IMG/VR virus record: IMGVR_UViG_2508501067_000008
Coordinates: 91-64,090 of that record
Strand: one strand, 5' to 3'
Length of the DNA: 64,000 nucleotides
From: a virus
Lineage: Duplodnaviria; Caudoviricetes
In this document: positions 1-64,000 of the stretch, in pieces
Position numbering within the stretch: position 1 is the stretch's first letter
How the letters are laid out: every line of letters starts with the position of its first letter
Translations under genes and position numbers: made by a program
Notes under the pieces: generated by a model
What the model saw: only the letters and a program-made list of their open reading frames with translations
Told to the model about the DNA's origin: nothing
The model's database searches: none

Positions 1-741
1 TTTGCCGAACAGACCGGTCTCGGCATCCATGTCCGCTTTCACGGCCGGGGCCGCTCCATCGTAGACAGCATCGACCGTCTTGACCACGGCTGCGAGCGTC
101 GAGGTACGTTTCTGCTCCCGAAGGGCAAGCCAGACGATTGCAACCACGATCAGCCCGACGAAAGCGTAGCAGGCATACCAGAACCATGGTTGCGAAATCA
201 GTTTCGAGAGTGAAAAGGCTGTGGCCGCGATACCGGCGTAGGACAGGGAAGATTTGGCGGCGTCGAGCCAGCCGACACCCCCGGTGCTGATCGCGGCTTT
301 CACCCGCAGCACCACCATGAGCAGAAACACGGCACCGATGAGGCGCAGGCCCATTGCCGTCCAGAACTGCACCTTGCGATCAATGGAGTTCTTCAAGTCG
401 TCGTATTTTTGCTGAAGGGTTTCGGCCTTCTTTGTCAGGGTATCGTTGCTCGACATCAGGCCGGCGACCAGTTCGACAACTTTTTCGGCGGGTGCCGCTG
501 CCACGGCCGCACGAATCGCGTCGGTCTGTTCACGAACAGCCGGCTGTTGCGGGGTGTTCTCGACGATGTGATCGATGTTGTTGGCAGCCCCGACCGTCGT
601 CTCATCCTTTTTCTTCTGGGGATCGAGGATAGAGGTAACTTCCTTGGTCGTGTACACCTTCGATGAAGCTCCACAACCGGCAAGGATGACGACCCAGATT
701 ACGGCCATGAAGGTAGTCCGGAATGCCATGAGCGTCTTCAC
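1..741 (-). CDS. Lipoprotein with C-terminal transmembrane helices, unimolecular-spanin-like (3' end outside window; absent from ORF track)
   Basis: Hand translation from GTG 741: MKTLMAFRTTFMAVIWVVILAGC (lipobox LAGC), helical periplasmic segment, then about 3 hydrophobic helices; open to base 1; GTGA overlap with upstream gene. Confidence 0.7.
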   Translation of the reverse strand, partial: MKTLMAFRTTFMAVIWVVILAGCGASSKVYTTKEVTSILDPQKKKDETTVGAANNIDHIVENTPQQPAVREQTDAIRAAVAAAPAEKVVELVAGLMSSNDTLTKKAETLQQKYDDLKNSIDRKVQFWTAMGLRLIGAVFLLMVVLRVKAAISTGGVGWLDAAKSSLSYAGIAATAFSLSKLISQPWFWYACYAFVGLIVVAIVWLALREQKRTSTLAAVVKTVDAVYDGAAPAVKADMDAETGLFGK

Positions 742-926
742 CGTTTGGCCCTCGCAAGATCGGTGAGAATGTCACGCAGTTCGGCGTTCTCGTCGGAGAG
801 ACGATCGTTTTCGGCACGAAGGGCGGCGGCATAAGCTGCGGTATCCACCGTCGAAGTACGACGGGAAGTCGGATTGGTGCATCCGGCGAGCGCAACAAGC
901 GCAAGGAGTGACAGAGTCGTTTTCAC
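738..926 (-). CDS. Small lipoprotein with coiled coil (o-spanin-like)
   Basis: MKTTLSLLALVALAGC lipobox; ALRAENDRLSDENAELRDIL heptads; distal end of late operon. Confidence 0.65.
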   Translation of the reverse strand: MKTTLSLLALVALAGCTNPTSRRTSTVDTAAYAAALRAENDRLSDENAELRDILTDLARAKR

Positions 927-950
927 GCGAATACGGCTCCGTCAACCGCA

Positions 951-1286
951 TCACGAAGCCCAAACCCGCAAAGGCGGCGTGGGCGTGACGAGGTAGTCAG
1001 CCGCGGCAGGCGGCGGGGTGTGCTCGCCCCAGGTGCGCAGGTTGAGGTGCCAGCCGGGGAGCGGGGCGTACACGGGTTGCTCGATGCCTTCGACGGTCTC
1101 GGTCTCGCCGGTGGAAGCGGAGAGCGGGCCGACCGGGTCGAGCGCGAAGTCGTCGCCGGCGGTCTGCCAGTGCGGCGTGTCGTCCTCGTCGGCGTAGAGG
1201 TAGGCCGCCAGCAGGTTGCGGGCGGTGGCCTCGTCGGGAAATCGATAGTAAAGGTCCATGTATTCGGGATGCGGATGCGTGCTCAT
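951..1286 (-). CDS. Tail-fibre-associated protein
   Basis: Follows fibre gene; ends GWHLNLR...YLVTPTPPLRVWAS, a C-terminus typical of fibre-associated proteins; start trimmed from ORF 951..1421. Confidence 0.6.
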   Translation of the reverse strand: MSTHPHPEYMDLYYRFPDEATARNLLAAYLYADEDDTPHWQTAGDDFALDPVGPLSASTGETETVEGIEQPVYAPLPGWHLNLRTWGEHTPPPAAADYLVTPTPPLRVWAS

Positions 1287-1321
1287 GGTGGTAGGCATGA
1301 GCCGACGCGGTTGTGTGTCGG

Positions 1322-2614
1322 CTAAGTGATAAGTTGGTTGAGTTGCTGCACGGTGAGTCTGCGTGGGTAGATCGCCACGCGCCTGAGATAACCAAACAGA
1401 TAATCTCCCGTGGCGCGGCAACCGAGGTACAATGCTCCGGTCATGGGGTCGGAGAACCCGACCCGGCTGCTGGCCTTGCCATCCAGGTACCCGATTGCGC
1501 CGCTACTGTCCCATGCCAAGGCTGAGCGGTGCGGTCCAAGACCTGTTGTCCCGGTCACACTGTTCTCGGACATCGGGTAACGACGCCAGCCGATCTGCGC
1601 CGCATTCGCACTAGCCGAGTATATGTACCCCCTGGAGGTATCGAAGATGCGGGGAAATCCGCTTTGACCGAGCCCGCCGCGCGCCCACTCGACATATATC
1701 GTGCCCGCATCCGTCACGTAATTTTCGATACCCGACAATATCGGTATATCCGCCGACCGCGTCGCGGCGCCCCCTCCGGGCGTGCGGATCAATGAGGAAG
1801 GGAAGGGTCCCACCTCCACCTGAACGTCGCTGATCACGAAAGCATCACCTTCGGCGTTTTGCGTCCCGTCGACATAAGCCTGAGCAGTGGAGGACGAGGC
1901 AATATAAAGGGTCAGCCCGGTGTAATCACCTGCAAGCGTATAGGTCAGCCAGATTTTCCGGAAACCGCTACCCGCCTCCGCGCTTCCGCCTGTTACACTT
2001 GGGACCGTAGTTCCCGCTCTTGAAAGCAGAAAGGTATCCGTATCCCAATCGTATCGGATATCCGCTCGACCCGTGCTGTAGTTGTGCTGTGCCCGGAATG
2101 CGATGTAGCGAGCATTCGTTTTTTTCACGACCGCCGACACAGTGTAAGTGGTACCTGCAGCAAATGTTCCCGCCACGGTTTTGGAAACAAAACCATATGC
2201 ATTCTCCGTAAACTTTGTCGCGAGACGAGCCGATCCAGGATCCCCAAACACATCGTCCACCGTCACCCAACTCATTGCCGCTGCGGTCAGGGTCGTCATT
2301 ATGTTGGAGCCGGCGGCCAAGTTCGTCCGCGCACCCCCCACCCGCAGCCCCCGGCAAAGTCTGCTGATCGGATCGAAGTCAAACGCCGGCACATCCGGGG
2401 CGAGCGTCTCCAGCAGGCCAGCGCCGTTGATGCGCGTCGCGGCGCTGGCGCGGGTAAACGTGATCGGGCCGCCGATACCGCCGAGGTGCGCTCCGTAGTT
2501 GAGCGCCGGGTACCGGGTCCAGTCGCGGTAGAACGTGCAGCCGTGGAGGCGGTCGGGGCCTCTCCTGAACGACGCGGCGGCGGCTTTGACGAGTTGCTGG
2601 CGGTAGCTGCTCAT
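1322..2614 (-). CDS. Fibre/spike protein (receptor-binding candidate)
   Basis: Start ATG 2614 (ATGA overlap); N-terminal ITFTRASAATRINGAGLLE...GARTNL motif of phage fibre/spike proteins followed by beta-rich carbohydrate-binding-like domains. Confidence 0.7.
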   Translation of the reverse strand: MSSYRQQLVKAAAASFRRGPDRLHGCTFYRDWTRYPALNYGAHLGGIGGPITFTRASAATRINGAGLLETLAPDVPAFDFDPISRLCRGLRVGGARTNLAAGSNIMTTLTAAAMSWVTVDDVFGDPGSARLATKFTENAYGFVSKTVAGTFAAGTTYTVSAVVKKTNARYIAFRAQHNYSTGRADIRYDWDTDTFLLSRAGTTVPSVTGGSAEAGSGFRKIWLTYTLAGDYTGLTLYIASSSTAQAYVDGTQNAEGDAFVISDVQVEVGPFPSSLIRTPGGGAATRSADIPILSGIENYVTDAGTIYVEWARGGLGQSGFPRIFDTSRGYIYSASANAAQIGWRRYPMSENSVTGTTGLGPHRSALAWDSSGAIGYLDGKASSRVGFSDPMTGALYLGCRATGDYLFGYLRRVAIYPRRLTVQQLNQLIT

Positions 2615-3816
2615 TCGAGGTCTCCGAAAACCGTCCACGTATCCTCGCCGGTGCGCAGGAGGATGATGACGCTGTACTGCGTGCGGGTCTTGAGCGTGGT
2701 GCTGCTGGTGACAGTCACGCCGGTGTCGCCGTGGACTTCGACCTGCCCGGCGCCGGCCTGCTGGATCAGGATTTGGCTGTTGGCATCCCAAGCCGCGCTA
2801 GCCTGCGCGGGCACCTCGATTGCGACGGGGTCGGCAGCAGTGCAGCGCAACAGCTTGCCGTTGTGGGCGAGATCGAGCGCGAAGGCATCGCTGTCCTCGT
2901 CCTCCACGAGGATTTGCCCGGCGGACGCCTGCGCAAGCGTTGCGGCGGCTTCGGCAGCGGTCTCGCTGTCAGCGGCATCGGCGGCGCTCTGGATGGCCGC
3001 GTTGGCAGCATTCGTGGCAGCGGTTGCCGCCGTTTCCGCATCGGCCTTGGCGCTGTCAGCCGCCGTCGCCGAACCCGCCGCTGCCGTGGCGCTGTTGCCC
3101 GCGTTCGTCTCCGACGTGGCCGCGTTGGTCGCACTGGTTTCGGCGGCAGCCTGTGCGGCCTCGGCATCCGTCTTCGCCGCTCCGGCCGCCGTCGCGGAAC
3201 CCGCCGCTGCCGTAGCAGCAGTCTCGGCAGTCTCTTTTGCCGTCACAGCTTCATCGCGTGCCGCTTCCGCTGCTTCCTGCGCCGCTTCGGCATCCGCTGC
3301 CGCAGCTTCCGCCCGCAGTGCGGCAGCGGTTGCGGCACCGCTCTCGGCGTCCTCCGGCGCGCTCTCGTCGCCACGATAGAGATCGTTCCGGACGGTGACG
3401 TTGATCGGCAACGAGGACGTCTCCTTGTCGTCCCGGCTGAAACCGATCTCACCTGTCACCGTTACGCTGGCCTTGTCGTCGGTATCGTCCGGCGGGTTGT
3501 AGCCGATAACCTCGTTGAGCTGGTTTGTGTTCAGGTTCGGGTAACCGATCCAGACCCAGACAGGATCATCCTCGGTTCCCTCGTTGGTCTTCGTGAACTC
3601 CTCGCAGAGCACGAGGTACTCGCCATCGAACTTGTTCCGTTCCTTGAGGCAGAACCAGACAAGTGCGGGCTCGGGATCGATGACGGTACCACTGCGGATG
3701 AACTGGATTTCCAGCGTGGGCGAATCCCCGCGGGTGAGGGTCAGCGAATTCACGATCTGCCGGTACCCCGGGCCGGAGATCAACTGGCGAAGGTCGGTGT
3801 CAAAATAGAGGCGCAC
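2611..3816 (-). CDS. Tail fibre / baseplate-upper-like protein
   Basis: BppU-like N-terminus, long Ala/Thr/Glu-rich repeat stalk, conserved-looking C-terminal domain (QAGAGQV...KTRTQYS...WTVFGDLE). Confidence 0.72.
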   Translation of the reverse strand: MRLYFDTDLRQLISGPGYRQIVNSLTLTRGDSPTLEIQFIRSGTVIDPEPALVWFCLKERNKFDGEYLVLCEEFTKTNEGTEDDPVWVWIGYPNLNTNQLNEVIGYNPPDDTDDKASVTVTGEIGFSRDDKETSSLPINVTVRNDLYRGDESAPEDAESGAATAAALRAEAAAADAEAAQEAAEAARDEAVTAKETAETAATAAAGSATAAGAAKTDAEAAQAAAETSATNAATSETNAGNSATAAAGSATAADSAKADAETAATAATNAANAAIQSAADAADSETAAEAAATLAQASAGQILVEDEDSDAFALDLAHNGKLLRCTAADPVAIEVPAQASAAWDANSQILIQQAGAGQVEVHGDTGVTVTSSTTLKTRTQYSVIILLRTGEDTWTVFGDLE

Positions 3817-3841
3817 GCGAGGGGGCGTGCGTCAACCGCAC

Positions 3842-4150
3842 TCACACCACCTGCTCCGGCCCGTCACCCGGCAGCGCGCCGCCGCCGTTGAGGCCGCGTT
3901 GCGCGGCCCGGCAACCGCCGCAGTGCTCGATGTCGGTGCCGAGGCGGGCGTCCAGCCAGCGGGCTAGCGGCTTTGCTTGCTCAGCCACTATGTCGCCGAG
4001 TTTTGGCGTTGTTTCCTTCGTGGTGCCTTCCTCTGGTGTGGATGTTGTATTTTCCGCAGGCGCAGGCAGTGGGAGAGGGGGCCACGGACGACCCGCTTTG
4101 CGTTCCCTGGCCTCACACTCCCGAATCAGTCTATCCATCAGCGCACTCAT
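3842..4150 (-). CDS. Small tail-region protein with CGGC motif
   Basis: LGDIVA...PLARWLDARLGTDIEHCGGCR; ATGA-coupled to upstream gene. Confidence 0.6.
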   Translation of the reverse strand: MSALMDRLIRECEARERKAGRPWPPLPLPAPAENTTSTPEEGTTKETTPKLGDIVAEQAKPLARWLDARLGTDIEHCGGCRAAQRGLNGGGALPGDGPEQVV

Positions 4151-6132
4151 TCCTCGCCCTCCTCTTCTGTCATACTAACACCCATAATATCCAGATACAC
4201 GTGAGTCCCCGGTTCCGATGCTATCAGGTCAATAGGCTCCGCTGGAAATAAATTCAGTCCTTCCCTCACGGTAAGCGGCACCTCTATGCGTTCCCGTTTG
4301 ATTTCAAAATCCCGATACGCCGTGGAGTGAGAATTTATGGAACCCATAAAACCCAATTGCACCCCTGGATTCACGGAAACATTGGGGCCGTTTGATATTT
4401 CATTCAATGTAGGACTAGCGGTAATCGCGTCGTTCCCATCGGCGTCGGTGTTGTTGTTCACCACATATGTCCACAGATTCCGGCCTTGATTGTTCACAAC
4501 AACGGGTGTCCCGCAAACTTCATATTCCAGGGACAGGACTTTATAGGCGCTATTATTTTCCCCGTACACAGCTTCCAGCACACGCTCCATGGCGTACTCA
4601 TGAAACGAGGAACCACAGGCCGCCATCCAGCGCACGTTATCTTCAGTGTCCGGATGTCCGCTCACCTCTCGGTACTCTATCTCCGTTCTGCGCTTGCGCT
4701 TAAAATAACGGACATTCTCCCCGCTGGGCAGTCCCCGCCAATTTAACTGCCTGAACCCCCTCCATGTTCCATTCATACGTGTCTTTGTTTGAAAACACCA
4801 GTCTGATAGAGGAACCTCTTGCCCTTCTTCGTTCAAATAAAACACCAAGTCCACGCGAACCGTGTAGGTGAGACCGTTTATTACATTCCCGGCGTAATCA
4901 CGTTCAGCATCAAACTCCATGACAGGACTGGCATGGATGCCGTCAGAGGCACGTGCGGAGTCTGCTACTTTGGTTTCACTGAATTGCCCATTGGAACCGT
5001 AAATAGTGTAACGCACCTTGAAAGCTCCATCAGGGCGATGGACCCGCGCCCTTCCAAACGTTCTGGAATAAGCCAACACATGCGTATAATACGAACCAGA
5101 CTTCTGCGTGATACTCCAGCCCATACGTGACCATGCTTCTTCTGACTTCAAATCCACCAGACCGTAGTCGTCCTCCAATCCCTCACATTCATCGAACAAC
5201 TCTACTTTGGTATATGCGTATTCGGTGCTGGTTCCTTGTATCCTCACGGAGCCGTAGTTATTAAACTGTTTTTGCAATCGCGTGGTAACTATGTCGGCTA
5301 CCAGGATAGCTTTTTCCGTGTTTGCGTCCCCCACGTAACACCCACCTCTCCCCAGATAAAGATAGGGCCGAACCGACGCTACGACTACCTGCCATACAGG
5401 ACCTTCCTTATAGTACGCCTCGGTATAATTCGTTAAAATGGAATTGTTGGATTTCTGCCATTCCAGGTACTCCGTAACTTTGGCAAATCCAACTTCTGCC
5501 GTGAACTCATCTGTAAGGGTGTTGGTAATCCCGCCCTCCTCACTGTTTTCAAAGCTGCACCCCGGTATATGACTCCCGCCATCGTCGCGCTGGTACAACC
5601 ATTGCCTGTAAACGAGCAAAGAATCCGCACCAGTAGTAAAATAGTACCCGTTGAGCCCATTACAGCTATCACACACCAGCGCCAAACTGAAAAACCCTCC
5701 ATTGTAAAAATGCCACATGAACCAAATACCACGCTCGGAGTTTGTTCCTGTTTCTGAATTACTGTAACTGGAATCTCCGGAATGGGCATTCACATTGACA
5801 GTTCCGCGGACTGCACCCTCTACAATGGCCCTGATTCCGGACGGTTGAAATTCCCAACCCGCAGTTTTGGTTCCACTGCCGGTAATTACGGCAGTTCTGG
5901 AACTATTCTCCGAAGAATAGTAAGCAGAATTGGAACCTCGCATGGTACACGTCATATAATGACGCGGATTCCAGGAATGTGCGGATTCTAACGCAGCATT
6001 GTGGCGCAATTCCCCCCCATAACGACCCTGTAAAATTATGTTTGCATAAGGAATGCAAAGCGCCTTGTTGCTTATGGGAACAAATCCCACGTTCCCCCAA
6101 GGCTTTATCTCGGTGTATGTTTTAGTAGCCAT
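4147..6132 (-). CDS. Large low-GC tail-region protein, function unknown
   Basis: 661-aa uninterrupted ORF coupled to neighbours; visibly lower GC than flanks; beta-rich, Tyr/Gly/Ser/Asn-rich. Confidence 0.75.
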   Translation of the reverse strand: MATKTYTEIKPWGNVGFVPISNKALCIPYANIILQGRYGGELRHNAALESAHSWNPRHYMTCTMRGSNSAYYSSENSSRTAVITGSGTKTAGWEFQPSGIRAIVEGAVRGTVNVNAHSGDSSYSNSETGTNSERGIWFMWHFYNGGFFSLALVCDSCNGLNGYYFTTGADSLLVYRQWLYQRDDGGSHIPGCSFENSEEGGITNTLTDEFTAEVGFAKVTEYLEWQKSNNSILTNYTEAYYKEGPVWQVVVASVRPYLYLGRGGCYVGDANTEKAILVADIVTTRLQKQFNNYGSVRIQGTSTEYAYTKVELFDECEGLEDDYGLVDLKSEEAWSRMGWSITQKSGSYYTHVLAYSRTFGRARVHRPDGAFKVRYTIYGSNGQFSETKVADSARASDGIHASPVMEFDAERDYAGNVINGLTYTVRVDLVFYLNEEGQEVPLSDWCFQTKTRMNGTWRGFRQLNWRGLPSGENVRYFKRKRRTEIEYREVSGHPDTEDNVRWMAACGSSFHEYAMERVLEAVYGENNSAYKVLSLEYEVCGTPVVVNNQGRNLWTYVVNNNTDADGNDAITASPTLNEISNGPNVSVNPGVQLGFMGSINSHSTAYRDFEIKRERIEVPLTVREGLNLFPAEPIDLIASEPGTHVYLDIMGVSMTEEEGEE

Positions 6133-6133
6133 G

Positions 6134-6886
6134 TCAGTTCCCGTTTACGCGCTTCCATTCATACCCGTAAACAGTTCTCATTCCCCCTGTCGTTGAAGGG
6201 GTTGACGCCACACAATTATAACCGGATGCGTAGGTGGTGATCTGGAAATTGCCGCCGATGGTATCCTGGGCAATAGTGATGACGGCGGTCTGGTTCGGCG
6301 CTTCGCCGGAGAGTGTCACCTGCATGGTACCGAGGAGGTAGTGCACAAACTTCGGCGGTACCTCCTCTGTCGTCTCTCCACCATCACCGTTGCCATCCTC
6401 GGGGAACGTATCCCCGGAGCCGATGGTGACAGCGAGAACGCGGAAATTCGAGGCACCGAGTTGGTTGGTCGTGGCCTTGATCCACACCTTTTTACCCTGT
6501 TCCGCCAGCGTGTAGAGGCCCATGTTGTCAGGCACGATATTGTTCACGTGCCCCCAGGTCACCCACACCGGCGGCGTCGTGGCTGGGATACCTTCGGGCG
6601 GATCGGCGTAACCGGCAGGTTTGGTCAAGGTGAGCGTCAGGGGGGCGGCCGGGGCTGCTACGGTCGTCCCTCCCTTGCTCGGCAGAGTCGTCGCCGTGAG
6701 GATGACCTCGGACCCGGAGTTATGGGTGCGGATGCCGCGACCCGCGACGATGTTGTCGCCCCGCGCAAGCGCCCGAATCGCGTCCTGGATGCCGTTGATC
6801 CGCGTGGCCGTCAGAGCGTCCTCAAGGTTTTCCCCCGGGGTGACGTTGGCCCCCATGGCGCTGATTGCCTGATCGAGTCTCGCCAT
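6134..6886 (-). CDS. Minor tail protein
   Basis: 250 aa, phage-like codon usage, position between tape measure and fibres. Confidence 0.65.
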   Translation of the reverse strand: MARLDQAISAMGANVTPGENLEDALTATRINGIQDAIRALARGDNIVAGRGIRTHNSGSEVILTATTLPSKGGTTVAAPAAPLTLTLTKPAGYADPPEGIPATTPPVWVTWGHVNNIVPDNMGLYTLAEQGKKVWIKATTNQLGASNFRVLAVTIGSGDTFPEDGNGDGGETTEEVPPKFVHYLLGTMQVTLSGEAPNQTAVITIAQDTIGGNFQITTYASGYNCVASTPSTTGGMRTVYGYEWKRVNGN

Positions 6887-6887
6887 G

Positions 6888-7634
6888 TCAGGGTCTGTAA
6901 AGCACTTCGTTCCACCCGCGACGGCCGGAGAGTTTCCACTCCTGGCGGCAGGTATAGGTCTTGCCCTTCTGGTCCCATGTCAGGGACATGTAGAGCCAGT
7001 TACGGCCGGATGGCGTCGGCGGACCGCCGGGCGGACTGTCGATGCAGCCGATCCGGTTGAACTCGTTGAGGCTGGGTTTGTGTTTGGTGACCCATGTCTT
7101 GCGCCAGATGGCGCCGGGGGTCAGGTAGTCGCGGACGCCGATCCAGATTTCGTTCGTGGCCGGGTGCGAGGCCAGCCAGGTGTCCCATTTGGCCGGGGTG
7201 TCGAGGGTCTTGTATTCGGCCTCGGTCGGTTTCGGTCGGCGGGTGAAACCACGGAAGCTGTTGTCGGTTTCGTCGAACTCGGCGCCGTTCGTGCTTCTGC
7301 CAAAAGTCTTGAAATCGGGGTGCGTCTCGACCGGCTCCTGCGAGGCGCTCATGTCGAGCTGGTACAGGGGGTCGGGACTTCCATCGACCCCGTAGAACGA
7401 TCCCAGAATCAGCCAATACGCACCCTGATGGCGAATCGTTCGACGGTCCAGATTCAGGAATGACCAGCGAGGGTGCTGCGCAAAAATGTCAATCTGGTTT
7501 TCCGGACGATTGCCGTAGTACCACCACTCGGCGGTTGCAGAGGAGAGTCCATAGCGATCGGTTTGCAGGTCGCCGATGTTTTGCAGAATCAGCCGCTCCT
7601 GTCCCGGGTTGGGTTGAATGACGTGCTCGGGCAT
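6888..7634 (-). CDS. Distal tail / hub-like protein
   Basis: First minus-strand gene after tape measure; aromatic-rich 248 aa; preceded by GGTTGAC motif. Confidence 0.65.
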   Translation of the reverse strand: MPEHVIQPNPGQERLILQNIGDLQTDRYGLSSATAEWWYYGNRPENQIDIFAQHPRWSFLNLDRRTIRHQGAYWLILGSFYGVDGSPDPLYQLDMSASQEPVETHPDFKTFGRSTNGAEFDETDNSFRGFTRRPKPTEAEYKTLDTPAKWDTWLASHPATNEIWIGVRDYLTPGAIWRKTWVTKHKPSLNEFNRIGCIDSPPGGPPTPSGRNWLYMSLTWDQKGKTYTCRQEWKLSGRRGWNEVLYRP

Positions 7635-7721
7635 ACGGGGTGGAGCAGAAAGTCAACCGAGTTGACTTCTCCCGATGTCGGGAAGATGTGAACTTTTTGG
7701 GTTGAACGGTATGAATGGGGG

Positions 7722-8246
7722 ATGGCTAATGAAGGCGGAAACATGGCCCGCAGCAGAAAATCAACCCGTTCTTCCCCTTTGGATGAAAGATATGTAGCTT
7801 TATGGGGATTCAAGTTGCGTATCGGGCATCTGATTGAGGAAGGCGTGGCGCCAAAAGAAGCTTTGCGAGAGTCCATCCGCATTCGAGCTGAACTGCGGTG
7901 TCTGGAATTGCCTACGGGGGACGGATACGGGAGGGAGTGTAAGCGAAAACTACTGCTCTATCTGGCTGCTTGCGTGAAATGCAATACTGTACGATGGGAA
8001 CACGCTATGTTCATGAATCTTAACCAGCCCGATATTGATCTAGCCCTAACTGGTGGCGGCCCTATGGAATGGATTGCGGGCTTGCTCGGGATTTCCGGCC
8101 CCGAGACACGGCGGGAGCACGGAAGAACACTGTCGCAGGCCGCCTCGCAGGACCGAAAAAAGTCACAAGCCGAGGAGAAAGCTCACAGCTTGGCCCGCGA
8201 ACTCGACGTAATGTTCGAGTTGATGCCCGTCGACAGTCTTGAGTAA
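7722..8246 (+). CDS. Moron gene 1, hypothetical
   Basis: 174 aa, opposite orientation inside the tail operon, lower GC. Confidence 0.55.
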   Translation: MANEGGNMARSRKSTRSSPLDERYVALWGFKLRIGHLIEEGVAPKEALRESIRIRAELRCLELPTGDGYGRECKRKLLLYLAACVKCNTVRWEHAMFMNLNQPDIDLALTGGGPMEWIAGLLGISGPETRREHGRTLSQAASQDRKKSQAEEKAHSLARELDVMFELMPVDSLE

Positions 8247-8266
8247 ACTGACACACTTCAGAGCCG

Positions 8267-8719
8267 ATGTCTCCTTCAGCAAAAACCTCGACAACGACAA
8301 GCATCCTGATCCGGATTGCCGTCTTCCTGCTCATTCTGGCAGGAGTCGTGGCATGGTTCAGACCGCGGGAGTCACACTTGAAGTGGGAGTTTTTAGCGGA
8401 CCACTATTCGTCTCGTGCGCTTACTGCATTGGAGTGGGCGCATATGCGACCGGGGCCGTTCGGTGACCAAGCCGAGTACGATGCCCGCCGTGCCCAAGTC
8501 CTCTTCCGCCCAGAGGCAGAAGATCTCCACCAAGCAGCGGAAGAGTGGATGGTATGGGCATCCAAGGACGATGCCCGCCGTCACGCATATGAGAAGCTCC
8601 TTCGACTGCGGGACATAGGCGATTCGTGGGTACGGGCGGATTCGATCCCGGATTCTGAGTATTACTCTCTCAGAAGTGAGGTCTCTGAAATCAAGATGGA
8701 CCTGCTAGGTTCGTACTAA
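8267..8719 (+). CDS. Moron gene 2, single-pass membrane protein
   Basis: N-terminal TM helix ILIRIAVFLLILAGVVAWF; stop abuts tape-measure stop (convergent). Confidence 0.62.
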   Translation: MSPSAKTSTTTSILIRIAVFLLILAGVVAWFRPRESHLKWEFLADHYSSRALTALEWAHMRPGPFGDQAEYDARRAQVLFRPEAEDLHQAAEEWMVWASKDDARRHAYEKLLRLRDIGDSWVRADSIPDSEYYSLRSEVSEIKMDLLGSY

Positions 8720-8721
8720 CC

Positions 8722-11700
8722 TCACGGTTTCACTTTCCCGGAGCCCCCTCCCCCGCCAACCTTCTCGGCGATGATCTTCAGGTATTCGTTGGCCCGCCGC
8801 TGGGCCTCGAGCTGGCGCTCAATCGCTGCCCGCACAGGCTCGGATTGCGAGTACCCGCCGCCACCGCCGACCGACTGTATCGAGTCTGCGACTACATTGG
8901 GCGTCTGCGAGACCGCCTCTGCCATCATTTCCTGGCGCCAGTCCTTCGCGGCGTCCTCGCGGGTGAGCCCCATCGATTCATATTCGTTCTGCTTCTTGTA
9001 AAGCCTGTCGAGGTCTTGCATGGCGCGGGCGCCCTTGCGATCCCCGCGCATCGTCATCGCCGTGACAGCCCGTTCAAACTCCCGGTCCTTGGCAAATTCC
9101 CGCCGGGCCTGCCGCTCCTGTTCGATTGCGTTCGTTGCCTCCTTGGCCTGCAAGCTCCCCAGCCCGTACAGCTTCTGCGCAACGTTCAGCTGATCGTACA
9201 AGGCGGCGAGACGGCCCGCAGCTTCGAGCCTGGCGGTGTTCATACCTTTCTTCTTCAGGTCAAGAATCGTGCGTTCCCGCTCGATCTCGTATGCCTTGAG
9301 AGTGCCATTGTACAGGGACTCGAAGGAGCCTCGGTTCAGGTCGTCAGCCCTCTGGCGTGCGTTCTCTACGTTTCCGGATTTACGAAGTGCTTCTTCCCGC
9401 TGGCGGATCAACGGGGTAACCGACGCCGGTTTTGCCTGGTTTTTTGCGACAAGATCGTTCTGGTCGAGGATAAGCTGGTTAATGCGAACCAGCTCACTGG
9501 ACGATGCGCGGAGAATGGCTGCACGCTGCTCCCCCAGGGCGATCAAGCGCTTTTCCGCCCCTTCGGAATCCGCAATCTCCTTCTCGGCTTTTTCAATACG
9601 GGCGGTCAGTTCGGTGAAGAGTCCGTTCGGGTTCTTCCGTGTCGGATCGATTTCACCGTTCGGTAACAGATATTCGCGGTAGTACCGGCTGCGTTCCTTT
9701 TTATCTGCCAGAACGCTATCTCGCCGAGCTTGCACCTCCTCGGACGTAAGACGGCGGCCCCGGGTGTCTGCCATTTCGACCTCAAGACCCGCAACCTGTT
9801 TCCCTTCGGGGCTGCGCTCGAACGCGGCACGACGTTCCCGGATCGTATCCCCTTCGTTCGCCTCACGGGCTTGACGGTAAGCCTCCTCCTGCATCAGACG
9901 GGCACGGGTCAGATCGTCCGTTGAATCCAGCGTCCGCTGGAACTGCGCTTGCCTGGCATTCTCCTCTTCTGCGACACGGGTACGAATCAGTTCTTCTTCG
10001 TCTTTCCCTGGGCCGAGTGCGGACGGATCGATTCGGGCAGCCTGAAGGGCTGTTTCTTTTTTGGCCGCTACATCGTTCTGCAATTCCTGTAACGCAGACC
10101 TCCCGATCCGGTCTTTTACCTTCGACCCCTCCGGGTTGAAATCTATCCTGAAATTACGCAATGCCGCCTGCGCATCGTTCAGTTTGGCGATCGTGTCCCC
10201 CCGGTACTTGCGAAGGTCATCGATCGTGCGGAGACCGCGACGTTGCTCCATCAGCTTTTTGTTCGTCTCGGCGATCGAGTTCGTGAGGGCCTCGTAGGAT
10301 TTGACGAGGGAATCCACTTCCTTCCCCCACTTGTAGGTCGCGTACGCAGCCGCCGTCGCCGCCGTGGCGAAGGCCAGTATCGGATTCCCTAAAAACGCAA
10401 CGGTGGCTTTGACCATGCCCGCAGTCAGGGCGGCGAGCGCACGCCAGGCCAGCTTGAGTGCCCCGGTCAACGTGCCGGTAGCCAGCGCCAGGGCGTATTT
10501 GCCGACAGCGAGCCGACCGGCAGCATCGGTGGCAAGTTTCTTGGCGGCAGCATTCAGAACCGTCGCCCGGGTCGATATGTTCATCCAGATCGACTGTACC
10601 CGGGTGGCGAGGGCCAACTGGTACTGGCCGCGATTGAACGCCCAGGTCGAAACCGCAGCGAGACGCTGCGCACGGTCCAGTGCCTCCGCGGACCGGGCAG
10701 TCGTCAGCCATGCCAAGTTGAGCAGCATCACGTTGCCGACAAACTTCCGGACGGTGCCGTTCAGTTTGGAGATACTCAGCCCAAGGCTGACGATCGTAGC
10801 CGCCGACATCCCGAGAAAAAGGCCCGTCAATGCCTGGCGAAGCTGAATCGCCGATTTTGCAAAGAGGTCCGATGCAAAAACCGTATCCAGGACTTTGGTC
10901 TTCGTATCGACGAAGACATTCTTGACGGCGGCCATGTCCTGGGCGACATCGGCAAGAACAGGGGTAAGGTTACGGGCCGCCTTCGCTAGGATGTCGAGAC
11001 TGCGCGTCTGGGCATCCACAAAGGGTTCCCCGAATGCCCGCTCCATGACCGCCGTCGCTTCATCGAGCCGGGTCTTGTAGTCGTCCAGGGACTTCGCATT
11101 CGTCATGCCTCCCGTCGTGCGCGCAAGCACCTTGTCCACCTCGGCCCACATCTCGGAGAACCCGGCTCCGGTTTGCTCAAGGGCCTCAAGTTTGGCGATC
11201 AGTTCTTCGGTCGCCAAGCCCATGTATTGCATCTGGAAGCTGATCTTGTCGATGGACCGACCCGCCTGAAGCGAGTTGTAGAGTCGCCCGATTTTGTCGG
11301 CCATCTCCGTAATCGGGGTGCCGGTTGCAACCGCCGCGTCCCCTACCTGCTTCATTGCCTTGGCGCCACTGTAGGCTCCCAGCGTAAGGGCCTGAAGAGT
11401 ACGATTGGCCTCCGCAACATCCTCGAACCGGAACGGGGAGTTCGCGGTGAACTTGTACAGTTCCTCGATCCGCTTTTTCGCAAGCGTTGCAGACTTCAGC
11501 AGGGTCTCGAACTTGCCCTCGATCTGCTGGAGTTTCGACATACGGGACAACCCGCGCTCCAGTATCTGGCTCTCCCGGACAATGGTCCGGATCGTCTTGA
11601 GCACACCGAGGAGTCCGCCCGCGAAAAGCGCGGTCGGCCCCAGCAGCTTGTCGAGGGCAGCATCCTTCAGGGCATTGGATGCCGCCTGCATGAAGGTGGC

Positions 11701-11802
11701 GCCCTGCGCCATATCCGCGGCCATGCCGGGAAGGGCAGCCGCCCCCTGCTTGACCTGCTCGTTCAGCCGTTCCAGTCCGGTGCCACCGTTATCTTTTGCC
11801 AT
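8722..11802 (-). CDS. Tape measure protein
   Basis: About 1026 aa, helical and Ala-rich; IEGKFETLLKSATLAKKRIEELYKFTANSPF is a typical TMP N-terminal motif; ATG 11802 preferred. Confidence 0.88.
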   Translation of the reverse strand: MAKDNGGTGLERLNEQVKQGAAALPGMAADMAQGATFMQAASNALKDAALDKLLGPTALFAGGLLGVLKTIRTIVRESQILERGLSRMSKLQQIEGKFETLLKSATLAKKRIEELYKFTANSPFRFEDVAEANRTLQALTLGAYSGAKAMKQVGDAAVATGTPITEMADKIGRLYNSLQAGRSIDKISFQMQYMGLATEELIAKLEALEQTGAGFSEMWAEVDKVLARTTGGMTNAKSLDDYKTRLDEATAVMERAFGEPFVDAQTRSLDILAKAARNLTPVLADVAQDMAAVKNVFVDTKTKVLDTVFASDLFAKSAIQLRQALTGLFLGMSAATIVSLGLSISKLNGTVRKFVGNVMLLNLAWLTTARSAEALDRAQRLAAVSTWAFNRGQYQLALATRVQSIWMNISTRATVLNAAAKKLATDAAGRLAVGKYALALATGTLTGALKLAWRALAALTAGMVKATVAFLGNPILAFATAATAAAYATYKWGKEVDSLVKSYEALTNSIAETNKKLMEQRRGLRTIDDLRKYRGDTIAKLNDAQAALRNFRIDFNPEGSKVKDRIGRSALQELQNDVAAKKETALQAARIDPSALGPGKDEEELIRTRVAEEENARQAQFQRTLDSTDDLTRARLMQEEAYRQAREANEGDTIRERRAAFERSPEGKQVAGLEVEMADTRGRRLTSEEVQARRDSVLADKKERSRYYREYLLPNGEIDPTRKNPNGLFTELTARIEKAEKEIADSEGAEKRLIALGEQRAAILRASSSELVRINQLILDQNDLVAKNQAKPASVTPLIRQREEALRKSGNVENARQRADDLNRGSFESLYNGTLKAYEIERERTILDLKKKGMNTARLEAAGRLAALYDQLNVAQKLYGLGSLQAKEATNAIEQERQARREFAKDREFERAVTAMTMRGDRKGARAMQDLDRLYKKQNEYESMGLTREDAAKDWRQEMMAEAVSQTPNVVADSIQSVGGGGGYSQSEPVRAAIERQLEAQRRANEYLKIIAEKVGGGGGSGKVKP

Positions 11803-12439
11803 TGGCTTTCGCCGACCCGTCAACCGCGACCTGCCGACGCAGACGCTCCAGGTGCATGTCGTCGACAGGGGTGCGGAATTGCAGGTCCGCGCCTTCCAGA
11901 CGGGAGTAAACGGCGCTGTACCAGCGGGCCATGCCCACGGGCATGTTCCAGGCTTCCCCGGGGCTCAGGCCCTTGAGCTGGAGATAGCAGACGGTCTCGA
12001 AATTGCCGTCCACATCATGGGCGCCACACGACACGAGCTTCTTGTCGCTGCGAAGCTCGCACCGGGGGCCGGAGTCATGGTCGCGCAAATATTCGTGGAA
12101 TTTATTGATCTCGACGACGAGACGATACCGGGTGGTCAGCCACTGCCATCGCAGCCGTGATGGCTGGACCATGTCAGGGGCGACAAACCCCGGGTTCCAC
12201 CGGCTGGAACAGATATGGACCGCCTGCCAAAGGGCCTGTGGCGTCACGGGTTTGTCGAGCAGGAGGGGCGACTGGACCGTTTCCAGGAGCAGGATATGCC
12301 AGAACGAGTACGGTGCCAGTACCCGGCCCAGCACCCGGTGCCGGTGGTTCACCGCGGCCTCGACATACCGTGTGTCGTACACAAAAGCGCCCGCCGCGGA
12401 AGGGACGGCGGGCTGACCCGGATTGGGGGAATTGCTCAT
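11789..12439 (-). CDS. Tail assembly chaperone (putative)
   Basis: Synteny between tail tube and tape measure. Confidence 0.55.
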   Translation of the reverse strand: MSNSPNPGQPAVPSAAGAFVYDTRYVEAAVNHRHRVLGRVLAPYSFWHILLLETVQSPLLLDKPVTPQALWQAVHICSSRWNPGFVAPDMVQPSRLRWQWLTTRYRLVVEINKFHEYLRDHDSGPRCELRSDKKLVSCGAHDVDGNFETVCYLQLKGLSPGEAWNMPVGMARWYSAVYSRLEGADLQFRTPVDDMHLERLRRQVAVDGSAKANGKR

Positions 12440-12450
12440 CGGGAAGGCTG

Positions 12451-12828
12451 TCAGGTACCGCCACCACCGCCACCACCGGTGTCGCTGTAGTCGATTTCCG
12501 CATACCCTTCACCTTCGACAGAGTACCGGACAAAATCCTCGTTGGAGTGCGGTTTGCTGACGCTGGTGATGACACCGGAGATGTCACCGAACGTAATCAC
12601 GCCGCCGACCACCGGCGGACTGGCTGCCGCAGCGTAACCTTCGGCGCGGAAAGTGTATTTCTTGTTCCCCACAAGGTGGGCGACTACCTCGCCCTCCTCG
12701 TTCTTCGCGTTGACGTTCGTTTCAAAAGCCTCGCCGACCTCGAAACTGATCAGGGATACGATCCCCGCAACCGCCGCCCCTTCAGGGATTCCGTATGCGA
12801 ATTCTTCACCGTAACGTGTGAGTGCCAT
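12451..12828 (-). CDS. Major tail (tube) protein (putative)
   Basis: 125 aa acidic beta-rich protein (MALTRYGEEFAYG...); synteny; start trimmed to ATG 12828. Confidence 0.65.
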   Translation of the reverse strand: MALTRYGEEFAYGIPEGAAVAGIVSLISFEVGEAFETNVNAKNEEGEVVAHLVGNKKYTFRAEGYAAAASPPVVGGVITFGDISGVITSVSKPHSNEDFVRYSVEGEGYAEIDYSDTGGGGGGGT

Positions 12829-12845
12829 AATGCACCCGGACCCTG

Positions 12846-13289
12846 TCAACCGGTCCGCATGTGAACCCCGACACTCAGGCGAGCCACATCGGCCGTCTGA
12901 CGACCGGCGGAAGTCTCCCCCTGCGTGACGATAGACCAGCCCTTGAGAGCGACACCCTCGTTCTCGAATGCCTGCGGGCAACGACTCAAAGCCTGCAACA
13001 CGTGCCCGAACCACTCCTTCCGGATCGCCGTGTTCTGGTCATCCATGTCGGTGACCAGCGCAACCGCGACGTTGGCGATGTAGATCGGACCAGTCGGAAG
13101 CCTCGGTGTCGCCGTGTCACAATACACGAACACGTGCATTGGCGGGACGGTGGCATCACGATCCGACGCTGCCACAATGGCGATCCGGTCCGGGTCTTCC
13201 AGCGGGCCGTGGGTACGCAGCAAGGCGACAAAGGCTTCCTCGATGCGCAGGTTGATCGGGCCGGAGACTGAAAAGACCGGATTGCTCAT
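12846..13289 (-). CDS. Tail terminator/completion protein (putative)
   Basis: 147 aa, synteny upstream of tail tube. Confidence 0.55.
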   Translation of the reverse strand: MSNPVFSVSGPINLRIEEAFVALLRTHGPLEDPDRIAIVAASDRDATVPPMHVFVYCDTATPRLPTGPIYIANVAVALVTDMDDQNTAIRKEWFGHVLQALSRCPQAFENEGVALKGWSIVTQGETSAGRQTADVARLSVGVHMRTG

Positions 13290-14074
13290 ACCGCAACCCC
13301 GGCCCGGCGGTATTTCTCACGGACTTCGGGGTCAACGCGATCGGGCTTGGCTTTGTTGATGCGGCGCCCGATGGCGGCTCCCGCCAATGCTCCCGCAGCG
13401 GCCCCGTGGAGACCGTACCCCGCGGCCGTAACTCGCGGGATATTCTTCATGACGGTCATGGTCCGGGGCGTGACCCGGACAGGAAACTCTCCGCGTCTCC
13501 GGACCAACTCCTTTCCGATCTCGTTCGTCAGAGCCTTGCCGATCATGTATCCGCCAGCCGCGCCTGCGGCGGCGCCTGCACCGCCCCCCACCAGTCGCCC
13601 TCGTGTGATGTGGCTCTTGCGGGTCAGCCGGTAACTGGCGTCACCTACGGCCTCTTTGTATTCATCGTTGGCGTTCCGGGCGAAATCGATGACCGTTTTC
13701 AGGTCAGCTTTCAGTTGTGCGGTGTTCACGGGAATTACGGTACCCGCGGCCTTCGCGGGTTTTTTCGTTTCGACGACGGGGTCGATGGACTGGATTTCGA
13801 TGTCGGCAGACTCGGTGGTCTTGCCGTCCTCGTCGGTACGGACGGTGTGGTCGCGTAACCGGTATTCAATGACAGCCTTGCCCTTGCGCGGCAGGTCAAT
13901 CTTCTCCTTGCGGTGGATGTAGAGCGTGGGGTACCACGGACCGCGTGGCCTGGGGCTGGCAGGGGCCAGACCGGCACCGCACGAAGAATCGTCACGAGGT
14001 TCCCCAAGATCCATCTTGGCAAAATCGACGATCGTTTTCAGATCAGCTTTCAGTCGGGTGATGTGCGTTTTCAT
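13286..14074 (-). CDS. Virion-associated modular protein with duplicated LKADLKTxxDFA motif and glycine-zipper helices
   Basis: ATG 14074 (ATGA overlap); LKADLKTIVDFAK and LKADLKTVIDFAR; GAGAAAGAAGG and GAAAGALAGAAIG helices. Confidence 0.65.
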   Translation of the reverse strand: MKTHITRLKADLKTIVDFAKMDLGEPRDDSSCGAGLAPASPRPRGPWYPTLYIHRKEKIDLPRKGKAVIEYRLRDHTVRTDEDGKTTESADIEIQSIDPVVETKKPAKAAGTVIPVNTAQLKADLKTVIDFARNANDEYKEAVGDASYRLTRKSHITRGRLVGGGAGAAAGAAGGYMIGKALTNEIGKELVRRRGEFPVRVTPRTMTVMKNIPRVTAAGYGLHGAAAGALAGAAIGRRINKAKPDRVDPEVREKYRRAGVAV

Positions 14075-14403
14075 GTGAGTGGTCCAAGCTGTAGTTCGAC
14101 GGTATCGCCGGTGTAGCCGACATCGGGGTTGTTCCGGACACGGAAGGTTCCACCGGGGATGGTGACGTGGAGCCCCCTGGCGCGACCAGCGCGGGCCTTC
14201 GCGTCCTCCCAGCAGGCGATGCTGAGGATGACCGTGCCCGTGGCTTCCTGGCTGCGGCCCGCCTTGCCGTCGGCAATCGTGTCGGCGAGGTCGAAACCGT
14301 GGATGATGCACGGGCAGGTCTTGCCCGCGATCGTGCAGGTGTCCCCGAAAACGTCGGTGGCGGGCTCGAAGGCCAGACTGAATGCCTCGGTAAAGTCGTT
14401 CAT
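14071..14403 (-). CDS. Head closure / head-tail joining protein (putative)
   Basis: 110 aa after capsid gene; start ATG 14403 or GTG 14415. Confidence 0.6.
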   Translation of the reverse strand: MNDFTEAFSLAFEPATDVFGDTCTIAGKTCPCIIHGFDLADTIADGKAGRSQEATGTVILSIACWEDAKARAGRARGLHVTIPGGTFRVRNNPDVGYTGDTVELQLGPLT

Positions 14404-14415
14404 GCGGTGCGGCAC

Positions 14416-14447
14416 AAAAAGCCCCGAGTCAACTTGTGACCCGGGGC
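14416..14447 (-). terminator. Intrinsic terminator downstream of major capsid gene
   Basis: Minus strand GCCCCG-GGTC..GACT-CGGGGC hairpin then TTTTT. Confidence 0.7.
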
Positions 14448-14473
14448 CGAACAACCGTGACAGGAGGAGAGAA

Positions 14474-15424
14474 TCAGGCCCACTGGGTGGCGATGAGCGT
14501 ACCGGCAGGCTTGCTGATGACCTTCTCGTCCGTGTTGCTACGAACACGGATGCAGTCGGAACGAATGGCCTCCTTGCGGTAGGTTTCGGTGACGAAGACC
14601 GAGCCGCCCGTATCGCCCGTCCAGACGAGAGTGCGACCAACACCGCCTGCGGCAAAATCGCCACCCTGGACGTTGCCGAGGAAGATGTAGTTGGGCTGCC
14701 AGATGTAGCCGAGCACCGGAGTCTGCCCCTTGTCCGCAGAGTCGAAGGTAGCGTCACCGATCAGGACGTTGGGAATACCGAACGCCTTGCCGAGCATTTC
14801 GACCGTGACCTGCTGGCCGCCACCGAGAGGACCAAAGAGGAACTTCGCGAAGAGGTCGGAAACACGGATGCGGTCGAACACGTCGCGATTGAGCACGAGA
14901 GTGTTGGCGTCCTCGCCACGCATCTTGATGCGTTTGATAGCCGCCTGGATGTCGGCGGCAAAATCGACGGTGGCCCGGTTCGCAGCGGTGTAGGGGACCG
15001 TCGAATTGACCGAGTCGAAGTTTGCCGGGTTCTGGACCTTGAACGCAACGCGAGCCTCCATTCCGAGCTTGATGCGCCGGAGAAGGAGTTTGGCGCTGGT
15101 CGCCTCAAGACTGAACGTGTTGGCGACCTCGGCGGCGTGGACGTCGTCGACGTCTTCCTCAAGACCGCGATCCACCGTGCGGTAATTGTCCTTCTCGAAG
15201 GAGCGATCAACCTGCCCGTAACCGCTCTTGGGGGCGCGGGTGGTATCACCCTTCTTGAGCAGCTCCGAGGCCGACATGGTGATCTTGCGGTACTCGCCCG
15301 TGTTACGATCCACCGTAAACACGGGGAACACCTGATTGGCGATGAAGTAGGAATCGGCAGCCTGAGCTTCCTCCAGGACGGAGTTCAGTTCGGGGCGAAT
15401 CTCGGCGGTGGGATTGGTGTACAT
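14474..15424 (-). CDS. Major capsid protein (lambda gpE-like)
   Basis: 316 aa; IANQVFPVFTV...GEY N-terminal motif; follows decoration and protease genes. Confidence 0.88.
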   Translation of the reverse strand: MYTNPTAEIRPELNSVLEEAQAADSYFIANQVFPVFTVDRNTGEYRKITMSASELLKKGDTTRAPKSGYGQVDRSFEKDNYRTVDRGLEEDVDDVHAAEVANTFSLEATSAKLLLRRIKLGMEARVAFKVQNPANFDSVNSTVPYTAANRATVDFAADIQAAIKRIKMRGEDANTLVLNRDVFDRIRVSDLFAKFLFGPLGGGQQVTVEMLGKAFGIPNVLIGDATFDSADKGQTPVLGYIWQPNYIFLGNVQGGDFAAGGVGRTLVWTGDTGGSVFVTETYRKEAIRSDCIRVRSNTDEKVISKPAGTLIATQWA

Positions 15425-15468
15425 TATGAAACGGCTTTGAAAATTTTGTTACGTTTTGTTGCAGTGGA

Positions 15469-15852
15469 TCAGTCGGCCTCGGGGGCGGGGGCGAAGCGGG
15501 TATCGAGGAGCACCTCGATGACGGACCCGGCAGCCGAGGCGGCCGAGAACGTAACGCCCACCGGAGTGGCGTTCGCAGTTGCGGTGCCCTTGCCGTCCGC
15601 GCCACCGTAGAGCGGCATGCCGTAGGCGATGGGTGCATCGACGGTGACGTAGGCGGTGCCCCCCGAGCTCTGGAGACGGACGGAAACCGCCGCGCCCGCA
15701 GCCACCGGGGCTTCAGTGATGCCGACGTGGAGTTCGTCGGCGCCCGCAAGGGTGACCTCCTTGGGGTTGGCGGTGAGCTTCACGCGCACGTAGGCCGGCA
15801 GGGCGACGGCGGCGATGAAACTATGGGTGTCGAGTTTGGAGAAAGTGCTCAT
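15469..15852 (-). CDS. Capsid decoration/cement protein (DUF2190-like)
   Basis: 127 aa, Ala/Gly/Val-rich, between protease and MCP. Confidence 0.75.
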   Translation of the reverse strand: MSTFSKLDTHSFIAAVALPAYVRVKLTANPKEVTLAGADELHVGITEAPVAAGAAVSVRLQSSGGTAYVTVDAPIAYGMPLYGGADGKGTATANATPVGVTFSAASAAGSVIEVLLDTRFAPAPEAD

Positions 15853-15893
15853 GGTGGATTCGTATTCTGTTTCGTTTTGTTGCAGTATCCGGG

Positions 15894-17228
15894 TCAGGCT
15901 TTCTTGAGGCCGCGACGAACGAGGTAGTCGTTGTAGTCCTGCGGGTGAGCGCGGATGACAGCCTCGAACGCCTTCGCCTGGGTGAGCTTCGGGTCGGACT
16001 CGAGTGTCTCGATAACGCGCTTCTCGAAATCACCGGGCTCGGCGGTGCCAAAGTTAACGACAGCGCCGGTTTTGGCTTTGAGCTGCACCGGACCCGCGCC
16101 GTGGCTGACCGCGGCGCCACCGGTTTCGAGCATCTCGTGGAGGAACCGGTTCTGCTCGAGAACGGCGTCGAATTTTTCGGTAATGCCGTCGATGGCGGCC
16201 TGCTGGGCGGCCAGTTCGCGTTCGGCCTTGACCTGCTGGAGCTGGGCGGCAAAGGTACGGACTTCCGTGAGAACCGCCTGAAGACCGGCGGCACCGGCGA
16301 CTTCGCCTTCACCGGCACCTTCACCTTCGCCCTCCCCGGTTCCCTCGTCTTCGCCTTCACCAGCCTGAGCTTCGGCGATGGCTTCGTTGACCTCCTCGCG
16401 AGTGATGCCGAGCGCGGCAAGGTCTTCGTCGCTCATTCCGGCGAGGTCCTCGAGCGAGGGCGGATCGGCCATGAGATTCTGCTGGGACTCGATGGAATCG
16501 AGACGTTCGGTGATCGGGGCGAGAGCCTCGGCGATGGCTTGTTTGAGTTCTTCGGGCGTCATAAGTTTTGCATCCGCAGAACTGTCAACCGGCTTGGCCT
16601 CGAACATCCCGTCGGGGTTTGCTGCCGGGAGCGTCACGTAGTCGACCGAGATCAGCTCCTCGCAGCGGGCGGCGTTTTTGCCGCTGGCGGTTTTTTCCGT
16701 TTTCGCAGGCGGCAGAAAACTGGCACTCAGGCCAACCCCGCGGGGCATGACTTCCGCCACTTCGAGGATCGTGTCTTTCTGCGGATGGGTCTTGAGAAGA
16801 TGCCAGTCTGCCTTGAGCTTCGCGCCGTCGAGGTGGAAGTTGGTGAGATAACCGCACACGGCAGCAGCGCCGGATTTATGGTCGATCTTCACCGGCACCT
16901 GTCCCTTGGTTTCCGCGCAGGTCTTGATCTGGTCGAGCGTGGTGTTGTCGACTTCGAGGTCATGACCCCGGGCGATCAAACCGCTGGTGATGACCGACAC
17001 GCCGCGAATGACAGCGTTTACCTTGTCGACATTCTCCGCGCAAAAATCCGTATGGAAATGGAGGGCTTCGCGGGGGTCGCCGAATCCGGTCGGCGCAACG
17101 GGAACCGGGTTGGTCCAGATCTTGCGAAGAATTTTTCCGCTCACAACACCCCGGGCGGCAAACGAACCGTCGGACGAACGGAGCCGGGGTTTGGGCGGGA
17201 GAGCAGGCTTGGCAGGCTTGATGGGCAT
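15894..17228 (-). CDS. Prohead protease fused to scaffold domain
   Basis: Protease-like N-half (IDH, GLSASF, SVDYVTLPAANPDGMF) and acidic coiled-coil C-half. Confidence 0.82.
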   Translation of the reverse strand: MPIKPAKPALPPKPRLRSSDGSFAARGVVSGKILRKIWTNPVPVAPTGFGDPREALHFHTDFCAENVDKVNAVIRGVSVITSGLIARGHDLEVDNTTLDQIKTCAETKGQVPVKIDHKSGAAAVCGYLTNFHLDGAKLKADWHLLKTHPQKDTILEVAEVMPRGVGLSASFLPPAKTEKTASGKNAARCEELISVDYVTLPAANPDGMFEAKPVDSSADAKLMTPEELKQAIAEALAPITERLDSIESQQNLMADPPSLEDLAGMSDEDLAALGITREEVNEAIAEAQAGEGEDEGTGEGEGEGAGEGEVAGAAGLQAVLTEVRTFAAQLQQVKAERELAAQQAAIDGITEKFDAVLEQNRFLHEMLETGGAAVSHGAGPVQLKAKTGAVVNFGTAEPGDFEKRVIETLESDPKLTQAKAFEAVIRAHPQDYNDYLVRRGLKKA

Positions 17229-17233
17229 ACACG

Positions 17234-17268
17234 AAAAAGCCCGTCAACCGTGGAAACAGCTGACGGGC
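17234..17268 (-). terminator. Intrinsic terminator immediately upstream of protease start
   Basis: Minus strand GCCCGTCAGC-loop-GTTGACGGGC then TTTTT. Confidence 0.72.
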
Positions 17269-17296
17269 CTCATCCTGAAACCCTGCAAACCAAAAA

Positions 17297-17722
17297 TTAC
17301 TTGGCCGGAACTACTTTCCGGTAGGCGGCTCTGGCCGCGTTGGCCGTTGCATCAGCGGCGGTGCGGGCACCCGAAGCGGTGGCTTTCCCGCCTTTCTGGA
17401 CACCGGCTTTCGCGCCCGAGTAGGCATTGACGATGTCGCGGTTGTTGCGACGGGCTCCGGTCTTGAGAGCGCCCAAAAGCCCTGAACCGGAATTGACGGG
17501 CTTGCCGAGAACTTGCTTCTGCCAGCCACGGCCACGAAGCAGGGCAGAGCCGACATAACCGGCGCCACCAAGAGCCGCAGTCCCCGCGACAACCTTGCCC
17601 GCCGTGCGAAGGGCGGACGATTTTTCCTCCTGCCGAGGGTCGCGGGCGAACCCGACACTCTGGAGTTTGGCTTCAAGCTGGGCGTCAAGCTGGACGAGAC
17701 GGGATGTGACAGGATTGCTCAT
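17297..17722 (-). CDS. Basic glycine-zipper protein, possible internal virion protein
   Basis: ATG 17722; AKLQSVGFAR motif then GKVVAGTAALGGAGYVGSALL helix. Confidence 0.62.
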   Translation of the reverse strand: MSNPVTSRLVQLDAQLEAKLQSVGFARDPRQEEKSSALRTAGKVVAGTAALGGAGYVGSALLRGRGWQKQVLGKPVNSGSGLLGALKTGARRNNRDIVNAYSGAKAGVQKGGKATASGARTAADATANAARAAYRKVVPAK

Positions 17723-17877
17723 ATGGATTGTTTTGTTTTGGAGGCTGTCAACCGGGCCTTGCGCCGGAGCTCGGCTCGCGCAACGAGATGGATAATCCGC
17801 CACCCCAGCCAGCAGCCGAGAACAGAGGCTGTGACGAAAACTCCGATCGCAGCAAAAATGTAGAGAACCCAGTTCAT
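17719..17877 (-). CDS. 52-aa single-pass membrane protein (not in ORF track)
   Basis: MNWVLYIFAAIGVFVTASVLGCWLGWRIIHLVARAELRRKARL...; ATGA overlaps at both ends. Confidence 0.6.
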   Translation of the reverse strand: MNWVLYIFAAIGVFVTASVLGCWLGWRIIHLVARAELRRKARLTASKTKQSI

Positions 17878-19076
17878 GCGAATTTCACTCCCCGGATAAT
17901 GTTATCGGCGACCGCGGCGCCGGCGGGTCTGGCGGTCTTGATCTGACGACGCAGCGCAGCGTTACGGTACGCCAGGTACCCGGTAGCACCGGCGCCGGCT
18001 ACGGTACCGGCGATAGCGATATTCCGGATACGCCGGATATTGTCGGTTTTCTCGCCCCAGGTTTTCTCCCGGCGATCCCGTTTGCGGGAACCCGGAGCAT
18101 AGACGCGCGCGGAACGTCCGCGGGCGTCACGCACATCCCAACCCTTTTCGAGAGCGTCGGCGTAGGCGAACTGTGCAAGCCGAACCAGTCGCTCATGCGC
18201 CGCCATCGCGACAAGGAGCGGGTTCCGGCGGGCGGACAGACCTGTCTTCTGACGAAGCTTTTCCTTCCCTTCCGCCATGCGATGGGTGAGACGATCCATA
18301 CGGGCGCCGACAGTGTTTCCGGTTCGCGGCTTCTGCCCGTCGCGCTTCTTCTGCTGGCCGGAAGTGGCAAGGCTGTTGGCGAGCAACGGAACCCCGATCG
18401 CGGCGGTCAATGCGGCACGCTTGAACCATGGCTTGGTATAGAAGGGGCGTTCCACTTTCTTCCCGGCAGCCATGTCGCCAATATCTCCGGCAGCTTCACC
18501 CGCCCGGTTGACCCAAGGGGTGATGCGACTGGCTTTCCGGTACGCGGAAAGGGGGCTGGTTGAAACGCCGAAGGTGCCGTTGGAGAGACGATCCTGAAAG
18601 CGAACGAGAGCAAGACGCGCAGCCATGCCGCGGCGTACGCCGACCGTATTCTTGAGAGTTCTGGACTCGGCGATTTTTCTCAACCGATCCTTCTTTGCGA
18701 TCTCCTCGCTGGCGATCTGGACCTTTGATTTCACGCGGGGCGTCGCTTTGGGCTTTACCGAGACGGGCTGGTTGGCCGGGGACGCTTTGGGTCGAGGCGC
18801 CGGAACAACCGGGGGGACAGATGCGGACGCGGCAGGCTGGACTGTCGTACGCTGCGTGGCCGCGGCTCTGCGCTGCCGTGCCTCATGAAGAAGCTGGTAG
18901 AAACGCTGCTTCTTCGCCGAGGGGCGAGTACGCGCATACGCATAGAACCCGCCAACAGTCGCCGCGGCGCCTGCACCCGCCAGCACCTTGCCGAGAGCAG
19001 AACGCTGATACTCCGCGGGCTTCTCTGTTTCGGGAGGTGTGCGAAATTCGACGATACGACGGAGCGACGGCTTCAT
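17874..19076 (-). CDS. Basic modular protein with three Gly/Ala hydrophobic helices, possible internal/ejection protein
   Basis: 400 aa between portal and protease; repeated xxF motifs (IVEF, LVRF, LAQF, GVKF). Confidence 0.65.
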   Translation of the reverse strand: MKPSLRRIVEFRTPPETEKPAEYQRSALGKVLAGAGAAATVGGFYAYARTRPSAKKQRFYQLLHEARQRRAAATQRTTVQPAASASVPPVVPAPRPKASPANQPVSVKPKATPRVKSKVQIASEEIAKKDRLRKIAESRTLKNTVGVRRGMAARLALVRFQDRLSNGTFGVSTSPLSAYRKASRITPWVNRAGEAAGDIGDMAAGKKVERPFYTKPWFKRAALTAAIGVPLLANSLATSGQQKKRDGQKPRTGNTVGARMDRLTHRMAEGKEKLRQKTGLSARRNPLLVAMAAHERLVRLAQFAYADALEKGWDVRDARGRSARVYAPGSRKRDRREKTWGEKTDNIRRIRNIAIAGTVAGAGATGYLAYRNAALRRQIKTARPAGAAVADNIIRGVKFA

Positions 19077-20821
19077 GTGTTTCCAGGTGGAGCGTCAACC
19101 GGAGACTTCGTCCCGGGTAAATTTGCGGCCACCGCGACCGGCTGCGGGGTCGGCACGATTGTCTCGGCGATAACCGGGTCGAGCTCGAACACACCGACCA
19201 GAGTAGCGACAGCCTCCTCACGGGGAAGCTGGCCGGACGCAACTTTCTCGAGGATGTCGACCAGAGTCTTGGTGGCTCCTTCGCCGAGATCGCTGATCGT
19301 CGAGGTCGGGGCGGGATCGAGTGCCTCCTGCGCGGCGGCAAGCTGGTTGCTGGCATCCGGGAAGCGGCCCATCGCCACCATCTCGACAGGGACGCCCGCT
19401 GCGGCGCACTTGTTGCGGAGGATGACGACTTCCTTGATGAGCTGGTCGGTAAGGTCTTCGTAATCGTAGCCCTCTTCCCCGGCGATCTCCGACGCGCTCT
19501 TGAGCCCGGCCTGAAGGAGGGCGAGATTCGCATCAGTGTCATAGCCGGTATCGGCGGTAAGTGCTTTCCCGAACTGCCAGCGACCCCAGTCGAAATTCTT
19601 GTTGGGCGGAAGCTCGCCGACAGCAATGGCGTTGGCGAGCACAGCGCGTTTCACCCCGTCCAGCAGCGACGTGACGAGGATTTCCTGAAACCGGGCGAAC
19701 ATGCGCTGAAGCTGCTGGGCCTCGAGCCGGATAGTGGCCCCGCCAAACTTCGACATGTCGAAAAAGCCGTACGGGAGATTGAGGCCAAAGGCGATGTCCT
19801 TGAGAGCGGCCTCGATGTAAGCCATGAAGGCCCCGCTGGGACGGTTGCCCGTATTGAAAGGCGTGATATCCTCGTTGGGCCGAAGCCGCAGGAGCTTGTT
19901 GCCTTCGACTTTTTCGGTCGGGTTGCCATTGGCATCGCGGCTGACACCGTCCCACATACCAGCCGATCCCGCCCCGGATTTTGCAAGAGGGTCGGTGACG
20001 CGGATCACGCCTGCAATCGACGCCGCCCACTTGGCCGCGCCCCGCTCAAAACTGAACATCTCGTAGAGGTCGCGAGCCTGGGCAACCACCGGGGCAAGCC
20101 AGGAAGTGCCGCGGTACTCATCCGACCGGAGAGGCTTGCGGAGAAGAAAGAAATTCTTCGCATCCGCCGTGGCCTCGAACTCGTACCGGCTGGATTTGCG
20201 GTCACGTTTGAAGATGTCGTAACTCACGGGTTGCCCCAGGGAATTAAGCCGGATACCCTGAACGTAATCATCCTCCTGCTGGTTGGCGACGGTGTTAGGG
20301 TCTCCGATACGGTCGGCCTCGATGCACTGGAGCTGGAGTCTGGCGCCGTTGCGGACCAGGTAGAAGCCGAAGTCCCCGTCACGCAGCATCGACCGGAAGC
20401 CGACTTCGACCAGAGTGCGGAAATTGGTGCGCCCGGTAATGTCGGCATCCCGAGTAAACCATTTTTCGAGGTATGCCTCGGCCAGGGAATCCCAGGCAGG
20501 ATCGCCGGACTGGGACTGGTACAGGACCTGGGAACACACGTACTGGGCAACGCGGTCGAGAACTCCCCGGATGACGGGCATGTTGCGTTCGAGGTCCCGG
20601 GCTTCCCAGATCAGCTTGAGCCGGTCCATCGCCATGCGCGGGGTCTCGGAACTGGCATTTTTCGCCATGCCTCCGCTGCTGCCGCGCTTCACCCCCGGGT
20701 TGGCGGCATCGTACCCGAACAAGGTCAACTTCTCCCGGGCGATAGCCCGTTGCAACGCGTAGGTCGGAGCTACCGCGGCGAGAGCGCGTTCAAAAATGGA
20801 AGGCTTGGGATCAACGGGCAT
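19073..20821 (-). CDS. Portal protein (lambda gpB family)
   Basis: 582 aa; YDAA, EARDLERN, IEADRI, RGTSWLAPV motifs. Confidence 0.9.
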   Translation of the reverse strand: MPVDPKPSIFERALAAVAPTYALQRAIAREKLTLFGYDAANPGVKRGSSGGMAKNASSETPRMAMDRLKLIWEARDLERNMPVIRGVLDRVAQYVCSQVLYQSQSGDPAWDSLAEAYLEKWFTRDADITGRTNFRTLVEVGFRSMLRDGDFGFYLVRNGARLQLQCIEADRIGDPNTVANQQEDDYVQGIRLNSLGQPVSYDIFKRDRKSSRYEFEATADAKNFFLLRKPLRSDEYRGTSWLAPVVAQARDLYEMFSFERGAAKWAASIAGVIRVTDPLAKSGAGSAGMWDGVSRDANGNPTEKVEGNKLLRLRPNEDITPFNTGNRPSGAFMAYIEAALKDIAFGLNLPYGFFDMSKFGGATIRLEAQQLQRMFARFQEILVTSLLDGVKRAVLANAIAVGELPPNKNFDWGRWQFGKALTADTGYDTDANLALLQAGLKSASEIAGEEGYDYEDLTDQLIKEVVILRNKCAAAGVPVEMVAMGRFPDASNQLAAAQEALDPAPTSTISDLGEGATKTLVDILEKVASGQLPREEAVATLVGVFELDPVIAETIVPTPQPVAVAANLPGTKSPVDAPPGNT

Positions 20822-20855
20822 GGCAACGCCATGCCGGAAGCGTCAACCGGCGGGG

Positions 20856-21104
20856 TCACCAGGTCTCGATGCCGCTGAAATCCGGGACCATGTGCCGACG
20901 GCCGTCGTCACTTCCCCCACGCTCCTGCTCGACCTGGGTGGCGGCGGCCAGCCGGGTACGCATTTCCGCCGTACTCCGGGAGTAGGACCGGTTGCCTTCG
21001 GCCTGGGCGTTGAAAGGGTTCCGCGACCACTTCTTCAGCCAGACGATCTCCGCAGCAAGCTCGGCTGCGGTGTACCCCCGGTAAATTTGAAGCCACTCTT
21101 CCAT
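20856..21104 (-). CDS. gpW-like head-tail adaptor
   Basis: 82 aa just upstream of portal. Confidence 0.6.
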   Translation of the reverse strand: MEEWLQIYRGYTAAELAAEIVWLKKWSRNPFNAQAEGNRSYSRSTAEMRTRLAAATQVEQERGGSDDGRRHMVPDFSGIETW

Positions 21105-21120
21105 CGGACCCGGGAGGCAG

Positions 21121-21774
21121 TCAACCGAGGTCCCGGACGACTTCCTCGAGAACCTTGCGCAACTCGACTCTCATCTTCGGATTGAACTTCTCCCGGGAGG
21201 CGGCGTAGTCGCGGGCGAACTGGCGGGCCTGCTCAAGAAAAGATTTTGTCCCGGTGTCATGAGGTTCCAGCCGGACCGTCGACAACGCACGACGGAGAGT
21301 TTCCCGAAGACCCTTGACCGTATAGCCCTCCCGAACGGTCTTCTCGATCCAGAATTCGTACTGTCCATCCGGTACCCGCCCGACGATTTCAGCAGCATGA
21401 TGAAAAGTTAACTTCTCCCGACGTCGGGAAAACGGGAGCTTGCAGCAGACATACTTTGCGTTCGCCAAGGTCTGGACAGCATAACCAGTCTCTTCGGCGA
21501 TACGGGCGTACAACTCTTCCGGCACGCGTTTTCCCCAGTGAGAGTCAAGGTAGTGAGCCTGCCCGTACGCCAGCCAGTCACCAATCATCCACATGGCCGC
21601 ACCGGTAACTTCCGTCACTTTCCGGCCAATGGACATCCAGGCCTCGTAGTCGAGGCCCTCCGGGATAACCAGACCGCAACGGCTGGTCTTAACCCCGGCC
21701 GGAAGGTGCGGGCTGGACTCGGCGGTCGAGACGGAGAGGACTTCTGTTGGTACGGGTGTAGCGGGAGCAGGCAT
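21121..21774 (-). CDS. LmbU-like DNA-binding protein
   Basis: WMIGDWLAYG...TGYAVQTLAN...SRRREKLTFHHAAE pattern recalled from the LmbU family. Confidence 0.65.
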   Translation of the reverse strand: MPAPATPVPTEVLSVSTAESSPHLPAGVKTSRCGLVIPEGLDYEAWMSIGRKVTEVTGAAMWMIGDWLAYGQAHYLDSHWGKRVPEELYARIAEETGYAVQTLANAKYVCCKLPFSRRREKLTFHHAAEIVGRVPDGQYEFWIEKTVREGYTVKGLRETLRRALSTVRLEPHDTGTKSFLEQARQFARDYAASREKFNPKMRVELRKVLEEVVRDLG

Positions 21775-22117
21775 TGGCGGACTTGTTGTTGAAGGTTTTC
21801 GGGAGGTGTAAATCGTCCTGGATTTTCGCTACACGCTTGCTCACGGCGGCCTTGGTAATCCCGTGGCGGGTGGCGGTGCTTGTCATGGTCTCGTCCTCGA
21901 GATCGGCGTCGCCGAGGGCCAGGTAGAGACAGTCGATCGTCAGTCGTGCGCGGGTCTGGCTACGCACGTAGCTTACAAGACGACGCGCAAACTCAAGTGT
22001 CTCGGGCGGATGTGCCGTGTCAGTCGGAGTGTCCGGCTCCGCTTCGTCGGGGTATATAAAGCCGGTAGAGCATTCTTTCGAGTTCTCGTGCAGCACCATG
22101 AGCCTGGAAATAGGCAA
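21689..22117 (-). CDS. HTH protein, sigma-70 region-4-like
   Basis: TMTSTATRHGITKAAVSKRVAKI helix-turn-helix; TTG start. Confidence 0.6.
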   Translation of the reverse strand: MPISRLMVLHENSKECSTGFIYPDEAEPDTPTDTAHPPETLEFARRLVSYVRSQTRARLTIDCLYLALGDADLEDETMTSTATRHGITKAAVSKRVAKIQDDLHLPKTFNNKSANACSRYTRTNRSPLRLDRRVQPAPSGRG

Positions 22118-22132
22118 AACCCGAGGCGTTCG

Positions 22133-23974
22133 TCAACTTTTTATTGCGTTTTGTTGCGGTTCGTTGACCACATCCATCAAGCCCGTCGCCATCGCGGCCA
22201 CAAGAGCCTGCCGGAAACAGCTTCCCCAGTGGTCATCAGGGCGTTTCTGCGTCCACTCGACTTCGACAACCCCGTTCGCCTTTATCCGCTCCATACGCTC
22301 GTAGGCGGTGAGCTGCATCTTGTACTCGTGGAGCATGTCGCCGTCGTTCGGCAGTTCCAGTGACGGGCCAATCCCGCGCATGCAAGCCTCCGCACGATCC
22401 AGCATCGACGACTTGGAGAAAAGGAGCTGGCGGATCGGGCGGACACGGTTGGCCTGGTTGGTGCCAAGGAACGGATCGACAAAGGTCCATGTGTACGGCA
22501 GCCGCAGCTCGCCGAGACGATAGAACGGAGCCTTGTCGCCCTTCATCGCCTTCCAGGCATAGTTCCCGTCGGGCAGAACGCCCGATTCCATGACATAGCC
22601 ATAGACCTCCGAAGCCCAGTGGCCGCTGTCGATAACGATATTCTGGGCGGGCACGGCATACGTGGCAGCCAGACTGCGGAGTTCCTCCACGCTCCACGCC
22701 TTGCCCCACGCGAGCACCCGCTGGGCGCCGCCCGGCGCAAAGGCATGGACGGACCAGTAAAAGTGACGACCGCCCTTGCCCTGGACGTCGATGGACAGGA
22801 ACCGGCGGACTTCGTTGAAGGGCGCCGTGAAATCGCTGACCCGGTCGTCGATATAGCCCTCGCTGACCGCAAAGCGCAAACGGTCCTCCCAGGGGCGCCC
22901 GAGAGACTCGGTCACGAAGGTCTTCATGGGGTCATGATTCCCGTGATCGAGGTCCACCTGGGCCATGACGTACTTCTGGACGAGGTCACGCCACTTTACC
23001 CAGAACGGCAGCAGGGCGTTCCAGGTGTAGCTCTTCAGCTCCTTCGGGGCCTTCGGGTTGTGGCTCACCCATACGCCTTCCGACATGATCCGCCAACGGG
23101 CCTGCGGCTCGTCACGCTGCATGTATCCGCATCTTGGGCACACGTAACGAATATGGGGCGCCAGCGCGTCGAAGTCCCACCGGCCATCCTCGTCGACGAC
23201 CCCTGGCACATCCCGGAACTTCACGCATTTGCGGGTCTGCGGATGCTCCGCACGGACGTTCTCCCACTCGAGCGGCCCGCGGTAATCACACCCTGCCGGG
23301 TTCAGGCAGGGCACGTGCCAATGCTCCTGCGAGCCAGCGAGCCATTCGTTATGCAAAACGTCCTTCTCGTCACCGGGAGTCGAAAGGATCAGGATGCGGC
23401 TGTTCCACCAGGTGCGGACACGCATCTTCGCCATTGGCAGAGCCCACTTCGGCCAATTCCTGACCTCGTCGCAAAGCAGGTAACGACGACTGCGGGACTG
23501 GAGCTTGGCCTTGCTGTTGGAGCCCACGATCTCGAACAGCATCGTCGGGAAATAAATTTCCATCGACTTTGCCAAGGTGCGGCTGTCGGGGATTTGCCGC
23601 TTCACCGGCTGGCACATGTGGAAGGCGGGCATCAGGCGCTCGTTGGCAAACTTGAGTCCTTCCTCGTCGGACGCCGCGATCCACATCGCGGGTGACGGGT
23701 CCTCGGCGACGATCCAGTTCGCAAGGATCATTCCGGTCTCGGTCTTCGAGGACTGGGCGGAACACATGACCGTGATCTGCCGGACGGAGTTGTCGGCAAA
23801 CTCTTCCATAAGTTTTCGCACCCAGGGTGAATTTTCGGACCGCCACTTGCCCGGGATGTTGGAGACCGGAACTTCGTAGTGCTCCTCGGCCCATTTCCAC
23901 GGGGGGCGCGTGTCAGGAGGGCGCCAGGCGAGGGAGGCCGCCCGTGCGATGATGTTGGGCCGGTCGGCGCTCAT
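22133..23974 (-). CDS. Terminase large subunit (lambda GpA family)
   Basis: SAQSSKTE Walker A, LLCDEV Walker B, ILSTP, CxxC zinc motifs, IDVQ nuclease motif; start ATG 23974. Confidence 0.93.
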   Translation of the reverse strand: MSADRPNIIARAASLAWRPPDTRPPWKWAEEHYEVPVSNIPGKWRSENSPWVRKLMEEFADNSVRQITVMCSAQSSKTETGMILANWIVAEDPSPAMWIAASDEEGLKFANERLMPAFHMCQPVKRQIPDSRTLAKSMEIYFPTMLFEIVGSNSKAKLQSRSRRYLLCDEVRNWPKWALPMAKMRVRTWWNSRILILSTPGDEKDVLHNEWLAGSQEHWHVPCLNPAGCDYRGPLEWENVRAEHPQTRKCVKFRDVPGVVDEDGRWDFDALAPHIRYVCPRCGYMQRDEPQARWRIMSEGVWVSHNPKAPKELKSYTWNALLPFWVKWRDLVQKYVMAQVDLDHGNHDPMKTFVTESLGRPWEDRLRFAVSEGYIDDRVSDFTAPFNEVRRFLSIDVQGKGGRHFYWSVHAFAPGGAQRVLAWGKAWSVEELRSLAATYAVPAQNIVIDSGHWASEVYGYVMESGVLPDGNYAWKAMKGDKAPFYRLGELRLPYTWTFVDPFLGTNQANRVRPIRQLLFSKSSMLDRAEACMRGIGPSLELPNDGDMLHEYKMQLTAYERMERIKANGVVEVEWTQKRPDDHWGSCFRQALVAAMATGLMDVVNEPQQNAIKS

Positions 23975-24471
23975 TTGGCGGCATGGAGCGGGCGCGACGT
24001 CAACTGGCCGAGGGCCTCGACGATCTCCTCCCGGAGGATGCGCTCGGCATCCACCTCGGTCCGTCCGACGACCAGAGGGGCGCACGTGCCCGGAATCTTG
24101 CACAACACGGTCTTGGCCCGGATGACCAGATCGCCCACCCACGCCTCGACATCGACGTTTGCCGTGTATTCGTTGCGACGGACGTTCAGCTCGAATTCGA
24201 GTTTCTGGTTCTGCAACCGGAGACGCTCGACCTCGAGATTGCGTTTGTCGTCCGGACCCACGGTCGGATCGGTGAGGGATGCAAAGTTGGCGTTGATGAA
24301 CCCCTGCCACTCCTGGATGTGGTAACGCCCGTCCTTGGACCGCCCGGGATTCCCCTCCATCTTGAGGGCCTTCTGGATAATTTTCCGGTCCCGGGGCGGG
24401 GTCAGGTAACCGCCGAGCTCAGTCTGGTTTTTGGCGAAGGCAGGAACTTTGCCGGGTTTTCGTTTAGCCAT
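23971..24471 (-). CDS. Terminase small subunit (Nu1-like)
   Basis: N-terminal wHTH-like part, EVERLRLQNQKLEFEL coiled coil; directly upstream of TerL. Confidence 0.78.
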   Translation of the reverse strand: MAKRKPGKVPAFAKNQTELGGYLTPPRDRKIIQKALKMEGNPGRSKDGRYHIQEWQGFINANFASLTDPTVGPDDKRNLEVERLRLQNQKLEFELNVRRNEYTANVDVEAWVGDLVIRAKTVLCKIPGTCAPLVVGRTEVDAERILREEIVEALGQLTSRPLHAAK

Positions 24472-24501
24472 CGCCGGGAACGGCGATGTCAACCAGGCAA
24501 A

Positions 24502-24611
24502 TTACGCCTACGCCTCTTACACTGGATTCCCGCACCTCTCCTTCTCCTATATTTATTATATTTATTGAAGTCCGAAGATGAAGAAACAGGTTGCAGAGGT
24601 GTAAAGGCGTA
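24502..24611. repeat. Origin-like element copy A (inverted short repeats around an AT-rich core)
   Basis: TTACGCCTACGCCTCTTACAC ... CCTATATTTATTATATTTATT ... GGTGTAAAGGCGTA; similar to 44891..45003. Confidence 0.6.
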
Positions 24612-24960
24612 TGGTCCGTGGTCGGGAGTTTTATGGATAGCGGAGAGAATCTGTCTATTGGCGTAGGCTATATGGATGGTGGCCCGCCTTGTACCGCAGC
24701 GCCAGGGTATCCTCCCTTCCCACCCGGCCTCTGCAATTGCTCTCCATGGCGACTAAATTCTTTATTCGCGCTATTTCATTAACTTGCGTTACTCCGAGTA
24801 TTACACTGTAACAAATTAAACCAGCTATACGCATTTCCCTTGGCTGCTATGCCGCCTTGACGTATGCCTGTATACGAAACGGGCGAGGTCGTTGCTGCGA
24901 CCTCGCCCATTAACTAACGATAAACTATGCAACATGCACACATGCACGCAACTGCCGCCA

Positions 24961-25224
24961 ATGGCAAGACAAATCAAACAAGCACGGGCTCGGCTCGGGC
25001 TTTCGCAACCGCGGGCCGCGAAGGAATGGCAAGTTCCGGTGGCCACGCTTCGCAACTGGGAGGCCGGGAGACGTTACCCGACGAGGGAAACTCTGGAGCG
25101 ACTGTGGGTGGCGTGGGGGCTGCCCACGCTATCGAGGTCGACGGAATCCTCGTACTCGTCCAGCCCAGCGAACAGCACGAATATCTCGTTAGTACCCGCG
25201 GCGTCGCCTCGGGTTACGGGGTAG
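24961..25224 (+). CDS. XRE-family HTH regulator
   Basis: IKQARARLGLSQPRAAKEWQVPVATLRNWEAGRRYP. Confidence 0.78.
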   Translation: MARQIKQARARLGLSQPRAAKEWQVPVATLRNWEAGRRYPTRETLERLWVAWGLPTLSRSTESSYSSSPANSTNISLVPAASPRVTG

Positions 25225-25811
25225 ATGAAGTCACCCTCCGCAGACATAAGCAAACTCATGCCGACGAACTGGTTGAGGGTAAGCATTGGGTTGTTCAAAA
25301 AATGAACACCCTCGGTGGAGAGCAGGACGTTACCCTCTGGACCAAGCGCGGGGTAATTCGTCTCGGGTTCTTCATCAAGTCGGAACGGGCAAAGAAATTC
25401 CGGAACGCCGCGGAAGACCTAACACTTTGGTACACCGAAGGTTCCTTGGTTCCGGCCTCGTCTGTCACCGAAACGATCAGCGCCGCCGATCTGTTCCGGG
25501 TGCTGGTGCAGAACCAGCAGGTGCTCGCTGACGTGGCCGCCACGCTTCGGATTTTCGCGGAACGCTTGGGGCGTATCGAGAGCGCCGTCGGGCCGATCCC
25601 GGAGCGTGAGTTCCTCGTCGACCCGAACAACCTCACCCTCCGTCAGCGCAGCGTCCTGAGCGGGCTGACCGCCCGGGCATTGCCGGCATGGGAACTCGGA
25701 CTCGATCGCGAGATGGGCGTCCTGCACGCGCTTGAACGCACTGGACTCGTGGCACAGTCGGGCATGGGCTGGCGCCGGTTGCCAAAAGGCGATCAGGCAC
25801 TCGCGGCTTGA
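25113..25811 (+). CDS. Phage antirepressor-like protein (ORF6N-like domain)
   Basis: ELVEGKHW...GGEQDVTLWTKRGVIRLGFFIKSERAKKFR; start uncertain, overlaps the XRE ORF. Confidence 0.7.
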   Translation: MGAAHAIEVDGILVLVQPSEQHEYLVSTRGVASGYGVDEVTLRRHKQTHADELVEGKHWVVQKMNTLGGEQDVTLWTKRGVIRLGFFIKSERAKKFRNAAEDLTLWYTEGSLVPASSVTETISAADLFRVLVQNQQVLADVAATLRIFAERLGRIESAVGPIPEREFLVDPNNLTLRQRSVLSGLTARALPAWELGLDREMGVLHALERTGLVAQSGMGWRRLPKGDQALAA

Positions 25812-25878
25812 CCGCACGCCGCAACGGACTACGGTAATAGTCGATCAATCGGTTGGTTACCGGTTGTTTATCACGTTG

Positions 25879-25911
25879 AAGCGCCGCTCGTGCAAACGGG
25901 TGGCGCTTTTT
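25879..25911 (+). terminator. Intrinsic terminator
   Basis: AAGCGCC-GCTCG..CGGGT-GGCGCTT then TTT. Confidence 0.7.
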
Positions 25912-26051
25912 CGTGCAAATCCATGAAAATGGCCCCCTACGCCACCACGGCTATATCTTATTGTGAATCAGGTAATTACGTATTTCTGTAATGGATTCTG
26001 TGTTACGCTTAATTATGCATAACTAAGTAAAACATAACGCTTTAAGCATCG

Positions 26052-26080
26052 TTGACGGCACGTTTCGTGTCTGGTAAGAT
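26052..26080 (+). promoter_or_regulatory. Sigma70-type early promoter
   Basis: TTGACG-N17-TAAGAT in AT-rich intergenic region, 62 nt upstream of 26143. Confidence 0.7.
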
Positions 26081-26142
26081 ATGTGTCCCGTCAGTCAATT
26101 CCGACGAACGGCACGTGATAGCCAACCTAACCAACCGAAATC

Positions 26143-27039
26143 ATGACAACGTATTCATCCGCCCAATACACGCCAACGCGGCGCAATCCCGAATTGCGCA
26201 ACCCCTTCCCGTCCCTTCCGGTTCTCCCGCCAGAGGAAGGCGGGAAACTGCTCATTCGCACACTCCATGCGCTGGCATGGAGTGTTGCCGAAAAGCGCGC
26301 ACGGAAAGACTCCCGCGCCATCGCATTGCGTGCCGAATTGGCACGGGAAGCAGAGAGCGCGGCAGGGGAAACAATCGCCCTTGTCCTGACACGCTTCGCC
26401 AACTTCGCCCCGAATGCGCATACTTGCCTCGTATCCAGAATCCTGATTCTCCATCAATCGGGTGAAAACCTCACCCTTGCCATGCCCTTGCCTGTTTGGC
26501 GTGCTGCGCACAAGGCCTGCGACCGTGCCTTGCGCAAAATGGCGCGGGAAGTGGCAGAGGATGCCATGGAGCTGCGCACGTTTGACGCAAGCGGATGGGC
26601 AGATTTTGCAAATGTGGAGAACGAGGGAGAAATGCGCTTTGCGGAAAGTATGGCGTGCCTTGCCATCCGCCACAAAGCGGAGGTGTTGCGTGAAGCCATC
26701 CGCACGCATGCCAGTAGTGGAAACGGCAATACGCAACGCGCAGCACGCGCTTTCCTCGCCAAGGTCAGCCAATGGGAAGCACGCGCCATTGCCCTTGTGC
26801 GGGGCGACAATTCCGCCCCGCCGCTTACTGTCATTTCTTCCCGTGCCGAGACAACACGGGAAGTGACGGAATCCCTCGCAATCCGTAAAGGAAACCGCCA
26901 CGTGCAACACGACGGCAAAGGGAGCACAAGCGGCACGCGCCAGCGCAAAGACAAGGAAGGCTTTCGTTTGTATTCCGCCGGATGGAAGCAAGTTGCGCGT
27001 CTGGAAGCGTTCATCGGGCAACCCTTGGCGACAGTCTAA
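26143..27039 (+). CDS. First early gene; possible divergent sigma-factor-like protein
   Basis: EAESAAGETIALVLTRFANFAP and VWRAAHKACDRALRKMARE resemble ECF sigma region 2; by-eye match only. Confidence 0.45.
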   Translation: MTTYSSAQYTPTRRNPELRNPFPSLPVLPPEEGGKLLIRTLHALAWSVAEKRARKDSRAIALRAELAREAESAAGETIALVLTRFANFAPNAHTCLVSRILILHQSGENLTLAMPLPVWRAAHKACDRALRKMAREVAEDAMELRTFDASGWADFANVENEGEMRFAESMACLAIRHKAEVLREAIRTHASSGNGNTQRAARAFLAKVSQWEARAIALVRGDNSAPPLTVISSRAETTREVTESLAIRKGNRHVQHDGKGSTSGTRQRKDKEGFRLYSAGWKQVARLEAFIGQPLATV

Positions 27040-27043
27040 AACC

Positions 27044-27213
27044 CGCGGAATCACTCCGGCAATACCTGATACCAGAAACCCCGCATCAAACGATGCGGGG
27101 TTTTTCGTGCGCGGAAAACTCGCGGAATCACTCCCGCAATACTTGGTGCGGGGATTAACTCTCCCGCACGAATCCGCGGGTTGTGAAAACACGCGGAATC
27201 ACTCCCGCAATAC
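27044..27213 (+). repeat. Three 22-bp direct repeats CGCGGAATCACTCC(C/G)GCAATAC
   Basis: Copies at 27044, 27121 and 27192; copies 2 and 3 form hairpins with downstream TGCGGGA. Confidence 0.85.
27076..27105 (+). terminator. Intrinsic terminator after first early gene
   Basis: AAACCCCGCATC-AAAC-GATGCGGGGTTT then TT. Confidence 0.8.
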
Positions 27214-27574
27214 TAGATGCGGGAGAGAAGAGCGCGCAACGTGCTCTTTGCGTTACACACTGGGTTGAATCCCCGTAACGCACGCCACCCGATGACCGCC
27301 GCGATATTCGCGGGGTTATCCTAATCGAATTTCCGCACACGTTACCGTGTGCGACGGTCACCGCCGTGACCGGTAAATTGACGGCATTGCGCACAATGCG
27401 CTGAATGGTTGAGGGGCGGCCATAAACGTCCCGGTCTCGGCGAACTCACCGTCGTGTCGTGGTCCGCAGCTATGAATGTCGGGGTCTCACCGGTCTGCTT
27501 CCAAAAGACCGGTCAATTTCATCCTGTCTGCGATGTCCGGATAATTCCGTCCGGCTCGCTGTCACCAAACCACC

Positions 27575-28306
27575 ATGAGCAAACCCGCTCCCGTGGCGAT
27601 GGACAGCATCGCCAAACACGAACCGGCCGAGATTGCCGCGTTCGTCGCGACCGCCGCCGCACAGGCGAAGGTCACTTTTCTCAATGTCGCCAAGGGCATT
27701 GTTGCCCTCGAGGCCAAGGTCGGCCGTGACGAGGCGAAGGCTTTCTACAAGAAAGCCGGAGTCACGGAGCACACCCTCAAGAACGCCCGTCAGGCCGTGC
27801 AGGTCTGGGAGGACGTTGTCACCGCCAAACATGCCGACGAGGCGTGGTTCGACCAGCTCACCTACATGGACTGTGTCGTCATCAACCGCGCCATCCGCGC
27901 GGTGACGGTCAAACCGCTCGTCGAGCAGGGTCTCTTCAAGAAGCGTCCCGCCCTCGCCTACGGCCAGTTCGAGAAAGCTGCCGACGGATCGCCGGCCAAG
28001 GAGGAAACCCCGCCCCAGAAAGTGGCGAAACCCGCCAAGGCACCCGCCCCCTCGAAGAATGACGACGAAGGGGAGGAAACGACGCCACCCAAACAGGCGA
28101 AGCGTCCGGATGTCGCCGCGGTCGAGAAAATCGAAGCCGCCGAGAAAGCCGTCCTCGGTCTCGTCGACCTGGCGGATCAGGTCACGGCGGAACGGGTCTA
28201 CCAGCGCCTCCTCGCGACGCAACTCGCCGTCAAGATGGCGATGGAAAAGCGGTGGAAGCCCGTCCACGTCGAGGAGCTCCGTAACGTCAGCACCCGCGCG
28301 TCCTGA
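27575..28306 (+). CDS. Hypothetical early protein
   Basis: 243 aa, strong phage-like codon bias, A/C-rich leader. Confidence 0.75.
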   Translation: MSKPAPVAMDSIAKHEPAEIAAFVATAAAQAKVTFLNVAKGIVALEAKVGRDEAKAFYKKAGVTEHTLKNARQAVQVWEDVVTAKHADEAWFDQLTYMDCVVINRAIRAVTVKPLVEQGLFKKRPALAYGQFEKAADGSPAKEETPPQKVAKPAKAPAPSKNDDEGEETTPPKQAKRPDVAAVEKIEAAEKAVLGLVDLADQVTAERVYQRLLATQLAVKMAMEKRWKPVHVEELRNVSTRAS

Positions 28307-28647
28307 TGCGCGTCCTCATCCTCCGTGCAACGCTCCCGGCATTGCACGGCCTTCTCGGAGTGCCGCTTTTCGTCATCGGACAGAGACCGCCGTGGCGGCT
28401 GCCGTCATGGCTCGTCTGGAACCCCGGCCCCGGCGACAAACCGCCGGATGATCCTTTCCGCGCCAGTCACGACCCTCCGGCGCGTTTGCGTAGAATAACA
28501 ATCAACCTTTGCCGTCCCGCACGTGGTTGGAACGTGGTCAGGGTCGACATCTCTCGAAAAGACAGACAGGCCCCGCATCGCCTTGGTAGGTGCGGAACGG
28601 TAGCGAAGACAAAGGGTCGACAACCGGACCCGCTACCGTTGAATACC

Positions 28648-28710
28648 GGCGTTCCCCGATGGTCGGGCAGGATGATAGCCCTGCGCGGTTCGATTCCGCG
28701 GTCGCCGCCA
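28648..28710 (+). ncRNA. Compact tRNA-like RNA (T-arm plus CCA end)
   Basis: CGCGG-TTCGATT-CCGCG T-arm then GTCGCCGCCA; two upstream hairpins; 5' end uncertain. Confidence 0.45.
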
Positions 28711-28791
28711 CTTTCCCGACCGGCGAGGTTCAACCTCGGGTGCGCGCACCTGACAACAACAACGTGGGGCCTGCGTGGGCACCCTTCTTCT

Positions 28792-28872
28792 GCGGCCGAC
28801 GCTCGCGTTGGTTCGAAGCCGGCACCTGAACCGTGTCGTGATCAAGCGGAGGTTCGATTCCTCCCGGCCGCA
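28792..28872 (+). tRNA. Atypical tRNA-Phe(GAA)-like
   Basis: Perfect acceptor GCGGCCG/CGGCCGC plus A73, D-loop GG, GGCAC-CTGAACC-GTGTC anticodon arm, GGAGG-TTCGATT-CCTCC T-arm; non-canonical A8, G14, C37; no encoded CCA. Confidence 0.7.
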
Positions 28873-28981
28873 TTCCTTTTCCGACTCAGCCTCGGCGGGC
28901 TGCCACGTCCCGCGGCAACAGAACCCTACGTGTTGGCCCGAACGGGTACGCGGGCAAACCGAAGACACCCACCAATTTTTC

Positions 28982-29077
28982 GAGGATCGGCAGACGGCGC
29001 CCTATCTGCGGTCAGGTAAACTGGCCCAGCCAGACAGGCTGTGTCAGTAGTCGGTTCGAGTCCGACCGTCCTCACCA
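28982..29077 (+). tRNA. Atypical class-II tRNA-like (Leu-UAA by position)
   Basis: GAGGATC/CGTCCTC acceptor plus ACCA, 5-bp D-stem, GGTCA-GGTAAAC-TGGCC arm, CAGCC/GGCTG variable arm, GTCGG-TTCGAGT-CCGAC T-arm. Confidence 0.58.
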
Positions 29078-29239
29078 CTTTCGTTCAATTCGGGCATTCC
29101 CGTGCCTGGCCTGAGCCTGCTTTCGAAACCGAACAGGACAGGCACTTGAGACCCGCGGGGCGCAGCCTGCGAAAGCGCGCAAAAGAAATCAACAGGCCGC
29201 CCGCCGGAGCGTCATCCGGCACCACCTTTCCACCACGCC

Positions 29240-31356
29240 ATGAGCACAACCTCCCGTCAGCGTACCGCCAAACAACCTCGCCGCGTTCGCGGTGCCCATC
29301 CCGGCGACAAGCCGGTCCCGTCCGGTCCGAACCGGCACCTGATTCGTCGCAAGGCAGTCGGCCTGTTCCGCCCCGCCGATGCCGACCAGTCGCCGGGTGG
29401 CGCCTTCGGCAAGCCGGATCACAAACGCGCCGATAGCGACAGGCGCATCGTGCGCCGCAACGCCCGCAAGCAACTCGCGTTGCTGGGCGTGTCATCCGGG
29501 AAGTGATTCCCGTTCGGTTCGGTTATCGTACCCGATTTTTTAGATACGATGCACAAAACTGCAACCCTTCACCTCGTCGCATTGCTCCTGCTGCTCGCCC
29601 TGTTCGGCGTGGCGGGAGCATTCGACTGTCCGCTATGACTATCGTCAAACTCGATAAAGCCGCTGTCGTCTCGATCTTCAACCACGCCAGCAGCCAGCAA
29701 GAGTATCTCGAAGGTCTCTACCGGCTTGTAATCCCGGAGTGGGAAACCGTCGAGCAAGTTACCGAATACCCTGTGTGCTCCCGGGACACATGGATGGAAA
29801 TCTGTAAACTGGCTCGATCCTTCGACGAGAACCTTAACAAGAGCCGCACCCACAACAACAACAAGATCATGCCAGGTGGCGCGTGGATGAATTCGGGTTT
29901 CGGCACAGCCAACGATGGCGAACTCGCCCTGTGGGAAGTCCGGCCACCCGATCCAGCGAAAATCCTCCGCAAACAACCCGTGTCGGTATGAACCCGCGCA
30001 TCCACCTCGAAGCCTGCCGGATCGTCCGCGAGCGGAAGGCGCCGGATTACCGTGCCGCCTGCGCCATGATCGCGAAACGTCGTCGGTATCAACCGCAACC
30101 CGTCCAACCGCGCCTTGTGCGTATGCCCTACCGTGACGACTGACTATCTTTCAATCCCGCTGCGTCGACGCCTTGAATTGGTGAAGAAGCGTACGGATGT
30201 CGACAGTTGCATCGGCGACTGGACGGCCCGGCGCCACACCATCCGCTATTTCCTCGACAGGAAATCCGGCTCGGGTGGCGAGCCGTGGCAATGCGGTGGA
30301 TGCACCGTCCGATTCTGCGAACAGGCCGACGATGTATTCCCCGAGCTTCGTTTCGCCCACAAGGTCAATACGTACCTCCGGCACACCGGCTGGTATGTGG
30401 ACAACCTCCATGACGAAACCACCGTCGGCGTCGTCGTGACGCTTCCGGGCCGCCGCGGTTTCGCAGCCGCCACCACCGACCCGTGGAACTTCGGCATCGA
30501 GTCGATGACCGGCCCCCTGATCGTCGAGATCGGCGAGACGTACGCCGAAGAAAGCGATGCCGCCCGGGCTGCCGACCTGCTCGCCAGAAAGACGGCCTGC
30601 TACACCCGCATCGCGAAGTTGCAGGAAAACTACTGGGAGGCCGTGCGGTGAAGGGAAATTTTCCCGATAGGTCACGCAGAAACCAGCTCCACAATTCGCC
30701 GGTTATCGTAACCGAGTATTGAATACGATGAACGAATCCAAACCCAAGCTTGACAACGGGCTTGAACAGTGGTGCAAGGAATACTGCCCCACCCTGCCGG
30801 CCCGCATCGAGGCAGTCGTTGCCGAATGGGGCATCAGCGTCACCGATCAGGGACACGCCCGCGATCTCCTGTTGGAACATGTCCGCCAGTCCGTCGCCAC
30901 AACTTCATGACACCCGATCAATACCGGAAACGCCTTCTGCCCTTCGTTCGCCTCCTGTTCGACACCCTGTCTCCCGCGCAGCAACGGCTTATCGCCGCCA
31001 AACATAAGGACGCGCCCGAAGACGTTCGTGAGGTCCATAATCCGGAAAACGTAAGCGCGGACCAACTACCGGATGGGTATCGGTTTCTCTACATCGACGA
31101 ACTGAACAACACGGATAGTATGCCCTTCGCCAAAATCTGGGTCGAGAGCGATGATAGGTGGGGTGACCCTATACCTGCCCGGGAACGTTATCTCGACAGG
31201 TTCACCTACGCCATCCCCATCAACCTCCCCGACAAAGAATCTCCGGCGTCATCCGACGCCGCCACACCAACCACATCAAAGGACAACATGCCCGCACCCG
31301 TACCGCCCAGATCCGTCAGGAAATCCGCCATCCAGATACTCGACGAGGGGGCCTGA
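29240..31356 (+). CDS. Array of small early hypothetical genes (29240-29506, 29549-29638, 29635-29991, 29988-30143, 30133-30651, 30728-30910, 30907-31356)
   Basis: Tightly packed, ATGA/GTGA-coupled ORFs; 29549-29638 is a 29-aa hydrophobic peptide found by hand. Confidence 0.6.
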
Positions 31357-32771
31357 ACTGAGCCAGGCCACCGCCGACGTCACCGTCAAACATTTCGGCA
31401 CCGCCATCGTGCTGCCCGCGTCGCCGACGCCGATGTCGGCCGGTGAAGCCGTCGAGCACCTCAAGCGTCTTCAGAAACTCGGAGAACGCGTCGTCGGAGT
31501 AAACGAACTGGTCAAGGTCTACCCGTTCGACGGTGCCGTCGCCTTCATGAAGGCAATGCAGCGCAAGTTCGGGTGGGCGCAACCTGTGCCGACGCCCGGC
31601 TTCTTCGGCGATCGTGCTCCTGCCACCGTCAGTATCGAATCCGGTCCGAACGAGACCGCGACGATCTTCTGGGGTCGCTTCGAGATTCCCGGTGTCGACG
31701 GTTATGTCGAATGCGGGTTCTCCCGCACGGACGACAACGAACCGGTCTTCGAGATCGGCGGCGAAGTGAAGCAGGCGCACCTTGCGGTGGTTGCGGAACT
31801 CGCCCAGCTCACTCGGCAAATCGCCCGTGACGAATCCATCTATCGCGGCAAGGCTCTTCGACTCCGGATCAACGAGGACGGCGACATCAACGTCAACGCG
31901 GCCCCGGGATTCATCGACCTGCGCAACCGCACGGAACTGATCCTCCCCGATCTCGTCGACGCCTCCGTCCGCGCCAACCTGCTCACGCCCATCGAGCGCA
32001 CCGACGCCTGTCGTCGTGCCGGCATTCCGGTGAAACGCGGTGTGATTCTCTCCGGACCTCCCGGTACAGGCAAAACGCTCGCCGCTTTCGAGGTCGCCCA
32101 CAAGTGCATCGAGAACGGATGGACGTTCATTCTCGTTCCGAAGTGCAAGAGCCTCGCTGATGCGATGCTGTTCGCCACCCGGTATGCTCCGGCGGTGGTC
32201 TTCGCCGAGGACATTGACCAGATCACCTCCGGTGATCGCAACGAGGCGTTCAACCACCTCCTGAATACCGTCGACGGCGTCAACACGAAGAATCAGGACG
32301 TGATGCTGGTCTTCACGACCAACCATCTCGGCAACATCGAACGTACGATGGTCCGCCCCGGCCGTATCGACGCCATCATCGAGTTTCCGCCACCCGATCA
32401 TGCCACCATCGAGCGTTTCCTCCGCTACTACGGCGGCAGTCTGATCGAACCGGACATGAGCCTGATGCGGTCGTGTGACGCCCTCGAGGGCGCCATTCCC
32501 GCCATCGTCCGGGAAGCGGTCGAACGTGCCAAACTCTACGCCCTCTCCCGTGGCGCCGATCCGGATCACATCCGGCTCACGGATGACGACATTCTCGTCG
32601 CCGTGAAGACAATGGAGGCACACACAGTTCTTCCGCAGCAAGCGGGAGAAGGTCGTGACGCCGGAGGAACAGGTCGGGATCGCTCTCAAGGCGCTGCTGA
32701 CCGCCGGTACGGTTCCCACGGACGAAATCAAGTCCGACACCAAACGGATCGTCGCCCGGGTTCAGGCGTAA
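31288..32771 (+). CDS. AAA+ ATPase (FtsH/CDC48-like), apparently with two frameshifts
   Basis: GPPGTGKT, VVFAEDID, LLNTVDG, TTNH, RPGRID; reading frame breaks at G5 (31347-31351) and (CA)4 (32619-32626). Confidence 0.82.
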
Positions 32772-32789
32772 TCGCATATACACTACACC

Positions 32790-32824
32790 GCCCGTATCGT
32801 GATTATACGATACGGGCTTTATTT
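32790..32824 (+). terminator. Intrinsic terminator after AAA+ gene
   Basis: GCCCGTATCGT-GATTAT-ACGATACGGGC then TTTATTT. Confidence 0.7.
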
Positions 32825-32835
32825 CCGTTCCTGTC

Positions 32836-33741
32836 ATGAGCACCAACCTCGCCAAGAAAGTCCTGTGCGTAAACCTGCGCACAACGTGCCTCGGGTCCAC
32901 GGTCACCGATCCGATCCTCACCGCCGACCTGCGCCAGAAAACCGGCGCCGAGGAAGGCGCTGTCCGCGCCACCAAGAAGATTCTGGAGGACGCGACCAAA
33001 CCGATGCGGAAATTGCGTGCCGAACTCGGTCGCTATATCCGCAGTGTCACGCTCCCCGGTATCAGTGACGATCTACGTATCGTCACCCCGAAACGTCTGG
33101 AGGAAATCCGCCAGAAGATCGCCGACTACGAAGCCCGGGACGCGGACCTTGTTGCCGAACTGGCGGACAACTACCAGACCCACAAGGATGCGGACAAGGT
33201 GCGTCTCGGTACGGCTTACGACGAGACGCTCTACCCGCCGGTCGAAAACCTCCCGGCCTTCTTCACGCTCCGGCTCACGGTCTGCGACTTGCCGGCCGGC
33301 GACTACTTCCGCGTCGAAGGTCTTACCGAGGAGGCCATCCAGAAGATGAAGAACGAGCACGCCAAGATGCTTGAAGCCGTCTCGGCGACCGCGAAAAACG
33401 AGGTCCACAAGAAACTCGTCGGACTCATCCAGCACATCGCCGACAAACTCACCGATCCCGACGCGAAGAAATTCTACGACTCCACGTTCACCAACCTGCA
33501 CGAATACCTCGCGCAGGTTCCGGACCTCAACATCACCGGCGATCCGCAACTGGAGGAGATGCGCAAGGAGGCGCTTGAAAAACTCAGCTTCACAATGGAG
33601 CAGATCAAGGCGTCGGCCATCCTGAAAGAGCAGGCTGCCGCGGCGGCGAAAGACTTCCTCTCCAAGTTCGGCGCCAGCAACCGCAAGGTCCTCGTGATGC
33701 CGCCGACCTCGGCGGAAAACGACACGCCGGCTGCTGCCTGA
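32836..33741 (+). CDS. DUF3150-like phage protein
   Basis: TLPG...LRIV, RLGTAYDETLYP, VPDLNITGDPQLE pattern recalled from this family. Confidence 0.55.
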   Translation: MSTNLAKKVLCVNLRTTCLGSTVTDPILTADLRQKTGAEEGAVRATKKILEDATKPMRKLRAELGRYIRSVTLPGISDDLRIVTPKRLEEIRQKIADYEARDADLVAELADNYQTHKDADKVRLGTAYDETLYPPVENLPAFFTLRLTVCDLPAGDYFRVEGLTEEAIQKMKNEHAKMLEAVSATAKNEVHKKLVGLIQHIADKLTDPDAKKFYDSTFTNLHEYLAQVPDLNITGDPQLEEMRKEALEKLSFTMEQIKASAILKEQAAAAAKDFLSKFGASNRKVLVMPPTSAENDTPAAA

Positions 33742-33777
33742 TTTTCATCGGATTATCGTAATAAAACGCAATAATTT

Positions 33778-34599
33778 ATGCCTGCCAAAAAGAAGACCAA
33801 AAAGAAAACACGCAGCGCCAGGAAGGCGCCAGCCGCCACTACTGCTATCGTCGAGGCAACCCCGGTGCAGCCGCCTGCGCCAATCCTCTCCACCGTCCGT
33901 CCGCACACCTGGACGAACCATGGCGACGAGGTTCTCATTCTCAAACGGGTCAACCCAGACCGGACTGCCCGCGGCGGGTTCAAATATCCGGCCGGCGTCG
34001 GATCGAAGGTCGAGCCGGAATCGTGGGATTCGTCTCCGTCCTGCGGCGAGGGTCTCCATGGTTGGCCGTGGGGCTTTGGTCTCGGAGAGGGCATGAACTA
34101 CGATCCCCTCGAGGACATCTGGCTCGTCCTCGGCGCCAAGCCGGAGGATGTTGTCGGCGAACTCGAAGGCGGACAGAAGTGCAAATGTCGTCACGCCACG
34201 ATCCGGTACGAAGGGTGTTTTGCCGGGGCGCTCGCCCTTATCCGGGAAGGCTTCCACGCCTGCATCGTCGAGATGTCCAAGGTGGTCATTCCACCCGGCG
34301 GTGCCCCTTCTCCGACCGCTTCCGACCGATACAGGGCTTACCTCGCGGCCTCGGGTGGCTACTCGCAACTCGCGGCCTCGGGTGGCTACTCGCAACTCGC
34401 GGCCTCGGGGCGAAATTCGATCGCCGTCTCCTCCGGCCTGAACAGTCGGGTGAAAGTCGGTGAAAACGGCGTCTTCGCCCTCTGCTACTGGGCCGGTGAC
34501 GACAAGGGCTACGAAATCCTCGTCGGCAAAGTGGGAGTCGATGGCATCAAGGCCGATACGTGGTACGTCGTCCGGGACGGCAAAATCGTCGCCGAATGA
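33778..34599 (+). CDS. Phage protein with AASG repeats (DUF7666-like)
   Basis: CGEGLHGWPWG, KCKC, repeats, C-terminal GVDGIKADTWY. Confidence 0.65.
   Translation: MPAKKKTKKKTRSARKAPAATTAIVEATPVQPPAPILSTVRPHTWTNHGDEVLILKRVNPDRTARGGFKYPAGVGSKVEPESWDSSPSCGEGLHGWPWGFGLGEGMNYDPLEDIWLVLGAKPEDVVGELEGGQKCKCRHATIRYEGCFAGALALIREGFHACIVEMSKVVIPPGGAPSPTASDRYRAYLAASGGYSQLAASGGYSQLAASGRNSIAVSSGLNSRVKVGENGVFALCYWAGDDKGYEILVGKVGVDGIKADTWYVVRDGKIVAE
34342..34409 (+). repeat. 27-nt tandem coding repeat, 2.5 copies
   Basis: CTCGCGGCCTCGGGTGGCTACTCGCAA, encoding LAASGGYSQ. Confidence 0.9.
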
Positions 34600-35066
34600 G
34601 CACCCTCACCCACCTTACCGGCGACGCCACCCGTCCCGTCGGACCCGGTTCGAAAATCATCGTCCACTGCTGTAACGACATCGGTGCGTGGGGCGCGGGC
34701 TTTGTGCTCGCGCTCTCGCGCCGGTGGCCGCAACCCGAAACGGAGTATCGCACCTCGGCACGTGTATCCGAACTCGTTCTCGGCGAGATACAACTCGTGC
34801 CGGTGGAACAGGACATCACTGTCGTCAACCTTATCGGTCAGCACGGCACCGGGCACCGTAATGGCGTCCCGCCAATCCGGTACGAAGCTATCTCGGAGGG
34901 ACTGTCAAAACTCGCCGTACACGCCAGGCACCATGGCGCTTCCGTTCACATGCCCAAAATGGGCGCCGGCCTCGCCGGCGGTGACTGGGATCAGATCGAG
35001 GAGATCGTCCGCAACACCCTGTGCGCCGCCGGGATTCCCGTCTTCGTCTACACCTTTGATCCATAA
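34596..35066 (+). CDS. Macrodomain (ADP-ribose hydrolase)
   Basis: GDAT, IVHCCN..GAWGAGFV, MPKMGAGLAGGDW. Confidence 0.88.
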   Translation: MSTLTHLTGDATRPVGPGSKIIVHCCNDIGAWGAGFVLALSRRWPQPETEYRTSARVSELVLGEIQLVPVEQDITVVNLIGQHGTGHRNGVPPIRYEAISEGLSKLAVHARHHGASVHMPKMGAGLAGGDWDQIEEIVRNTLCAAGIPVFVYTFDP

Positions 35067-35081
35067 CAACCGCAACACATC

Positions 35082-35516
35082 ATGTCACACGTCGAATCTG
35101 TGTCGGTAAAAATCACCGATCTCAACTCCCTCAAAGCAGCCTGCGCACGTCTCGGGGTCGAATTCCTCGAGGGCAGGAAAACGTACAAGTGGTACGGTCG
35201 CAGCGTCGGCGACTACAAGCTGCCGGAAGGGTTCACGGCCGAAGACCTCGGCAAGTGCGAACACGCCATTCGCGTCCCCGGTGTCGATTACGAAATCGGC
35301 GTCGCCAAAGCCCCGGACGGAAAAGGGTACACCTGCCTCTACGACTTCTGGGGTCCCGGCGAGGGCCTCCTGAAAAAGTTCGGCAAGGGCCTTACCAAAC
35401 TCGTCGACATGTACTCCCTCGAAACGCTCAAGGCCAAAGCCCGGGCGAAAGGGTATCTTTCGCGAGAGGCCGCACTGCCAAACGGCAAAACCCGACTCAT
35501 CGTCACCGTTCCCTGA
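35082..35516 (+). CDS. DUF1257/Ycf35-like protein
   Basis: MSHVESVSVKITDLNSLKAACARLG...YDFWG pattern; next to DUF2997-like gene. Confidence 0.65.
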   Translation: MSHVESVSVKITDLNSLKAACARLGVEFLEGRKTYKWYGRSVGDYKLPEGFTAEDLGKCEHAIRVPGVDYEIGVAKAPDGKGYTCLYDFWGPGEGLLKKFGKGLTKLVDMYSLETLKAKARAKGYLSREAALPNGKTRLIVTVP

Positions 35517-35521
35517 TCGTC

Positions 35522-35698
35522 ATGCCACTCTTCCGGGTCACCATCACCGAAACCCTGAGATACTCCTACTCCACCGAAGCCGAGACAGCCGGCGAGGCGG
35601 AAGAAATTGCCCTTCAGGAACACGCCGACGGTAACCCGGACGTCAACTTCGAGGCATGCACCCATCGCAGCGCCTCGGCCACTGAAGAACCCGAATGA
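35522..35698 (+). CDS. Small acidic hypothetical protein
   Basis: 58 aa MPLFRVTITETLRYSYSTEAETAGEAEEIA. Confidence 0.55.
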   Translation: MPLFRVTITETLRYSYSTEAETAGEAEEIALQEHADGNPDVNFEACTHRSASATEEPE

Positions 35699-35886
35699 AA
35701 CAGATCGTATTCACCATAGGTGACGGACAGGTCGAACTTGAAGCCAAAGGTTTCAAGGGCGGTGCCTGTGAAGCCGCAACCAAAGCCTTCGAGGAAGTCC
35801 TCGGCGGCACCGTCAGCAACAAAAAGCGCAAGACCGAGTACTACGAAAAGGAACCGGTCGTGCATCTCAAGGCAGGAGCCCGATAA
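35695..35886 (+). CDS. DUF2997-like protein
   Basis: GQVELEAKGFKGGACEAATKAFEEVLG...TEYY. Confidence 0.8.
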   Translation: MKQIVFTIGDGQVELEAKGFKGGACEAATKAFEEVLGGTVSNKKRKTEYYEKEPVVHLKAGAR

Positions 35887-35887
35887 C

Positions 35888-36259
35888 ACGAACGACGAAG
35901 ACAACCACGACGAGAAATCCGCCAAGCTCGCGGAATTCCTCGAAAAGGGTGCGAGAATTGCACTCGAACATCGTGCCCACGAGCTGGGTGTCTTGGCCTG
36001 CGGGGTCGCCAGGATCGGGCTGGGCCACACGATGGCCTTCCGGCTCGGCCGCAAGCCCGGCACGCCGACGATGGATGAGCCGACAGCCGTGGTGGCTACC
36101 ATCGCGGGCTGTATTCCGGACGATCTGATCGATGGCTTGATGGACTACCTGAAAGGGATGGCCCAGGACATTGGCACGCAGTCGGGAATAACCACCAAGA
36201 CTGTACGGGATGATTTCACCAAGAATCCTCCTTCTTCTTCTTCTTCCGATGGCGACTGA
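35888..36259 (+). CDS. Hypothetical protein, apparent ACG start
   Basis: Coding-like frame starts right after the upstream stop with ACG AAC GAC GAA; no nearby ATG. Confidence 0.5.
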   Translation, partial: TNDEDNHDEKSAKLAEFLEKGARIALEHRAHELGVLACGVARIGLGHTMAFRLGRKPGTPTMDEPTAVVATIAGCIPDDLIDGLMDYLKGMAQDIGTQSGITTKTVRDDFTKNPPSSSSSDGD

Positions 36260-36500
36260 AGCAGTCATCGTCGTCGGTGACGGCAGGGTCACCGCACTGG
36301 CGGGCGGGCCGGTCTCGATTGCCGATATGGGAAAACGCTCTACCCGCCGGGCTTCCCACCTCGACTTCGACCCCGCAAAAAACGAGTGGGTCGTATGGGA
36401 CTCCGAAAAAACAAACTCCCTGTACTCGCATCCCGATTACAACGTAGCTCTTCAATGGGAAACAGACCACTTCAACCGGCTTCTCAGTCTGATCGGGTAG
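36249..36500 (+). CDS. Small protein with RRASH motif
   Basis: GKRSTRRASHLDFD...W; recalled as co-occurring with DUF1257/DUF2997 clusters. Confidence 0.55.
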   Translation: MATEAVIVVGDGRVTALAGGPVSIADMGKRSTRRASHLDFDPAKNEWVVWDSEKTNSLYSHPDYNVALQWETDHFNRLLSLIG

Positions 36501-36664
36501 TCAACACCTGCGACTTCGAGGTCCGCGCCTGCTACAGCCGTGGCAGAGGCGGCAAATGCTATGTCGCCTGGATTGATCAGATGCCCGACATCAAGGCTCG
36601 CGGCTCGTCCCTCACGGAGGCCGTACAAGAAGTAGAGAAAGCTCTCGTACTTGCGTTGGGCTGA
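36497..36664 (+). CDS. Stand-alone HicB-like domain (start uncertain)
   Basis: CYVAWIDQMPDIKARGSSLTEAVQEVEKAL. Confidence 0.5.
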   Translation, partial: VVNTCDFEVRACYSRGRGGKCYVAWIDQMPDIKARGSSLTEAVQEVEKALVLALG

Positions 36665-36756
36665 CACCTTTTCGCCGTCGCATGGCGTCATTGATCGTCC
36701 GGTTGGTCGATCCGACGAAAGGAATTGTTCCATGCGACGGCGCCACCTATCCACCA

Positions 36757-38310
36757 ATGACAAATCGCATCGCCAACTACATCCAGGCCGGGTACTCCGG
36801 CCTCTATATCATCAGTCACGAGGAAGTGCGGGTCGAAGCGACTATGGTCGCCGTCCTCGAATCGCTCAACAGCGGGCTGCCGAAAAATGACCCGAACAAC
36901 AAGCAATTCAACCTGTTCGCAGCCTCGGTAACGAAGGGCATCGTCAACGTTACCGAGTCGAAAAAACTGGCCGAGGAGACCGATCCGCTGGGGATTCTCG
37001 ATGCGTTCGGGGAAGCCGATCCGAGATCGGTCTTTCTCTGCTACGACTTCCATCTGTTCATCGAAGACCGGAATCCACTCATCTGGAGGAAGCTCCGGGA
37101 CTGCCTCGCGGAGGCGAAAGCCCATTCCAAAACCTTCGTAATCCTCGGGTGCCGTCTGGCGCTCCCTCCCGAACTTGAGAAAGAAATCACGGTGCTGGAT
37201 TTCACTCTTCCAGATCGCGAACAGCTCAAAAACATCCTCCATGCCCTGGTAAAGGATAACAATCTCGGCGAAGGCTGCGTGCAGGACGAAAAAGCCATCG
37301 CCGACGCCGCCACCGGCCTCACCACCGGGGAGGCGGAACAGGCATTCGCTCTCTCGGTAGTCGAAACCCGCCACATTGCAAAGGACATTGTCTACCGGGA
37401 GAAGTGCCAGACCGTCCGCAAGAACGGATTGCTTGAAATCATCGACTCCAAAGTCACACTCGCCGACATCGGCGGACTCGAGAACCTCAAAAAATGGCTT
37501 CTGGAACGTCGCGACGCCTTCGGCGACGCCGCACGCAGCTACGGCCTGCCCGTCCCCCGCGGATTCCTGACCGTCGGGCAGCCCGGCACCGGAAAATCCC
37601 TTACCGCAAAGGCGTGCCGCAGCGTATTCGGAGTTCCATTACTCCGTCTCGACGCGGCACGGCTGTTCGGGTCGCTCGTCGGCCAGTCCGAGCAGAACTG
37701 GCGAACTGCCCATGCCACAGCCAAGGCCATGGCGCCCTGCATCCTCTGGATCGACGAAGCCGACGGGGCGTTCAGTGGCTCCGGGTCTTCCGGCCAGACT
37801 GACGGCGGCACGACGGCACGAGTCATCAAGTCTATCCTGCAAGACATGCAGGACGGATCGGAAGGCATCTTCTACGTCCTGACGGCGAACGACGTCGACA
37901 ACCTCCCCTCCCCTCTTCTCCGGCGCATGGACGAAGTCTGGAACGTCGAACTGCCGACGGGGCCTGAGCGCGAGGCGATCTGGCGAATCCAGATCGCAAA
38001 GGTTGGCCGGAATCCGGACAGCTTCAACCTCGCCCGGCTTGCCGCGAGTTCCGACGGCTATAGCGGCGCCGAAATCGAGAAAGTGGTGAGTCAGGCGCTG
38101 TATCGTGCTTTTGCTGACGGCCATCGCGAACCCGTCACGGAAGATGTCTTCGCAATCATCGAAGACTTCCTGCCGCTGTCGAAGACGATGGCGACCGACA
38201 TCGAACGCCGCCGAAAACGTCTGGAAGGTGTCGCCAAACCCGCGAACGGTGAAGTCAAGGTGAACGTAGCGAAACCGGTGCGTAAGATCACCGCCATCGG
38301 GAAGAACTGA
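36757..38310 (+). CDS. Ycf46-like AAA+ ATPase
   Basis: Degenerate N-terminal AAA domain, IGGLENLKKWL, GQPGTGKSLTAK, LWIDEAD, TANDV, YSGAEIE. Confidence 0.88.
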   Translation: MTNRIANYIQAGYSGLYIISHEEVRVEATMVAVLESLNSGLPKNDPNNKQFNLFAASVTKGIVNVTESKKLAEETDPLGILDAFGEADPRSVFLCYDFHLFIEDRNPLIWRKLRDCLAEAKAHSKTFVILGCRLALPPELEKEITVLDFTLPDREQLKNILHALVKDNNLGEGCVQDEKAIADAATGLTTGEAEQAFALSVVETRHIAKDIVYREKCQTVRKNGLLEIIDSKVTLADIGGLENLKKWLLERRDAFGDAARSYGLPVPRGFLTVGQPGTGKSLTAKACRSVFGVPLLRLDAARLFGSLVGQSEQNWRTAHATAKAMAPCILWIDEADGAFSGSGSSGQTDGGTTARVIKSILQDMQDGSEGIFYVLTANDVDNLPSPLLRRMDEVWNVELPTGPEREAIWRIQIAKVGRNPDSFNLARLAASSDGYSGAEIEKVVSQALYRAFADGHREPVTEDVFAIIEDFLPLSKTMATDIERRRKRLEGVAKPANGEVKVNVAKPVRKITAIGKN

Positions 38311-38314
38311 CGAC

Positions 38315-39333
38315 ATGAGTAACTTCACCGTATCCGTATGTCCGGATACCCTCCGAACATTCCTCTGTAGGGAGGGTCGCGACAACAACGTTGCGGAGGT
38401 GTTCGACCATGACGGCATTGCCGCCTACGATCAGGCCGTCGCTATCGCCCATGCAGTCAACAACCACGACACGCTCGTAAAGGCGTTGTCAGAACTTCTT
38501 CATTCGGACCCCAACGTGGATCTCGCAACTGACGACGACCTCGAGGCCGCGACCGACGACTCAAAAGCTGACAGGATCGTCCGGGAGCAAGCCCGGGCCG
38601 TTCTCAAAGCCCGCAACGCACTCCGAAGGACCTCTTCGGTATGAACCTCGAAGACCTGCTAAACGCACTTGCCGACATTGAAGGTAACGACGGAGAAATC
38701 GCCGGCCTTCAGGATCTCGCCCATACCCTATGGGAACATCTCCCGGAAGAACAGCGAATCGAAACGGCTCAACTGTTTGAGGGTATTCTACAGGACGCTA
38801 AAAATACGCAATTCTAGTCATGAGTCTCGAAGACAGAATAAAGAAACGCATTCTCGATATGCAATCATGCGACAAGAACGGGCTCATCCTTGATCTCGTC
38901 GAGATCCTGTATCGGAACCCGGATACAGGACGTATTGACCGCAGAAACGAATGGAGCCAGAGTACAATCGAACGCATCGCTGACCGCCTTGATACCGATC
39001 TGCACGCCAGGGACTGAGAATATGAAAATACCCCTTTCACCGGTTCACTCTGCCGGAAACTCCGACGATGACCGGACTGTCCGAATCGATCTCGGCGACG
39101 CAAGCATTGCGCTGTTCCCGCTCGATGAGCAGGAAACAAACTTCATACGAATATTCTTCGATACCTCGTTTGACCGGTACGCCAGCTATGTTATCGGAGA
39201 TCGGGATCTTATCACCGAGACGCTGTCCGAAGATTTCAATGATCGTCCGATTCCAATCCTTCGGTTCCCAGTCGAGGAGAAGTCGCTCCTGGTAGAATGG
39301 GGGTTCGGGGAAATCGTCAAACGGATAGGGTGA
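38315..39333 (+). CDS. Four small hypothetical genes (38315-38644, 38641-38817, 38820-39017, 39022-39333)
   Basis: Coupled ORFs; 38641-38817 is a 58-aa acidic ORF found by hand. Confidence 0.6.
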
Positions 39334-39376
39334 ATAGAAATATCCGATTATCGTAATAAATCGCAATAATTTTAGT

Positions 39377-40270
39377 ATGCCTATTCCCGCAGGATTCAAA
39401 CCCATGCTCGCCGCCTCGATTCGCACAGAGAAAGGCGAATCCCTCGAACAACTGATATTCCCGCTCCTTGCGACACCCAAAATCGACGGTATCCGCTGCC
39501 TCGTAATCGACGGTGTGGCGATGTCCCGTTCCCTCAAGCCGATCCCGAACCGGTTTATCCAGTCAATGCTTGGTCACCGCGAGTTCGATGGCCTCGACGG
39601 CGAATTGATCGTCGGGAACACATTCCAGGATGCGACTTCGGGCATCATGTCGGAGGACGGGCAGCCGGACTTCCGGTTCACCGTGTTTGATCTCTGGAAT
39701 CGCCCGGAACTCACCTATGCCGACCGCTGCAAAGCACTGGTAAACTCGAACGATCTCAGTCATGATCGTATCCAGATTCTCGATCCGGTCGAATGTCGTG
39801 ACGTCCTGGAACTCGGGGACTATACTGAGCAATTTCTCGCCGCCGGATACGAGGGAGCGATGGTCCGCCGGGCATTCAGTCCGTACAAACATGGACGCGC
39901 CACCTTCCGCGAAGGCTATCTCACAAAGGTGAAGCCCTTCGTGGACGACGAAGCTGTCGTTGTCGGATTCGAGGAACAGATGCACAACGCCAATGAGGCG
40001 AAGACAAACGCCCTTGGCCGTACAGAACGATCCTCCCACAAGGGCAACCTCGTCGGCAAAGACACTCTCGGCGCTCTTATCGTCGAGCACCCGAAATTCG
40101 GTCGATTCAATATCGGCACCGGCTTCACCGATGCGGTGAGGGTCGGCGTCTGGCTTAGCCGTCCGGGTCTCCTCGGGCGGGTAGTGAAATTCAAATACCA
40201 AGCCATCGGCACCAAGGACAAACCGCGCATCCCCGTGTACCTCGGGTGGCGCGATCCAAGGGACACCTGA
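39377..40270 (+). CDS. lig: ATP-dependent DNA ligase
   Basis: KIDG adenylation motif, DGEL, EGAMVR, KVKP, OB-fold IGTGF. Confidence 0.93.
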   Translation: MPIPAGFKPMLAASIRTEKGESLEQLIFPLLATPKIDGIRCLVIDGVAMSRSLKPIPNRFIQSMLGHREFDGLDGELIVGNTFQDATSGIMSEDGQPDFRFTVFDLWNRPELTYADRCKALVNSNDLSHDRIQILDPVECRDVLELGDYTEQFLAAGYEGAMVRRAFSPYKHGRATFREGYLTKVKPFVDDEAVVVGFEEQMHNANEAKTNALGRTERSSHKGNLVGKDTLGALIVEHPKFGRFNIGTGFTDAVRVGVWLSRPGLLGRVVKFKYQAIGTKDKPRIPVYLGWRDPRDT

Positions 40271-40272
40271 GC

Positions 40273-42046
40273 ATGCCAGCTACTACACAAGCCTACGAGG
40301 CCACCAACAAGGGCGGCATAACGATCACCATTCTGGCGCTCAACCCGGAGGACGCCGCGCAAATTGCGGTCGAACCCGGCCACGTCCGCCGCCTGGGCAA
40401 CGTGAAGGTCAGGCCGAAACCTCCCCGGATCGACGGCCATCAGCACCCGTCCCTCGAAGCCCTGATGTCCGCGGGCGCACGGGGCGGCGTGAACTGGTGT
40501 TTCTGGCGACTGACCCTGTCCGAAATCATCGCGGCCAAAATGTCCGGGCAAAAACCAGACCTCCACGAAGGCTGGGAGCTTACATCCCCGGCAAAACCGC
40601 TATGAGCTTACTCTCCGCGTTCAAATCAACACTCGCCTGCGCGTTCATCGAAAAACAACTAACCAAGCTCGGTGAACCCTATGGCGTCCTCGGTGTTCGG
40701 CATCTCGCCATCAAGCCCGATTTCCGGTTTGCTGTTGCCGTGGTTCTGGACGGGGACGCAGACCTCCGTGTCTGGGGTCGGATTCGGTTCGATAACGACA
40801 GCCGGGCCTTCATCGAGACGCTGAACACTGACCGTGCGTGGCTCACTCTTCTTGCCAACTCTCTACCGTTTCTCCGAAACCCTCTGCCCCTGACACCGGA
40901 ACAGACCGCGCAGCTCCGGGGCCTTTGGCCGTGACCGATGCTGACATCACACTCCTTCGTCGTACCGTACAGGCCAGTTCGCCCGAAACCGGCGAGATCT
41001 GCTGGAGTCCGGATGAATACACCGCTCGTAAAGTTATCGGTATTGGTCGTCCCCTGACGACCGGCGGACTGTTCGAGGATGAACCCGAACCGAGCGAGTG
41101 CGCCTTTTTCGCCAACGGTGAATATGTAGCTCTCTACAATACCGAACTCGACGACTTCGCCGTGGTGAAACGCTTTTCGTTATGCCACTGCCAACCGACA
41201 AGGTTCTAGTCTCACGCACATTCCGTCAATGCGCCACCGACCCTTCCGGCGTCGTTTACCATACCAACATGTTCGCTCAAGGAAGCGGACTGTGGGTGTT
41301 TGAAATCGTTCGCGGATCGGAATCGCTCGAATGTATTCTGGCCGCGCCATCCGTGCCAGAAGCACAAGAGGCGCTGAAGCGTGGTCCCGTGTTCCACGGG
41401 ATGCCAAGCCTTGCGGTAGGGTCGAAGAAATTCCGGTGGTCCTACGATCAGTTCGGAGACTGCGTCTTCAGCATGCTGAAATCGGGGGCATACCGCGACG
41501 CTGGCGCCAAGGAGTGGGGAACTGACGACGTATTTCTGGACTGCATAGACGAAATACGCCGCATCATCGGGATTCCAATAACCGTAGAGAAAGCGCGTAT
41601 CGTTCCTTCGAATACTTTCGGCAAATCGGTTCGTAAGCTGATTCTGTGAATCCGCCGCGCAAGATCATACTTCCCGTCCACACGGACGGGCAAAACAAAC
41701 CATGAGCACCATCGACACGTCAAAGTGGGTTGTCGTCGACACCCCGCTCCCGCCGCGTCGCAGCGCCGCCGTGCAGGCCGCTTACGACTTCTTCTGGAAG
41801 CTCGAACTCGGCAAATCTGCCCTCATCCCCAAGGACGAGGCCGGAACGGCACGCAACGCTGCGGCTCAACTGAAACGCGACTCCGAAGGCAACTCCGAAG
41901 TCCGCTTCCGCGACGAGGGCGACGGCGCTCACATCCGCGCAACCAAAATCAAGGACTACACGCCCGAACAAAAGGCGTCCCTTGAGGCCGGCCAACCGTT
42001 GCCCGAATCCGAAACGTCGGAAGACGACGCCCCCGGATCGGAGTAG
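40273..42046 (+). CDS. Array of hypothetical genes (40273-40605, 40602-40934, 40931-41209, 41182-41649, 41646-41705, 41702-42046)
   Basis: Translationally coupled ORFs; 41646-41705 is a 19-aa micro-ORF. Confidence 0.6.
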
Positions 42047-42069
42047 CGACAGCGCGGATACGACAACCC

Positions 42070-42105
42070 GGCCCGCACCCGTCCTTGGGTGCGGGCCTTC
42101 TATTT
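42070..42105 (+). terminator. Intrinsic terminator
   Basis: GGCCCGCACCC-GTCCTT-GGGTGCGGGCC then TTCTATTT. Confidence 0.65.
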
Positions 42106-42113
42106 CCCAAAAC

Positions 42114-42875
42114 ATGGCGAACACTAAAATCTCACCCGAGGTTGCTGACGTACTGCGTCGGTCGACCATCACCGATAACGTACTCGTCCTTCCTCCCGGG
42201 CAGCTACCACGACCGCTTTACGAGGCCGTCGACAAAATACTCAAAAATGCCGGAGGCAAATGGAAGCGCGGAACCGGTCACGTATTTACGTCCGACCCGA
42301 GACCGAAACTTGAACGGGCTCTCGAAACCGGCATCGGCGTCGACGAGAAAAAGCAACTCCAGGCCTTCTATACACCGGCGAAGGTCGCAGCTCGTGTTGT
42401 CGGGTTAGCGGAGGTATACGGACTGACCGTACTGGAACCGAGTTGCGGTGAGGGCGCCCTCATAAAAGAATGCGTGTCGCAAGGCGCACACTACGTTCAT
42501 GGCGTTGAGATAAGCCCGGGTGCAGGGCGCATCGCTGTCGAAAACCTCTACGATGCCGACAACGTCTGCATCACCGGACGGGATTTCTTCGATTGCGGAC
42601 TCTCCGAACTTGGCCTGTACGACCGAATCGTCATGAACCCACCCTTCGCGAAGGGGCAGGATCTGAAGCATATCGAATACGCTCTCAGGTTCCTCAAACC
42701 TGGTGGCCGGCTGGTATCGATCGTTTCACCGATGACTCCGGAGAAACCGAAATTCTGGCGGCGGATGAGCGCACTCGGCGTCCACTGCTACGATCCCGTC
42801 CGCCTCGAGCCAGACCTGTTCAAGGAATCCGGCACACGTATCGCAACCGCAATCGTCATCATCGACAAACTGTGA
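42114..42875 (+). CDS. N6-adenine DNA methyltransferase
   Basis: FYTP, VLEPSCGEG SAM-binding motif, VMNPPF catalytic motif. Confidence 0.88.
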   Translation: MANTKISPEVADVLRRSTITDNVLVLPPGQLPRPLYEAVDKILKNAGGKWKRGTGHVFTSDPRPKLERALETGIGVDEKKQLQAFYTPAKVAARVVGLAEVYGLTVLEPSCGEGALIKECVSQGAHYVHGVEISPGAGRIAVENLYDADNVCITGRDFFDCGLSELGLYDRIVMNPPFAKGQDLKHIEYALRFLKPGGRLVSIVSPMTPEKPKFWRRMSALGVHCYDPVRLEPDLFKESGTRIATAIVIIDKL

Positions 42876-43423
42876 AACCGAAACCCGACCGCGGCCCATG
42901 GATTCAAACCTTCACCGGCCGTCAGTTCTTCCCACTCGACCCGGACCCGCTCGAAATCGACATCGAGGACATTGCCCATGCGCTTGCCCTCCAATGCCGG
43001 TTCGGCGGTCACTCGAGGGCCTTCTACTCTGTCGCACAGCACAGCGTGTTTGTCGCGGACATGTGCCCGCCACACCTGAAGCTGACAGGGTTGCTGCATG
43101 ACGCAACGGAGGCGTACCTCATCGACCTGCCGCGCCCGATAAAACAGGCTATCCCGGAGTACCGGCGGATCGAAGACAAACTGGCTGAGGTCATCGCCAA
43201 GCGATTCACTCCGCATCCGACTTGTCCGATTCAGTTCCATCACCCATTCATCAAGGTCGCGGACAAAATCGCCCTCGCAACCGAGGCCCGCGATCTGCTT
43301 GGCAAGCCGCCTGCCCCGTGGGGTGACGGCGTCGATCCTTCACCCGTCCATATTGAACCGTGGGACTCCCTGAAATCGGAATACGAATTTCTCCGGAGAT
43401 TCCGCGAATGCACCAAACCGTGA
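42872..43423 (+). CDS. HD-domain phosphohydrolase (YfbR-like)
   Basis: IEDIAHALALQCRFGGH, YSVAQHS, LLHDATEAY. Confidence 0.88.
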   Translation: MKPKPDRGPWIQTFTGRQFFPLDPDPLEIDIEDIAHALALQCRFGGHSRAFYSVAQHSVFVADMCPPHLKLTGLLHDATEAYLIDLPRPIKQAIPEYRRIEDKLAEVIAKRFTPHPTCPIQFHHPFIKVADKIALATEARDLLGKPPAPWGDGVDPSPVHIEPWDSLKSEYEFLRRFRECTKP

Positions 43424-43427
43424 ATCC

Positions 43428-43826
43428 ATGCACGTTCCAACCGAGGATAAACCGCGGGTGCTGTACCGAGGTATAATCGCCGGGATCGGGTACCACTACT
43501 TCCGTTTTCGTCCCGACCGGCTACAAAGGTACGACATTGTCGCACTCGTCCCCGAGCCGGCGAACCCCCACGACCGGAACGCAATCCGCGTCGACACCCC
43601 GGACGGCAAAAAGATCGGGTACATTCCAAGGAACCACACCCGTCCAATTCACGAGGCACTCAAAAACAGATCGCGAATAGGAACAGAAATAAAAGTTGTC
43701 TGCAAAGCGCCGGGCCTCGGCGGAACGCCAAACTCCTACCTGATTGAAATCGTGGTACGGACAATTCCGCACCCGAAACCGGCAGCCAGAAAATTCGGCA
43801 AAGCTCCGCGAAAAATTCTGCTCTGA
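43428..43826 (+). CDS. HIRAN-domain protein
   Basis: LVPEPANPHDRNAIRV...IGYIPR. Confidence 0.82.
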   Translation: MHVPTEDKPRVLYRGIIAGIGYHYFRFRPDRLQRYDIVALVPEPANPHDRNAIRVDTPDGKKIGYIPRNHTRPIHEALKNRSRIGTEIKVVCKAPGLGGTPNSYLIEIVVRTIPHPKPAARKFGKAPRKILL

Positions 43827-43849
43827 GCCAGAAATCGAATCTGAAAATC

Positions 43850-44068
43850 ATGCCAAAATTTATCCACCTTAGGGACAACTTGGTCATCAATGCGGACAGC
43901 ATCTCAGCGATCGTTTTCCGCGAATCGGGGCCTTGTCTCGAAATATGCCAATCTCCGAACGATGAACGGTATCTGTTTCAGGACAAGGTTCGGGCTCTGC
44001 GTTTTCTGGAGGAACTCCAGCTCGATACGCTGAGGTTTCTGGTCGCAGGGAAGTGGCAGGTCAGATGA
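43850..44068 (+). CDS. Hypothetical protein
   Basis: 72-aa ORF, plausible start. Confidence 0.5.
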   Translation: MPKFIHLRDNLVINADSISAIVFRESGPCLEICQSPNDERYLFQDKVRALRFLEELQLDTLRFLVAGKWQVR

Positions 44069-44279
44069 GAATGCCTTTTTGAGACCTGTCACAGAGGGGG
44101 AACGGGGTGGAGACCCTGCGAAGGAATTTTTGCTAAAAAGAGATTCCTTACCCTATGGTGGAAGCTATTTTACAAACGTAAATTTTATAAAGCATTAAAC
44201 ATGCCAATTTCTATAAGTCGTTGATAATGCACACTCAACTACCAACAACTTACAACGCTTTCTGTAACAAATCCGCACT

Positions 44280-44567
44280 ATGAACCTGAAATATATTCAG
44301 ACGAAGCACTATCAATGGCTTGAGTCAGTGGGCTGGGCGCACGCTTCGACCCCGCTCGAACAGGTTGCGCTCATCGCCTCCGAGATCGGCGAAGCCGCCA
44401 ACGAGCTTCGCGGACCGGAACCGACAGCCAGGCTCGGCTCCGAACTGGCCGACATCATCCTTCGCACGCTCGGCCTCGCGGAACGCCTCGGCATCGACAT
44501 GGAGACAGAGATCAAGGCCAAAATGGACGCAAATGCCAAACGCGGCACGAAAGGACGCCTGAAATGA
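44280..44567 (+). CDS. MazG-like nucleotide pyrophosphohydrolase
   Basis: SEIGEAANE...SELADII...KMDANAKR. Confidence 0.82.
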   Translation: MNLKYIQTKHYQWLESVGWAHASTPLEQVALIASEIGEAANELRGPEPTARLGSELADIILRTLGLAERLGIDMETEIKAKMDANAKRGTKGRLK

Positions 44568-47500
44568 TCCTCAATCCGGAGTCGCATTTCGGGCTCAAAG
44601 AGACAATCGCCCTCCTCCTCTCGCTGGAAAAACCAAAAAGACGCTCGGTTATCGTTCGAGAAATCGGCTCGGAGTTGGCCTCGCGGCTAGAACGGGCAAA
44701 TTCGCTCGGAAATTCGCTCGCAGACAAATCAAGAAAAGCCTGCGAAGGGTGGTGCAACGGAGATTTTCACCTCGCCGGAACCGAGTACGCAAAGGCCAAC
44801 TTGGCGCTGGTTATCTCCCAACATCCTGTTTACGTGGACCATAACGATGCGATCCTGCTCCCGCCTCCGTCAGTAATGGAATTGATACGTTTACGCTTAC
44901 ACCTTTTACGCTAGGTTTCGCCTCCTCTCCTTTCCCTATATATATTATATTTTATTTACTCCGAAGAACAAGAAACTAGGCGTAAAAGGCGTAAAGGTGT
45001 AAAATGCACCTGAATCTCAATAATCCACTGTGCTGACCTCCGTAGAACTTCACCACCTTTCCGTCCAAGCCCGCAACTGGCTCGAGAATCAATCCCTCGT
45101 GCCCTCGTCCTGGGGCAAACTCCCTGATTTCCCCGAGTCCGCCGACCTGCCGGTCTGGCTCGTCCCCGACGACCCGACCCTGCTTCTGGTTCAGCCCGAT
45201 CCTGAACTGCGTGCCCGTACCTACCGTCGGCGCTACGACCCCGACGAGAAGTCAGCCTGGGTCTTCGTACCCGGAACGGAAAACAGGGTCTGGCTCGTCA
45301 ACGCAAAGCGCCTTCCTGCCCCGTCCAACTGACCGACAGCATCCCTCCCTTCCCGCGTACAGCCCTGGCCTGCCCGGCCAGGGCTTTTTGCATCCCGCAC
45401 ATGAAGACCCGCGACACTTCCTGGAAACCTTGTCGATGGCCTTACAACGACTCGGAATTCTTTGCCTCCTGGCAATGCTACGAGCGAAAGTTTGGTCGAG
45501 GCAGGGTTATCCTTCACCCCTCCGTCTTCGGGAAAGGTCAGTGGGCTTACGTCGCATCGTTTGGCGCGAACAGCCCAAAATCGTTCTCAGGCGGGTTCCC
45601 CGACGGCTTTACCCTTGAACAGGCCAAGGCCAAAATTCAGCAAATATTTTTAGCCGGGAAATTTTGATGTCAGACCATGCCCACGATTCTTGAGGCTTTG
45701 CGCCGCACCGGCCGCACCACGCGCATGCTGGATGCGGCCGTACAGGCTTGCACCGATCCGCCGTTCCCGACTTTTCGGGTGCCCACGGTCTACGTGGGTA
45801 GCCATGAGGAGAAGCGCCGGATTTCTCGGCTGCTTGAGCAGGCAGGGGTGCCTTCCTTGAACGTTCGTGAAGGCGTCCGCGTCGCCGAATGGGGCCGGGC
45901 GGACAACGAATTGACCCGTGACCTGACCGAAGCGATGGGAAACTCGCCGAGCATGTTCTTTGACCATTACGCTCTCGAACGGCGTTTTGGTCCGGTTTTC
46001 GATCTCTACCACCGTTACGATCCGCCGGCGGACTCGCTTCTGCCGAAGGATACCCTCCTCAAGCCATGCCCACGCCCCGAACGCCCGGTTCGAAAACTGT
46101 TCCTGCCGTAAGGGAGAAGCCCTCCAGACTGGACCGTCAGGTACATGGTGCGGTGCGCCAGATTCTCTACAACGAGATCGGGTACGGTCCAGACAAGCTG
46201 CGGCGTTTCCTGTCACGCGCCATCGAGGCCGAAGTTCGGCGGAAAGTGGCCGGCGCCGGCAGTTCGATCACCCAGACGGTGGAAACCAGGGTTCGCAGTA
46301 CGCTCGACGGGCTATCCGCGGATCTCGAGAGATTCAAGGCCGAGTCGATCCGGACGCGGGATGAGGTCTGCGAGTATATCCGCACAATGGGCGAGGATGC
46401 CCGGGCGACTGCCGAGGCCCGCTTGACTCAGGCGGTTACCGCCACCAACATCGAACTCCTCGCCCGGGAAGCCGTGGAACGATACATCCTCGAGCATCAG
46501 GTCGATTTCAAGGCTCTGCGGGAGCGCATTCAGGCCGTTCTGGAGGAAACTGCCGCCCGGGAGATTAAGGCATTCCTCGACGCCAATTTCAGGATCGAGG
46601 TCAAGACCACACCCGGGCGCAAGATACTCCTGCCACCGTAATATTTTAAGGACTACACCATGACTAAACTGGACTGCCAGGTACACGGCGCCAGGTTAAC
46701 CAACGACCGTGTTGCCGCGATCAGGAGATCTCAAGCCCGGTGGGTGGAACTTGCCGAGGAGGCGGAACGATGGGCGTCTTTCGTCGAGGAACGCCGAGCG
46801 GCCGGCGTCGAGATGATGGACTCGCCGGACGTGCTCCGGAACCAGGCCGAGACCTATCGGCGCGTTGTCCGCGCCTACGCCCTCGAACTCGAGGTCGGCA
46901 AGGCGCACTGTGCATGCTGCCTCAAACCGTTCAGCGAGCGCCATTCCTCCGGCCTCTACCCCTAACACACCCGATTCTGTCGACCCGGATTCGTGTATCC
47001 GCGATAACAACACCAAATACCATGACCGAAGAACAAGAAGACCAATTCCGCCTTCGCAAAGCCGACGACTTCGTCACCCACTGCCGGGAATCCGAGAACC
47101 AGGCCCGGCTTGAACTTGCCCGTGCCGTCGAGCTGACCCGGCGGGCGAAGGAGAAATACGAGACGCTCTTCATGGAATGCGAACGCCGGGCGCGACTCCG
47201 CAGCAGAACCTTGAATGCCCAACTCCGATGAAATCACCCGAATACTGGTCTGAGAAAATCTACCGCGAATGCCCATCCCACGTGATGGGAAGGTCATTGG
47301 TGAAACCTGAATTCATCGCCTCGATACAGGCCGACGCGAGGGTTGATCTGGAAAGAGTGTTGGAGGAAATCCGCGGCCTCATGGCGAGCGCCTACGGCAT
47401 ATCGTCTTTCCACTCTCAAGTTCGAAGGATAGCAGAGGCCGCTTTGGCTAAAAGTCACGAATGACGCCGCCGACGCAATATTCGAGGAGGTCCGACAGAT

Positions 47501-48461
47501 CGGATATTCCGGCCGGGGCAACACCCCGGACGGCGACGACAGCGGACGCGCAGTAATTATACACCCGATACAACAATGATTGAATGGATTAAAAACTGTC
47601 AGGTCAACGGGACTCTGGCCCTCCTTACCTACTGGATGCCGCTCGCCGTTTGTTCCACGGTCTACACCTTCCGTCTCGTCAAAAAGTATGGTGAGGACTT
47701 GAAGAAGTCCTGCGAGAGCTACTATCGCCCGACGCTCACGGTTGGCATGATTGTCGGTCACCTGCTCCTCGCCACGATGCCCGTGGTGAACCTCGTTGCG
47801 GCGGTCTTCGACTGCTCCGCGAGCGTGTTCTGCTGGTTCGGCCGCGTGCTCGACATCCCCGTCGTGCGCAAACGCAAGTCCCCATGAGAACAGATCAACA
47901 GATCGTCGACCAAACCAACGAACTCGCCCGGCGGCTCTATGCGCTGAGGGGATATACGGTCAAGGGGATCAACTATCGCTTTGACCGAGCGATACACCCG
48001 CACGAGGTAGAAGCCTGGCAGGGGGCTTGCGAGGCGCAAAGGGTCCTCACCGACACCGATCCGCAAGACTCCCTCGATAATCTTGCCGATGGCTAACACC
48101 GGAAACCAGCCGGCGAAGCTCGGCTGAGGAGACCTGGTTAGACTTTCTGAATACAAAAATGAAAACAAAACAAAGACCACCGGCTGAGATTGCCGATGAA
48201 CAGGAAATGCTCGCGCAGAGTTGCGCGGATGTGGGAGATCAGGAGACCGCGGCGGAATATATGGAGATTGCTCGGGCGATTCGCGCTCTGCTCAAAGAGC
48301 GCGACACCTTGATCGAGTCGGTTTCCGAAATGGTGAAAGCAATGGAGCTATACGAGATGGAGGTCGAGGAGTCACCTCCCTACAAGCATCGACAGATGAT
48401 GGCCCGGGCTCGCGCCCTGCTTTCGCCTAACACCCCAGCGCAGCCGCCGAAGGTCGGCTGA
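44564..48461 (+). CDS. Array of hypothetical genes (44564-44914, 45030-45332, 45401-45667, 45677-46111, 46066-46641, 46660-46965, 47022-47231, 47228-47464, 47576-47887 membrane, 47884-48096, 48159-48461)
   Basis: Co-oriented, mostly coupled ORFs with phage-like codon usage. Confidence 0.6.
44891..45003. repeat. Origin-like element copy B
   Basis: TTACGCTTACACCTTTTACGC ... CCTATATATATTATATTTTATTT ... GGCGTAAAAGGCGTAAAGGTGTAAA; same orientation as copy A. Confidence 0.6.
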
Positions 48462-48489
48462 GGCGTCTGGTTCAACCCTTTTGTATCCT

Positions 48490-48924
48490 ATGAAATACTA
48501 CATTGCATCAAAACTCGAAAACCACGCCGCGCATAATCGCTTGCGCGACTCGCTAACGGCAATCGGCCATACGATCACCTATGACTGGACGCACCACGGC
48601 GCTGTCTATCGCCACGGCTTGGAGCGCATCCGGGAAGTCGCCAAACTCGAAACGCTTGGCGTGCTCAACGCAGACGTGGTGATCGTACTTTGGCCGGGCG
48701 GAAGAGGCACACACACCGAGCTTGGTATGGCCCTTGGTGCCGGGAAGCCGGTCATATTTATCAGCGATGATGAACGGCATCATCAGGCCACCACGGAGAC
48801 GTGTGCCTTCTATCATCACCCATTGGTAACTCGCGGGCGGACAGTCGCAGAAGTGCCCGCGCTACTCGACAGGTTGAACACCACAGATCACGAATCGCCG
48901 AGGCACGGCGGCGATTCCAATTAA
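48490..48924 (+). CDS. Nucleoside 2-deoxyribosyltransferase-like protein
   Basis: MKYYIAS, ITYDWT, ADVVIVLWPGGRGTHTELG. Confidence 0.75.
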   Translation: MKYYIASKLENHAAHNRLRDSLTAIGHTITYDWTHHGAVYRHGLERIREVAKLETLGVLNADVVIVLWPGGRGTHTELGMALGAGKPVIFISDDERHHQATTETCAFYHHPLVTRGRTVAEVPALLDRLNTTDHESPRHGGDSN

Positions 48925-48968
48925 AACGAAACCGGCGATTTCGTGCATCGCATTGTTCGGAGAACCTC

Positions 48969-49268
48969 ATGCAAACAACAACAGATCAAGTCAGACAAAT
49001 CCTGATGAATGAACTCGGATTGAGCCGCGAAAGCGTGCGCCAGTTGGTCGAGCAGATCGTTACCGAGACGGTAAATAAGCACATGACCACTTTGGAAACG
49101 AGCGGGGCGCTTGCCCGCATCACTGAGGACGCTTTCCACCGCCTGTATCGCGATCCCAAGACTGGCTACGCTAATTTCAAGAGCCTCGTCCAGGACGCAG
49201 CCATGACCGCAGCCAAGGTATTCGTGGGAGAAAACATCCGTATTTCTCCGGTGACGCCGAAGAGTTAA
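48969..49268 (+). CDS. Hypothetical helical protein
   Basis: 99-aa ORF, phage-like codon usage. Confidence 0.55.
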   Translation: MQTTTDQVRQILMNELGLSRESVRQLVEQIVTETVNKHMTTLETSGALARITEDAFHRLYRDPKTGYANFKSLVQDAAMTAAKVFVGENIRISPVTPKS

Positions 49269-49308
49269 TTGCCAAAACGCGAGGCGGAACGCCTGCTTGG
49301 ACGGAGGC

Positions 49309-49596
49309 TCAAACACCCGTCAATTTCGCGATCTCTGCCTTTGTAAGCCGGTTTGCTGCGTGGAACAGTTCCGGGTGCTCCCGTATATCCAGGATGTGCT
49401 CGGCGCATGCCTGCACATAGGCACTTCGGTCCAGACCCAGCTTGGCCCGGTGGGCCTCGATGAGGTTCAGCACGTCGGCATCCCAGTTGATGCTGCGGGG
49501 AATTTTGGTCCGGTCGGACTTCCGCGGATCGGGAGTCGTGAAAAACCGGGCCTTCGTGTGCGGCGTTCGCTTCGTTTTCTTTTTGGTAACACTCAT
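49309..49596 (-). CDS. Ribbon-helix-helix (CopG/Arc-like) regulator 1
   Basis: PRSINWDADVLNLIE...LGLDRSAYV; the only minus-strand gene within the early arm apart from int. Confidence 0.7.
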   Translation of the reverse strand: MSVTKKKTKRTPHTKARFFTTPDPRKSDRTKIPRSINWDADVLNLIEAHRAKLGLDRSAYVQACAEHILDIREHPELFHAANRLTKAEIAKLTGV

Positions 49597-49610
49597 CTTC
49601 TGGAGTTAGC

Positions 49611-49672
49611 TTTGTTACACCGTAACAAATTGCAATAACAAACTGAAATTTACTGTAACAAAACGTAATAAA
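49611..49672. promoter_or_regulatory. Cluster of GYAAYAA(A) operator-like repeats
   Basis: Inverted pair TTTGTTAC-ACC-GTAACAAA plus copies at 49632, 49655 and 49665. Confidence 0.62.
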
Positions 49673-49688
49673 ATACATTGTCCCGACC

Positions 49689-49913
49689 ATGCCCAACACG
49701 GAAAAAACTCTCCGGCGAACCACCATCCCCAAAAGTGTGAGCTGGGACCCGGATACTCTCGCTCGTTGTGAGCGCGCCTCGTTCAAGGCGGACCTGGACC
49801 TCAGCCCCTGGCTGATGAATGGCATTCGCACCAAAATTTTCGGCCTTGCTCCGCTGAAGCGCCGCCGTCGCCCGTACCGCAAGGCCGGCCAAACCCCCAA
49901 CGCCACCACATGA
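49689..49913 (+). CDS. Ribbon-helix-helix-like regulator 2 (paralogue of 49309-49596)
   Basis: TIPKSVSWDPDTLAR...LDLSPWL aligns with KIPRSINWDADVL...LDRSAYV. Confidence 0.62.
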   Translation: MPNTEKTLRRTTIPKSVSWDPDTLARCERASFKADLDLSPWLMNGIRTKIFGLAPLKRRRRPYRKAGQTPNATT

Positions 49914-50437
49914 TCACCGTCGGCATCGATAACGGCAGCACCGGGTCAATCGGCATCCTTCGGGACAGCCAGTGCGTCCATTTCGGCCCGGTACCCGTGC
50001 AGGATTACCTGCATTACGGAAAGAAAGGCAGCATCGGGAAGCGTCTGGACCGCGGCGCCTTGAGGGACCTGATATACCGGCACGTGTTTTTGCCGGTCGA
50101 AAGCGCCGCATTGCGCGACGGGGACGCGGCTGAAGCTGTCAGCGTCTTCATCGAACGGCCCTTCTCCGGCAGATTCGTCAATGCCGTGGTGCCCGCCCAT
50201 CGTTTCTTCGAGGCCACGATTATCGTAATGGAAGACGTCGGCCTCGGATACGAGGTAATCGACTCCGGGGTGTGGCAAAAACCTGTTCTTGGCGCAGGCG
50301 TGACCGGCAGCGCCGACCTCAAGAAGGCCAGCCGTCTCCGTGGCATCCAGGTGTATCCACAGCTCACGGACGCCATCAAGAAGCACGGTGACGCCGACGG
50401 TCTCCTGATCGCTCACCATTTTCACCATCGAACCTGA
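49910..50437 (+). CDS. RuvC-like Holliday junction resolvase
   Basis: VGIDNG, VFIERP, WQK, DADGLLIA. Confidence 0.8.
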   Translation: MITVGIDNGSTGSIGILRDSQCVHFGPVPVQDYLHYGKKGSIGKRLDRGALRDLIYRHVFLPVESAALRDGDAAEAVSVFIERPFSGRFVNAVVPAHRFFEATIIVMEDVGLGYEVIDSGVWQKPVLGAGVTGSADLKKASRLRGIQVYPQLTDAIKKHGDADGLLIAHHFHHRT

Positions 50438-50441
50438 AACC

Positions 50442-51380
50442 ATGATCATCCATCACCCAGAACTCGCCAGGCCAACAAAGCGCATTAAATTCCGGAGATT
50501 CCGATACGTCGTCCACTGTTCCGGCGCCGTGGACTCCGAGGTCGTCATCGCTGCCGGGCATGTCGGCTCGCTTCCGAACGTTACCTTCCACGATGAAGAC
50601 GGCAAGGTAATCCGCGCCTATACCGAAGTCACCCGCCTGGTGCGCGACGAGGCCCCGCTCCCGGAACCCGAGCGGACTGCCGCGGAATACCTCGAGGAAA
50701 TCAAGGCTCTTGTGGACTCCCGGGAGGAGCTGATCCAGCAGCGTAACCAGGCACGAGACGAGATACAGGAGCTCCGGAGAGCTCTCCGATACGTCGCTGA
50801 CCGCGCCGGGAATGTCCGGTTCGGGAGTTACCGCAATACTCTGGCCCGCGTCACCCGGATCGCAGCGAAAACTCTCACAGGTTACGACTTCGAATGCTTC
50901 CGCGACGGAAAAGCCTGAATGATCTCGCCGTCCGGCTGGGCGAACCGATACCGGTTTTTGACGGTTTCGACGGCGCCCTGATCGGGACGGCGGACGTACA
51001 TGCCGGATGGACTCTCGCGACCCGGGCTGTGTACGACTACGAATCCCTGATCGGGATTCTCATGACGCGAGACCGGATGACGCGGGAAGAAGCCGAAATG
51101 CACTTTGATCTCAACGTTCACGGCACTGTTATCGACCGCGCTCCTGTCGTAGTTCGTTCCCTGTGACGCCCCTTTTTCGACTGAAATTATGAAAACGTTC
51201 CTGATACTATACATTGTCCTCGTTTCGATGAGCCTCCTTGCCCGCCTCGCTCTCCTGTCGTTCAATTCCGGGTATCCACGTACGACGAAACACACACGTT
51301 TTGAGGATGTCCTCGCGGTTGTTCTTGGCTCCGGCGCGCTCGGTTGGGCAGTCTGGTTGCTCGTGAACTATCACGGCTGA
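50442..51380 (+). CDS. Three hypothetical genes (50442-50918, 50894-51166, 51189-51380 membrane)
   Basis: Co-oriented ORFs; the last has two hydrophobic helices. Confidence 0.55.
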
Positions 51381-51394
51381 TTGGCGTTCCGACC

Positions 51395-51856
51395 ATGGAC
51401 CCGTTCGTCACCTCCACGACCAAACCCCGGCATATGTGCAAGGTGAAGGGGTGTCGACACCGGGTTACCGCTACCCAGCGACGCAAACAGGGCGGTTTTT
51501 GTCGTCGGTGCAAGGAGCTTCGCTACAAAGCGACCCATCCGTATACCTATACGCTCAACAAGCTCCGCAACAATGCCCGCCGTCGCGGTATCCCGTTCGA
51601 CCTTACGCTGGAAGAATGGATCATGTTCTGCGACCTGACCGGTTACATGACCGTTTCCGGGCGATTCGCCGACAATCTTTCCGTCGACCGGATTGATCCA
51701 AAACGCGGATACACTCTCGACAATATCCGTGCCGTGACCGTGAGCATGAATGCCCGCTACGTCCATGTGCAGGCCAAGCTGGATCGACTCGTCCGCTTCC
51801 ACGACGCCGTTGCCCGGAGAATAGCCCAACTCCAGAGCCAGATTGCCGCCGCCTGA
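51395..51856 (+). CDS. HNH-related endonuclease
   Basis: Cys pairs, ARRRGIPFDLTLEEW, LSVDRIDPKRGYTLDNIR...N. Confidence 0.7.
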   Translation: MDPFVTSTTKPRHMCKVKGCRHRVTATQRRKQGGFCRRCKELRYKATHPYTYTLNKLRNNARRRGIPFDLTLEEWIMFCDLTGYMTVSGRFADNLSVDRIDPKRGYTLDNIRAVTVSMNARYVHVQAKLDRLVRFHDAVARRIAQLQSQIAAA

Positions 51857-52470
51857 TGCCCACCCTCCCGCAAATGAGCAAACTGACTCCGCAACAGATC
51901 GATCGCGCCCTCAACATCGGCGAAAAAGTCGTCGACCTCGCCGTCGACGTATGGCGCACCCGCAAGAAGCGGGTTCAGGAGAAACCCGTCCGTAATAAAT
52001 CGCAACAATTTCTGAGAAAATGAAAACCCTCGTTCGCGCAACATTGTCTAAAGCTGCCGAGACCCTCGTCGGGCATGGAGGAGTTCGCAACCGGCATTTC
52101 AGCCGGGCCGCAGGTATTACCGGGAAACGCGCCCGTAAATTTCTAAAACAGGCGCGGCGTACTCTCCGGGAACGTACACCTGCCGTCGGCACCCTCAAGG
52201 AAGCAAAGTCATGATTGCAGCCCTCTCCTCCGAGGAAATCCTCCTGATCAAGTACGCCATCGGTGCGATCCTTCCGGTGATCGTCCTGCTGGCGATCGTA
52301 CGTAACTGATGAAGTCGTTGCGGTACAATGCAGATTTGTTCGCACTCCGGGACGACAAGGCGCTCGCCCGTGCAAACGAATGCGCCCTTCGCGTCGGCAC
52401 CGAGGAGGCCCGCCGGCTCCTGGCCGCTATCCGCACCCGTCACCGCATCCGCGATCTGAGTCTTCGCTAA
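51856..52470 (+). CDS. Four very small coupled genes (51856-52023, 52020-52214, 52211-52309 TM peptide, 52309-52470)
   Basis: Hand translation; overlapping stop/start codons. Confidence 0.5.
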
Positions 52471-52472
52471 CC

Positions 52473-54703
52473 ATGTCAGTAAGTCTTTATGATTGGCAGG
52501 AGCCTTCCGCCCTGACGCTACAGCAATCGCTACTCAGCCACAACGTGGCGGCGGACGGTAGCGAAATGGGCTGCCACGCCCGAGGGGCGTTAATCTTGAT
52601 GTATGACGGGGCACTGAAACGGGTGGAAGATGTGACTGTCGGGGACGCTCTCATGGGGTGGGACAATACGCCCCGATACGTAGTGTCCCTCGCACGTGGC
52701 AGGTCGGCCATGGCCCGCATTTGCCCTACGAAGGGTGAACCGTTCGTGGTCAATTGTGACCATATGTTGACGTTGGTCCAGACCAACACATCCCTGTGCC
52801 GTTCGATGCCCAGGCACAACGGCCGGATCGTGGATGTTTCGGTCAAGGACTATCTGACGTGGAGTCGGGAGTGGAAAACGCTGCATCTGCTCTTCCGGGT
52901 AGGAGTGGAGCTTCCGGAACAAGACCTCCCCGTAGACCCGTATTTTTTGGGGGTTCTGTTGGGAGACGGGTCATTCCGGGGCTATTACGCTCAGGTTTCA
53001 AAACCTGACCCTGAACTCGAGGAGTACCTTCAGATGCTCGGGATTCCGTTTACCCGGACGCAGACGGGAAATCGTTGCCCCAATTTCTATTTGAAATCCC
53101 CTCCCCTGCATCACGCATTGGCTCATCTCGGACTGTGGGGAAAGCTGTCCGGGGAGCGGTTCATCCCGGACGTGTACCGCCGAAGTTCGCGGCATCAACG
53201 ACTGGCTCTTCTGGCCGGACTTCTGGATACTGATGGGCATCTCACGCATACGGGCGGGTACGATTACGTTTCACAGTCCAAAGACCTTGCAACTGATGCG
53301 GCGTTTGTCGCCCGCAGTCTGGGACTAGCCGCGTACGTCCGACCCTGCTGGAAACGGGCCCAGACGGGGAATGGAGGTATCTATTACCGCGTTTCAATTT
53401 CCGGGGATTGTGCCGTAATCCCTTGCCGCATACCTCGGAAGAAAGCGTTACCTCGAGCCCAGAAAAAATCGGTGCTTCGGACTAGCTTCACTGTGGAGTC
53501 GTTGCCTGAAGACGATTTTTTCGGGTTTTCTCTTACGGGCGATGGCAGGTATCTGATGGGAGACTTTACCGTAACCCATAATACTGGCAAGACGATCAAG
53601 GCGTGTGTCGTCGCCAAGCGCCTCGGTCGCCCGCTTTTCGTGGCATGCCCCAAGTCGGTTATCCCCGACTGGCTGGATTGGGCTGAACGGGTTGGCGTAC
53701 CCTGCATCGCGGCCAATTATGACCGTATCCGCGCAGGCAAGACGCCGTACGGAGAATGGCAAACCAAGGGGAAGCTGTTCCAGTGGACGCTGCCGCCGGA
53801 CACGCTTCTTGTTTTCGATGAAGCCCACCGTCTTGGCGGAATCGACACGCAGCAGAGCCGTCTTCTGGTAGCGGCGAAGAATCAGGGGTACACACACCTG
53901 CTCCTCTCCGGCACCCTTATTGAAAATCCTCTCAAGTGTCGGGCTATCGGGTACTCGCTTGGACAGCACACCCTGCTCAATTTCTGGCAATGGGCGAAAC
54001 GACATGGAGTTCGTGAAGGCGTATTCGGGATGGAGTTCCGTCCGAAGAACGAGACCCCTGCCCAGGTCATGGAACGGATTCGTGCCGCCCTTGGCGACCG
54101 GTTTACCCGCATCCGCAAAGCCGACGTGCCCGGCTTCCCCGTAAAGCAGGTGATTCCGGTATACGTCCAGACCGACGATATGCCGGAGGACGAGACCCTC
54201 GACGGAGGGCGCTACGGGTACGCAGCCCGCATGCACGTGGAATTGCTGAAGGTGCCTGGCCTCGTCGACCGGACCCGCGATCTTGTCGATCAGGGGCAAA
54301 GCGTGGCCGTTTTTGTCAACTACCTCGATACGCTGAACGCCCTCCTCAAGGAGCTTCCCGACGCGGCGGTCATACGGGGTGGTCAGAGCTCCACCGAACG
54401 CAGCCGGAACATCGACATGTTCCAGACCAACGCCCGGCACGTCGTGCTGGTCATGATGCAGGCAGGCGGCACCGGGGTGAGTCTCCACGACCTGCACGGG
54501 CGACCGCGCTCCTCCATTATCTGCCCGGGCAACTCGGCGCTCGATTTCCTGCAAGCCGTCGACCGCATTCACCGCGCCGGGGCCAGATCGCCCGCCACCG
54601 TCTACGTAGCTCTTGCGAGCGGCGTGCCTGTCGAGCGTCGAATCCGTCACCGGATCGAGAGCAAACTGACGAACTTGTCGGCCTTGAATGACGCCGACTT
54701 TGA
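52473..54703 (+). CDS. SF2 (SNF2-like) helicase containing an intein; true 3' end probably near 54703
   Basis: G|TGKT, VFDEAH, LSGT, QAVDRIHRAG; as given the frame reads through to 56285. Confidence 0.85.
52572..53582 (+). mobile_element. Intein (337 aa) with LAGLIDADG homing endonuclease
   Basis: Starts CHARG, ends VTHN followed by T; FLGVLLGDGS and LLAGLLDTDG motifs; inserted in Walker A. Confidence 0.92.
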
Positions 54704-54726
54704 GAACTTTCAACCCACAACAAAAA

Positions 54727-55077
54727 ATGCCGGAACCTGCTGTAATAAATCGAAACAAATTGCAACCGCTGTCGCTGCTGGACCTGTATCTGAAAGTTCA
54801 GGAACTTCTTCGCCAGAAGAGCCCTGCGTATCCGACCAATGTCCTGTCGGTGGAGCTGGATACGCATACGGACCCGGAGGGGCGGGCGCAGGTGACGGTG
54901 GAGACCCTGACGGAGCACGAGCTTCAGGCGGACATTGCTGTTCTGGTGGACCCGGCGCCGAATCCGCCGTCCAATCCACAACCGGCGCCATCGCCGGTTG
55001 TGGCTCCCAAACAGCGTCAGCCACGGGTTTCGAGCATTCGGGCGGCAGTGGAGAAGGGAGGGAACCAGACATGGTAA
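54727..55077 (+). CDS. Hypothetical protein nested in alternative frame of the long ORF
   Basis: Protein-like LSLLDLYLKVQELL...VSVELD; A-rich leader; stop overlaps nuclease ATG. Confidence 0.6.
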   Translation: MPEPAVINRNKLQPLSLLDLYLKVQELLRQKSPAYPTNVLSVELDTHTDPEGRAQVTVETLTEHELQADIAVLVDPAPNPPSNPQPAPSPVVAPKQRQPRVSSIRAAVEKGGNQTW

Positions 55078-56285
55078 GGATTCTCGTCCCCCCTCCCCCG
55101 TCCGAACCGATCCCGGCCCAGCCTGCGGAAGTGCCGGGGGCGACCGGCAACCACAAGGTGCGCACCCATGCCCGGTGCAGTCCGTCCAAACTCAAAAACC
55201 TCGAGATTTGCCCCAGCTACGAAGGGGACGACGAAGCACCTGTCCATCCCGTCACCCTTCGCGGCACGGCGATGCACGAAGCCCTGGAGACCGGTGACAA
55301 CAGTCACCTCCTCGACGACGAGGAATTGCGCCTCGTCACCATGTGTCGCGAGTTTCTTGCCGAGGAAGTCGCCGCCGCCGAGACCGTCATCGACGAACAG
55401 CACCTCAAGACCCACGACAAGGATGTTCAGGGTTTTGTGGACAAGCTCCTCATCTTCCCGAAAAACCCGACGACCGGGCGACGGAAGGCGAAAATCCGGG
55501 ACTTCAAGATGGGCTGGAACGCGGTCGACACTCCGGATCAGAACCCGCAGGCGATCGCCTATACTCTGGCGGTCTTCCTCCAGTGGGAAGACGTTGACGA
55601 GGTTGATTTCGCCTTCCTGATCCCGCGTCTCGACCTGGTCCTTCAGCATACGTTCACCCGGGCGGATGTGCCGGCCCTCAGACTCCGCGTCAGCCTGATT
55701 GCCGACCGTGTGCGCAAGCTCGCGGGCAAGGAGTTCAATCCCGTCAACGAGAATTGCCTGTACTGCGGTCGCAAAGCCACCTGCCGCCCATGTATCGACA
55801 AGTCCCTGACGATCGCACGTGGGTATGACGATGGAAGCAAACTCCCCCTCCCTGCCACGCTTGATCCCTCCCAGCTAACCGATCCCCAGCAGATTGCCTA
55901 CGGCCTCAATGCGGCCTCCGTGCTGGAGAGCTGGATTGAACAGATGCGCCGTCATGCGCTGCGCTTCCGTCAGGAGATCGGCGTCGAAGTCCCCGGCTAT
56001 GATTACATCGAACGGCAGGCGAAACGTGAGATCGCCAATCCCGTCGGTGCCTGGGAAATCCTGAACAAGGAGTTCGGAGTTACCCAGGAGGAATACCTCT
56101 CTGCCTGCAAAGCGTCCATCACCCAGCTTGAGAAAGTGGTCAAGGACCACGCTCCGCACGGCGCGAAGGACAAAGCCGCCGAACGCTTCACCGACCGGCT
56201 TCTCGACGAGGGTTTCCTCACCCGGGGCGCGTCGTTTCACGTGCTGCAACGCAGCAAGAAAAAGAAGGCCCTGAAAGCGGCCTGA
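55071..56285 (+). CDS. Cas4/AddB-like PD-(D/E)XK exonuclease with Fe-S cysteines
   Basis: SPSK..CP, GTAMHE, GFVD, DFKMG, QAIAY, CLYC...C. Confidence 0.85.
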   Translation: MVRILVPPPPSEPIPAQPAEVPGATGNHKVRTHARCSPSKLKNLEICPSYEGDDEAPVHPVTLRGTAMHEALETGDNSHLLDDEELRLVTMCREFLAEEVAAAETVIDEQHLKTHDKDVQGFVDKLLIFPKNPTTGRRKAKIRDFKMGWNAVDTPDQNPQAIAYTLAVFLQWEDVDEVDFAFLIPRLDLVLQHTFTRADVPALRLRVSLIADRVRKLAGKEFNPVNENCLYCGRKATCRPCIDKSLTIARGYDDGSKLPLPATLDPSQLTDPQQIAYGLNAASVLESWIEQMRRHALRFRQEIGVEVPGYDYIERQAKREIANPVGAWEILNKEFGVTQEEYLSACKASITQLEKVVKDHAPHGAKDKAAERFTDRLLDEGFLTRGASFHVLQRSKKKKALKAA

Positions 56286-56340
56286 TCCCTTTCCGATTCG
56301 TCGGATTCCTAAACAAATAACCGTAACAAAACGCAATAAT

Positions 56341-57186
56341 ATGCCAACTGTCATCTCGTTCAAGAAAACACCCGTCGCCGCTCCCGCCACTGCTGCCGCT
56401 GCGACTTCTGCACCGGCCGCGACTTCCGCGGCTGTGACTCCTGCTCCTGTTCAGGTGGTCGCTGCCGTTCCGGCGGCAGCCCAGCCTGTTCAGGCGACCC
56501 CGACAACGCCCCCGGCGACCACGGCCGTTGCTCCGGCCACCGAAACCGCTCTTGCCACTGAAGACCAGTACAACGGCCTCGGTGGATTCGAGGGCGAGTT
56601 CGATTCCTCGGAGATGCGCACCCCGTATCTCTCCATCGTCGGGAAGACGTCGAAGCTTTTCGATGAATTTCCCCAGTTCCTTGGGCAGTTCGTCTACAAC
56701 AAGTCGGTCGCCCTCGGCGAGGAAATCCGTGTCGTCTTCGTCCGGGCTTCCAAGGTGTGGGTCGAGGATTTGCCCTTTGGGTCGGAAGTTGTCCCGCAGA
56801 CGTTCAAGCGCATGGAAGATGCTCGCGCCGCCGGATTCCTCCCCACCCAGCTCAAGGAGCGCGCCGACCTCGACCTCCTCATCGAACTGGATCTTGATAC
56901 CGAGGGTGTTGACGAAATCGCGGACCTCATCGTCGGCACCAAGGCGTATCTGCTCGCCCGCTACACTGTCCAGTCGACGGCGTACGGAAAGACAGTCCCG
57001 GTTCTGATGGCCGACACCCGCGGTTTCCTCAAAGGCAACCTGCTGAACGGGTTCTACAAGCTCTCTACCCTGAAGATCGAAGGGAAGAAGGGCACGTACT
57101 ACACGCCCCAGCTGAAGACCGACGGTCCGACCTCGCCGGAGCTCCGCACCGAGATCGTGAACCGCTGCGCACCTGTCGCCGTTTGA
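56341..57186 (+). CDS. Putative single-stranded DNA-binding protein
   Basis: Ala/Pro/Thr-rich N-terminus, acidic core; position between nuclease and polymerase. Confidence 0.55.
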   Translation: MPTVISFKKTPVAAPATAAAATSAPAATSAAVTPAPVQVVAAVPAAAQPVQATPTTPPATTAVAPATETALATEDQYNGLGGFEGEFDSSEMRTPYLSIVGKTSKLFDEFPQFLGQFVYNKSVALGEEIRVVFVRASKVWVEDLPFGSEVVPQTFKRMEDARAAGFLPTQLKERADLDLLIELDLDTEGVDEIADLIVGTKAYLLARYTVQSTAYGKTVPVLMADTRGFLKGNLLNGFYKLSTLKIEGKKGTYYTPQLKTDGPTSPELRTEIVNRCAPVAV

Positions 57187-57201
57187 CGCGACCGGAATTC
57201 C

Positions 57202-57305
57202 GGAACGCGGGCGTGCCGAACTAAGGAGCGCCCTTCGGGAACTCATAGGCGTTTGTGGCGCCGGATACCGGCAATGCCCAACCCGACCGCCAGCGTCCGC
57301 GTTCC
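57202..57305 (+). ncRNA. Structured intergenic RNA element upstream of polA
   Basis: 12-bp closing stem GGAACGCGGGCG/CGTCCGCGTTCC, inner TGCCG/CGGCA stem, cUUCGg tetraloop. Confidence 0.5.
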
Positions 57306-57343
57306 GTTTCCCCACCCATCCTGCAACCCGCCAATCATCGTCA

Positions 57344-59251
57344 ATGGTAGCATTCACCACACCCAACTTTCCGCCGCCGGTCGAGACCTACGCGGTCGAT
57401 TTTGAGACCACTTATCAGAAGAGGGTTCGGGATATTGCGATCCTCGGCACCGCCAGGTATGTCTCGCACCCGGAGACCAAGCTCTATCTTGTATCCATCC
57501 ATGGCCTACGCCCTGACGGGTCTGTCCTGTCTTATTCCGGGCCGATCGAGCAAGCCCCGTGGCAGGAGATCGACGGCAGACACTGGGTGAGCCATAATGC
57601 GGCGTTTGACGCGACCGTCTTCATGGAAGCCGTCAGGCGCGGACAGATACCCGGCGGCGTCGCCCCCGTCGAATGGGATTGCACGGCAAATCTCGCCGTC
57701 TTCCTCGGCTCCGGCCGCAGTCTCGCTGCTGCTTGCGAGATGCTTCTTGGTGTCACGGTCGACAAGACTGTGCGCGACGAGATGAACGGCAAGACATGGG
57801 AGACCATGACGCCGGAGTTTCGTCAGGCCGCCATCGAGTATGCGGCAAAGGACGCTCTACGTTGCTGGGAGCTCTGGAATTTCTGGAGTGCCAAGTGGCC
57901 TGCGCAGGAGGTTGCCCTCAGTCGTCATACGATGGCGATGGCGCTGCGTGGCGTCGCTATCGACCTCAATTACGTGGAGGACGGTCTCCAGAAACTGAAG
58001 CAGGCCCTGTGGGCGTGCGAGCAACGCATTCCCTGGGTCGGGGAACTCGACGCCAAGGGCAAGGAAATCACTGTCGGCAGCCGGAAGGCACTTGCTGCTG
58101 CCTGTGTTGCTGCCGGCATCCCTCCTCCGGCCAGCACGGCCGACAAAAACGAGATATTCGATCGCTGGGCTGAGCAGTTCTCCGATCGGGCACCGTTCGT
58201 GCAGGCAGTAAAGGATCATCGCAGCATCAGTCGCACCATTGACCTCCTTCAGAAATTTCGCGATCGCACGATGGACGACGGCCGCATGCCCTACGGGTTG
58301 AAATACGGTGGTGCCCATACCCTGCGATGGAGCGGCGACACCGGACTTAACGTTCACAATTTCCCCCGCGACCCGCTGTGTTTCGATACCCAGTGGCAGA
58401 AATACAAGTACGAGGAGGGTACGGAGTATCACGCCCGGATTGATCCACGCGGGTGCATCTATCCTGCGCCCGGGAAGAAGTTCGTCATTGCCGATCTCAA
58501 GCAGATCGAGGCCCGCGTCACGCTCTGGTACGCCGAGGACTGGAACCAGCTTGAGCTCCTCCGGAACGGCATGGATGTGTACGAGGCGCATGCCCGTGCC
58601 ACGATGGGTTACATCCGGCCGGAGCCACTGAAGGACTGGGTAAAGACTCCCGGCCTTTCGTTCGCGGAAGCCAACATGCGCCAGATCGCAAAGGCGCGTG
58701 TCCTGGGCCTCGGCTTCGGGATGGGAGCGCAACGCCTCATCGATTACGCGAAGACGACTATCGGCATTGTTCTGACCCCTGCGCAGGCGAAGGCCATTGT
58801 CGACGGGTTCCGTCGGGCAAATCCGGGAGTTGTCCGGTTCTGGAACCGGCTTCAGGTGGCGATGGAACGGCATGCGGCGAGCCCGCAACGTCACGAGCCT
58901 TTCGGTATCGAACTGCCAAGCTGGCGCAGTCTGGAGTATTACGATGTAAACACAGCTGTCGGCCTTCAGGCTCGCGACGAAATGGGCGGACGCATGACGC
59001 ACTGGTTTGGCGGGAAGCTCGCTGAAAACGTCGTGCAGGCAACCGCCCGGGATATTCTGGGCGAAGCCATCCTGCGGATCGAAGCTGCCGGACATCCGGT
59101 TGTCATGCACGTGCATGACGAGGTGCTTGCCGAGGTCGACCTTCACGTGCCCTGCGAGGAGATCGAAGCCTTGATGACAGTTACACCCGAGTGGGCGCCC
59201 GGCCTGCCCGTGGGCAGCACGGTCGAGGAAGCTGACCGCTATTTCAAGTAA
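57344..59251 (+). CDS. polA: DNA polymerase family A with 3'-5' exonuclease
   Basis: DFET, HNAAFD, YAAKDA exo motifs; DLKQIEAR, RQIAKARVLGLGFG, HVHDE polymerase motifs. Confidence 0.95.
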   Translation: MVAFTTPNFPPPVETYAVDFETTYQKRVRDIAILGTARYVSHPETKLYLVSIHGLRPDGSVLSYSGPIEQAPWQEIDGRHWVSHNAAFDATVFMEAVRRGQIPGGVAPVEWDCTANLAVFLGSGRSLAAACEMLLGVTVDKTVRDEMNGKTWETMTPEFRQAAIEYAAKDALRCWELWNFWSAKWPAQEVALSRHTMAMALRGVAIDLNYVEDGLQKLKQALWACEQRIPWVGELDAKGKEITVGSRKALAAACVAAGIPPPASTADKNEIFDRWAEQFSDRAPFVQAVKDHRSISRTIDLLQKFRDRTMDDGRMPYGLKYGGAHTLRWSGDTGLNVHNFPRDPLCFDTQWQKYKYEEGTEYHARIDPRGCIYPAPGKKFVIADLKQIEARVTLWYAEDWNQLELLRNGMDVYEAHARATMGYIRPEPLKDWVKTPGLSFAEANMRQIAKARVLGLGFGMGAQRLIDYAKTTIGIVLTPAQAKAIVDGFRRANPGVVRFWNRLQVAMERHAASPQRHEPFGIELPSWRSLEYYDVNTAVGLQARDEMGGRMTHWFGGKLAENVVQATARDILGEAILRIEAAGHPVVMHVHDEVLAEVDLHVPCEEIEALMTVTPEWAPGLPVGSTVEEADRYFK

Positions 59252-59271
59252 CCGCAATAAAACGCAATAGA

Positions 59272-59547
59272 ATGAATATCGACCTGTTTATCAGAGTACG
59301 TGATCTTAAGACAAATACCTCACGGCTTTTTCATCGACGAGCTGAGTATGCGTACCGGATCGACCGCGGAGATTTGGTTTCCCTGTACCCTTCGGGATTG
59401 TTTGTGCGGGTATCGCAGGTCAGCCACGATTGCGACGCCCGCACGGTATCCGTAGAGTTGGAAGACAGGTACTTTGAAAACTCGGGAAGAGCCTCCCGGA
59501 ATGCAGATGACCTGCTCGCCAACGGTTGGGAGGAAGCGAAAGGGTGA
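59272..59547 (+). CDS. Hypothetical protein
   Basis: 91 aa, preceded by GCAATAA tandem motif. Confidence 0.6.
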   Translation: MNIDLFIRVRDLKTNTSRLFHRRAEYAYRIDRGDLVSLYPSGLFVRVSQVSHDCDARTVSVELEDRYFENSGRASRNADDLLANGWEEAKG

Positions 59548-59906
59548 AGTTCATCCTTCACCGATTCGTTGCGGCAACCTTTGCCCTGCTGCTGGTCACC
59601 GCCCTTGCTGACCCGACGCCGCTTGCGGGTAAAGCGTCGTGGTACGGCGAGGAGCACGCCGGCCGTCCGATGGCGAATGGCAAACCGTTCGATCCGGGCG
59701 CCCTCACTTGTGCGTCATGGCATTTTCCTCTCGGGATCCGGATAGAGGTTCGCCACGCCGGCCGGAAGGTAACGGTCGTCGTGACCGATCGCGGCCCCGG
59801 CCGTCGGTTCCCCGATCGTGTTGTCGACCTCTCACGCGCCGCATTTGCCCGCCTCGCCGATCCCGACGTCGGACTGATCGAAGTGACAGTCGCCCCTCTT
59901 CCCTAG
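59544..59906 (+). CDS. rlpA: RlpA-like lytic transglycosylase (DPBB fold) with signal peptide
   Basis: GKASWYG, ANG..FDPGALT, VTDRGP, VDLSRAAF; hydrophobic N-terminus; GTG 59544. Confidence 0.85.
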   Translation: MKFILHRFVAATFALLLVTALADPTPLAGKASWYGEEHAGRPMANGKPFDPGALTCASWHFPLGIRIEVRHAGRKVTVVVTDRGPGRRFPDRVVDLSRAAFARLADPDVGLIEVTVAPLP

Positions 59907-59915
59907 CGTCTTTCC

Positions 59916-62069
59916 ATGTCGTTTTTCACTCTTCCCAACCTCTCCTCTCATTCGGTCCAGCCGGTAGATGCTCCGTGGAGCATCGAATCGGTTCGACCGG
60001 CGTTCGCGACCAAGGACGAGTTCCGTCTCTGGTGCAACGCACCCACTACGAGCCATGCTTTTCTCAGTGCCGTGGAAGGCGTTCAGCCGGGGCTTCGGGT
60101 CAGCGAGCTCAACCCTCCTGCCCGGATTCATGGCCTGATTCTCGACTACGACGCGGTACCCGGCGGACCGCCAGAGCAGCTTCTGTTGAACAACGCCCCG
60201 GACGGACTGCGACCTGCCTGGGTCAGCCGGACCTTCAGCGGGCATTGCCGGGTTCTCTATGTATTCGAGACTGCAATACCCCTGTTCAACAGCTTTGACC
60301 TTACCCGGGAGTTCCTCAAGCGGGCGGCCCGAGAGCTGAAGCTCCGGAAACTGTTGCCCGGTTTCGAGCACGAAACCCTGCTGGACCCGGCCAAGCATTA
60401 CGAGCTTGGTGACAACTGGACTCCCGTCGGTGACGGTTCCGCGATCATTCCGGCCAATGAGCTGATGTCGTGGGTGACAGAGGCCAGCCGCAAGCACAAG
60501 TGGGAGAAGGAAGGCACTGCCATCCCGCTTGATCTCGTTCGCGAAGAGGCCGCGAAACGATTCCCGGGCAAATGGCCGGGTGGATGGGAACTCTTCGATG
60601 TCGGCGCGCGCGGCCCGCGTTTCTGGGATGATTCGGCCTCCGACCCGACTGCCACCATTGTCCGCGAGACCGGCGTCCAGTTTTTCAGCGATGGCGGCGG
60701 CTGGATGTCGTGGGAGGCGATCTTTGGCACCGAATTCGTGCGCCGCTGGTCTGCCGACCGGAAGGGCAATGCGATCAAGGATCTCTGGTTTGACGGCAAA
60801 TACTACTGGCGGAAGGACGCCTACGGACTCTGGCATCCGGCGACCAAGGAGGACATCCGGCTCGAGCTGTTTGTCGACTACCGGCTTTCCAACAAATCAT
60901 CCCGGGCCGGTGTTCCGACCGAGATCGACGAAGCTCTGCGCGACCTGCAACGCACCAAGATGGTCCGGAAGGCCATGCCTTTCCTGTACCGACCCGACGG
61001 GCTGCACCCTTACAACGGTCAACGCTACCTGAACACCAGCACAGTTCGACCGATTCCGCCCGTCGATGCAGCGATCGACTGGGGCGAAGGCTTTCCCTGG
61101 CTCGGCCAGTTTCTGTACACCCTGTTCGAGCCCGACGACCAGCTCGACTACTTCATGGCGTGGGTGAAGCATTTTTACATGGGGGCATACATGCAGGACC
61201 CCCGTCGCGGCCTTGCCTTGTTTATCGCCGGACCGCCCGGCGCCGGCAAGACGGTGCTCAACAAGGCGATCCTCGGGCAACTGTTCGGGGGCCGGCAGGA
61301 TGCCGGCAAGTATCTGATCGGCAAGGACCAGTTCAATGATGCGCTTTTCGGTGCCGCCGTCTGGAATGTCGACGACGAGATTGATACCGGCAATCCGCAC
61401 CAGCGCAGCGTGTTCACGCAGATGGTGAAGCGTATCGTCGCCAACGACAGTTTCGTGTACCGTGCCATGTACACCGGCGGTGAGGACATGGAATGGCTGG
61501 GGCGGCCGATCATCACGATGAACGACGATCCCGAGTCGTTGCAGATACTGCCCGAGGTTGAGCGCAACATCCTCGACAAGATCATGCTTCTGCGGACGAA
61601 GCAGCCGGACGTCGAGTTCTGGCCCAGTGACGCGGAGATCGCCGCCGAGCTTCCCTACTTTGCGGCTTTCCTGCGCGACTGGACACCTCCGGCGCACACG
61701 CTCCCTCCGCTCAACCGGCGCCGGTTCGGTGTTATCCCCTATCACCACGCTGACCTTCTCCAGTCGGCGGTGTCCACCAACGCCACCAGCTCTTTTGAGG
61801 AGCTGGTGTCCCTCTGGCGCGAGGAGTGGTTTGGCCCGGGTGGCCCGGGGGAAAGTGCCCAGCAATGGGATGGAACCCCGACAGCTCTCCATCAGGCGAT
61901 CAACCGCAATGACAGCCTGCGTGCGATTCTGGATACAAATTTCAGGAGCACGACGGCGATCGGAATTCACCTCAACAAGCTCCTCAGCCGCGGTACTCCC
62001 TACCTGCAACGTCTCGGTCATCGCAGGTACGCGATCCTGCGCCCCGGCGCGACAGTTGTTGCTGCCTGA
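59916..62069 (+). CDS. Primase-helicase (PrimPol-like N-terminus plus P-loop helicase)
   Basis: ILDYD, TFSGHCRV, GPPGAGKT, VWNVDDE, ITMND. Confidence 0.82.
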   Translation: MSFFTLPNLSSHSVQPVDAPWSIESVRPAFATKDEFRLWCNAPTTSHAFLSAVEGVQPGLRVSELNPPARIHGLILDYDAVPGGPPEQLLLNNAPDGLRPAWVSRTFSGHCRVLYVFETAIPLFNSFDLTREFLKRAARELKLRKLLPGFEHETLLDPAKHYELGDNWTPVGDGSAIIPANELMSWVTEASRKHKWEKEGTAIPLDLVREEAAKRFPGKWPGGWELFDVGARGPRFWDDSASDPTATIVRETGVQFFSDGGGWMSWEAIFGTEFVRRWSADRKGNAIKDLWFDGKYYWRKDAYGLWHPATKEDIRLELFVDYRLSNKSSRAGVPTEIDEALRDLQRTKMVRKAMPFLYRPDGLHPYNGQRYLNTSTVRPIPPVDAAIDWGEGFPWLGQFLYTLFEPDDQLDYFMAWVKHFYMGAYMQDPRRGLALFIAGPPGAGKTVLNKAILGQLFGGRQDAGKYLIGKDQFNDALFGAAVWNVDDEIDTGNPHQRSVFTQMVKRIVANDSFVYRAMYTGGEDMEWLGRPIITMNDDPESLQILPEVERNILDKIMLLRTKQPDVEFWPSDAEIAAELPYFAAFLRDWTPPAHTLPPLNRRRFGVIPYHHADLLQSAVSTNATSSFEELVSLWREEWFGPGGPGESAQQWDGTPTALHQAINRNDSLRAILDTNFRSTTAIGIHLNKLLSRGTPYLQRLGHRRYAILRPGATVVAA

Positions 62070-62071
62070 TT

Positions 62072-62572
62072 ATGGCGAACGGCCATCAAAACACATTGCG
62101 CTGCCGCCACTGCGGAGGCCCGGTCGAGTTGATTCGGGACCAGCATCCGGAAGACAGGACCGAGCAGTTCAGCCTCCGGCATAGGCCATGGAGGTGCGTG
62201 CAGGCGGGAGGTCGTGTGACACAGTCACCGCATCTCGGGTACGCTTTCAGACTGGATGATTTCTATCTCCGGGCTGCCGATGTCGGCAGGGTAATCAATG
62301 AGTTTGTGTCCCGTGGCATGTCCGATCTGGAAGTAAAGTGCGCGGACCTGACAGAAGTTCTGAATGATCCCTTCCCGCTGATCGGCACTTCAACCGGTAC
62401 GGGACCTCTCCTTGGTTTTGACGAAGCCGAAACCATCGTGACCACGACAGGTACAGGAGCTTTTCACAAGATCACCAATCCGAACCTGGGCATACTCCGG
62501 GACGAGGTGCCGGAAAAGAAGCCAGTTCCGGCCCGTACATTCGGGTCGGCCCCCAGAAAAATCCTGCTATGA
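62072..62572 (+). CDS. Hypothetical Cys-containing protein
   Basis: CRHCGG; C-terminal FGSAPRKILL. Confidence 0.6.
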   Translation: MANGHQNTLRCRHCGGPVELIRDQHPEDRTEQFSLRHRPWRCVQAGGRVTQSPHLGYAFRLDDFYLRAADVGRVINEFVSRGMSDLEVKCADLTEVLNDPFPLIGTSTGTGPLLGFDEAETIVTTTGTGAFHKITNPNLGILRDEVPEKKPVPARTFGSAPRKILL

Positions 62573-62883
62573 CACGCTACACCGGAGTCTACGTAACCAA
62601 AGGCACTGTCCGGAATGTCGAGTTCGAGGCCGCCGACGCCGCGGAGGCCCAGATGCTTGCTCGTCTCTGGAATGTCGGTCTGGTCGGTGAGGCCGCCCCT
62701 CGCCAGGCCCCGAACACGGTGCCGCCGGAAGCCTTCAACGTGAAGGACACCTGCCGGATGCTGGGCAACGTCTCCCGCACGCAAATTTACCGCTGGGTCG
62801 CAACCGGTGAACTGGACCGGGTTCCGGACACTGCCCGGGTGCTCATTACGCGGGAGTCGATCCAGCGGCGGGCTCGTCGCTGA
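62569..62883 (+). CDS. xis: Excisionase-like HTH protein
   Basis: FNVKDTCRMLGNVSRTQIYRWVATGEL...RVLITRESI; convergent on integrase. Confidence 0.78.
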   Translation: MTRYTGVYVTKGTVRNVEFEAADAAEAQMLARLWNVGLVGEAAPRQAPNTVPPEAFNVKDTCRMLGNVSRTQIYRWVATGELDRVPDTARVLITRESIQRRARR

Positions 62884-64000
62884 AGCTGACCTTCCTGATT
62901 GCCTGTAGACTATGCTCGTCACGCAGGTGGCCGTAGGTTTTCATTGCCAGCGTTCCTCCATCCGAGTGCCCCAGCCAGCGACTGACGGTTGGAATATCCA
63001 CGCCGCTCTCGATGCAGACGGTGGCGAAATAGTGTCGCAAGTCGTGATGCCGCAGCCGGGGAAGGCCAAGCCGTTCGCAGGCCCGCTCCAGTGCCCCGCG
63101 TGAGGTCCTGACTGTGAGAACAGGCCCTGTTGGCCGGGTCTTCTTGATCCGCGTCAACAGTGCCCGCAGTTCCCGGGTCACCGGAATGACCCGATCGCTG
63201 GACTCGGATTTCGTCCCGTGGAGGTGAATCGTATCGCCGCGCCAGTCTTCCATACAGGCCGCATTACCTTCCTCGAGACGGGCGCCGGAATACGCCAGAA
63301 ACCGGGCATGTTCAGCCGCCGCTTTGGCCTGCGCCGTCAGCAGGGCGATCCGGCTTCCCCCTTGCGGTTTCTCCATCTCATCGAAAATCCGGGCCATGTC
63401 ATGCTTGGATGGTAACATCGGCTTGCGGGTCTTCTTGGGAGACCAGATTGATTTCTGAACCGCGCCGTCCGGGGCAACAAACGGGTCGTCGGTAACGAGG
63501 TGGAACTCGCGGGCAATGCGGAGAAGCGTTCTCAGCAAAGACAAGGTCTGGTTCACACTCGCCGGGCTGTAATCAATCGCCAGTCGATTGCGGAGATCGA
63601 GCAGCGTGTTGAAAGTAAGGGACCCGGGAAGAACGCGATCAAAGTTCGGCAGGGCGTCCTGAAGACGCTTCAACCAGTTCAGATAATTGGTCTTGGTCGA
63701 ATCGTCCTGTTCGGTGGAAGCCTTCAGACGTTCCCCGAAAATCCGGGCTATGTCGCCCAAGGTCCGGATGTCTTTGGACAGGGTGATCCCGGACTGCCGG
63801 GCCTTCTCGATGTCGGCCATCTTCTTTTTGTGCCGAAGGCGGGCGACGGTGAGAACCGATGTCTTGAGGCTTTTGAACGTACGAGGACCGTTCAGGCCGA
63901 ATCGGGAGTAGTAGATTCCACTTTTGAGGTTCCGGTAAAAGTTGGGTTCAACCGGTTCCCAGGTCTTGGGTTTGCTGTTTCCGAGTGTTTCAGGATTCAC
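62846..64000 (-). CDS. int: Tyrosine integrase
   Basis: SGARLEE, LHGTKS, HDLRH, LGHS..MKTYGH catalytic set. Confidence 0.95.
   Translation of the reverse strand: MNPETLGNSKPKTWEPVEPNFYRNLKSGIYYSRFGLNGPRTFKSLKTSVLTVARLRHKKKMADIEKARQSGITLSKDIRTLGDIARIFGERLKASTEQDDSTKTNYLNWLKRLQDALPNFDRVLPGSLTFNTLLDLRNRLAIDYSPASVNQTLSLLRTLLRIAREFHLVTDDPFVAPDGAVQKSIWSPKKTRKPMLPSKHDMARIFDEMEKPQGGSRIALLTAQAKAAAEHARFLAYSGARLEEGNAACMEDWRGDTIHLHGTKSESSDRVIPVTRELRALLTRIKKTRPTGPVLTVRTSRGALERACERLGLPRLRHHDLRHYFATVCIESGVDIPTVSRWLGHSDGGTLAMKTYGHLRDEHSLQAIRKVSFSDEPAAGSTPA

Follow-up and report, generated by a model that had tools for sequence, protein, structure and literature searches.

The window analysed here, a 64-kb stretch of DNA, belongs to a temperate phage of Verrucomicrobia that is carried as a prophage on a 6.2-Mb contig. 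The late genes of this phage lie on the minus strand, and most of those that start independently have the element (G)GTTGAC 14–17 nt ahead of the start codon. This element, hereafter the box, takes the full form CGGTTGAC in this phage; its core is TTGAC, with G, A or T on the 5′ side and a preference for A on the 3′ side. No substitution is tolerated within TTGAC, and the preference profile is that of a −35 hexamer, with A favoured at position 6. The same box is also present in hundreds of uncultured relatives.

The small terminase gene (23971–24471, minus strand, as are all boxes and late genes below) is preceded by the box TGGTTGAC (24488–24495), 16 nt before ATG 24471, a box that relatives L023, L024 and L025 also have at the orthologous position. 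The large terminase gene (22133–23974) has a box of the form (CA)GTTGAC (CAGTTGAC; 23999–24004) 24 nt ahead of its ATG 23974, which overlaps the stop codon of the small terminase gene (ATGA). The next copy, (AA)GTTGAC at 22132–22137, is placed as a normal −35 hexamer upstream of g3 (21689–22099), whose 136-aa product, an HTH protein from an unnamed family, is our candidate reader of the box: the hexamer is followed by a 17-nt spacer, a weak −10 (CTATTT), 8 nt and ATG 22099. This geometry is identical in L023, L024, L025 and L057, and the g3 transcript is likely, to judge by the layout, to be leaderless and of the sigma70 type. The neighbouring gene g4 (21121–21774) overlaps g3 by 86 nt and encodes a 217-aa DUF1016_N-like protein with an HTH. 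Further copies of CGGTTGAC are found at 21120–21127, 15 nt before ATG 21104 of an 82-aa gene upstream of the portal gene; at 20842–20849, 20 nt before ATG 20821 of the portal gene itself (19073–20821), where the gap is 14 nt in L023, L024 and L025; at 19094–19101, within the portal coding sequence and 17 nt before ATG 19076 (gene 17874–19076), which overlaps the portal stop codon; and at 17747–17754, 24 nt before ATG 17722 (gene 17297–17722).

A terminator-like hairpin followed by a T-run (17234–17268, minus strand) holds CGGTTGAC (17243–17250) in its 3′ arm, 14 nt before ATG 17228 of a 444-aa head gene (15894–17228), and this arrangement of hairpin and box before the head gene recurs in L023, L024 and L025. 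Inside the head gene, CGGTTGAC at 16584–16591 lies 21 nt before an in-frame internal ATG (16562), from which a nested 222-aa product, positioned like a scaffold gene, is predicted; box and internal ATG are also found in L023, L024, L025 and L052. An intrinsic-terminator-like hairpin after the major head gene (14420–14448, minus strand) holds (AA)GTTGAC (14428–14433; AAGTTGAC) in its 3′ arm, at 24 nt from ATG 14403 (gene 14071–14403), the start that aligns with the L023 orthologue, and 12 nt from an in-frame GTG. The placement of boxes in the 3′ arm of terminator hairpins before the next gene is conserved in relatives. The remaining copies of CGGTTGAC lie at 12845–12852, 16 nt before ATG 12828, where the upstream gene (12846–13289) ends on the TGA within the box; at 11819–11826, inside the upstream gene and 16 nt before ATG 11802 of the tape-measure gene (8722–11802); at 7652–7659, 17 nt before ATG 7634, where the palindrome GTCAACtcgGTTGAC has the box as its 3′ half and the gene that follows is the first late one past two ORFs on the opposite strand; at 3831–3838, 14 nt before GTG 3816 (gene 2611–3816); and at 941–948, 14 nt before GTG 926 (gene 738–926).

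All 13 GTCAAC positions listed in the preliminary description of this DNA were confirmed in the window, as were 12 of the 13 gaps to the start codon; the exception is 22132, where 14 nt leads to a TTG, orthologues starting instead at ATG 22099, 32 nt away. Two sites are added to these: 23999, before the large terminase gene, and 16584, inside the head gene. Whether the motif is enriched, a check suggested at the same time, depends on where it is counted: over both strands of the whole window GTCAAC is not enriched (42 vs. 36 expected), whereas the late sense strand has 12 copies of GGTTGAC where 1.75 are expected and 11 of CGGTTGAC where 0.62 are, every one of the latter with a start codon 14–24 nt downstream. 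The late antisense strand has two copies of GGTTGAC and one of CGGTTGAC; the 38-kb early region has neither on its sense strand, and on its antisense strand GGTTGAC occurs twice and CGGTTGAC not at all. Late cistrons that do not overlap their predecessor have either a box or an A-rich element, with no clear exception found.

Across 102 related loci, the TTGAC(A) core forms a very sharp peak 14–17 nt from start codons: GTTGAC lies 14, 15, 16 and 17 nt from a start in 43, 55, 23 and 39 cases but 13 nt away in 2 and 18 nt away in 4, and controls are flat. In these loci the box is strand-specific and is kept at orthologous sites while the spacer drifts, and its spacing shows no codon-phase preference. 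The core is invariant across a lineage with 32–74% portal identity and 41–67% GC, and the box is late-specific in the complete relative G407 too; the check in related phages thus finds the box conserved. In relative L042, boxes are repeated in an intergenic 9-bp tandem array, and in the Shine-Dalgarno-using relative L005 a Shine-Dalgarno sequence lies between box and ATG.

We rejected a host-wide signal, as host start codons show no spacing peak in 400 kb of related host chromosome and five host genomes contain low counts of 28–61 pattern hits each, some of them clustered in prophages. The earlier proposal of a phage-specific signal confined to late genes is supported, and the absence of the spacing signal from the sampled host DNA implies that a phage factor is needed. 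The phage's own host genome is absent among the 400 sampled Verrucomicrobiota genomes; the phage collection contains no near-identical record, and a single-protein scan of viral contigs gave no match. The phylum that includes Akkermansia makes little use of Shine-Dalgarno sequences.

The spacers between box and start codon contain no element resembling a Shine-Dalgarno sequence or a −10 box, as had been noted from inspection. The box has the TTGACA-like hexamer of a sigma70 −35 element, but the start codon follows 13–16 nt after the hexamer, whereas a sigma70 transcription start lies ~29–30 nt after the −35, in agreement with the earlier judgement that the box is too close to the start codon for such a promoter. 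Profiles anchored on the motif or on the ATG, low-GC relatives included, revealed no conserved position for a TAnnnT −10 at 16–18 bp downstream; no −10-like or other melting element lies between box and start even in relatives of 41–47% GC; and a promoter consensus scan found promoter-like sites no more numerous than in shuffled sequence. As no −10 element is present, the box is not a normal −35/−10 promoter. Canonical −35/−10 geometry, or an extended −10 supplied by the TG of the ATG, was accordingly rejected (spacers would be 17–20 nt, and no −10 hexamer follows), as were a sigma54 promoter (GG at −24 and GC at −12, ten apart), given that GG abuts TTGAC and nothing is conserved 8–10 nt up- or downstream, and an ECF-type two-block promoter, for which there is no second block. 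A transcription start downstream of the annotated ATG was rejected as well: the portal N-terminal residues are conserved from the start, with no downstream in-frame start codon and no second start codon at 29–32 nt, and conservation of the residues just after the start codon excludes transcription from any point further downstream. That the phage also uses ordinary promoter geometry is indicated by a canonical sigma70-type early promoter with an extended −10 at 26052–26080 (plus strand; TTGACG-17-TAAGAT with TG), whose −35 is GTTGAC without the CGG extension.

The layout of the box fits no known promoter or ribosome-binding site, and phage-specific late promoters are its most likely explanation. 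More precisely, we assign a probability of roughly 45% to the reading that the box acts in the late module at the level of DNA, defining compact, factor-dependent late promoters that yield leaderless or near-leaderless mRNAs. A phage-encoded factor, most likely the small sigma-region-4-like HTH protein g3, would read the box and direct host RNA polymerase to initiate at, or within ~3 nt of, the start codon 14–17 nt downstream; each late gene or small translationally coupled block would thereby have its own compact promoter, and translational coupling would serve the genes whose starts overlap the gene before them (ATGA and similar). Binding of the box by g3, a transcription start at this point and an activating effect are all steps that we infer. 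So tight a tie of a DNA site to a start codon is possible where transcripts begin at that codon. G, G and Y occupy positions −3 to −1 solely at box-bearing starts, a weaker second element adjoining the start codon, and transcription start sites usually have Y at −1 and R at +1 (PMC4782308). Verrucomicrobia commonly make leaderless mRNAs, which account for ~10% of Akkermansia start sites (PMC4782308), and the gene of g3 itself has canonical leaderless promoter geometry. The boxes in the 3′ arms of terminator hairpins before the next gene fit re-initiation and reading at the DNA level; boxes are also retained within coding sequence and ahead of a nested start. Dense factor-dependent promoters have precedents in the 11 Lpa-dependent late promoters of the temperate phage P1 (PMC10695390) and in Thermus phage Lalka27a, whose 16 late promoters are mostly leaderless (bioRxiv 10.64898/2026.04.20.719267).

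Several observations weigh on the other side. Of the earlier promoter proposal, phage specificity and confinement to late genes held up, but the promoter identity itself is disfavoured by the lack of a −10-like melting element and, by Pfam models, of any phage gene for RNA polymerase or for sigma region 2 or 4. Centred near −18, an activator would sit where a normal promoter has sigma region 2/3, one promoter for nearly every late cistron would be unusual for a lambda-like head and tail module, and the site at g3 overlaps the gene's own −35 hexamer or start codon, a position that fits a repressor equally well. The stronger proposition of a new promoter architecture, lineage-wide in phages of Verrucomicrobiota (PVC), in which a stand-alone sigma-region-4-like protein, a −35 word at ~−20 and a minimal GGY/R start-site element would suffice without a −10 to make host RNA polymerase start at each late start codon, seems to us less likely than not.

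It is plausible that g3 is the reader. Its AF2 model (pLDDT 75) matches folds of the sigma-region-4/LuxR type, and 17 of the best 25 VIA-align rows are sigma region 4 domains, with Z of 5.0–6.2 and rmsd of ~3 Å over 55–65 residues; these values are middling, and HTH folds are common. Foldseek E-values are 0.3 or weaker, the Pfam Sigma70_r4 model gave no hit to g3, and a g3 profile aligned over the HTH with repressor structure 7r6r at just E = 0.096. Most related records tested contain a member of the g3 family, including all three that are at least 97% complete; g3 and boxes occur together in 21 of 22 loci selected for g3, with imperfect co-occurrence on fragmentary records, and the box overlaps the g3 promoter or start codon, often lying over the ATG itself. 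Three candidate regulators had been put forward at the outset: the gene at 21689, g3, stands as a plausible reader, whereas the gene at 21121, g4, is only its co-conserved neighbour (in 8 loci) and that at 26143 has no link to the box. Considered as a possible sigma-2-like partner, g4 resembles DUF1016_N by sequence.

The boxes could instead be stoperator-like operators, that is, asymmetric sites at which g3 or another phage HTH protein acts negatively; in the lysogen it would keep the late module silent or gated through a block to elongation or initiation at each gene start, and it would autoregulate its own gene. We think this unlikely. The stoperators of mycobacteriophage L5 read CTTGACAnCCACC along transcription, with the TTGACA core and sense orientation seen here (PMC9283540, PMC6550527), they are dispersed in short intergenic gaps as the boxes are, and by our measurement 9 of ~20 end 11–18 nt before a start codon. 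A box on the −35 hexamer of g3, or on its start codon when g3 is divergent, is the classic layout of negative autoregulation; g3 is antisense to the late genes in many relatives and must therefore form its own transcription unit there; the tandem array in L042 would fit operators; and a missing −10 element is no problem for operators. A roadblock, however, needs no fixed distance to the start codon, yet both edges of the 14–17-nt range are sharp, and the distance is kept even inside upstream coding sequence and before the internal in-frame start. The early region has no boxes, unlike L5, where sites occur in both arms; the core stays the same across the whole range of portal identity and GC, whereas immunity specificities normally diverge (PMC6550527); and the box-specific GGY beside the start codon is left unexplained.

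An action of the box in mRNA is, in our estimation, improbable: it would be a phage-specific signal for translation initiation, re-initiation or processing, lying at the 5′ edge of the ribosome footprint and replacing the absent Shine-Dalgarno sequence on polycistronic late transcripts, with the GGY bases as part of the leader. The phage lacks Shine-Dalgarno sequences, the choice between box and A-rich element at non-overlapping cistrons would suit such a signal, the box precedes a nested start where lambda-type phages have an internal ribosome-binding site, its internal TGA is the stop codon of the upstream gene at 54 of 170 sites, and the SAS of cluster K mycobacteriophages is a precedent for start-linked phage repeats (PMC3203893). 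The box is nevertheless 14–17 nt from the start rather than at the ~5–10 nt of a Shine-Dalgarno sequence, and that it does not replace one follows from L005, where both are present. Pairing with 16S rRNA as a non-Shine-Dalgarno ribosome site was rejected, the two Verrucomicrobia 16S rRNAs checked having the canonical 3′ end GGATCACCTCCTTTCT and no GUCAAC(C), the complement of the box, in the sense strand; sampled host DNA lacks the box layout, so the host ribosome alone cannot read it; and no gene for an RNA-binding or ribosomal protein, S21 included, and no phage sigma factor was found. Strong terminator hairpins contain boxes in their stems, and the box is not kept unpaired overall (predicted P(unpaired) 0.425 vs. 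0.458 in shuffles), a conserved RNA structure was rejected because the box falls inconsistently in loop, stem or unpaired sequence, and Rfam gave no hits. A recoding or frame-locked role of the TGA was rejected: the spacing has no codon-phase preference, and the coincidence with stop codons fits genome compaction. The RNA-level alternative raised earlier is thus weakened by the terminator stems, the unselected accessibility and the 16S rRNA, and antitermination, raised with it, found no specific support. Very remote, in our view, is a tether for paused polymerase, in which sigma region 4, or g3 on the polymerase flap, would grip the box during elongation and hold the enzyme ~30–35 nt downstream as the start codon leaves the RNA exit channel, letting ribosomes load without a Shine-Dalgarno sequence. 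Geometry is its sole support, in that 13–16 nt from hexamer to ATG plus ~14 nt of RNA in the polymerase equals the normal distance from −35 to active site, in keeping with the −35-like preference of the box and the sigma-4-like fold of g3. No −10-like pause element is present, boxes after terminators would not be accounted for, and we know of no pause that uses a −35-like element alone.

If the boxes are promoters, bacterial RNA polymerase can be directed without a −10, by a −35 word ~20 bp from the start site, a geometry that current promoter models disallow; if they are operators or RNA signals, they still represent an undescribed, lineage-wide form of late-gene control in phages of the phylum of Akkermansia. 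The box is a precise marker for late-gene starts, nested internal ones included, in Verrucomicrobia phages and prophages, the g3 family is a small family of candidate regulators, and the box offers a compact regulatory part for genetic tools in poorly tractable bacteria.

Compared with known systems, the box shares with the sigma70 promoter (TTGACA, 17 bp, TATAAT) the −35 sequence and its tolerance of substitution, but has its start codon where the spacer or extended −10 would be, and no −10 hexamer. The late promoters of phage T4 (TATAAATA; gp55, gp33, gp45) likewise place a single short element before many late genes and depend on phage factors; in T4, a sigma-2-like protein recognises an AT-rich −10 box, and leaders vary in length, whereas the box is a −35 word and Pfam models found no gene here for a gp55-like or sigma-2-like protein. 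The late promoters of P1 keep a −10 element. As proposed here, P1 with Lpa and the Thermus phages Lalka27a and phiYS40 have many late promoters served by host polymerase and a phage factor (PMC10695390; bioRxiv 10.64898/2026.04.20.719267), and most transcripts of the Thermus phages are leaderless, beginning at the A or G of the start codon (bioRxiv 10.64898/2026.04.20.719267). Thermus late promoters, however, keep a −10 (TAGGGT) and a conserved C at −25, and the Lpa site is a 9-bp inverted repeat (PMC10695390), whereas the box is a single asymmetric element, a −35 word near −20, with no −10. The SAS/ESAS of cluster K mycobacteriophages are also phage-specific, asymmetric repeats in one orientation just upstream of many start codons, mostly ATG-linked, rare in the host and sometimes holding the upstream stop codon; they differ in being 13 bp long (GGGATAGGAGCCC), with an AGGAG Shine-Dalgarno core 3–7 bp from the starts of non-structural genes (PMC3203893), whereas the box is 14–17 nt away, has no rRNA complementarity and serves structural genes. 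Like the L5 stoperators, which are bound by a monomeric HTH protein (PMC9283540, PMC6550527), boxes are short, asymmetric, multi-copy sites in short intergenic gaps, nearly all oriented along transcription and starting with TTGACA in L5 (CTTGACAnCCACC), and in both phages one copy doubles as the −35 hexamer of a promoter. Stoperators of this kind are bound by the immunity repressor and block elongation in an orientation-dependent way. The 13-bp L5 sites are spread over both genome arms, with the early lytic promoter among their locations, keep no strict distance to the start codon and change in sequence with the immunity group; the box, with a core of 5–8 bp and no sense copy of GGTTGAC in the 38-kb early region, is late-only, locked at 14–17 nt and invariant across a deep lineage.

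All 13 GTCAAC sites that the preliminary description had listed before late-gene start codons are present in the window, and two further copies of the TTGAC-core element that stands shortly 5′ of these starts on the minus strand ((G)GTTGAC in the window; hereafter the box) were absent from its list: one at 16584 (minus strand), before the in-frame internal ATG at 16562 of a 444-aa head gene, and one at 23999 (minus strand), 24 nt before the TerL start. Motif enrichment, proposed there as a check, gave a divided answer: GTCAAC is not enriched when both strands of the whole window are counted, but a strong strand- and region-specific excess exists. The late sense strand carries 11 copies of CGGTTGAC (0.62 expected) and 12 of GGTTGAC (1.75 expected); the early region holds neither word on its sense strand and no CGGTTGAC on either strand. 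Each of the 11 CGGTTGAC copies is followed, 14–24 nt downstream, by an ATG or GTG with which an ORF of 62 codons or more begins.

The window covers nearly the entire 64,090-bp provirus record (GC 59.5%): a lambda-like late module (TerS, TerL, portal, major head protein, tape measure) runs on the minus strand from 24.5 kb to 1; replication and early genes (PolA, primase-helicase, intein-bearing helicase, ligase, AAA+ ATPases) occupy the plus strand from ~24.9 kb; and the integrase lies at 62846–64000. Because a 6.2-Mb contig carries an identical portal protein, the phage is a prophage; relatives of the portal come from Verrucomicrobiota MAGs (Akkermansia, Luteolibacter, Chthoniobacter and others) and from IMG/VR contigs. 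The intein, with Hint and LAGLIDADG domains, sits near the N-terminus of a 1301-aa helicase/DUF2800/PD-(D/E)XK protein (52380–56285). Two opposite-strand ORFs of 174 and 150 aa (7722–8719, plus strand), neither with a Pfam match, separate the tape-measure gene from the next tail gene in the late module and look like a moron-type insertion; downstream of them the late genes restart with a box inside the perfect palindrome GTCAACtcgGTTGAC.

The ~27 late genes sort into three start classes: starts that overlap or abut the previous stop (ATGA, GTGA, TGAnATG) lack a box; an A-rich GYAAYAAA element marks the major head gene, the decoration-position gene and g3, a gene for a 136-aa HTH protein; and all remaining late genes with placeable starts have the box. 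As a second start-linked element, CGYAAYAAA occurs in tandem with a 10-bp period directly 5′ of the three genes of the second class and of several early genes (ligase, gene 56341), at 15444–15463, 15870–15884, 22139–22159, 33758, 39353, 49622–49665, 56323 and 59254. The internal ATG of the 444-aa head gene (15894–17228, minus strand) is conserved and would open a nested 222-aa product, comparable to lambda C/Nu3; this ATG and the box that precedes it within coding sequence (together 16562–16591) recur in the same layout in three related loci (L023, L024, L025) and in a 41%-GC relative (L052). On the minus strand, an AT-rich stretch (24540–24600) with a TATAAT (~24558–24563) lies ~75 nt 5′ of the TerS box and is a possible main late promoter of conventional type.

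The box is a real and robust signal that extends through the lineage, and we found no published description of it in the literature searched. Among 102 portal-related loci (1.39 Mb), the box is not equally frequent on both strands: of those with a start at the correct spacing, 331 are on the late-gene strand and 45 on the opposite strand. Distances from GTTGAC to the start of a long ORF peak at 14, 15, 16 and 17 nt (43, 55, 23 and 39 cases), with 2 cases at 13 nt and 4 at 18 nt; profiles stayed flat, with no peak, on the reverse strand and for the reversed word or one-base variants. Almost half (47%) of all sense GTTGACA heptamers have a start codon at the proper distance. A single-substitution scan shows an invariant TTGAC, preceded by G, A or T but not C and preferably followed by A, which matches the preference profile of a −35 hexamer. 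The flanking bases are clade-specific (GG-TTGAC-g vs. G-TTGAC-A). The layout is kept across 41%–67% GC and down to ~32% portal identity; at orthologous sites the box is conserved and the spacer is unrelated, as seen at terS, at portal and the gene ahead of it, at the three head genes that follow and at a tail gene. In a complete relative of 96.7 kb (G407), ~20 of 23 sense boxes fall within the first 50 kb, the structural half. Box-bearing starts have G at −3 (48%) and −2 (52%) and a pyrimidine at −1 (71%), vs. 22–33% G and 45–49% pyrimidine at starts without a box; GGY before the start codon is a second, weaker element specific to box-bearing starts. One locus (L042) contains tandem 9-bp box arrays (TTGACGGGG × 4.6) at 3808–3848, in a gap between ORFs, 6348–6389 and 12046–12082, which look like a multi-site protein-binding array; in its intergenic gaps right upstream of boxes, heptamers (TCTGGAT, CAAAATT, AGAGACC) are repeated in 4–5 tandem copies, for example, among many sites, at 9570–9600, 9943–9971, 11692–11724 and 16366–16397.

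Several familiar identities do not fit the box. The preliminary description saw no −10 element between box and start, which holds in AT-rich relatives as well, and on this ground we reject a normal promoter; Akkermansia promoters have −35 and −10 elements at ordinary positions (PMC4782308), and an early promoter of the same phage (26052–26080) has canonical geometry. A transcription start downstream of the ATG is excluded by the conserved N-termini. Pairing with rRNA as a substitute for the SD is likewise rejected: both Verrucomicrobia 16S rRNAs checked have a canonical end and contain nothing complementary to the box. No S21 gene was found in the phage. SD-like words precede 74 of 761 first ATGs of long ORFs in a host sample (G001 chromosome, L123–L142) and 12 of 134 in the window, a crude count with false starts included that points to sparing use of the SD in this host group. 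Nor is the box a host-wide signal, as 400 kb of related host chromosome gave no spacing peak; five host genomes yielded only 28–61 pattern hits each, part of them clustered in prophages. Since host genes in the sampled DNA lack such a layout, a phage-encoded reader is needed; Pfam detects no sigma region 2 or 4 domain in the phage.

A candidate reader is the product of g3 (21689–22099, minus strand), one of two overlapping HTH genes between TerL and portal, which the preliminary description had already named as a candidate regulator; its family comprises at least 158 unnamed proteins, has no Pfam domain and shares the core ...HG(I/V)TKQAVSK(R/S)V.... Its AlphaFold model (pLDDT 75 overall, >90 over the core) has its best structural matches among sigma region 4 domains and LuxR-type HTHs (Z 5.0–6.2), and sigma region 4 accounts for 17 of the 25 top matches, including SigE region 4 bound to its −35 DNA. 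For helical domains such Z values are middling, and the Foldseek E-values are weak; assignment of a sigma-region-4/LuxR-like fold is suggestive only. Members of the family occur in 17 of the 102 loci and 7 of 15 further records; each of the three records with at least 97% completeness has one. Boxes occur in 21 of 22 loci fetched via g3 itself, and in about a dozen of these the divergent neighbour's box overlaps g3's own start codon, as ATGTCAAC. In the window's clade, the region upstream of g3 reads TTGAC(A/G), 17 nt, a weak −10, 6–8 nt and then the start, by its sequence a leaderless promoter of canonical geometry in which a box serves as the −35 hexamer; the site counted at 22132 in the preliminary description exists, and we re-read it as this normally placed hexamer. 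The placement of a box at the −35 position or at the start codon of g3 points to autoregulation by a protein that binds the box, and activation and repression both fit. The 86-nt overlap (21689–21774) of g3 with its neighbour g4 (21121–21774, minus strand) involves different frames, both conserved in L023, L024, L025, L057 and L010 (overlaps 50–100 nt); either the two genes genuinely overlap or a programmed frameshift fuses their products.

We favour recognition of the box as double-stranded DNA, because several copies form the 3′ arm of a strong terminator-like hairpin followed by a T-run (14428 and 17243 in the window and equivalent positions in L023, L024 and L025), because the box is predicted to be slightly more base-paired than in shuffles (P(unpaired) 0.425 vs. 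0.458; 279 sites, p = 0.011), and because SD-using relatives place the SD between the box and the ATG. Further copies are unpaired or lie in a hairpin loop. We regard an initiation signal read in the RNA as improbable, and a pause tether as a very remote prospect. The strongest rival, though still an unlikely one, is a stoperator-like operator system: L5 stoperators measured in the sense direction read CTTGACAnCCACC, and 9 of ~20 end 11–18 nt before a start. Such operators would not account for a spacing that is sharp at both edges, for boxes confined to late genes, for a core that stays invariant across a deep lineage, or for the GGY element.

The best reading, to which we assign a probability of about 0.45, is that the boxes are compact, factor-dependent late promoters that give leaderless or near-leaderless mRNAs. 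A phage factor acting at the box would fix the 5′ ends of late transcripts relative to the start codon; without such fixed ends, a DNA site could not keep its distance to that codon within ±1.5 nt. This compact-promoter reading is favoured by the Y(−1)/R(+1) context, by the frequency of leaderless mRNAs in the phylum, by boxes that follow terminators and by the box before the nested internal start; its main weakness is that a melting element is wholly absent. Dense factor-dependent late promoters have a precedent in P1 (PMC10695390) and, together with leaderless mRNAs, in Thermus phages (bioRxiv 10.64898/2026.04.20.719267); if a promoter without a −10 element were confirmed, the box could be categorically new among phage late-gene control elements.

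Follow-up and report, generated by a model that had tools for sequence, protein, structure and literature searches.

The locus and its surroundings

The window, by which the whole 64-kb stretch of DNA analyzed here is meant, covers nearly all of a 64,090-nt IMG/VR provirus record. Late genes occupy the minus strand from position 1 to about 24.3 kb, a lambda-type portal and a GpA-type large terminase among them (Table 1). The plus strand from 24.9 to 62 kb forms an early/replication operon, which encodes an Ant-like protein, two AAA+ ATPases, an ATP-dependent ligase and a methyltransferase, as well as an intein-bearing helicase, PolA and a primase-like protein. A tyrosine integrase lies on the plus side at the right end of the record. 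The combination of terminase and portal on the minus strand with replication genes and integrase on the plus side marks the record as a provirus. About 4 kb into the early operon, the genes are interrupted by a gap of some 930 nt that harbors three tRNA-like units in the orientation of the operon, numbered 1 to 3 from the 5' side. No plus-strand terminator-like site was found within 28300-29240 between the upstream and the downstream genes, which makes it plausible that the whole island is co-transcribed and that its parts are excised from a single precursor, as the earlier note on this DNA had proposed when it spoke of one precursor cut into several RNAs.

Table 1. Coordinates of the island, its elements and two late genes in the window
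Feature	Position	Strand	Remarks
Lambda-type portal	19073-20821	-	
GpA-type large terminase	22133-24310	-	
Non-coding island	28307-29239	+	between early genes 27575-28306 and 29240-29506; ~930 nt
CGGCGAC, perfect distant complement of unit 1 3' strand	28431-28437	+	paired in 293-nt centroid
Perfect 10-bp hairpin AACGGTAGCG/CGCTACCGTT with inner GGGTC/GACCC stem	28596-28640	+	arms 28596-28605 and 28631-28640
Unit 1, candidate mini-cloverleaf, 62-64 nt	28647-28710	+	MFE of isolated 70-mer, z = -0.36
Unit 1 core, perfect T-arm with 3' strand GTCGCCG and CCA	28684-28710	+	exact GGTTCGANTCC motif
CGAGG-TTCAA-CCTCG, T-arm-like, 5-nt loop	28724-28738	+	in spacer
Unit 2, tRNA-Phe(GAA)-like	28792-28873	+	ARAGORN default call, 28791-28873
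GTTGG-TTCGAAG-CCGGC, T-arm-like	28807-28823	+	D-arm position of unit 2
Unit 3, class-II Leu(UAA)-like, 96 nt	28982-29077	+	ARAGORN -ps call
GTGCCTGGCCTG/CAGGACAGGCAC hairpin (GTGCCTG/CAGGCAC)	29102-29145	+	downstream of unit 3

The gap does not code for protein

The genes around the gap (27575-28306, 29240-29506 and 29503-29991) have a G+C fraction of 0.75-0.85 at codon position 3 and of about 0.4 at position 2. This GC3 periodicity is absent over 28306-29240 and resumes on both sides in a frame-specific manner. A frame of 237 codons is open from 28306 to 29019, its ATG overlapping the stop of the upstream gene, and the corresponding 237-aa ORF was recorded by gene callers in the source assemblies. 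Translation of the span as this ORF, with the RNA-like features being incidental, is nevertheless hardly credible, since the ORF is devoid of the codon-position GC signal of both neighbor genes, has no Pfam or PHROG match, and finds only itself among 5.8 billion proteins. Furthermore, a translated ORF would have to run through three T-arms, a coincidence on the scale of 1 in 10^5. The interval is non-coding, and the ORFs across it are spurious, as had been suspected from the sequence.

T-arm motifs are clustered in the gap

The motif GGTTCGANTCC occurs exactly three times on the two strands of the window (128 kb), at 28687, 28851 and 29053. All three copies are on the plus strand inside the gap and span 377 nt, and each was found to be part of a perfect 5-bp stem. 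Hairpins with a TTCRA loop and a stem of at least 5 bp number five within 28684-29066 against seven in the other 63.6 kb of the same strand. Two T-arm-like hairpins, 28724-28738 and 28807-28823, are present in addition to the three T-arms, where about 0.04 would be expected. The clustering of T-arms is therefore real and highly non-random. The enrichment of TTCRA-loop hairpins is consistent with more tRNA relics in the island, and the two extra hairpins look like further relics of T-arms or tRNAs; the alternative that they are a repeated functional module is not the reading preferred here.

Each of the three units is followed on its 3' side by a pyrimidine tract, in agreement with the earlier observation. 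The sequence CCACTTTC, of which the window holds 7 copies against 2.25 expected, stands after unit 1 and after unit 3, which hints at a 3' processing context shared by the two. Units 1 and 3 can be aligned over 28 nt in their 3' halves. That the units arose by recent duplication, or that the spacers hide further copies, was rejected because only the T-loops align.

Units 2 and 3 are probably divergent tRNA-type genes

Of the three units, the middle one alone is called by ARAGORN at default settings, namely as tRNA-Phe(GAA). Unit 2 has a perfect 7-bp acceptor (7/7), A73, a C37 and a 10-nt variable region; CCA is not encoded, and the fold has z = -1.4. Unit 3 has A73 and an encoded CCA, an acceptor of 6/7 and an anticodon loop, GGUAAAC, that lacks U33 (G32/G33). 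The cloverleaf of unit 3 is its MFE structure with z = -2.57, matched by only 2.5% of the 5'-shuffled controls. A73 is the discriminator expected for both Phe and Leu by established identity rules. Codon supplementation is a possible role of the two units; in 18 phage genes, TTA makes up 2% of the Leu codons and TTC 71% of the Phe codons.

A search of the whole record with the Rfam tRNA model, RF00005 (gathering cut-off 29 bits), gave no match at E <= 10 for any of the three units, with 3 candidates scored. The tRNA-Sec model, whose cut-off is 47 bits, gave 24.9 bits for unit 2 and, as the best clan score, 23.6 bits for unit 3. T-arms combined with tRNA-model scores below threshold indicate that all three units are tRNA-derived but clearly non-canonical, so that the three tRNA-like units of the earlier note have been confirmed in this sense. 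In units 2 and 3 all stems are kept and the deviations fall at positions 8, 14, 32/33 and 37; owing to these deviations, the two units may be unusual decoders or non-decoding mimics. In our reading, they are divergent yet structurally maintained tRNA-type genes.

The perfect T-arms and the acceptors of 7/7 and 6/7, kept despite the low RF00005 scores, suggest that the acceptor/T-arm half may be under selection in each of the units, unit 1 included. Neutral and uniform decay would be expected to hit T-arms and acceptors too, and this is the main argument against simple decay. Ascertainment of the units through their T-arms weakens the argument for selection on this half.

In unit 1, the T-arm and the 3' end are well supported

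The T-arm of unit 1, CGCGG-TTCGATT-CCGCG at 28684-28700, fits the consensus with its 5-bp stem, its 7-nt loop and G53-T54-T55-C56-R57-A58, and it is followed by GTCGCCGCCA, which ends at 28710. GTCGCCG comes after the 3' strand of the T-stem (28696-28700), and CCA follows immediately, so that unit 1 either is without a discriminator or has an acceptor of only 6 bp. Upstream of the T-arm, there are a hairpin of 5 bp with a 3-nt loop in the D position (CCCGA-TGG-TCGGG, 28655-28667) and a hairpin with a 4-bp stem and an 8-nt loop in the anticodon position (CAGG-ATGATAGC-CCTG, 28668-28683). No linker or variable nucleotides (0 nt) separate the three hairpins, which can be closed by a stem CGGCG/CGCCG between 28647-51 and 28703-07. 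The local 5' strand, 28647-28653, offers five Watson-Crick pairs plus U:U and U:G. Unit 1 departs from the canonical acceptor, which has 7 bp, one discriminator and then CCA or a trailer, and likewise from the canonical anticodon arm with a 5-bp stem, a 7-nt loop, U33 and a variable region of at least 4 nt.

In the isolated 70-mer, the four-way junction accounts for 43% of the ensemble, and the stability of the cloverleaf against dinucleotide shuffles is z = -0.36. In an 82-nt context the cloverleaf is no longer the MFE structure, and the T-arm itself is broken in the MFE; with the 10-bp hairpin upstream in place, the MFE structure does include the mini-cloverleaf. When the T-arm and the 3' end were fixed and the 5' part was shuffled, 73% of the sequences folded at least as well, and 25% of these 5'-shuffled controls kept an intact T-arm along with upstream pairing of at least 5 acceptor bases. 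For the GC-rich 3' strand, at least five sites (28392, 28431, 28590, 28647 and 28721) offer a possible partner, and none of them is specific. Hence the T-arm, the two hairpins and the 8-nt loop that had been noted are present, but the cloverleaf of roughly 63 nt that was built from them is a fold on the level of chance. As a defined 63-nt cloverleaf RNA, unit 1 does not stand, its 5' half being indistinguishable from chance and its 3' strand having several partners of equal quality.

ARAGORN reports unit 1 only at -ps80, as 'Asp(GTC)' at 28631-28710 with another 5' strand and a 5/7 acceptor. The Rfam scores, 17.3 bits for tRNA-Sec and 15.3 bits for the Deinococcus Y RNA, are both far under the cut-off. 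The T-arm and the 3' end are the only well-supported part of unit 1.

A possible origin of unit 1 by recombination

Att sites of tyrosine integrases commonly duplicate the segment of a tRNA gene from the T-arm to CCA. Unit 1 resembles such copies of tRNA 3' ends in keeping exactly this segment, the only convincing part of it, in a phage that has a tyrosine integrase. It may accordingly be asked whether unit 1 is a 3' tRNA fragment brought in by recombination, either as the relic of an old att site or through illegitimate exchange with a host tRNA gene, and was never a complete gene at this place. The 28 nt over which units 1 and 3 align in their 3' halves would also agree with this origin. Unlike att-site copies, however, unit 1 lies inside an operon, about 34 kb from the integrase and beside two fuller tRNA-like units. 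Since the record ends at gene boundaries, the real att sites lie outside it. Origin as a recombination fragment thus seems quite unlikely.

Unit 1 as a possible end of a larger RNA

The T-arm of unit 1 could also terminate, on the 3' side, a longer structured RNA (~175-320 nt) that is closed by a distant partner, namely CGGCGAC at 28431, GTGGCGGC at 28392 or the helix 28583/28745. Such an RNA could be tmRNA-like, Y-RNA-like with a tRNA-like module, or a tRNA that bears an intron or insert. The perfect 7-nt complement, to which the earlier note had correctly pointed, is indeed paired in the centroid of the 293-nt fold, and a 12-nt helix between 28583-94 and 28745-56 belongs to the MFE structure of the 185-nt fold and also to its centroid. 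On the other hand, these larger contexts fold no better than their shuffles (293 nt, z = -1.1; 185 nt, z = -1.5), and a GC-rich 7-mer is expected from base composition to find a complement within 300 nt in ~6% of cases.

The tRNA-like modules of bacterial Y RNAs (YrlA, and Yrn1 of D. radiodurans) are substrates of RNase P and of the CCA-adding enzyme (PMC4201824). Unit 1 shares with such a module a canonical T-loop arm, a short stem-loop in the anticodon position, the lack of a variable arm and a short closing stem. The Y RNA model RF01053 matches 28647-28707 weakly, with 15.3 bits and E = 5 (cut-off 80), the alignment being confined to model positions 27-89 in its tRNA-like part. Unlike in Y RNAs, the Ro60-binding helix is unmatched at unit 1, and a Ro60/TROVE gene (PF05731) is absent from the record. 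Identity of unit 1 with a Y RNA was rejected on these grounds, the score being far under the cut-off.

A tmRNA was rejected as well, none being found by ARAGORN with -m -ps, i.e. at a lowered threshold, or by Rfam. There is no G3:U70 pair, the third acceptor pair of unit 1 being G-C with every candidate partner. Group I and group II introns and other Rfam families were likewise discarded, with no match near any cut-off. All in all, a larger RNA ending in the unit 1 T-arm is very improbable.

Spacers and other hairpins

Every sequence element listed in the earlier note, the 10-bp stem, CGAGG-TTCAA-CCTCG and GTGCCTG/CAGGCAC among them, is present where it had placed it. The idea that stacked hairpins make up a structured cassette fared differently, as the folding energies equal those of shuffles. 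The 123 nt around the hairpin downstream of unit 3 fold with z = -0.11, and the spacers 28711-28791, 28874-28982 and 29078-29200, together with the stretch 28500-28600, range from z = +0.08 to -0.9. Perfect hairpins of at least 10 bp, including the one at 28596, number ~11 in the window against ~4 in Markov shuffles (~2.5x). The other hairpins are probably for the most part incidental self-complementarity in non-coding DNA of 62-66% G+C.

Comparative searches

No similar DNA was found by blastn of 28300-29240 against 50,697 phage records. Single-query IMG/VR locus searches with two neighboring proteins gave no close relatives, and the exact T-arm/acceptor strings of the three units had no matches in IMG/VR. 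The spacing pattern of the triple T-arm was found at 61 loci in JGI metagenomes, which have only T-loops in common. The AAA ATPase encoded at 31151-32839 has many homologs, the closest of which (P0002-P0005) show 60-77% identity, and 86 loci were fetched via this gene. When nine flanking proteins were compared by tblastn with 147 fetched loci, no match and hence no synteny was found. This lack of flanking-protein matches marks the AAA ATPase as a separately traveling gene.

In some distant phages with a homologous AAA ATPase, tRNA genes lie on the strand of the ATPase gene, no more than ~2.3 kb upstream of it (L003, L011 and L081). Furthermore, several fetched loci (L047, L048, L058, L060 and L080) contain units whose T-arm and 7-bp acceptor are both perfect and which go unrecognized by ARAGORN and Rfam alike. 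Non-canonical tRNA-type units thus recur in other phage records, and in this the island does not stand alone.

A probable divergent phage tRNA island

Clusters of tRNA genes are known from phages such as T4, T5 and the mycobacteriophages, and they include degenerate or pseudo-tRNA members. Their established route of maturation is cleavage of a polycistronic precursor by host RNase P. The island resembles these clusters in its tandem, same-strand tRNA-type units within a non-coding stretch of phage DNA in the early/middle operon, one of the units being a default call of ARAGORN. It differs from them in that all its units miss the Rfam tRNA model, that its spacers are long (81 and 108 nt), and that in unit 1 the 5' half is unspecific, the anticodon loop is not one of 7 nt and the variable region is missing. 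Phage tRNA islands that include degenerate members are a known kind of locus, and the present one is most likely an unusually divergent example.

The best explanation, held at about an even chance, is that the span is a divergent phage tRNA island in the early plus-strand operon of a temperate phage, with unit 1 as a vestige. The island would be co-transcribed with the flanking early genes, and host enzymes would excise the tRNA-shaped parts, by analogy with phage tRNA clusters, through RNase P on the 5' side and, on the 3' side, RNase Z or RNase E together with exonucleases. Units 2 (Phe-GAA-like) and 3 (class-II Leu-UAA-like) would be members that are maintained in structure although divergent. 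Unit 1 would be the most reduced member, either the vestige of a tRNA gene that presumably decayed or a 3' tRNA fragment. It would have kept the perfect T-arm and the 3' acceptor strand with CCA, and lost the specific 5' half, the 7-nt anticodon loop, the variable region and the canonical geometry of the discriminator.

Possible function as tRNA mimics

Escape from anticodon nucleases, PARIS and retron effectors has been proposed or demonstrated for phage tRNAs with altered anticodon loops (PMC10264068, PMC11464382, PMC11555353). Apart from their loops, these are canonical tRNAs that decode, and not decoys. The units of the island resemble them in being phage-encoded, in their early region and in the deviations of their anticodon loops (C37 in unit 2, G32/G33 in unit 3 and 8 nt in unit 1). 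Unlike the published cases, they deviate also at tertiary-core positions (8 and 14).

Such tRNAs lend some weight to an alternative that is possible but doubtful, in which all three units would be functional tRNA mimics that do not decode and would serve, much as the earlier note had proposed, as decoys that titrate tRNA-targeting nucleases of host defense or as punctuation at which the early polycistronic mRNA is cut. Conservation restricted to the acceptor/T-arm half would then suffice for stable small RNAs to be produced by RNase P, RNase Z and the CCA-adding enzyme. This reading is in line with T-arms that are perfect in three of three units and intact acceptors in units 2 and 3, none of which RF00005 recognizes, and with the non-canonical anticodon loops. 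The CCACTTTC trailer common to units 1 and 3, the position of the island in an early operon free of terminators, and the similar unrecognized T-arm/acceptor units in other phages with a homologous AAA ATPase point in the same direction. Yet the cloverleaf of unit 1 is no better than chance, the published examples are working tRNAs, and no tRNA-repair or tRNA-modifying enzyme or nuclease partner was seen among the phage genes scanned. Moreover, the searches returned no homologs that would show conservation, and the finding of the units via their T-arms biases the comparison.

A wider form of this proposal appears unlikely: the island would consist of non-decoding tRNA mimics, including a minimal one of 62 nt, that act as early decoys or RNA punctuation, and the units at L047, L048, L058, L060 and L080 would belong to the same overlooked class.

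Biological meaning

If the units were maintained as tRNA mimics, they would represent non-decoding small RNAs of phages that rely on the machinery of tRNA processing. This would bear on how phages counter tRNA-cleaving defenses, a conclusion of which the present evidence stops short. If unit 1 is merely a vestige within a divergent tRNA island, the value of the finding would lie in annotation: the 237-aa ORF is spurious, and the phage has a tRNA-type island that escapes the standard models.

tRNA-type units and tmRNAs at other loci

Five phages carrying a homologue of the window's AAA ATPase contain units in which a perfect T-arm is combined with a perfect 7-bp acceptor stem, some with an encoded CCA. 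The anticodon arms of these units are non-canonical, and none of the five was called by ARAGORN at default settings or by the Rfam tRNA model (RF00005). At L081, a short way upstream of the ATPase homologue, RF00005 gives a match of 30.6 bits; since it spans 151 nt, this is a tRNA gene with an insert of about 80 nt. At least six tRNA genes are packed closely together at L050, among them four serine isoacceptors (UGA, GGA, CGA and GCU); several genes of this array do not reach the Rfam tRNA cut-off.

tRNA-type and tmRNA features at other loci
Feature	Locus	Positions
T-arm/acceptor unit	L047	6150-6245
T-arm/acceptor unit	L048	1914-1985
T-arm/acceptor unit	L058	9580-9685
T-arm/acceptor unit	L060	7842-7932
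T-arm/acceptor unit	L080	629-744
tRNA gene	L081	7049-7199
tRNA array	L050	325-1052
tmRNA	L056	11379-11728
tmRNA	L078	10286-10637

The two tmRNAs lie in giant viral contigs of 488 and 499 kb and share the tag ANSNTLRMAA. In L056 there are, besides the tmRNA, two tRNA calls of the amber suppressor type (anticodon CTA).

Surroundings of the island and other early proteins

At the upstream edge of the window's non-coding island, a 12-nt tandem repeat (28296-28319; copies GCGCGTCCTGAT and GCGCGTCCTCAT) lies across the junction at which gene 27575-28306 ends with its stop codon and the spurious ORF begins with its ATG. Another non-coding stretch, lacking GC3 periodicity, precedes that gene (27040-27570) and contains a perfect 12-bp hairpin at 27076-27105. 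Downstream, between the basic 88-aa ORF 29240-29506 and a gene whose protein-atlas start is at about 29635, a short ORF (29550-29639; MHKTATLHLVALLLLLALFGVAGAFDCPL) resembles a signal peptide or a peptide of the lipoprotein type.

The 1301-aa helicase/DUF2800 (PD-(D/E)XK) protein encoded at 52380-56285 bears Hint and LAGLIDADG domains near its N-terminus, which together are an intein with a homing endonuclease. In the early gene 34560-35066, similarity to the Macro domain is weak and does not reach the cut-off (E = 0.0012); the product could be a candidate counter-defence protein that removes ADP-ribose.

What the first reader, a model, noticed from the sequence alone, without database searches (positions are those of the whole stretch)
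28792..28872. tRNA-Phe(GAA)-like gene with rewired conserved positions
All four stems form, with a perfect 7-bp acceptor and canonical T-loop. However U8 is A, A14 is G, purine 37 is C, and the variable region is about 10 nt. C37 would abolish the usual position-37 modification. Phage tRNAs with altered anticodon loops are known to counter host anticodon nucleases. This one may be such an evader, a decoy, or a non-translational tRNA mimic.
Basis: partly seen in the sequence, partly recalled or inferred. Interest (0 to 1): 0.75.

Follow-up and report, generated by a model that had tools for sequence, protein, structure and literature searches.

The report
Degenerate phenylalanine-tRNA look-alike in prophage
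A prophage carries a lone, heavily altered descendant of a phenylalanine tRNA gene, one of three tRNA-shaped units in a non-coding stretch; it almost certainly cannot read codons, has no relatives anywhere I could search, and nothing yet shows it is more than a unit that the cell's tRNA-trimming enzymes would still cut out.

Summary
The element is real. ARAGORN calls tRNA-Phe(GAA) at 28791-28873, against about 0.03 false calls per shuffled window. It fails Rfam's tRNA model (no hit at E<=10). Its D stem has only 3 pairs.

It shares GCTC, GTTGGT, CTGAA, GTGTCGT, the T-loop and A73 with tRNA-Phe of Opitutaceae genomes, so it descends from a Phe-type tRNA.

It is the middle of three tandem tRNA-shaped units in a roughly 680-nt non-coding leader of the early operon:
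- E1, 28647-28710
- E2, this finding
- E3, 28982-29077

Only E1 is conserved. E1 belongs to a widespread tRNA-like family that Rfam lacks.

E2 has no homologue in viral contigs, 401 Opitutaceae genomes, a metagenome scan anchored on E1, or about 2 Mb of fetched loci. The four syntenic relatives lack it. Covariation therefore cannot be tested, and no RNA data exist.

Best reading: a non-decoding tRNA relic whose intact acceptor/T-arm half still makes it an RNase P processing unit. The nuclease-evader reading is not supported, and the decoy reading is untested. This scan has already noted non-decoding tRNA look-alikes in other phages.

The parts
28792..28872 (+). E2, the finding: a tRNA-Phe(GAA)-derived tRNA-like unit. 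Acceptor 28792-28798 / 28865-28871. D region 28801-28819. Anticodon stem 28821-28825 / 28833-28837. Loop CTGAACC 28826-28832. Variable region 28838-28847. T arm 28848-28864. A73 at 28872. No CCA encoded.
   Evidence: Sequence; ARAGORN; shuffle control; folding; comparison with Opitutaceae tRNA-Phe; no RF00005 hit.
28647..28710 (+). E1: a compact tRNA-like unit. Acceptor CGGCG/CGCCG. Hairpin CCCGA-TGG-TCGGG. Hairpin CAGG-ATGATAGC-CCTG. T arm CGCGG-TTCGATT-CCGCG. Encoded CCA. It is the only one of the three units conserved in related phages.
   Evidence: Homologues in L002, L025, L035 and L036 and in dozens of viral, genomic and metagenomic loci. Alignment A1 shows covariation. Model R1 scores it at 62.6 bits.
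28982..29077 (+). E3: a class II tRNA-Leu(UAA)-like unit with A73 and an encoded CCA, but with anticodon loop GGTAAAC (no U33).
   Evidence: ARAGORN at a relaxed threshold; MFE is a class II cloverleaf, z = -2.6; tRNA-Sec model 23.6 bits; an Opitutaceae tRNA-Leu(UAA) has loop CTTAAAA.
28306..28580 (+). A conserved small ORF of roughly 80-90 codons that follows the 243-aa gene. Gene callers extend it to 29019 (237 aa), straight through E1 and E2. The end coordinate is approximate.
   Evidence: Only residues 27-81 match the 78-aa ORF of L036 (E 2e-11). There is no codon periodicity from about 28560 to 29240. No Pfam or PHROG family hit.
27575..28306 (+). Upstream 243-aa gene of unknown function. 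It serves as a synteny anchor.
   Evidence: Homologues P0122-P0124; 47% identity to the end of the upstream gene in L002.
29240..29506 (+). Downstream 88-aa basic protein gene. It serves as a synteny anchor. In relatives E1 lies just upstream of its homologue.
   Evidence: BLASTP match to L002:704-1012; alignment A2 with the L025 and L035 homologues; strong GC3 periodicity.
28708..28720 (+). Trailer CCACTTTCCCGAC after E1. A similar TTTTCCGAC follows E2 at 28877-28885, CCACTTTCG follows E3 at 29075-29083, and CCACCTTTCC precedes the start codon at 29222-29231.
   Evidence: Sequence; the same CCA(A)CACTTTC motif follows E1 in L002, L025 and L035; motif count in the window.

Best explanation
E2 is a descendant of a phenylalanine tRNA gene that no longer works as a decoder.

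What it keeps: a perfect acceptor stem, a canonical T arm, the GG of the D loop, and the GAA triplet with A73.

What it has lost: the U8-A14-A21 core, purine 37, the 5-nt variable loop and the encoded CCA.

Where it sits: it is the second of three tandem tRNA-shaped units in the roughly 680-nt non-coding stretch between a small conserved ORF and a conserved small basic-protein gene, inside the rightward early operon of a prophage.

Inferred mechanism:
- The unit is transcribed as part of that operon.
- Its acceptor/T-arm minihelix is recognised by RNase P at G1 (28792), and by 3' trimming enzymes after A73.
- The operon RNA is thereby cut between the upstream and downstream genes.
- An RNA of about 81 nt with a tRNA-like upper half is released.

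Shown: the tRNA ancestry, the failure of decoder criteria, the non-coding setting and the lack of conservation. Inferred: transcription, processing, and any benefit to the phage.

I put about 0.8 on 'tRNA-derived and non-decoding'. I put about 0.45 on the fuller claim that it is kept as a processing or structural module and is not a neutral relic.
For: It is real, not a chance match: ARAGORN calls it at default settings, against 4 hits in 150 shuffled windows.

Ancestry: it shares GCTC, GTTGGT, CTGAA, GTGTCGT, TTCGATT and A73 with tRNA-Phe of five Opitutaceae genomes.

Not a decoder:
- RF00005 gives no hit at E<=10.
- It has A8, G14, C37, a 10-nt variable region and no CCA.
- Host-lineage tRNA-Phe and tRNA-Leu genes do encode CCA.

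Non-coding setting:
- No codon periodicity from about 28560 to 29240.
- Only the first third of the overlapping ORF is homologous to anything.
- No plus-strand terminator lies between the flanking genes.

The pattern of change is not random (inference). The acceptor (7/7), T (5/5) and anticodon (5/5) stems, the T loop (7/7) and G18G19 are intact. At least four near-invariant unpaired positions are changed.

The minihelix is robust: pairing probability about 1.

Context:
- E1, E2 and E3 lie within 430 nt on one strand.
- E1 and E2 have similar trailers.
- The related phage L002 has another odd tRNA-like unit. It is Cys GCA with A33 and an encoded CCA, and it was not reported by Rfam at E<=1. 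It ends about 11 nt before an ORF start.
Against: - No homologue of E2 was found anywhere, so selection on the fold cannot be shown.
- The syntenic relatives L002, L025 and L035 go from E1 to the downstream gene without it.
- The D stem is weak, and a more stable alternative fold exists.
- No expression data exist.
- The 'intact stems' argument is biased, because the unit was noticed precisely for its intact stems.
- The ancestor's sequence is unknown.
Confidence: 0.45

Rival explanations
1. Neutral relic. E2 is a phage tRNA-Phe pseudogene on its way out. It may still be clipped by RNase P, but it gives the phage nothing.
For: - It is a singleton, absent from all syntenic relatives.
- It fails the tRNA model.
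- It lacks the encoded CCA that host-lineage tRNA genes and the neighbouring units E1 and E3 have.
- It has a bulged or mismatched D stem and an odd 10-nt variable region.
- The phage shows no special need for extra decoding: Phe codons 34 per 1000, UUA 1.6 per 1000.
Against: Decay severe enough to change U8, A14, A21 and R37 should also have broken several of the 17 pairs in the acceptor, anticodon and T stems, and none is broken (inference). The T loop and G18G19 are untouched. The E2 trailer resembles the E1 trailer.
Confidence: 0.3
2. tRNA decoy or mimic. The excised E2 RNA, perhaps together with E3, binds and titrates a host factor that recognises tRNA-Phe or tRNA bodies in general, such as a tRNA-cleaving defence nuclease.
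For: - GAA, A73, U20, U59 and U60 are kept while decoding features are lost. That these are tRNA-Phe identity nucleotides rests on my own recollection of the E. coli literature.
- E3 and the L002 Cys-like unit also keep their anticodon triplets but spoil the loop, with G33 and A33 respectively.
- Relatives of this phage invest in tRNA-mimicking RNAs. L246 has a Ro60 gene with a YrlA-like match upstream of it.
- tRNA-targeting defences and phage tRNA counter-measures are documented (PMC10264068, PMC11464382, PMC11555353).
Against: No target is known, and the host genome could not be searched. There is no conservation. No nuclease specific for tRNA-Phe was named in the passages I read. The anticodon may be sequestered by pairing with the D loop.
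Confidence: 0.12
3. Working tRNA-Phe that evades a nuclease. E2 is charged by PheRS and reads UUY codons, and C37/C38 protect it from a host anticodon nuclease.
For: It has a 7-nt loop with U33 and GAA, a 5-bp anticodon stem, A73, a perfect acceptor stem and T arm, and ARAGORN calls it. The evader concept is published (PMC10264068).
Against: - A pyrimidine at position 37 next to A36 removes the stacking and the modification that UUY decoding relies on (established knowledge).
- The U8-A14-A21 core is gone, the D stem is defective and the variable loop is 10 nt.
- No CCA is encoded, although tRNA genes of this lineage encode it.
- RF00005 gives no hit at E<=10.
- Its differences from host-type tRNA-Phe are spread over the whole molecule, not confined to the loop.
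Confidence: 0.08
4. Not an RNA feature at all: either a chance cloverleaf, or part of the annotated 237-aa protein (28306-29019).
For: The ORF stays open across E1 and E2 and is called as a gene in public annotation. RNAfold z-score is only -1.5.
Against: - ARAGORN false-positive rate is about 0.03 per window.
- A canonical T arm sits next to two further tRNA-like units on the same strand.
- There is no codon periodicity.
- Only residues 27-81 of the ORF have a homologue, and that homologue stops before E1.
- E1, inside the same ORF, is conserved as a folded sequence, with compensatory changes in its stems, in loci where no such ORF was seen.
Confidence: 0.03

Closest known systems
Bacterial elongator tRNA-Phe(GAA) (Rfam RF00005)
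   Same: 7-bp acceptor stem, 5-bp T stem with TTCGATT loop, G18G19, 5-bp anticodon stem, 7-nt loop with U33 and GAA, and A73. It also shares GCTC, GTTGGT and GTGTCGT with Opitutaceae tRNA-Phe.
   Different: A8, G14, no A21, a bulged or mismatched D stem, C37 and C38, a 10-nt variable region and no encoded CCA. It gets no hit at E<=10 with RF00005, so it is far below the gathering score.
Phage tRNAs with anticodon-loop changes proposed to resist host anticodon nucleases (van den Berg et al. 2023, PMC10264068)
   Same: Phage-borne, and the anticodon loop differs from the host tRNA of the same anticodon.
   Different: As I read that paper, those are otherwise ordinary tRNAs whose differences from the host lie at nuclease cleavage or recognition sites. 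E2 is altered throughout and fails as a tRNA.
tRNA-like processing signals: mitochondrial tRNA punctuation, plant mitochondrial t-elements, mascRNA of MALAT1 (from my own knowledge)
   Same: A tRNA-shaped unit with an intact acceptor/T-arm half, inside a longer transcript and between coding regions, with no need for a working anticodon.
   Different: Those are conserved and their cleavage has been shown experimentally. E2 is a singleton with no RNA data.
YrlA / bacterial Y RNAs bound by Ro60 (Rfam RF02553; Chen et al. 2014, PMC4201824)
   Same: Non-decoding tRNA mimics found in bacteria and phages. A relative of this phage (L246) has a Ro60 gene with a YrlA-like match upstream of it.
   Different: YrlA is permuted (T arm, closed acceptor-like stem, then D arm), carries a GNCGAA motif and lies next to Ro60. 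E2 has the normal tRNA order, gets no YrlA hit, and the record has no TROVE gene.
The neighbouring E1 family (compact tRNA-like RNA with loop AUGAUAGC; not in Rfam)
   Same: Same cassette and strand, a tRNA-like acceptor and T arm, and a similar 3' trailer.
   Different: E2 lacks the AUGAUAGC hairpin and scores 19.4 bits with the E1 model R1. The five E1 units in that search score 58-67 bits.

Membership tests
Canonical decoding tRNA (RF00005), tRNA-Phe | Reaches the family's covariance-model gathering score (29 bits) | tested here: not met
   No match at E<=10 in the 64-kb record. In the clan competition the tRNA-Sec model won with 24.9 bits.
Canonical decoding tRNA (RF00005), tRNA-Phe | Four-stem cloverleaf with a 7-bp acceptor stem, 5-bp T stem and 5-bp anticodon stem | tested here: met
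   Sequence and ARAGORN drawing. The D stem has only 3 pairs plus a mismatch.
Canonical decoding tRNA (RF00005), tRNA-Phe | Core tertiary nucleotides U8, A14 and A21 | tested here: not met
   A8, G14, and C or G at the position of A21.
Canonical decoding tRNA (RF00005), tRNA-Phe | Elbow nucleotides G18, G19 and T-loop T54-T55-C56-R57-A58 | tested here: met
   GG at 28810-28811 and TTCGATT at 28853-28859.
Canonical decoding tRNA (RF00005), tRNA-Phe | 7-nt anticodon loop with U33 and a purine at position 37 | tested here: not met
   Loop CTGAACC: U33 is present, but position 37 is C (28831).
Canonical decoding tRNA (RF00005), tRNA-Phe | 3' CCA encoded, as in tRNA genes of the host lineage | tested here: not met
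   E2 ends A73-TTC. Five Opitutaceae tRNA-Phe genes and one tRNA-Leu gene end ACCA.
Canonical decoding tRNA (RF00005), tRNA-Phe | Aminoacylation and use in translation | not testable with these tools
   No RNA run holds the locus. This needs acid-urea northern blots or a PheRS charging assay.
Nuclease-evading phage tRNA | An otherwise normal tRNA whose differences from the host isoacceptor lie in the anticodon loop | tested here: not met
   Alignment with Opitutaceae tRNA-Phe shows changes in every stem, the D loop, the core and the variable loop.
Nuclease-evading phage tRNA | The host has a nuclease that cleaves the matching tRNA | not testable with these tools
   The host chromosome (GCA_000243495.3) is not held. 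Only 11-kb slices around phage genes could be fetched.
YrlA / Y RNA | Match to RF02553, permuted order T arm - closed acceptor-like stem - D arm, and a 5' GNCGAA motif | tested here: not met
   No YrlA match at E<=10 in 27500-30500. E2 has the normal tRNA order. Family features from PMC4201824.
YrlA / Y RNA | Ro60 (TROVE) gene nearby on the same strand | tested here: not met
   No PF05731 match in the 64-kb record. The record is estimated to be 63% complete, so the rest of the prophage is unseen.
E1 family (AUGAUAGC-loop tRNA-like RNA) | 4-bp hairpin with loop AUGAUAGC directly 5' of the T arm, and a high score with model R1 | tested here: not met
   E2 scores 19.4 bits, mostly from the T arm. 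The five E1 units in that search score 58-67 bits.
tRNA pseudogene (neutral relic) | Descent from a tRNA gene and loss of decoder features | tested here: met
tRNA pseudogene (neutral relic) | Random decay that also breaks stems, or truncation | tested here: not met
   All 17 pairs of the acceptor, anticodon and T stems are intact and the unit is full length.
tRNA-like processing signal (t-element / mascRNA type) | Acceptor/T-arm minihelix inside a transcript between coding regions | tested here: met
   Minihelix pairing probability about 1. Flanking genes are on the same strand with no plus-strand terminator between them.
tRNA-like processing signal (t-element / mascRNA type) | Cleavage by RNase P and RNase Z demonstrated, and the unit conserved | tested here: inconclusive
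   Cleavage cannot be tested here. Conservation is not met, since no homologue was found.

The most novel reading that the evidence does not exclude
E2 and E3 are purpose-built, non-decoding mimics of tRNA-Phe and tRNA-Leu. They keep the anticodon triplet and the discriminator base, but their anticodon loops are spoiled. On this reading the phage releases them from its early transcript to occupy or mislead a host factor that reads tRNA identity, for example a tRNA-cleaving defence nuclease. This would make the cassette a small anti-defence RNA operon built around the conserved E1 RNA.
Probability: 0.12. Interest if true: 0.7.

Novelty: new member of a known kind. Interest (0 to 1): 0.33.

Why it matters
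By itself E2 matters little. Degenerate tRNA genes are common in phages, and without relatives or RNA data nothing separates a kept module from a relic.

Its value is as a pointer to the cassette around it:
- The neighbouring E1 unit belongs to a widespread, covarying tRNA-like RNA family of phages and bacteria that Rfam does not hold.
- Relatives of this phage carry other odd tRNA-like units and a Ro60 gene with a YrlA-like match upstream of it.

If E2 and E3 turned out to be deliberate mimics, the locus would add to the growing picture of phages that make tRNA look-alikes which do not decode.

Tried and rejected
Searches for E2 homologues, all negative:
- blastn of 28300-29300 against 50,697 phage records.
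- Exact 25-mer of the T arm plus acceptor in viral contigs.
- Pattern CTGAACC...GGTTCGANTCC in viral contigs: the 82 loci listed include none alike.
- BLAST of the cassette against 401 genomes of the Opitutaceae family group: only short matches near the chance level.
- blastn of E2, E3 and the spacers against 259 fetched loci, 2 Mb.
- Metagenome scan anchored on E1 with the GCCGCCA tail: 10 loci, none with an E2-like neighbour.

Searches for closer relatives:
- Single-protein search for related loci with the 243-aa and AAA proteins found nothing.
- The small-protein alignment A2 was too divergent to use as a query.
- The 88-aa protein has no homologue by word search.
- L263 is too short to be useful.

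RNA evidence: no RNA holder is listed for the locus. Read laying was not used, because only DNA runs of the same organism hold it.

Idea: E2 and E3 are donors for aminoacyl-tRNA transferases (Leu/Phe transferase, FemAB). No PF03588 or PF02388 match in the record. Dropped.

Idea: E2 is a Y RNA. No TROVE gene and no YrlA match. Dropped.

Idea: E2 is an att-site copy. The 3' half has no second copy in the window, even with 3 mismatches allowed, and the unit is a full cloverleaf in mid-operon. Dropped.

Idea: E1-type units generally abut start codons. A crude test showed no enrichment: 14 of 56 within 40 nt, against 384 of 1120 random positions. The statement is kept only for the close relatives.

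Idea: the alternative RNAfold structure shows E2 is not a cloverleaf. Weakened by the control, in which one genuine tRNA-Phe also misfolds.

The minus-strand Rfam hit 'Plastid-ycf2' (25 bits against a gathering score of 65.7) matches a tRNA-like stem and hairpin read on the reverse complement.

The host name could not be confirmed: the accessions appear in no paper searched.

Full report
**Observation**

- It has a perfect 7-bp acceptor stem (GCGGCCG/CGGCCGC).
- It has a canonical T arm (GGAGG-TTCGATT-CCTCC).
- It has a 5-bp anticodon stem around the loop CTGAACC. U33 is present, GAA lies at 28828-28830, and positions 37 and 38 are C.
- It has A8, G14, A73 and a 10-nt variable region. No CCA is encoded.

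ARAGORN calls tRNA-Phe(GAA) at 28791-28873. The same settings gave 4 calls in 150 dinucleotide-shuffled copies of the window, about 0.03 per window. The element is therefore not a chance cloverleaf.

Two qualifications apply.
- The D stem has only three pairs plus a C-A mismatch or a bulged A.
- In the RNAfold ensemble only the acceptor and T stems are secure, with probability about 1. The anticodon stem has 0.14 and the D stem 0.02. A rival helix between GGUUC of the D loop and GAACC of the anticodon loop has 0.66.

I do not lean on the fold result. One of three genuine Opitutaceae tRNA-Phe sequences also fails to give a cloverleaf as its MFE.

**Is it a tRNA?**

Rfam's tRNA model finds nothing at E<=10 in the whole 64-kb record. 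At the gathering threshold the window has no RNA family match at all. The best sub-threshold match to E2 is tRNA-Sec at 24.9 bits, against a gathering score of 47.

E2 lacks several things that decoding tRNAs have:
- the U8-A14-A21 core;
- a purine at position 37;
- a class I variable loop;
- the encoded CCA.

For comparison, tRNA-Phe genes from five Opitutaceae genomes and one tRNA-Leu(UAA) gene are fully canonical and all end ACCA.

E2 does share several segments with those tRNA-Phe genes:
- the D-stem strand GCTC;
- GTTGGT of the D loop;
- CTGAA of the anticodon loop;
- GTGTCGT, which is the variable loop and start of the T stem in tRNA-Phe;
- the T loop TTCGATT;
- A73.

I conclude that E2 descends from a Phe-type tRNA gene but is no longer a decoder.

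**Setting**

The window is an IMG/VR provirus record. It lies in a 6.2-Mb contig of assembly GCA_000243495.3. Identical copies occur in other runs of the same organism.

Public annotation places E2 inside a 237-aa ORF (28306-29019). Three results argue against that ORF being real over E2.
- Only its residues 27-81 are homologous to anything. The match is a 78-aa ORF in L036 that stops before the tRNA-like region.
- Codon-position GC shows no periodicity from about 28560 to 29240.
- No protein family matches it.

So about 680 nt are non-coding. They lie between that small ORF and an 88-aa basic-protein gene (29240-29506), all on the plus strand, with no plus-strand terminator between them.

This stretch holds three tRNA-shaped units:
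- E1 (28647-28710);
- E2;
- E3 (28982-29077), a class II Leu(UAA)-like unit with A73-CCA but loop GGTAAAC.

**Relatives**

Synteny is conserved in L002, L025, L035 and L036: the 243-aa gene, then non-coding DNA, then the small basic-protein gene.

All four relatives have E1, and none has E2 or E3. In L036 the contig ends just after E1.

E1 proved to be a member of a large family. The pattern GGATGATAGCCC...GTTCRA found the following loci, and more than 60 of them fold into the same compact four-way structure:
- 30 viral loci;
- 10 metagenomic loci, using a stricter pattern.

That structure runs in this order:
- a 5' strand beginning GGC;
- a hairpin with GG in its loop;
- a 4-bp hairpin with loop AUGAUAGC;
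- a T arm;
- a 3' strand ending GCC-R-CCA.

Compensatory changes occur in the acceptor stem, the AUGAUAGC hairpin and the T stem.

The genomic hosts include Opitutaceae, Chthoniobacter, Obscuribacterales, Saccharibacteria and Paceibacterota. In L271 a hairpin followed by a T run, which looks like an intrinsic terminator, comes directly after the unit. Rfam has no match for E1.

A covariance model of the family (R1) scores the window's E1 at 62.6 bits. It scores E2 at only 19.4 and E3 at 15.2. E2 is therefore not a diverged E1.

**Search for E2 homologues**

Nothing similar was found in any of these:
- phage GenBank records;
- viral contigs, searched by exact word and by a loop-plus-T-loop pattern;
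- 401 genomes of the Opitutaceae family group;
- 259 fetched loci totalling 2 Mb;
- the neighbourhoods of E1 in metagenomes.

Protein searches with the flanking genes reached no closer relatives. What can be said is that the homologous loci lack the element. No RNA run holds the locus.

**Reading**

The pattern of change is uneven. All 17 pairs of the acceptor, anticodon and T stems are intact, as are the whole T loop and G18G19. At least four near-invariant unpaired positions (8, 14, 21, 37) and the variable loop are altered.

Random decay heavy enough to do the latter should also have broken stems. This argues, weakly, for continued selection on the tRNA shape and not on decoding. It is weak because the unit was noticed for its intact stems and because the ancestor is unknown.

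The acceptor/T-arm half is the main determinant that RNase P, 3' trimming enzymes and the CCA-adding enzyme use (established knowledge; see also PMC4201824, for YrlA). If the operon is transcribed, E2 should therefore be cut out, separating the upstream from the downstream message.

Two observations fit a modular cassette of processed units.
- E1 and E2 have similar trailers (TTTCCCGAC and TTTTCCGAC). A CCACTTTC-type motif recurs after E1 in the relatives and before the start codon at 29240.
- In L002 another odd unit ends about 11 nt before an ORF start. It is Cys GCA with A33 and an encoded CCA, and it was not reported by Rfam at E<=1.

My probabilities are:
- kept as a processing or structural module: about 0.45;
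- neutral relic: about 0.3;
- decoy or mimic: about 0.12;
- working nuclease-evading tRNA-Phe: about 0.08;
- not an RNA feature: about 0.03.

The evader reading is the weakest. As I read the published proposal, the evader tRNAs are otherwise ordinary and differ from the host in the anticodon loop (PMC10264068). E2 is altered everywhere. C37 next to A36 would also cripple UUY decoding (established knowledge).

**Other ideas tested**
- E2 is not a Y RNA. It has the normal arm order, no YrlA match and no Ro60 gene in the record. A relative, L246, does have a Ro60 gene with a YrlA-like match upstream of it.
- No aminoacyl-tRNA transferase is encoded.
- There is no second copy that would suggest an att site.
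- The phage has no unusual demand for Phe or UUA codons.

**Verdict**

As a singleton without RNA evidence, E2 is of modest interest (0.33). I class it as a new member of a known kind, the degenerate or non-decoding phage tRNA-like genes. Earlier notes of this scan describe non-decoding tRNA look-alikes in other phages. I used them only as context.

The more notable object is the neighbouring E1 family.

Noticed in passing
window 28647-28710 (+); alignment A1; model R1; loci L002, L006-L036, L122-L222, L264-L273: E1 belongs to a widespread compact tRNA-like RNA family that Rfam 15 did not match. Its parts in order are a 5' GGC strand, a hairpin with GG in the loop, a 4-bp hairpin with loop AUGAUAGC (UGAUA matches the tRNA-Ile GAU loop, from my own recollection), a T arm, and GCC-(A/G)-CCA. 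Stems covary. It occurs in phages and in genomes of Verrucomicrobiota, Obscuribacterales, Saccharibacteria, Paceibacterota and others. L145 has it in tandem, and in L271 a terminator-like hairpin follows it. The loop's invariance is partly imposed by my search pattern.
   Followed up: partly
window 28982-29077 (+): E3 is a class II tRNA-Leu(UAA)-like unit with A73-CCA and a 5-bp variable arm. Its loop is GGTAAAC (no Y32 or U33) and it has 8 extra nt before the T stem. A genuine Opitutaceae tRNA-Leu(UAA) has loop CTTAAAA. Like E2, it has no homologue in the relatives.
   Followed up: partly
L002 7886-7960 (same in L003 4182-4256): A related phage (AAA ATPase 69% identical) has a tRNA-Cys(GCA)-like unit with U73-CCA but A33 and a 3-bp D stem. 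ARAGORN calls it, but Rfam did not report it at E<=1. It ends about 11 nt before the start codon of the next ORF.
   Followed up: partly
L246 13100-13760, and Ro60 gene at 13760-15199: A relative (AAA ATPase 62% identical) encodes a Ro60/TROVE protein. Upstream lies about 650 nt of non-coding DNA. It holds five repeats of GCAGCAA(T/G)G...TTACTTC, three T-arm-like hairpins, a YrlA match (47.8 bits, below the gathering score of 69) and an ARAGORN 'tRNA-Thr' call. It looks like an array of Y-RNA-like modules. L247 4654-4707 has a partial YrlA match.
   Followed up: partly
window 28306-29019 (+): The annotated 237-aa ORF is a conserved ORF of roughly 80-90 codons that runs on, without a stop, through E1 and E2. 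Its start overlaps the stop of the 243-aa gene (ATGA).
   Followed up: yes
window 52380-56285 (+): The 1301-aa protein combines helicase C-terminal, DUF2800 and PD-(D/E)XK domains with a Hint domain and a LAGLIDADG domain near its N terminus. That is an intein-like insertion.
   Followed up: no
L041, L046, L047, L053 and about 17 more loci of IMG/VR sample 3300045988: Phages of roughly 70-140 kb from one metagenome share a near-identical class II tRNA-like gene. Its anticodon-loop region reads CCTGAAC, which would give C33 if UGA is the anticodon. It turned up only as a by-catch of the CTGAACC pattern.
   Followed up: no
window 28488-28512 (+): GTAGAATAACAATCAACC lies just before the cassette, at the end of the conserved part of the small ORF.
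   Followed up: no

Follow-up and report, generated by a model that had tools for sequence, protein, structure and literature searches.

A short C-terminal tail shared by unrelated early prophage proteins is probably an address tag for a Cdc48-like ATPase machine

In a 64-kb prophage of the Opitutaceae bacterium TAV1, between five and eight unrelated early proteins share the same short C-terminal peptide. As this tail is also the conserved ending of a Ycf46-type AAA+ ATPase, AAA2, and of its DUF3150 partner, it is probably an address tag for a Cdc48-like ATPase machine. More specifically, sequence comparisons would cast the tail as a peptide by which proteins dock on the Ycf46-type AAA+ module of the phage itself, and which a set of client proteins has copied, a reading that we consider to have an even chance of being correct. 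The tailed genes are called early from their position and strand only.

Results

The window, meaning the whole 64-kb stretch of DNA that was analysed, is this prophage, and an integrase gene and a host flank were both found, indicating a temperate phage resident in its host. The first-pass annotation had described five near-identical tails, and each was located at the stop of a plus-strand gene, with the carriers sitting among the prophage's replication genes. P1 (41182-41649, 155 amino acids, no known domain) ends TFGKSVRKLIL, with the tail FGKSVRKLIL encoded at 41617-41646. A standalone HIRAN domain (43428-43826, 132 amino acids), an identity proposed earlier and borne out by Pfam (E 9e-14), ends KFGKAPRKILL (tail FGKAPRKILL, 43794-43823). 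P3 (45677-46111, 144 amino acids, phrog_5437) ends RPVRKLFLP, with tail PVRKLFLP, and its tail-coding end is overlapped over 46 nt by the annotated start of P4 (46066-46641, 191 amino acids, helical), which ends TPGRKILLPP, with tail PGRKILLPP. P5 (62072-62572, 166 amino acids, with an N-terminal CxxC) lies directly downstream of the primase gene and ends TFGSAPRKILL (tail FGSAPRKILL, 62540-62569). The peptide PAARKFGKAPRKILL is one example of these client tails.

Such endings are far more frequent than chance would provide, as the comparison with shuffled termini suggested by the first-pass annotation made clear. R[RK]hhh occurs within the last eight residues of 5/83 window proteins, where chance would give 0.056 (Poisson P ~4e-9); five carriers were reached in none of 20000 shuffles. 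Across all six frames of the 64 kb, RK[ILVFM][ILVFM][LIVMF] occurs only eight times: six fall in real plus-strand genes, 0-14 residues before the stop, a seventh lies inside another gene, and the eighth is an orphan just 3' of a tailed gene. This orphan (41658-41672, plus strand), encoding NPPRKIILP, directly follows the P1 stop in another frame and has no open reading frame body; judged from its sequence context it is probably the leftover of a deleted client, because the gene following P1 is a tailed ORF in the related phages G001, L022 and L023. Only 6-21 of the last 30 nucleotides are identical between tail-coding copies, and therefore the tail is not a DNA repeat, its conservation being at the level of protein, as had been claimed.

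The consensus is R-[RK]-h-x-h, optionally preceded by F-G-x-x-x; the linker that bears it is proline-rich and disordered. In three related phage genomes or contigs the same tail is found on at least 13 unrelated protein families, with no similarity between the bodies of these families. The tail has the properties of a short linear motif: a core of 5-10 residues, in a disordered region, kept in orthologues with varying flanks, and recurring in unrelated proteins. Homologues of the tailed proteins do keep it, since orthologues retain the tail at 30-55% identity while the proline-rich linker upstream varies, and 8/8 P1 homologues end FGxxxR[RK][LI][LIM]x after a variable linker, with F146, G147 and R151 invariant in the alignment. 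The HIRAN orthologue in L022 (42% identity) ends FGKIARRILLT, the P3 orthologues (32-33% identity) end FGAEPRRILP in G001 and RPPRKLLL in L022, and the P4 orthologue in L022 (37% identity) ends KPGRKIFLPDA. At the position of P5 after the primase gene, G001 encodes two unrelated tailed ORFs, ending FGKDVRRVLV and FGKDTRRITA. In the AlphaFold2 monomer models of both modelled carriers the pLDDT of the tail is ~40, the disorder expected of a peptide that binds in trans. Several carriers have further residues C-terminal to the motif, either 1-3 (P, PP, T, KPTS) or 14-25, which suggests that the motif does not depend on a free carboxylate at a set distance.

Composition alone, two basic and three aliphatic residues, might send the carriers to a membrane surface, nucleic acid or condensate, or make them stick to one another, with no specific reader; as the carriers include the ATPase, co-localisation could by itself account for the sharing. 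Yet the P1 and DUF3150 families have F, G and R as invariant residues with constant spacing, an amphipathic helix is hard to reconcile with the proline often present within the motif, and a membrane anchor would require more than three aliphatic residues. We therefore regard an explanation through general chemistry as very improbable.

Every tail-positive contig carries a module of five genes, encoding the DUF3150, DUF1257-like, DUF2997, p83 and AAA2 proteins, although the link between module and clients is a co-occurrence among few related genomes, which also share many other genes and their host lineage. The DUF3150-family protein (32836-33741, plus strand, 301 amino acids) ends KFGASNRKVLVMPP plus 12 residues; its motif, FGASNRKVLV, is encoded at 33667-33696, and the 14 residues after it are disordered. 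Its earlier label holds for the family, but not by a match of the window copy itself: this has no significant match to PF11348, and aligns with ten relatives, four of which match PF11348 at up to 4e-26. At the C-terminus, this alignment (A6) has F278, G279 and R283 as its invariant residues. The last helix of the AlphaFold2 model ends at residue 278, and its fold matches are to viral DUF3150 proteins only (TM 0.7-0.8). The DUF1257-like gene (35082-35516, plus strand, 144 amino acids) is 63-72% identical in three related phages, and adjoins the DUF2997 and AAA2 genes in both phage and cellular loci. Its product has no Pfam match at E 0.01, and is labelled only as DUF1257-like because the assignment is based on an MSH N-terminus, size and adjacency to DUF2997 in all loci. 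The DUF2997 protein (35695-35886, plus strand, 63 amino acids) matches PF11211 (E 1.6e-12); among the DUF2997 loci fetched from Verrucomicrobiota genomes, all but one have an AAA2 homologue nearby. The DUF1257-like and DUF2997 proteins are the candidate tail readers. Between the DUF2997 and AAA2 genes, in many phage-type and some cellular loci, lies the gene for p83 (36249-36500, plus strand, 83 amino acids), which is of no known family and is 54-65% identical in related phages.

AAA2 itself (36757-38310, plus strand, 517 amino acids) is a Cdc48-like AAA+ ATPase with a degenerate D1-like N-terminal half and a predicted active D2. It matches Pfam AAA (5.5e-24) and AAA_lid_3 (5e-8), as well as Cdc48, FtsH and PAN NCBIfam models, and its fold aligns over ~540 columns with the D1-D2 of Rix7, Cdc48 and p97. 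These domains and fold, with DUF2997 and DUF1257-like genes upstream, place it among the Ycf46-type ATPases, and its homologues adjoin DUF2997 in cellular genomes. The AAA2 tail, KPVRKITAIGKN directly before the stop, is encoded at 38272-38307.

Phages G002, G005 and G006 have only the helicase/PolA/primase module in common with the prophage, and lack both AAA2 and the tails. This weighs against the tail recruiting replication or repair accessories to a replisome component, such as the sliding clamp, PolA or the primase-helicase, which the HIRAN protein, the ORFs directly after the primase gene and the position of carriers among replication genes would otherwise favour. Furthermore, it is the AAA+ ATPase and the DUF3150 protein, not replication proteins, that have carried the tail longest, and the tail has no Gln, unlike QL[SD]LF or PIP boxes. 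We rate recruitment to the replisome as a slim prospect. As to the beta-clamp-binding motif (QL[SD]LF or QxxLxxF), the R-[RK]-h-h-h core has no Gln at the corresponding position, and no clamp gene was found among the phage proteins searched.

Outside the clade of the prophage, the tail carriers are almost only module proteins. Across ~100 loci, Ycf46-type ATPases share a family-wide ending [RK][RK]hxh. The C-terminal KPxR[KR]I of AAA2 is conserved, and endings in IMG/VR, metagenome and Verrucomicrobiota loci include RKIAA, RRMEL, RKLEL and RQLDL. Phage DUF3150 proteins end FG-x-x-G-x-R-[RK]-h-x-h, with RFGxxGxR[RK]hxh in the same three sets of loci. The first-pass annotation regarded the ATPase and DUF3150 tails as weaker versions of the client motif; both are indeed present, but on sequence comparison they look like the originals rather than weak copies, the ATPase and DUF3150 protein being the older, ancestral carriers. 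The window AAA2 tail, RKITAIG, is less similar to the client tails (RKILL) than is that of the DUF3150 protein. Distant AAA2 homologues (~30% identity) in Rhizobium phage L338C are without shared tails.

Within one element, the AAA2 and DUF3150 endings resemble each other. At the four positions after R, pairing the two proteins of the same element gave 32 identities, against 21.2 in shuffled pairings; only 32/20000 shuffles reached 32, although this test ignores relatedness and the drift of K to R with G+C. Striking pairs are RKLSI/RKLSI, RQLDL/RQLQL and RAIDA/RVMDV, and the motif varies between elements in step on both proteins (RQLxL, RKLSI, RxhDh, RRFxLAA). In AAA2 relatives without DUF2997 within 10 kb the tail is mostly lost, at several places on the tree; in an independent-pairs test this joint loss was not significant (2-4 concordant and 0-1 discordant pairs, p 0.125-0.25).

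This pattern also bears on whether the reader belongs to the host. With its two basic residues ahead of aliphatic ones, its flexible linker and its place at or close to the C-terminus, the tail is reminiscent of ClpX-tethering peptides and of the cores bound by DnaK, and a temperate phage lives within its host, such that the carriers might be tethered or delivered to host machinery through the ClpX N-domain, DnaK or RNA polymerase. The ClpX N-domain is bound by the SspB XB peptide, LRVVK at the C-terminus, and by MuA, ending RRKKAI, and DnaK substrates have a Leu-rich core with basic flanks. When compared with ClpX C-motif 2 and SspB XB, the tail fits in composition, with 1-3 or 14-25 residues following the motif in several carriers. 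However, variation in step on the ATPase and DUF3150 protein is not expected of a conserved host pocket, the near-restriction of the tail to module proteins outside the prophage clade and its tendency to vanish from the ATPase together with DUF2997 both count against a host hub, and so does the apparent dispensability of a fixed carboxylate. Hence docking on a conserved host hub seems unlikely, although it deserves some weight.

Less probable still is that the tail is a degron, one of the options put forward in the first-pass annotation, through which early proteins would undergo timed destruction, whether a host protease acts directly or AAA2 acts together with one. AAA2 and a second AAA+ protein are both members of the classic unfoldase clade, and apolar-ended C-terminal degrons are known for ClpXP, FtsH and Tsp. 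However, the ATPase and its conserved partner bear the motif, and would therefore be targets of themselves; the module has no protease gene; and purifying selection retains the tail on at least 13 families.

Discussion

The suggestion that a short linear motif routes a set of proteins to one hub fits the tail's disorder, its variable linker and its spread over at least 13 families. As for which hub, the comparative data favour the phage's Ycf46-type AAA+ module among those listed earlier, because the ATPase and DUF3150 protein carry the ancestral motif across ~100 loci. The machine would comprise AAA2, the DUF1257-like, DUF2997 and DUF3150 proteins and p83, with the tail plugging proteins into it. 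All tails may be read by one receptor pocket, belonging either to the DUF1257/DUF2997 pair or to the ATPase ring, and clients would be tethered to the motor through the tail. They could act as cofactors, each delivering its own target (DNA 3' ends in the case of HIRAN), or be substrates for unfolding or remodelling. In the prophage's clade, comparison shows that 5-8 further early proteins per genome have acquired a copy of the ending. A wider generalisation is more tentative, and we think it somewhat less likely to hold than to fail: Ycf46-type modules (AAA2, DUF1257, DUF2997) may be a widespread form of tag-directed protein handling, in which the ATPase C-terminal [RK][RK]hxh is an address code, carried also by DUF3150-type partners and this clade's early proteins, such that any protein gaining the peptide plugs into the motor.

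To our knowledge, Ycf46, Ycf35 (DUF1257), DUF2997 and DUF3150 occur widely, in phages and plasmids as well as in bacteria and plastids, and none has a known mechanism. The prophage supplies a clearly delimited 10-residue peptide, several carriers that are small and soluble, HIRAN among them, and a candidate reader set of five genes, and thus the targets of the Ycf46 machine, and the way it selects them, become a simple pull-down or two-hybrid question. If the wider generalisation is true, the orphan ycf46 and ycf35 genes of cyanobacteria and plastids would gain their first mechanistic handle. The shared tail would, in addition, clearly illustrate how a phage can distribute a single linear motif among many of its own proteins, a strategy that, as far as we know, is familiar from eukaryotic viruses and has hardly any documented phage examples. 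A portable pair of tag and reader would be a useful tool.

A literature search found no publication on the shared tail, in agreement with the earlier statement that no described system matches it, but several known systems bear a likeness. SspB and MuA likewise use a basic and aliphatic C-terminal peptide on a flexible linker to tether to an AAA+ unfoldase; theirs is read at the extreme C-terminus by the N-domain or pore of host ClpX, whereas here the motif covaries with the phage ATPase tail and may be followed by up to 25 residues. In T4, gp43, gp33 and gp55 bind the gp45 clamp, and in T7 the acidic gp2.5 and gp4 tails bind gp5, such that unrelated phage proteins use one peptide for one phage hub. 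The T4 and T7 tails are acidic or aromatic, with replication proteins as their hubs, while here the tail is basic-aliphatic and its oldest carriers are an unfoldase-type ATPase and a DUF3150 protein. In the HbYX motif of PAN, Rpt, Mpa and archaeal Cdc48, an ATPase C-terminal peptide is common to unrelated proteins, with Blm10/PA200 activators and Pba1/2 assembly chaperones carrying it to the same pockets of the partner ring. Here the penultimate position is never Tyr, the tails ending LIL, ILL, FLP, LPP, IAA or MEL; the motif may lie short of the extreme C-terminus, and the module has no proteasome-like partner. Cyanobacterial and plastid loci have the same three families, Ycf46, Ycf35 (DUF1257) and DUF2997, as neighbours, and in the literature on these genes we found neither a mechanism nor a tail motif described; in the phage module these families are joined by DUF3150, p83 and tailed clients.

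Closest in fold and sequence to AAA2 is Cdc48/p97, a motor that recruits many cofactors by short shared motifs. Its SHP box (FxGxGxxh), VBM and VIM are, similarly, short disordered motifs that tether unrelated proteins to a Cdc48-like motor, and the C-terminal tail of p97 is itself a docking peptide, bound by PUB and PUL domains. AAA2 differs in having no p97-type N domain, and the motif is of different sequence. Rather, in a bacterial, phage-borne system with DUF1257 and DUF2997 proteins, clients would copy the C-terminal peptide of the ATPase itself, and through a putative receptor be addressed to the motor that bears it.

A shared C-terminal peptide on unrelated phage proteins

The first-pass annotation reported that five otherwise unrelated proteins end in nearly the same peptide, and each of these C-termini was found at its stop, in P1 (41182-41649), the HIRAN protein (43428-43826), P3 (45677-46111), P4 (46066-46641) and P5 (62072-62572), PAARKFGKAPRKILL being an example. 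In a six-frame translation of the whole window, RK[ILVFM][ILVFM][LIVMF] occurs only eight times: six sites end 0-14 residues short of the stop codon in genuine plus-strand genes, a seventh falls in the interior of another gene, and the eighth is an orphan remnant directly past the stop of P1. Written as R[RK]hhh, the motif falls within the last eight residues of 5/83 proteins, where 0.056 would be expected (Poisson P 4e-9), and shuffling the termini gave five in 0 of 20,000 trials. The likeness resides in the protein, as had been claimed, rather than in a DNA repeat: codons differ between copies, pairs of which are identical at 6-21 of the last 30 nucleotides. Four carriers have in common a longer form, F-G-x-x-x-R-K-h-h-h, and the linkers that precede the tails have a high content of Pro, Ala and Lys.

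P4 is annotated as starting within P3, with an overlap of 46 nt (46066-46111), and therefore the same DNA, read in two frames, encodes both the tail of P3 and codons 1-15 of P4; the orthologous genes of a related contig (L022) overlap by just 4 nt. A small acidic protein (39022-39333) ends in LLVEWGFGEIVKRIG, and its L022 homologue (6215-6526) in TAWGFGDLVRRCGEGVI; the FG-x3-[KR]R of both is tail-like, without the aliphatic end, and may represent a degenerate or different tail variant. The FGKGLTKLV of the DUF1257-like protein (35082-35516) was not counted as a tail, being a conserved internal segment rather than a C-terminus.

Gene layout and host

The window spans bases 91-64090 of a virus record 64,090 bp long. 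Its structural genes occupy the minus strand at about 950-24,300, and a long plus-strand block (24,900-62,900) encodes a DNA ligase, two AAA+ ATPases, a family A DNA polymerase, a DUF5906 primase and a 1301-aa SNF2-type helicase (52380-56285) that also contains an intein and a DUF2800 nuclease domain. A tyrosine integrase lies at the right prophage end (62846-64000 and beyond, in L038), adjoining ndk and mdoG/mdoH-like genes that belong to the host, Opitutaceae bacterium TAV1. The window DNA was found within a 6.2-Mb scaffold of NCBI assembly GCA_000243495.3, and exact protein look-up matched the flanking NDK, MdoG and one hypothetical protein letter for letter to TAV1, hence the window is a prophage of this termite-gut verrucomicrobium. 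No megablast match to 24 kb of it was returned among annotated phages.

The intein of the helicase/nuclease gene comprises Hint and LAGLIDADG domains at residues about 65-345, and is seemingly missing in a related phage (G001), whose orthologue aligns only from residue 376 onward. Inside the AAA+ module, a 156-aa protein (34596-35066) matches phrog_335 ('phosphatase').

Tails in related phages

The tails are kept in G001, a complete 66-kb IMG/VR phage that has most genes in common with the window at 40-74% identity: its P1 orthologue ends FGRAVRKLIL, that of P3 FGAEPRRILP, and its DUF3150 protein carries FGKSERKVIV... near the end. Three further tailed ORFs in this phage are without window counterparts, two of them directly 3' of the primase. 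L022, a 17.8-kb piece of a Logan contig, encodes eight tailed ORFs, including orthologues of HIRAN, P3 and P4, and tails ending RRILR and RRILKPTS were found on a JGI contig (L023). In G001, L022 and L023 alike, the position after P1 is occupied by a tailed gene, so a client gene has probably been deleted at window 41650-41701, where the orphan remnant encodes ADSVNPPRKIILPVHTDGQNKP up to a stop, in a different frame, immediately 3' of the P1 stop and without an ORF body.

All P1 homologues from databases (7/7, 51-59% identity) end FGxxxR[RK][LI][LIM]x after a linker variable in both length and sequence, with F146, G147 and R151 invariant in the tail. The family was absent from the assembled genome contigs searched and from 401 sampled Verrucomicrobiota genomes, was represented in IMG/VR by G001 only, and gave no usable match in a structure search of the ESM Atlas.

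By all-against-all BLAST, the carriers fall into at least 13 families with unrelated bodies. Present on every tail-positive contig are the DUF3150-like protein (32836-33741), the DUF1257-like protein (35082-35516), DUF2997 (35695-35886), the 83-residue protein p83 (36249-36500) and AAA2, the Ycf46-type ATPase (36757-38310). Three other phages (G002, G005 and G006) have only the helicase/PolA/primase module in common with the window, and possess neither AAA2 nor tails. Such tail-free phages with the same replication module count against the tail being a clamp or replisome docking peptide, a reading against which the sequence of the tail also speaks. The second classic-clade AAA+ ATPase of the window (31151-32839; phrog_10440), which has a Pro/Ser/Thr-rich N-terminus, is absent from G001, L022 and L023, and therefore is not the common reader.

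Old carriers within the AAA+ module

AAA2 carries AAA_lid_3 beside a classic AAA domain; among named families it comes closest to Cdc48, FtsH and PAN, and among solved sequences to Cdc48/p97 D2. Its AF2 monomer model (pLDDT 83) could be aligned, over about 540 columns, to the D1-D2 tandem of Rix7, Cdc48, NVL and p97, so that AAA2 is a Cdc48-like protein of two tiers, the first of them degenerate. The last 16 residues are disordered in this model (pLDDT 40-46), which consequently displays no docking of the tail in cis and reveals no pocket. The DUF3150-like protein is modelled as a helical bundle with a small sheet (pLDDT 83), a fold for which the PDB gave no match and whose only counterparts were uncharacterised viral DUF3150 models; its tail starts exactly at the end of the last helix and is likewise disordered. 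Sequence search of solved structures found no relatives of the DUF1257-like or DUF3150-like proteins.

AAA2 homologues were gathered from IMG/VR, from Verrucomicrobiota DUF2997 loci (present in 14/401 sampled genomes) and from metagenome contigs, and 106 loci were scanned with profiles of four families. The C-terminus of AAA2 itself is conserved as KPxR[KR]I..[IV]G, and the collected AAA2 proteins typically end [RK]-[RK]-h-x-h, as in GRKIAA, ARRIAA, LRKMVV, RRMEL, RKLEL, SKLEF and TRQLDL. In the DUF3150 family of phages the ending is RFG-x-x-G-x-R-[RK]-h-x-h, in many cases with AA after it; its members are otherwise 13-56% identical, and F, G and R are the sole invariant residues of the C-terminal third. 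This invariance at fixed spacing, together with the prolines inside the motif, argues against non-specific targeting as the role of the tail. The first-pass annotation had described weaker versions on the ATPase and the DUF3150-like protein: these are indeed present, but since they are conserved family endings across loci, they are old, family-wide carriers rather than weak copies. Judged by sequence, it is instead the FG-x3-RK-hhh tails of P1, HIRAN and P5 that appear to be copies of the DUF3150 form, and P3 and P4, with P-x-RK-hhh, resemble the ATPase form more closely.

The AAA2 and DUF3150 endings are alike within one element: RKLSI on both proteins in L131, RQLDL and RQLQL respectively in L156, RAIDA and RVMDV in L129, and RKLAN and RKLAA in L124. 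When 25 distinct pairs were compared at the four residues following the R, 32 identities were counted, versus 21.2 in shuffled pairings; this count of 32 was reached by 32/20,000 shuffles, which ignore relatedness and the K-to-R drift with G+C. The choice of K or R after the invariant R was dropped as evidence of co-variation because it tracks G+C content.

It is largely in the window's clade that the tail has spread to many clients, with a few extra carriers elsewhere: NGKRKLIL and YGKRRIIL directly upstream of AAA2 in L128, LGSRRFVL in L192 and ERKMDI in L129. This restriction to module proteins outside the clade, and the element-specific variation of the motif, make a poorer fit with docking on a host hub, be it the ClpX N-domain, DnaK or RNA polymerase; the chemistry of the tail does fit such a hub, for which the ClpX N-domain docking of SspB XB and MuA is the model.

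L128 (IMGVR_UViG_3300049432_000156, 2406-3469), a 77-kb phage contig with an AAA2 of 47% identity, has three consecutive small ORFs immediately 5' of AAA2, ending KKMTL, NGKRKLIL and YGKRRIIL, and its ATPase ORF has a different ending, AAVFL. In three Verrucomicrobiota loci (L158, L168 and L169), AAA2 ends GRKIAA or RRIAA beside neighbours ending GRKAA, VKRAA, KRRRAA, RSRVAA and QQRRAA, which may constitute a local [RK][RK]xAA tail variant; Ala-rich composition may explain some of them. Shared tails were absent from the 20 kb on either side of the AAA2 gene (32% identity) of Rhizobium phage L338C. The module extends to actinophages with another ending: in the cluster O Mycobacterium phage Dylan (L171), gp95, the AAA-ATPase, has the ending KVRVLDL, and its DUF3150-like neighbour gp94 has GYALDFEEVV, sequences bearing only a faint likeness to the tail, in surroundings that include Ku, ParB and a DnaN-like gene.

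A candidate receptor and a tethering model

Presence of the tail was compared with that of DUF2997 at the 48 AAA2 loci flanked on each side by 4 kb or more. The basic-aliphatic ending is kept in nearly all loci with DUF2997 nearby (n=32), versus 14/16 without DUF2997 that are missing the full motif, 11 of which are without any basic-aliphatic ending when judged by the looser criterion applied to the tree. On the tree, several separate lineages combine loss of the AAA2 tail with absence of DUF2997: within the RRMEL clade these are L205 and L217/L238/L242, beside L218 they are L215 and L198, and the L206 clade is a further case. A conservative independent-pairs test was concordant in trend and not significant (2-4 concordant, 0-1 discordant, p 0.125-0.25). 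This pattern weakly suggests that the DUF1257/DUF2997 pair is the receptor of the ATPase tail, or is at least needed for its use; a pocket of the ATPase ring binding tails in trans would be equally compatible with the disordered tail of the monomer model.

The tail is quite likely a docking motif for some single reader. More specifically, it would act as a tether: the ATPase, DUF3150 and, for genomes of the window's clade, five to eight early proteins each would share a single receptor in the AAA+ module and dock there via R-[RK]-h-x-h, a proposal drawn from sequence comparison that we consider evenly balanced. The clients would then be either cofactors bringing their own ligands or substrates for remodelling; the HIRAN family binds DNA 3' ends, and the HIRAN client would suit the cofactor role. 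A degron is an awkward alternative to this tether, because the ATPase and its partner would target themselves, and the module includes no protease.

Relation to known docking systems

The literature searched offered no account of DUF3150 and no mechanism for Ycf46, DUF1257 or DUF2997; the motif, its carriers and the Ycf46/DUF3150 link were likewise absent from it, in keeping with the first-pass annotation's view that no described system matches. Shared docking tails are nevertheless known in principle, from the clamp clients of T4 and the acidic tails of T7 to HbYX and the cofactor motifs of p97.
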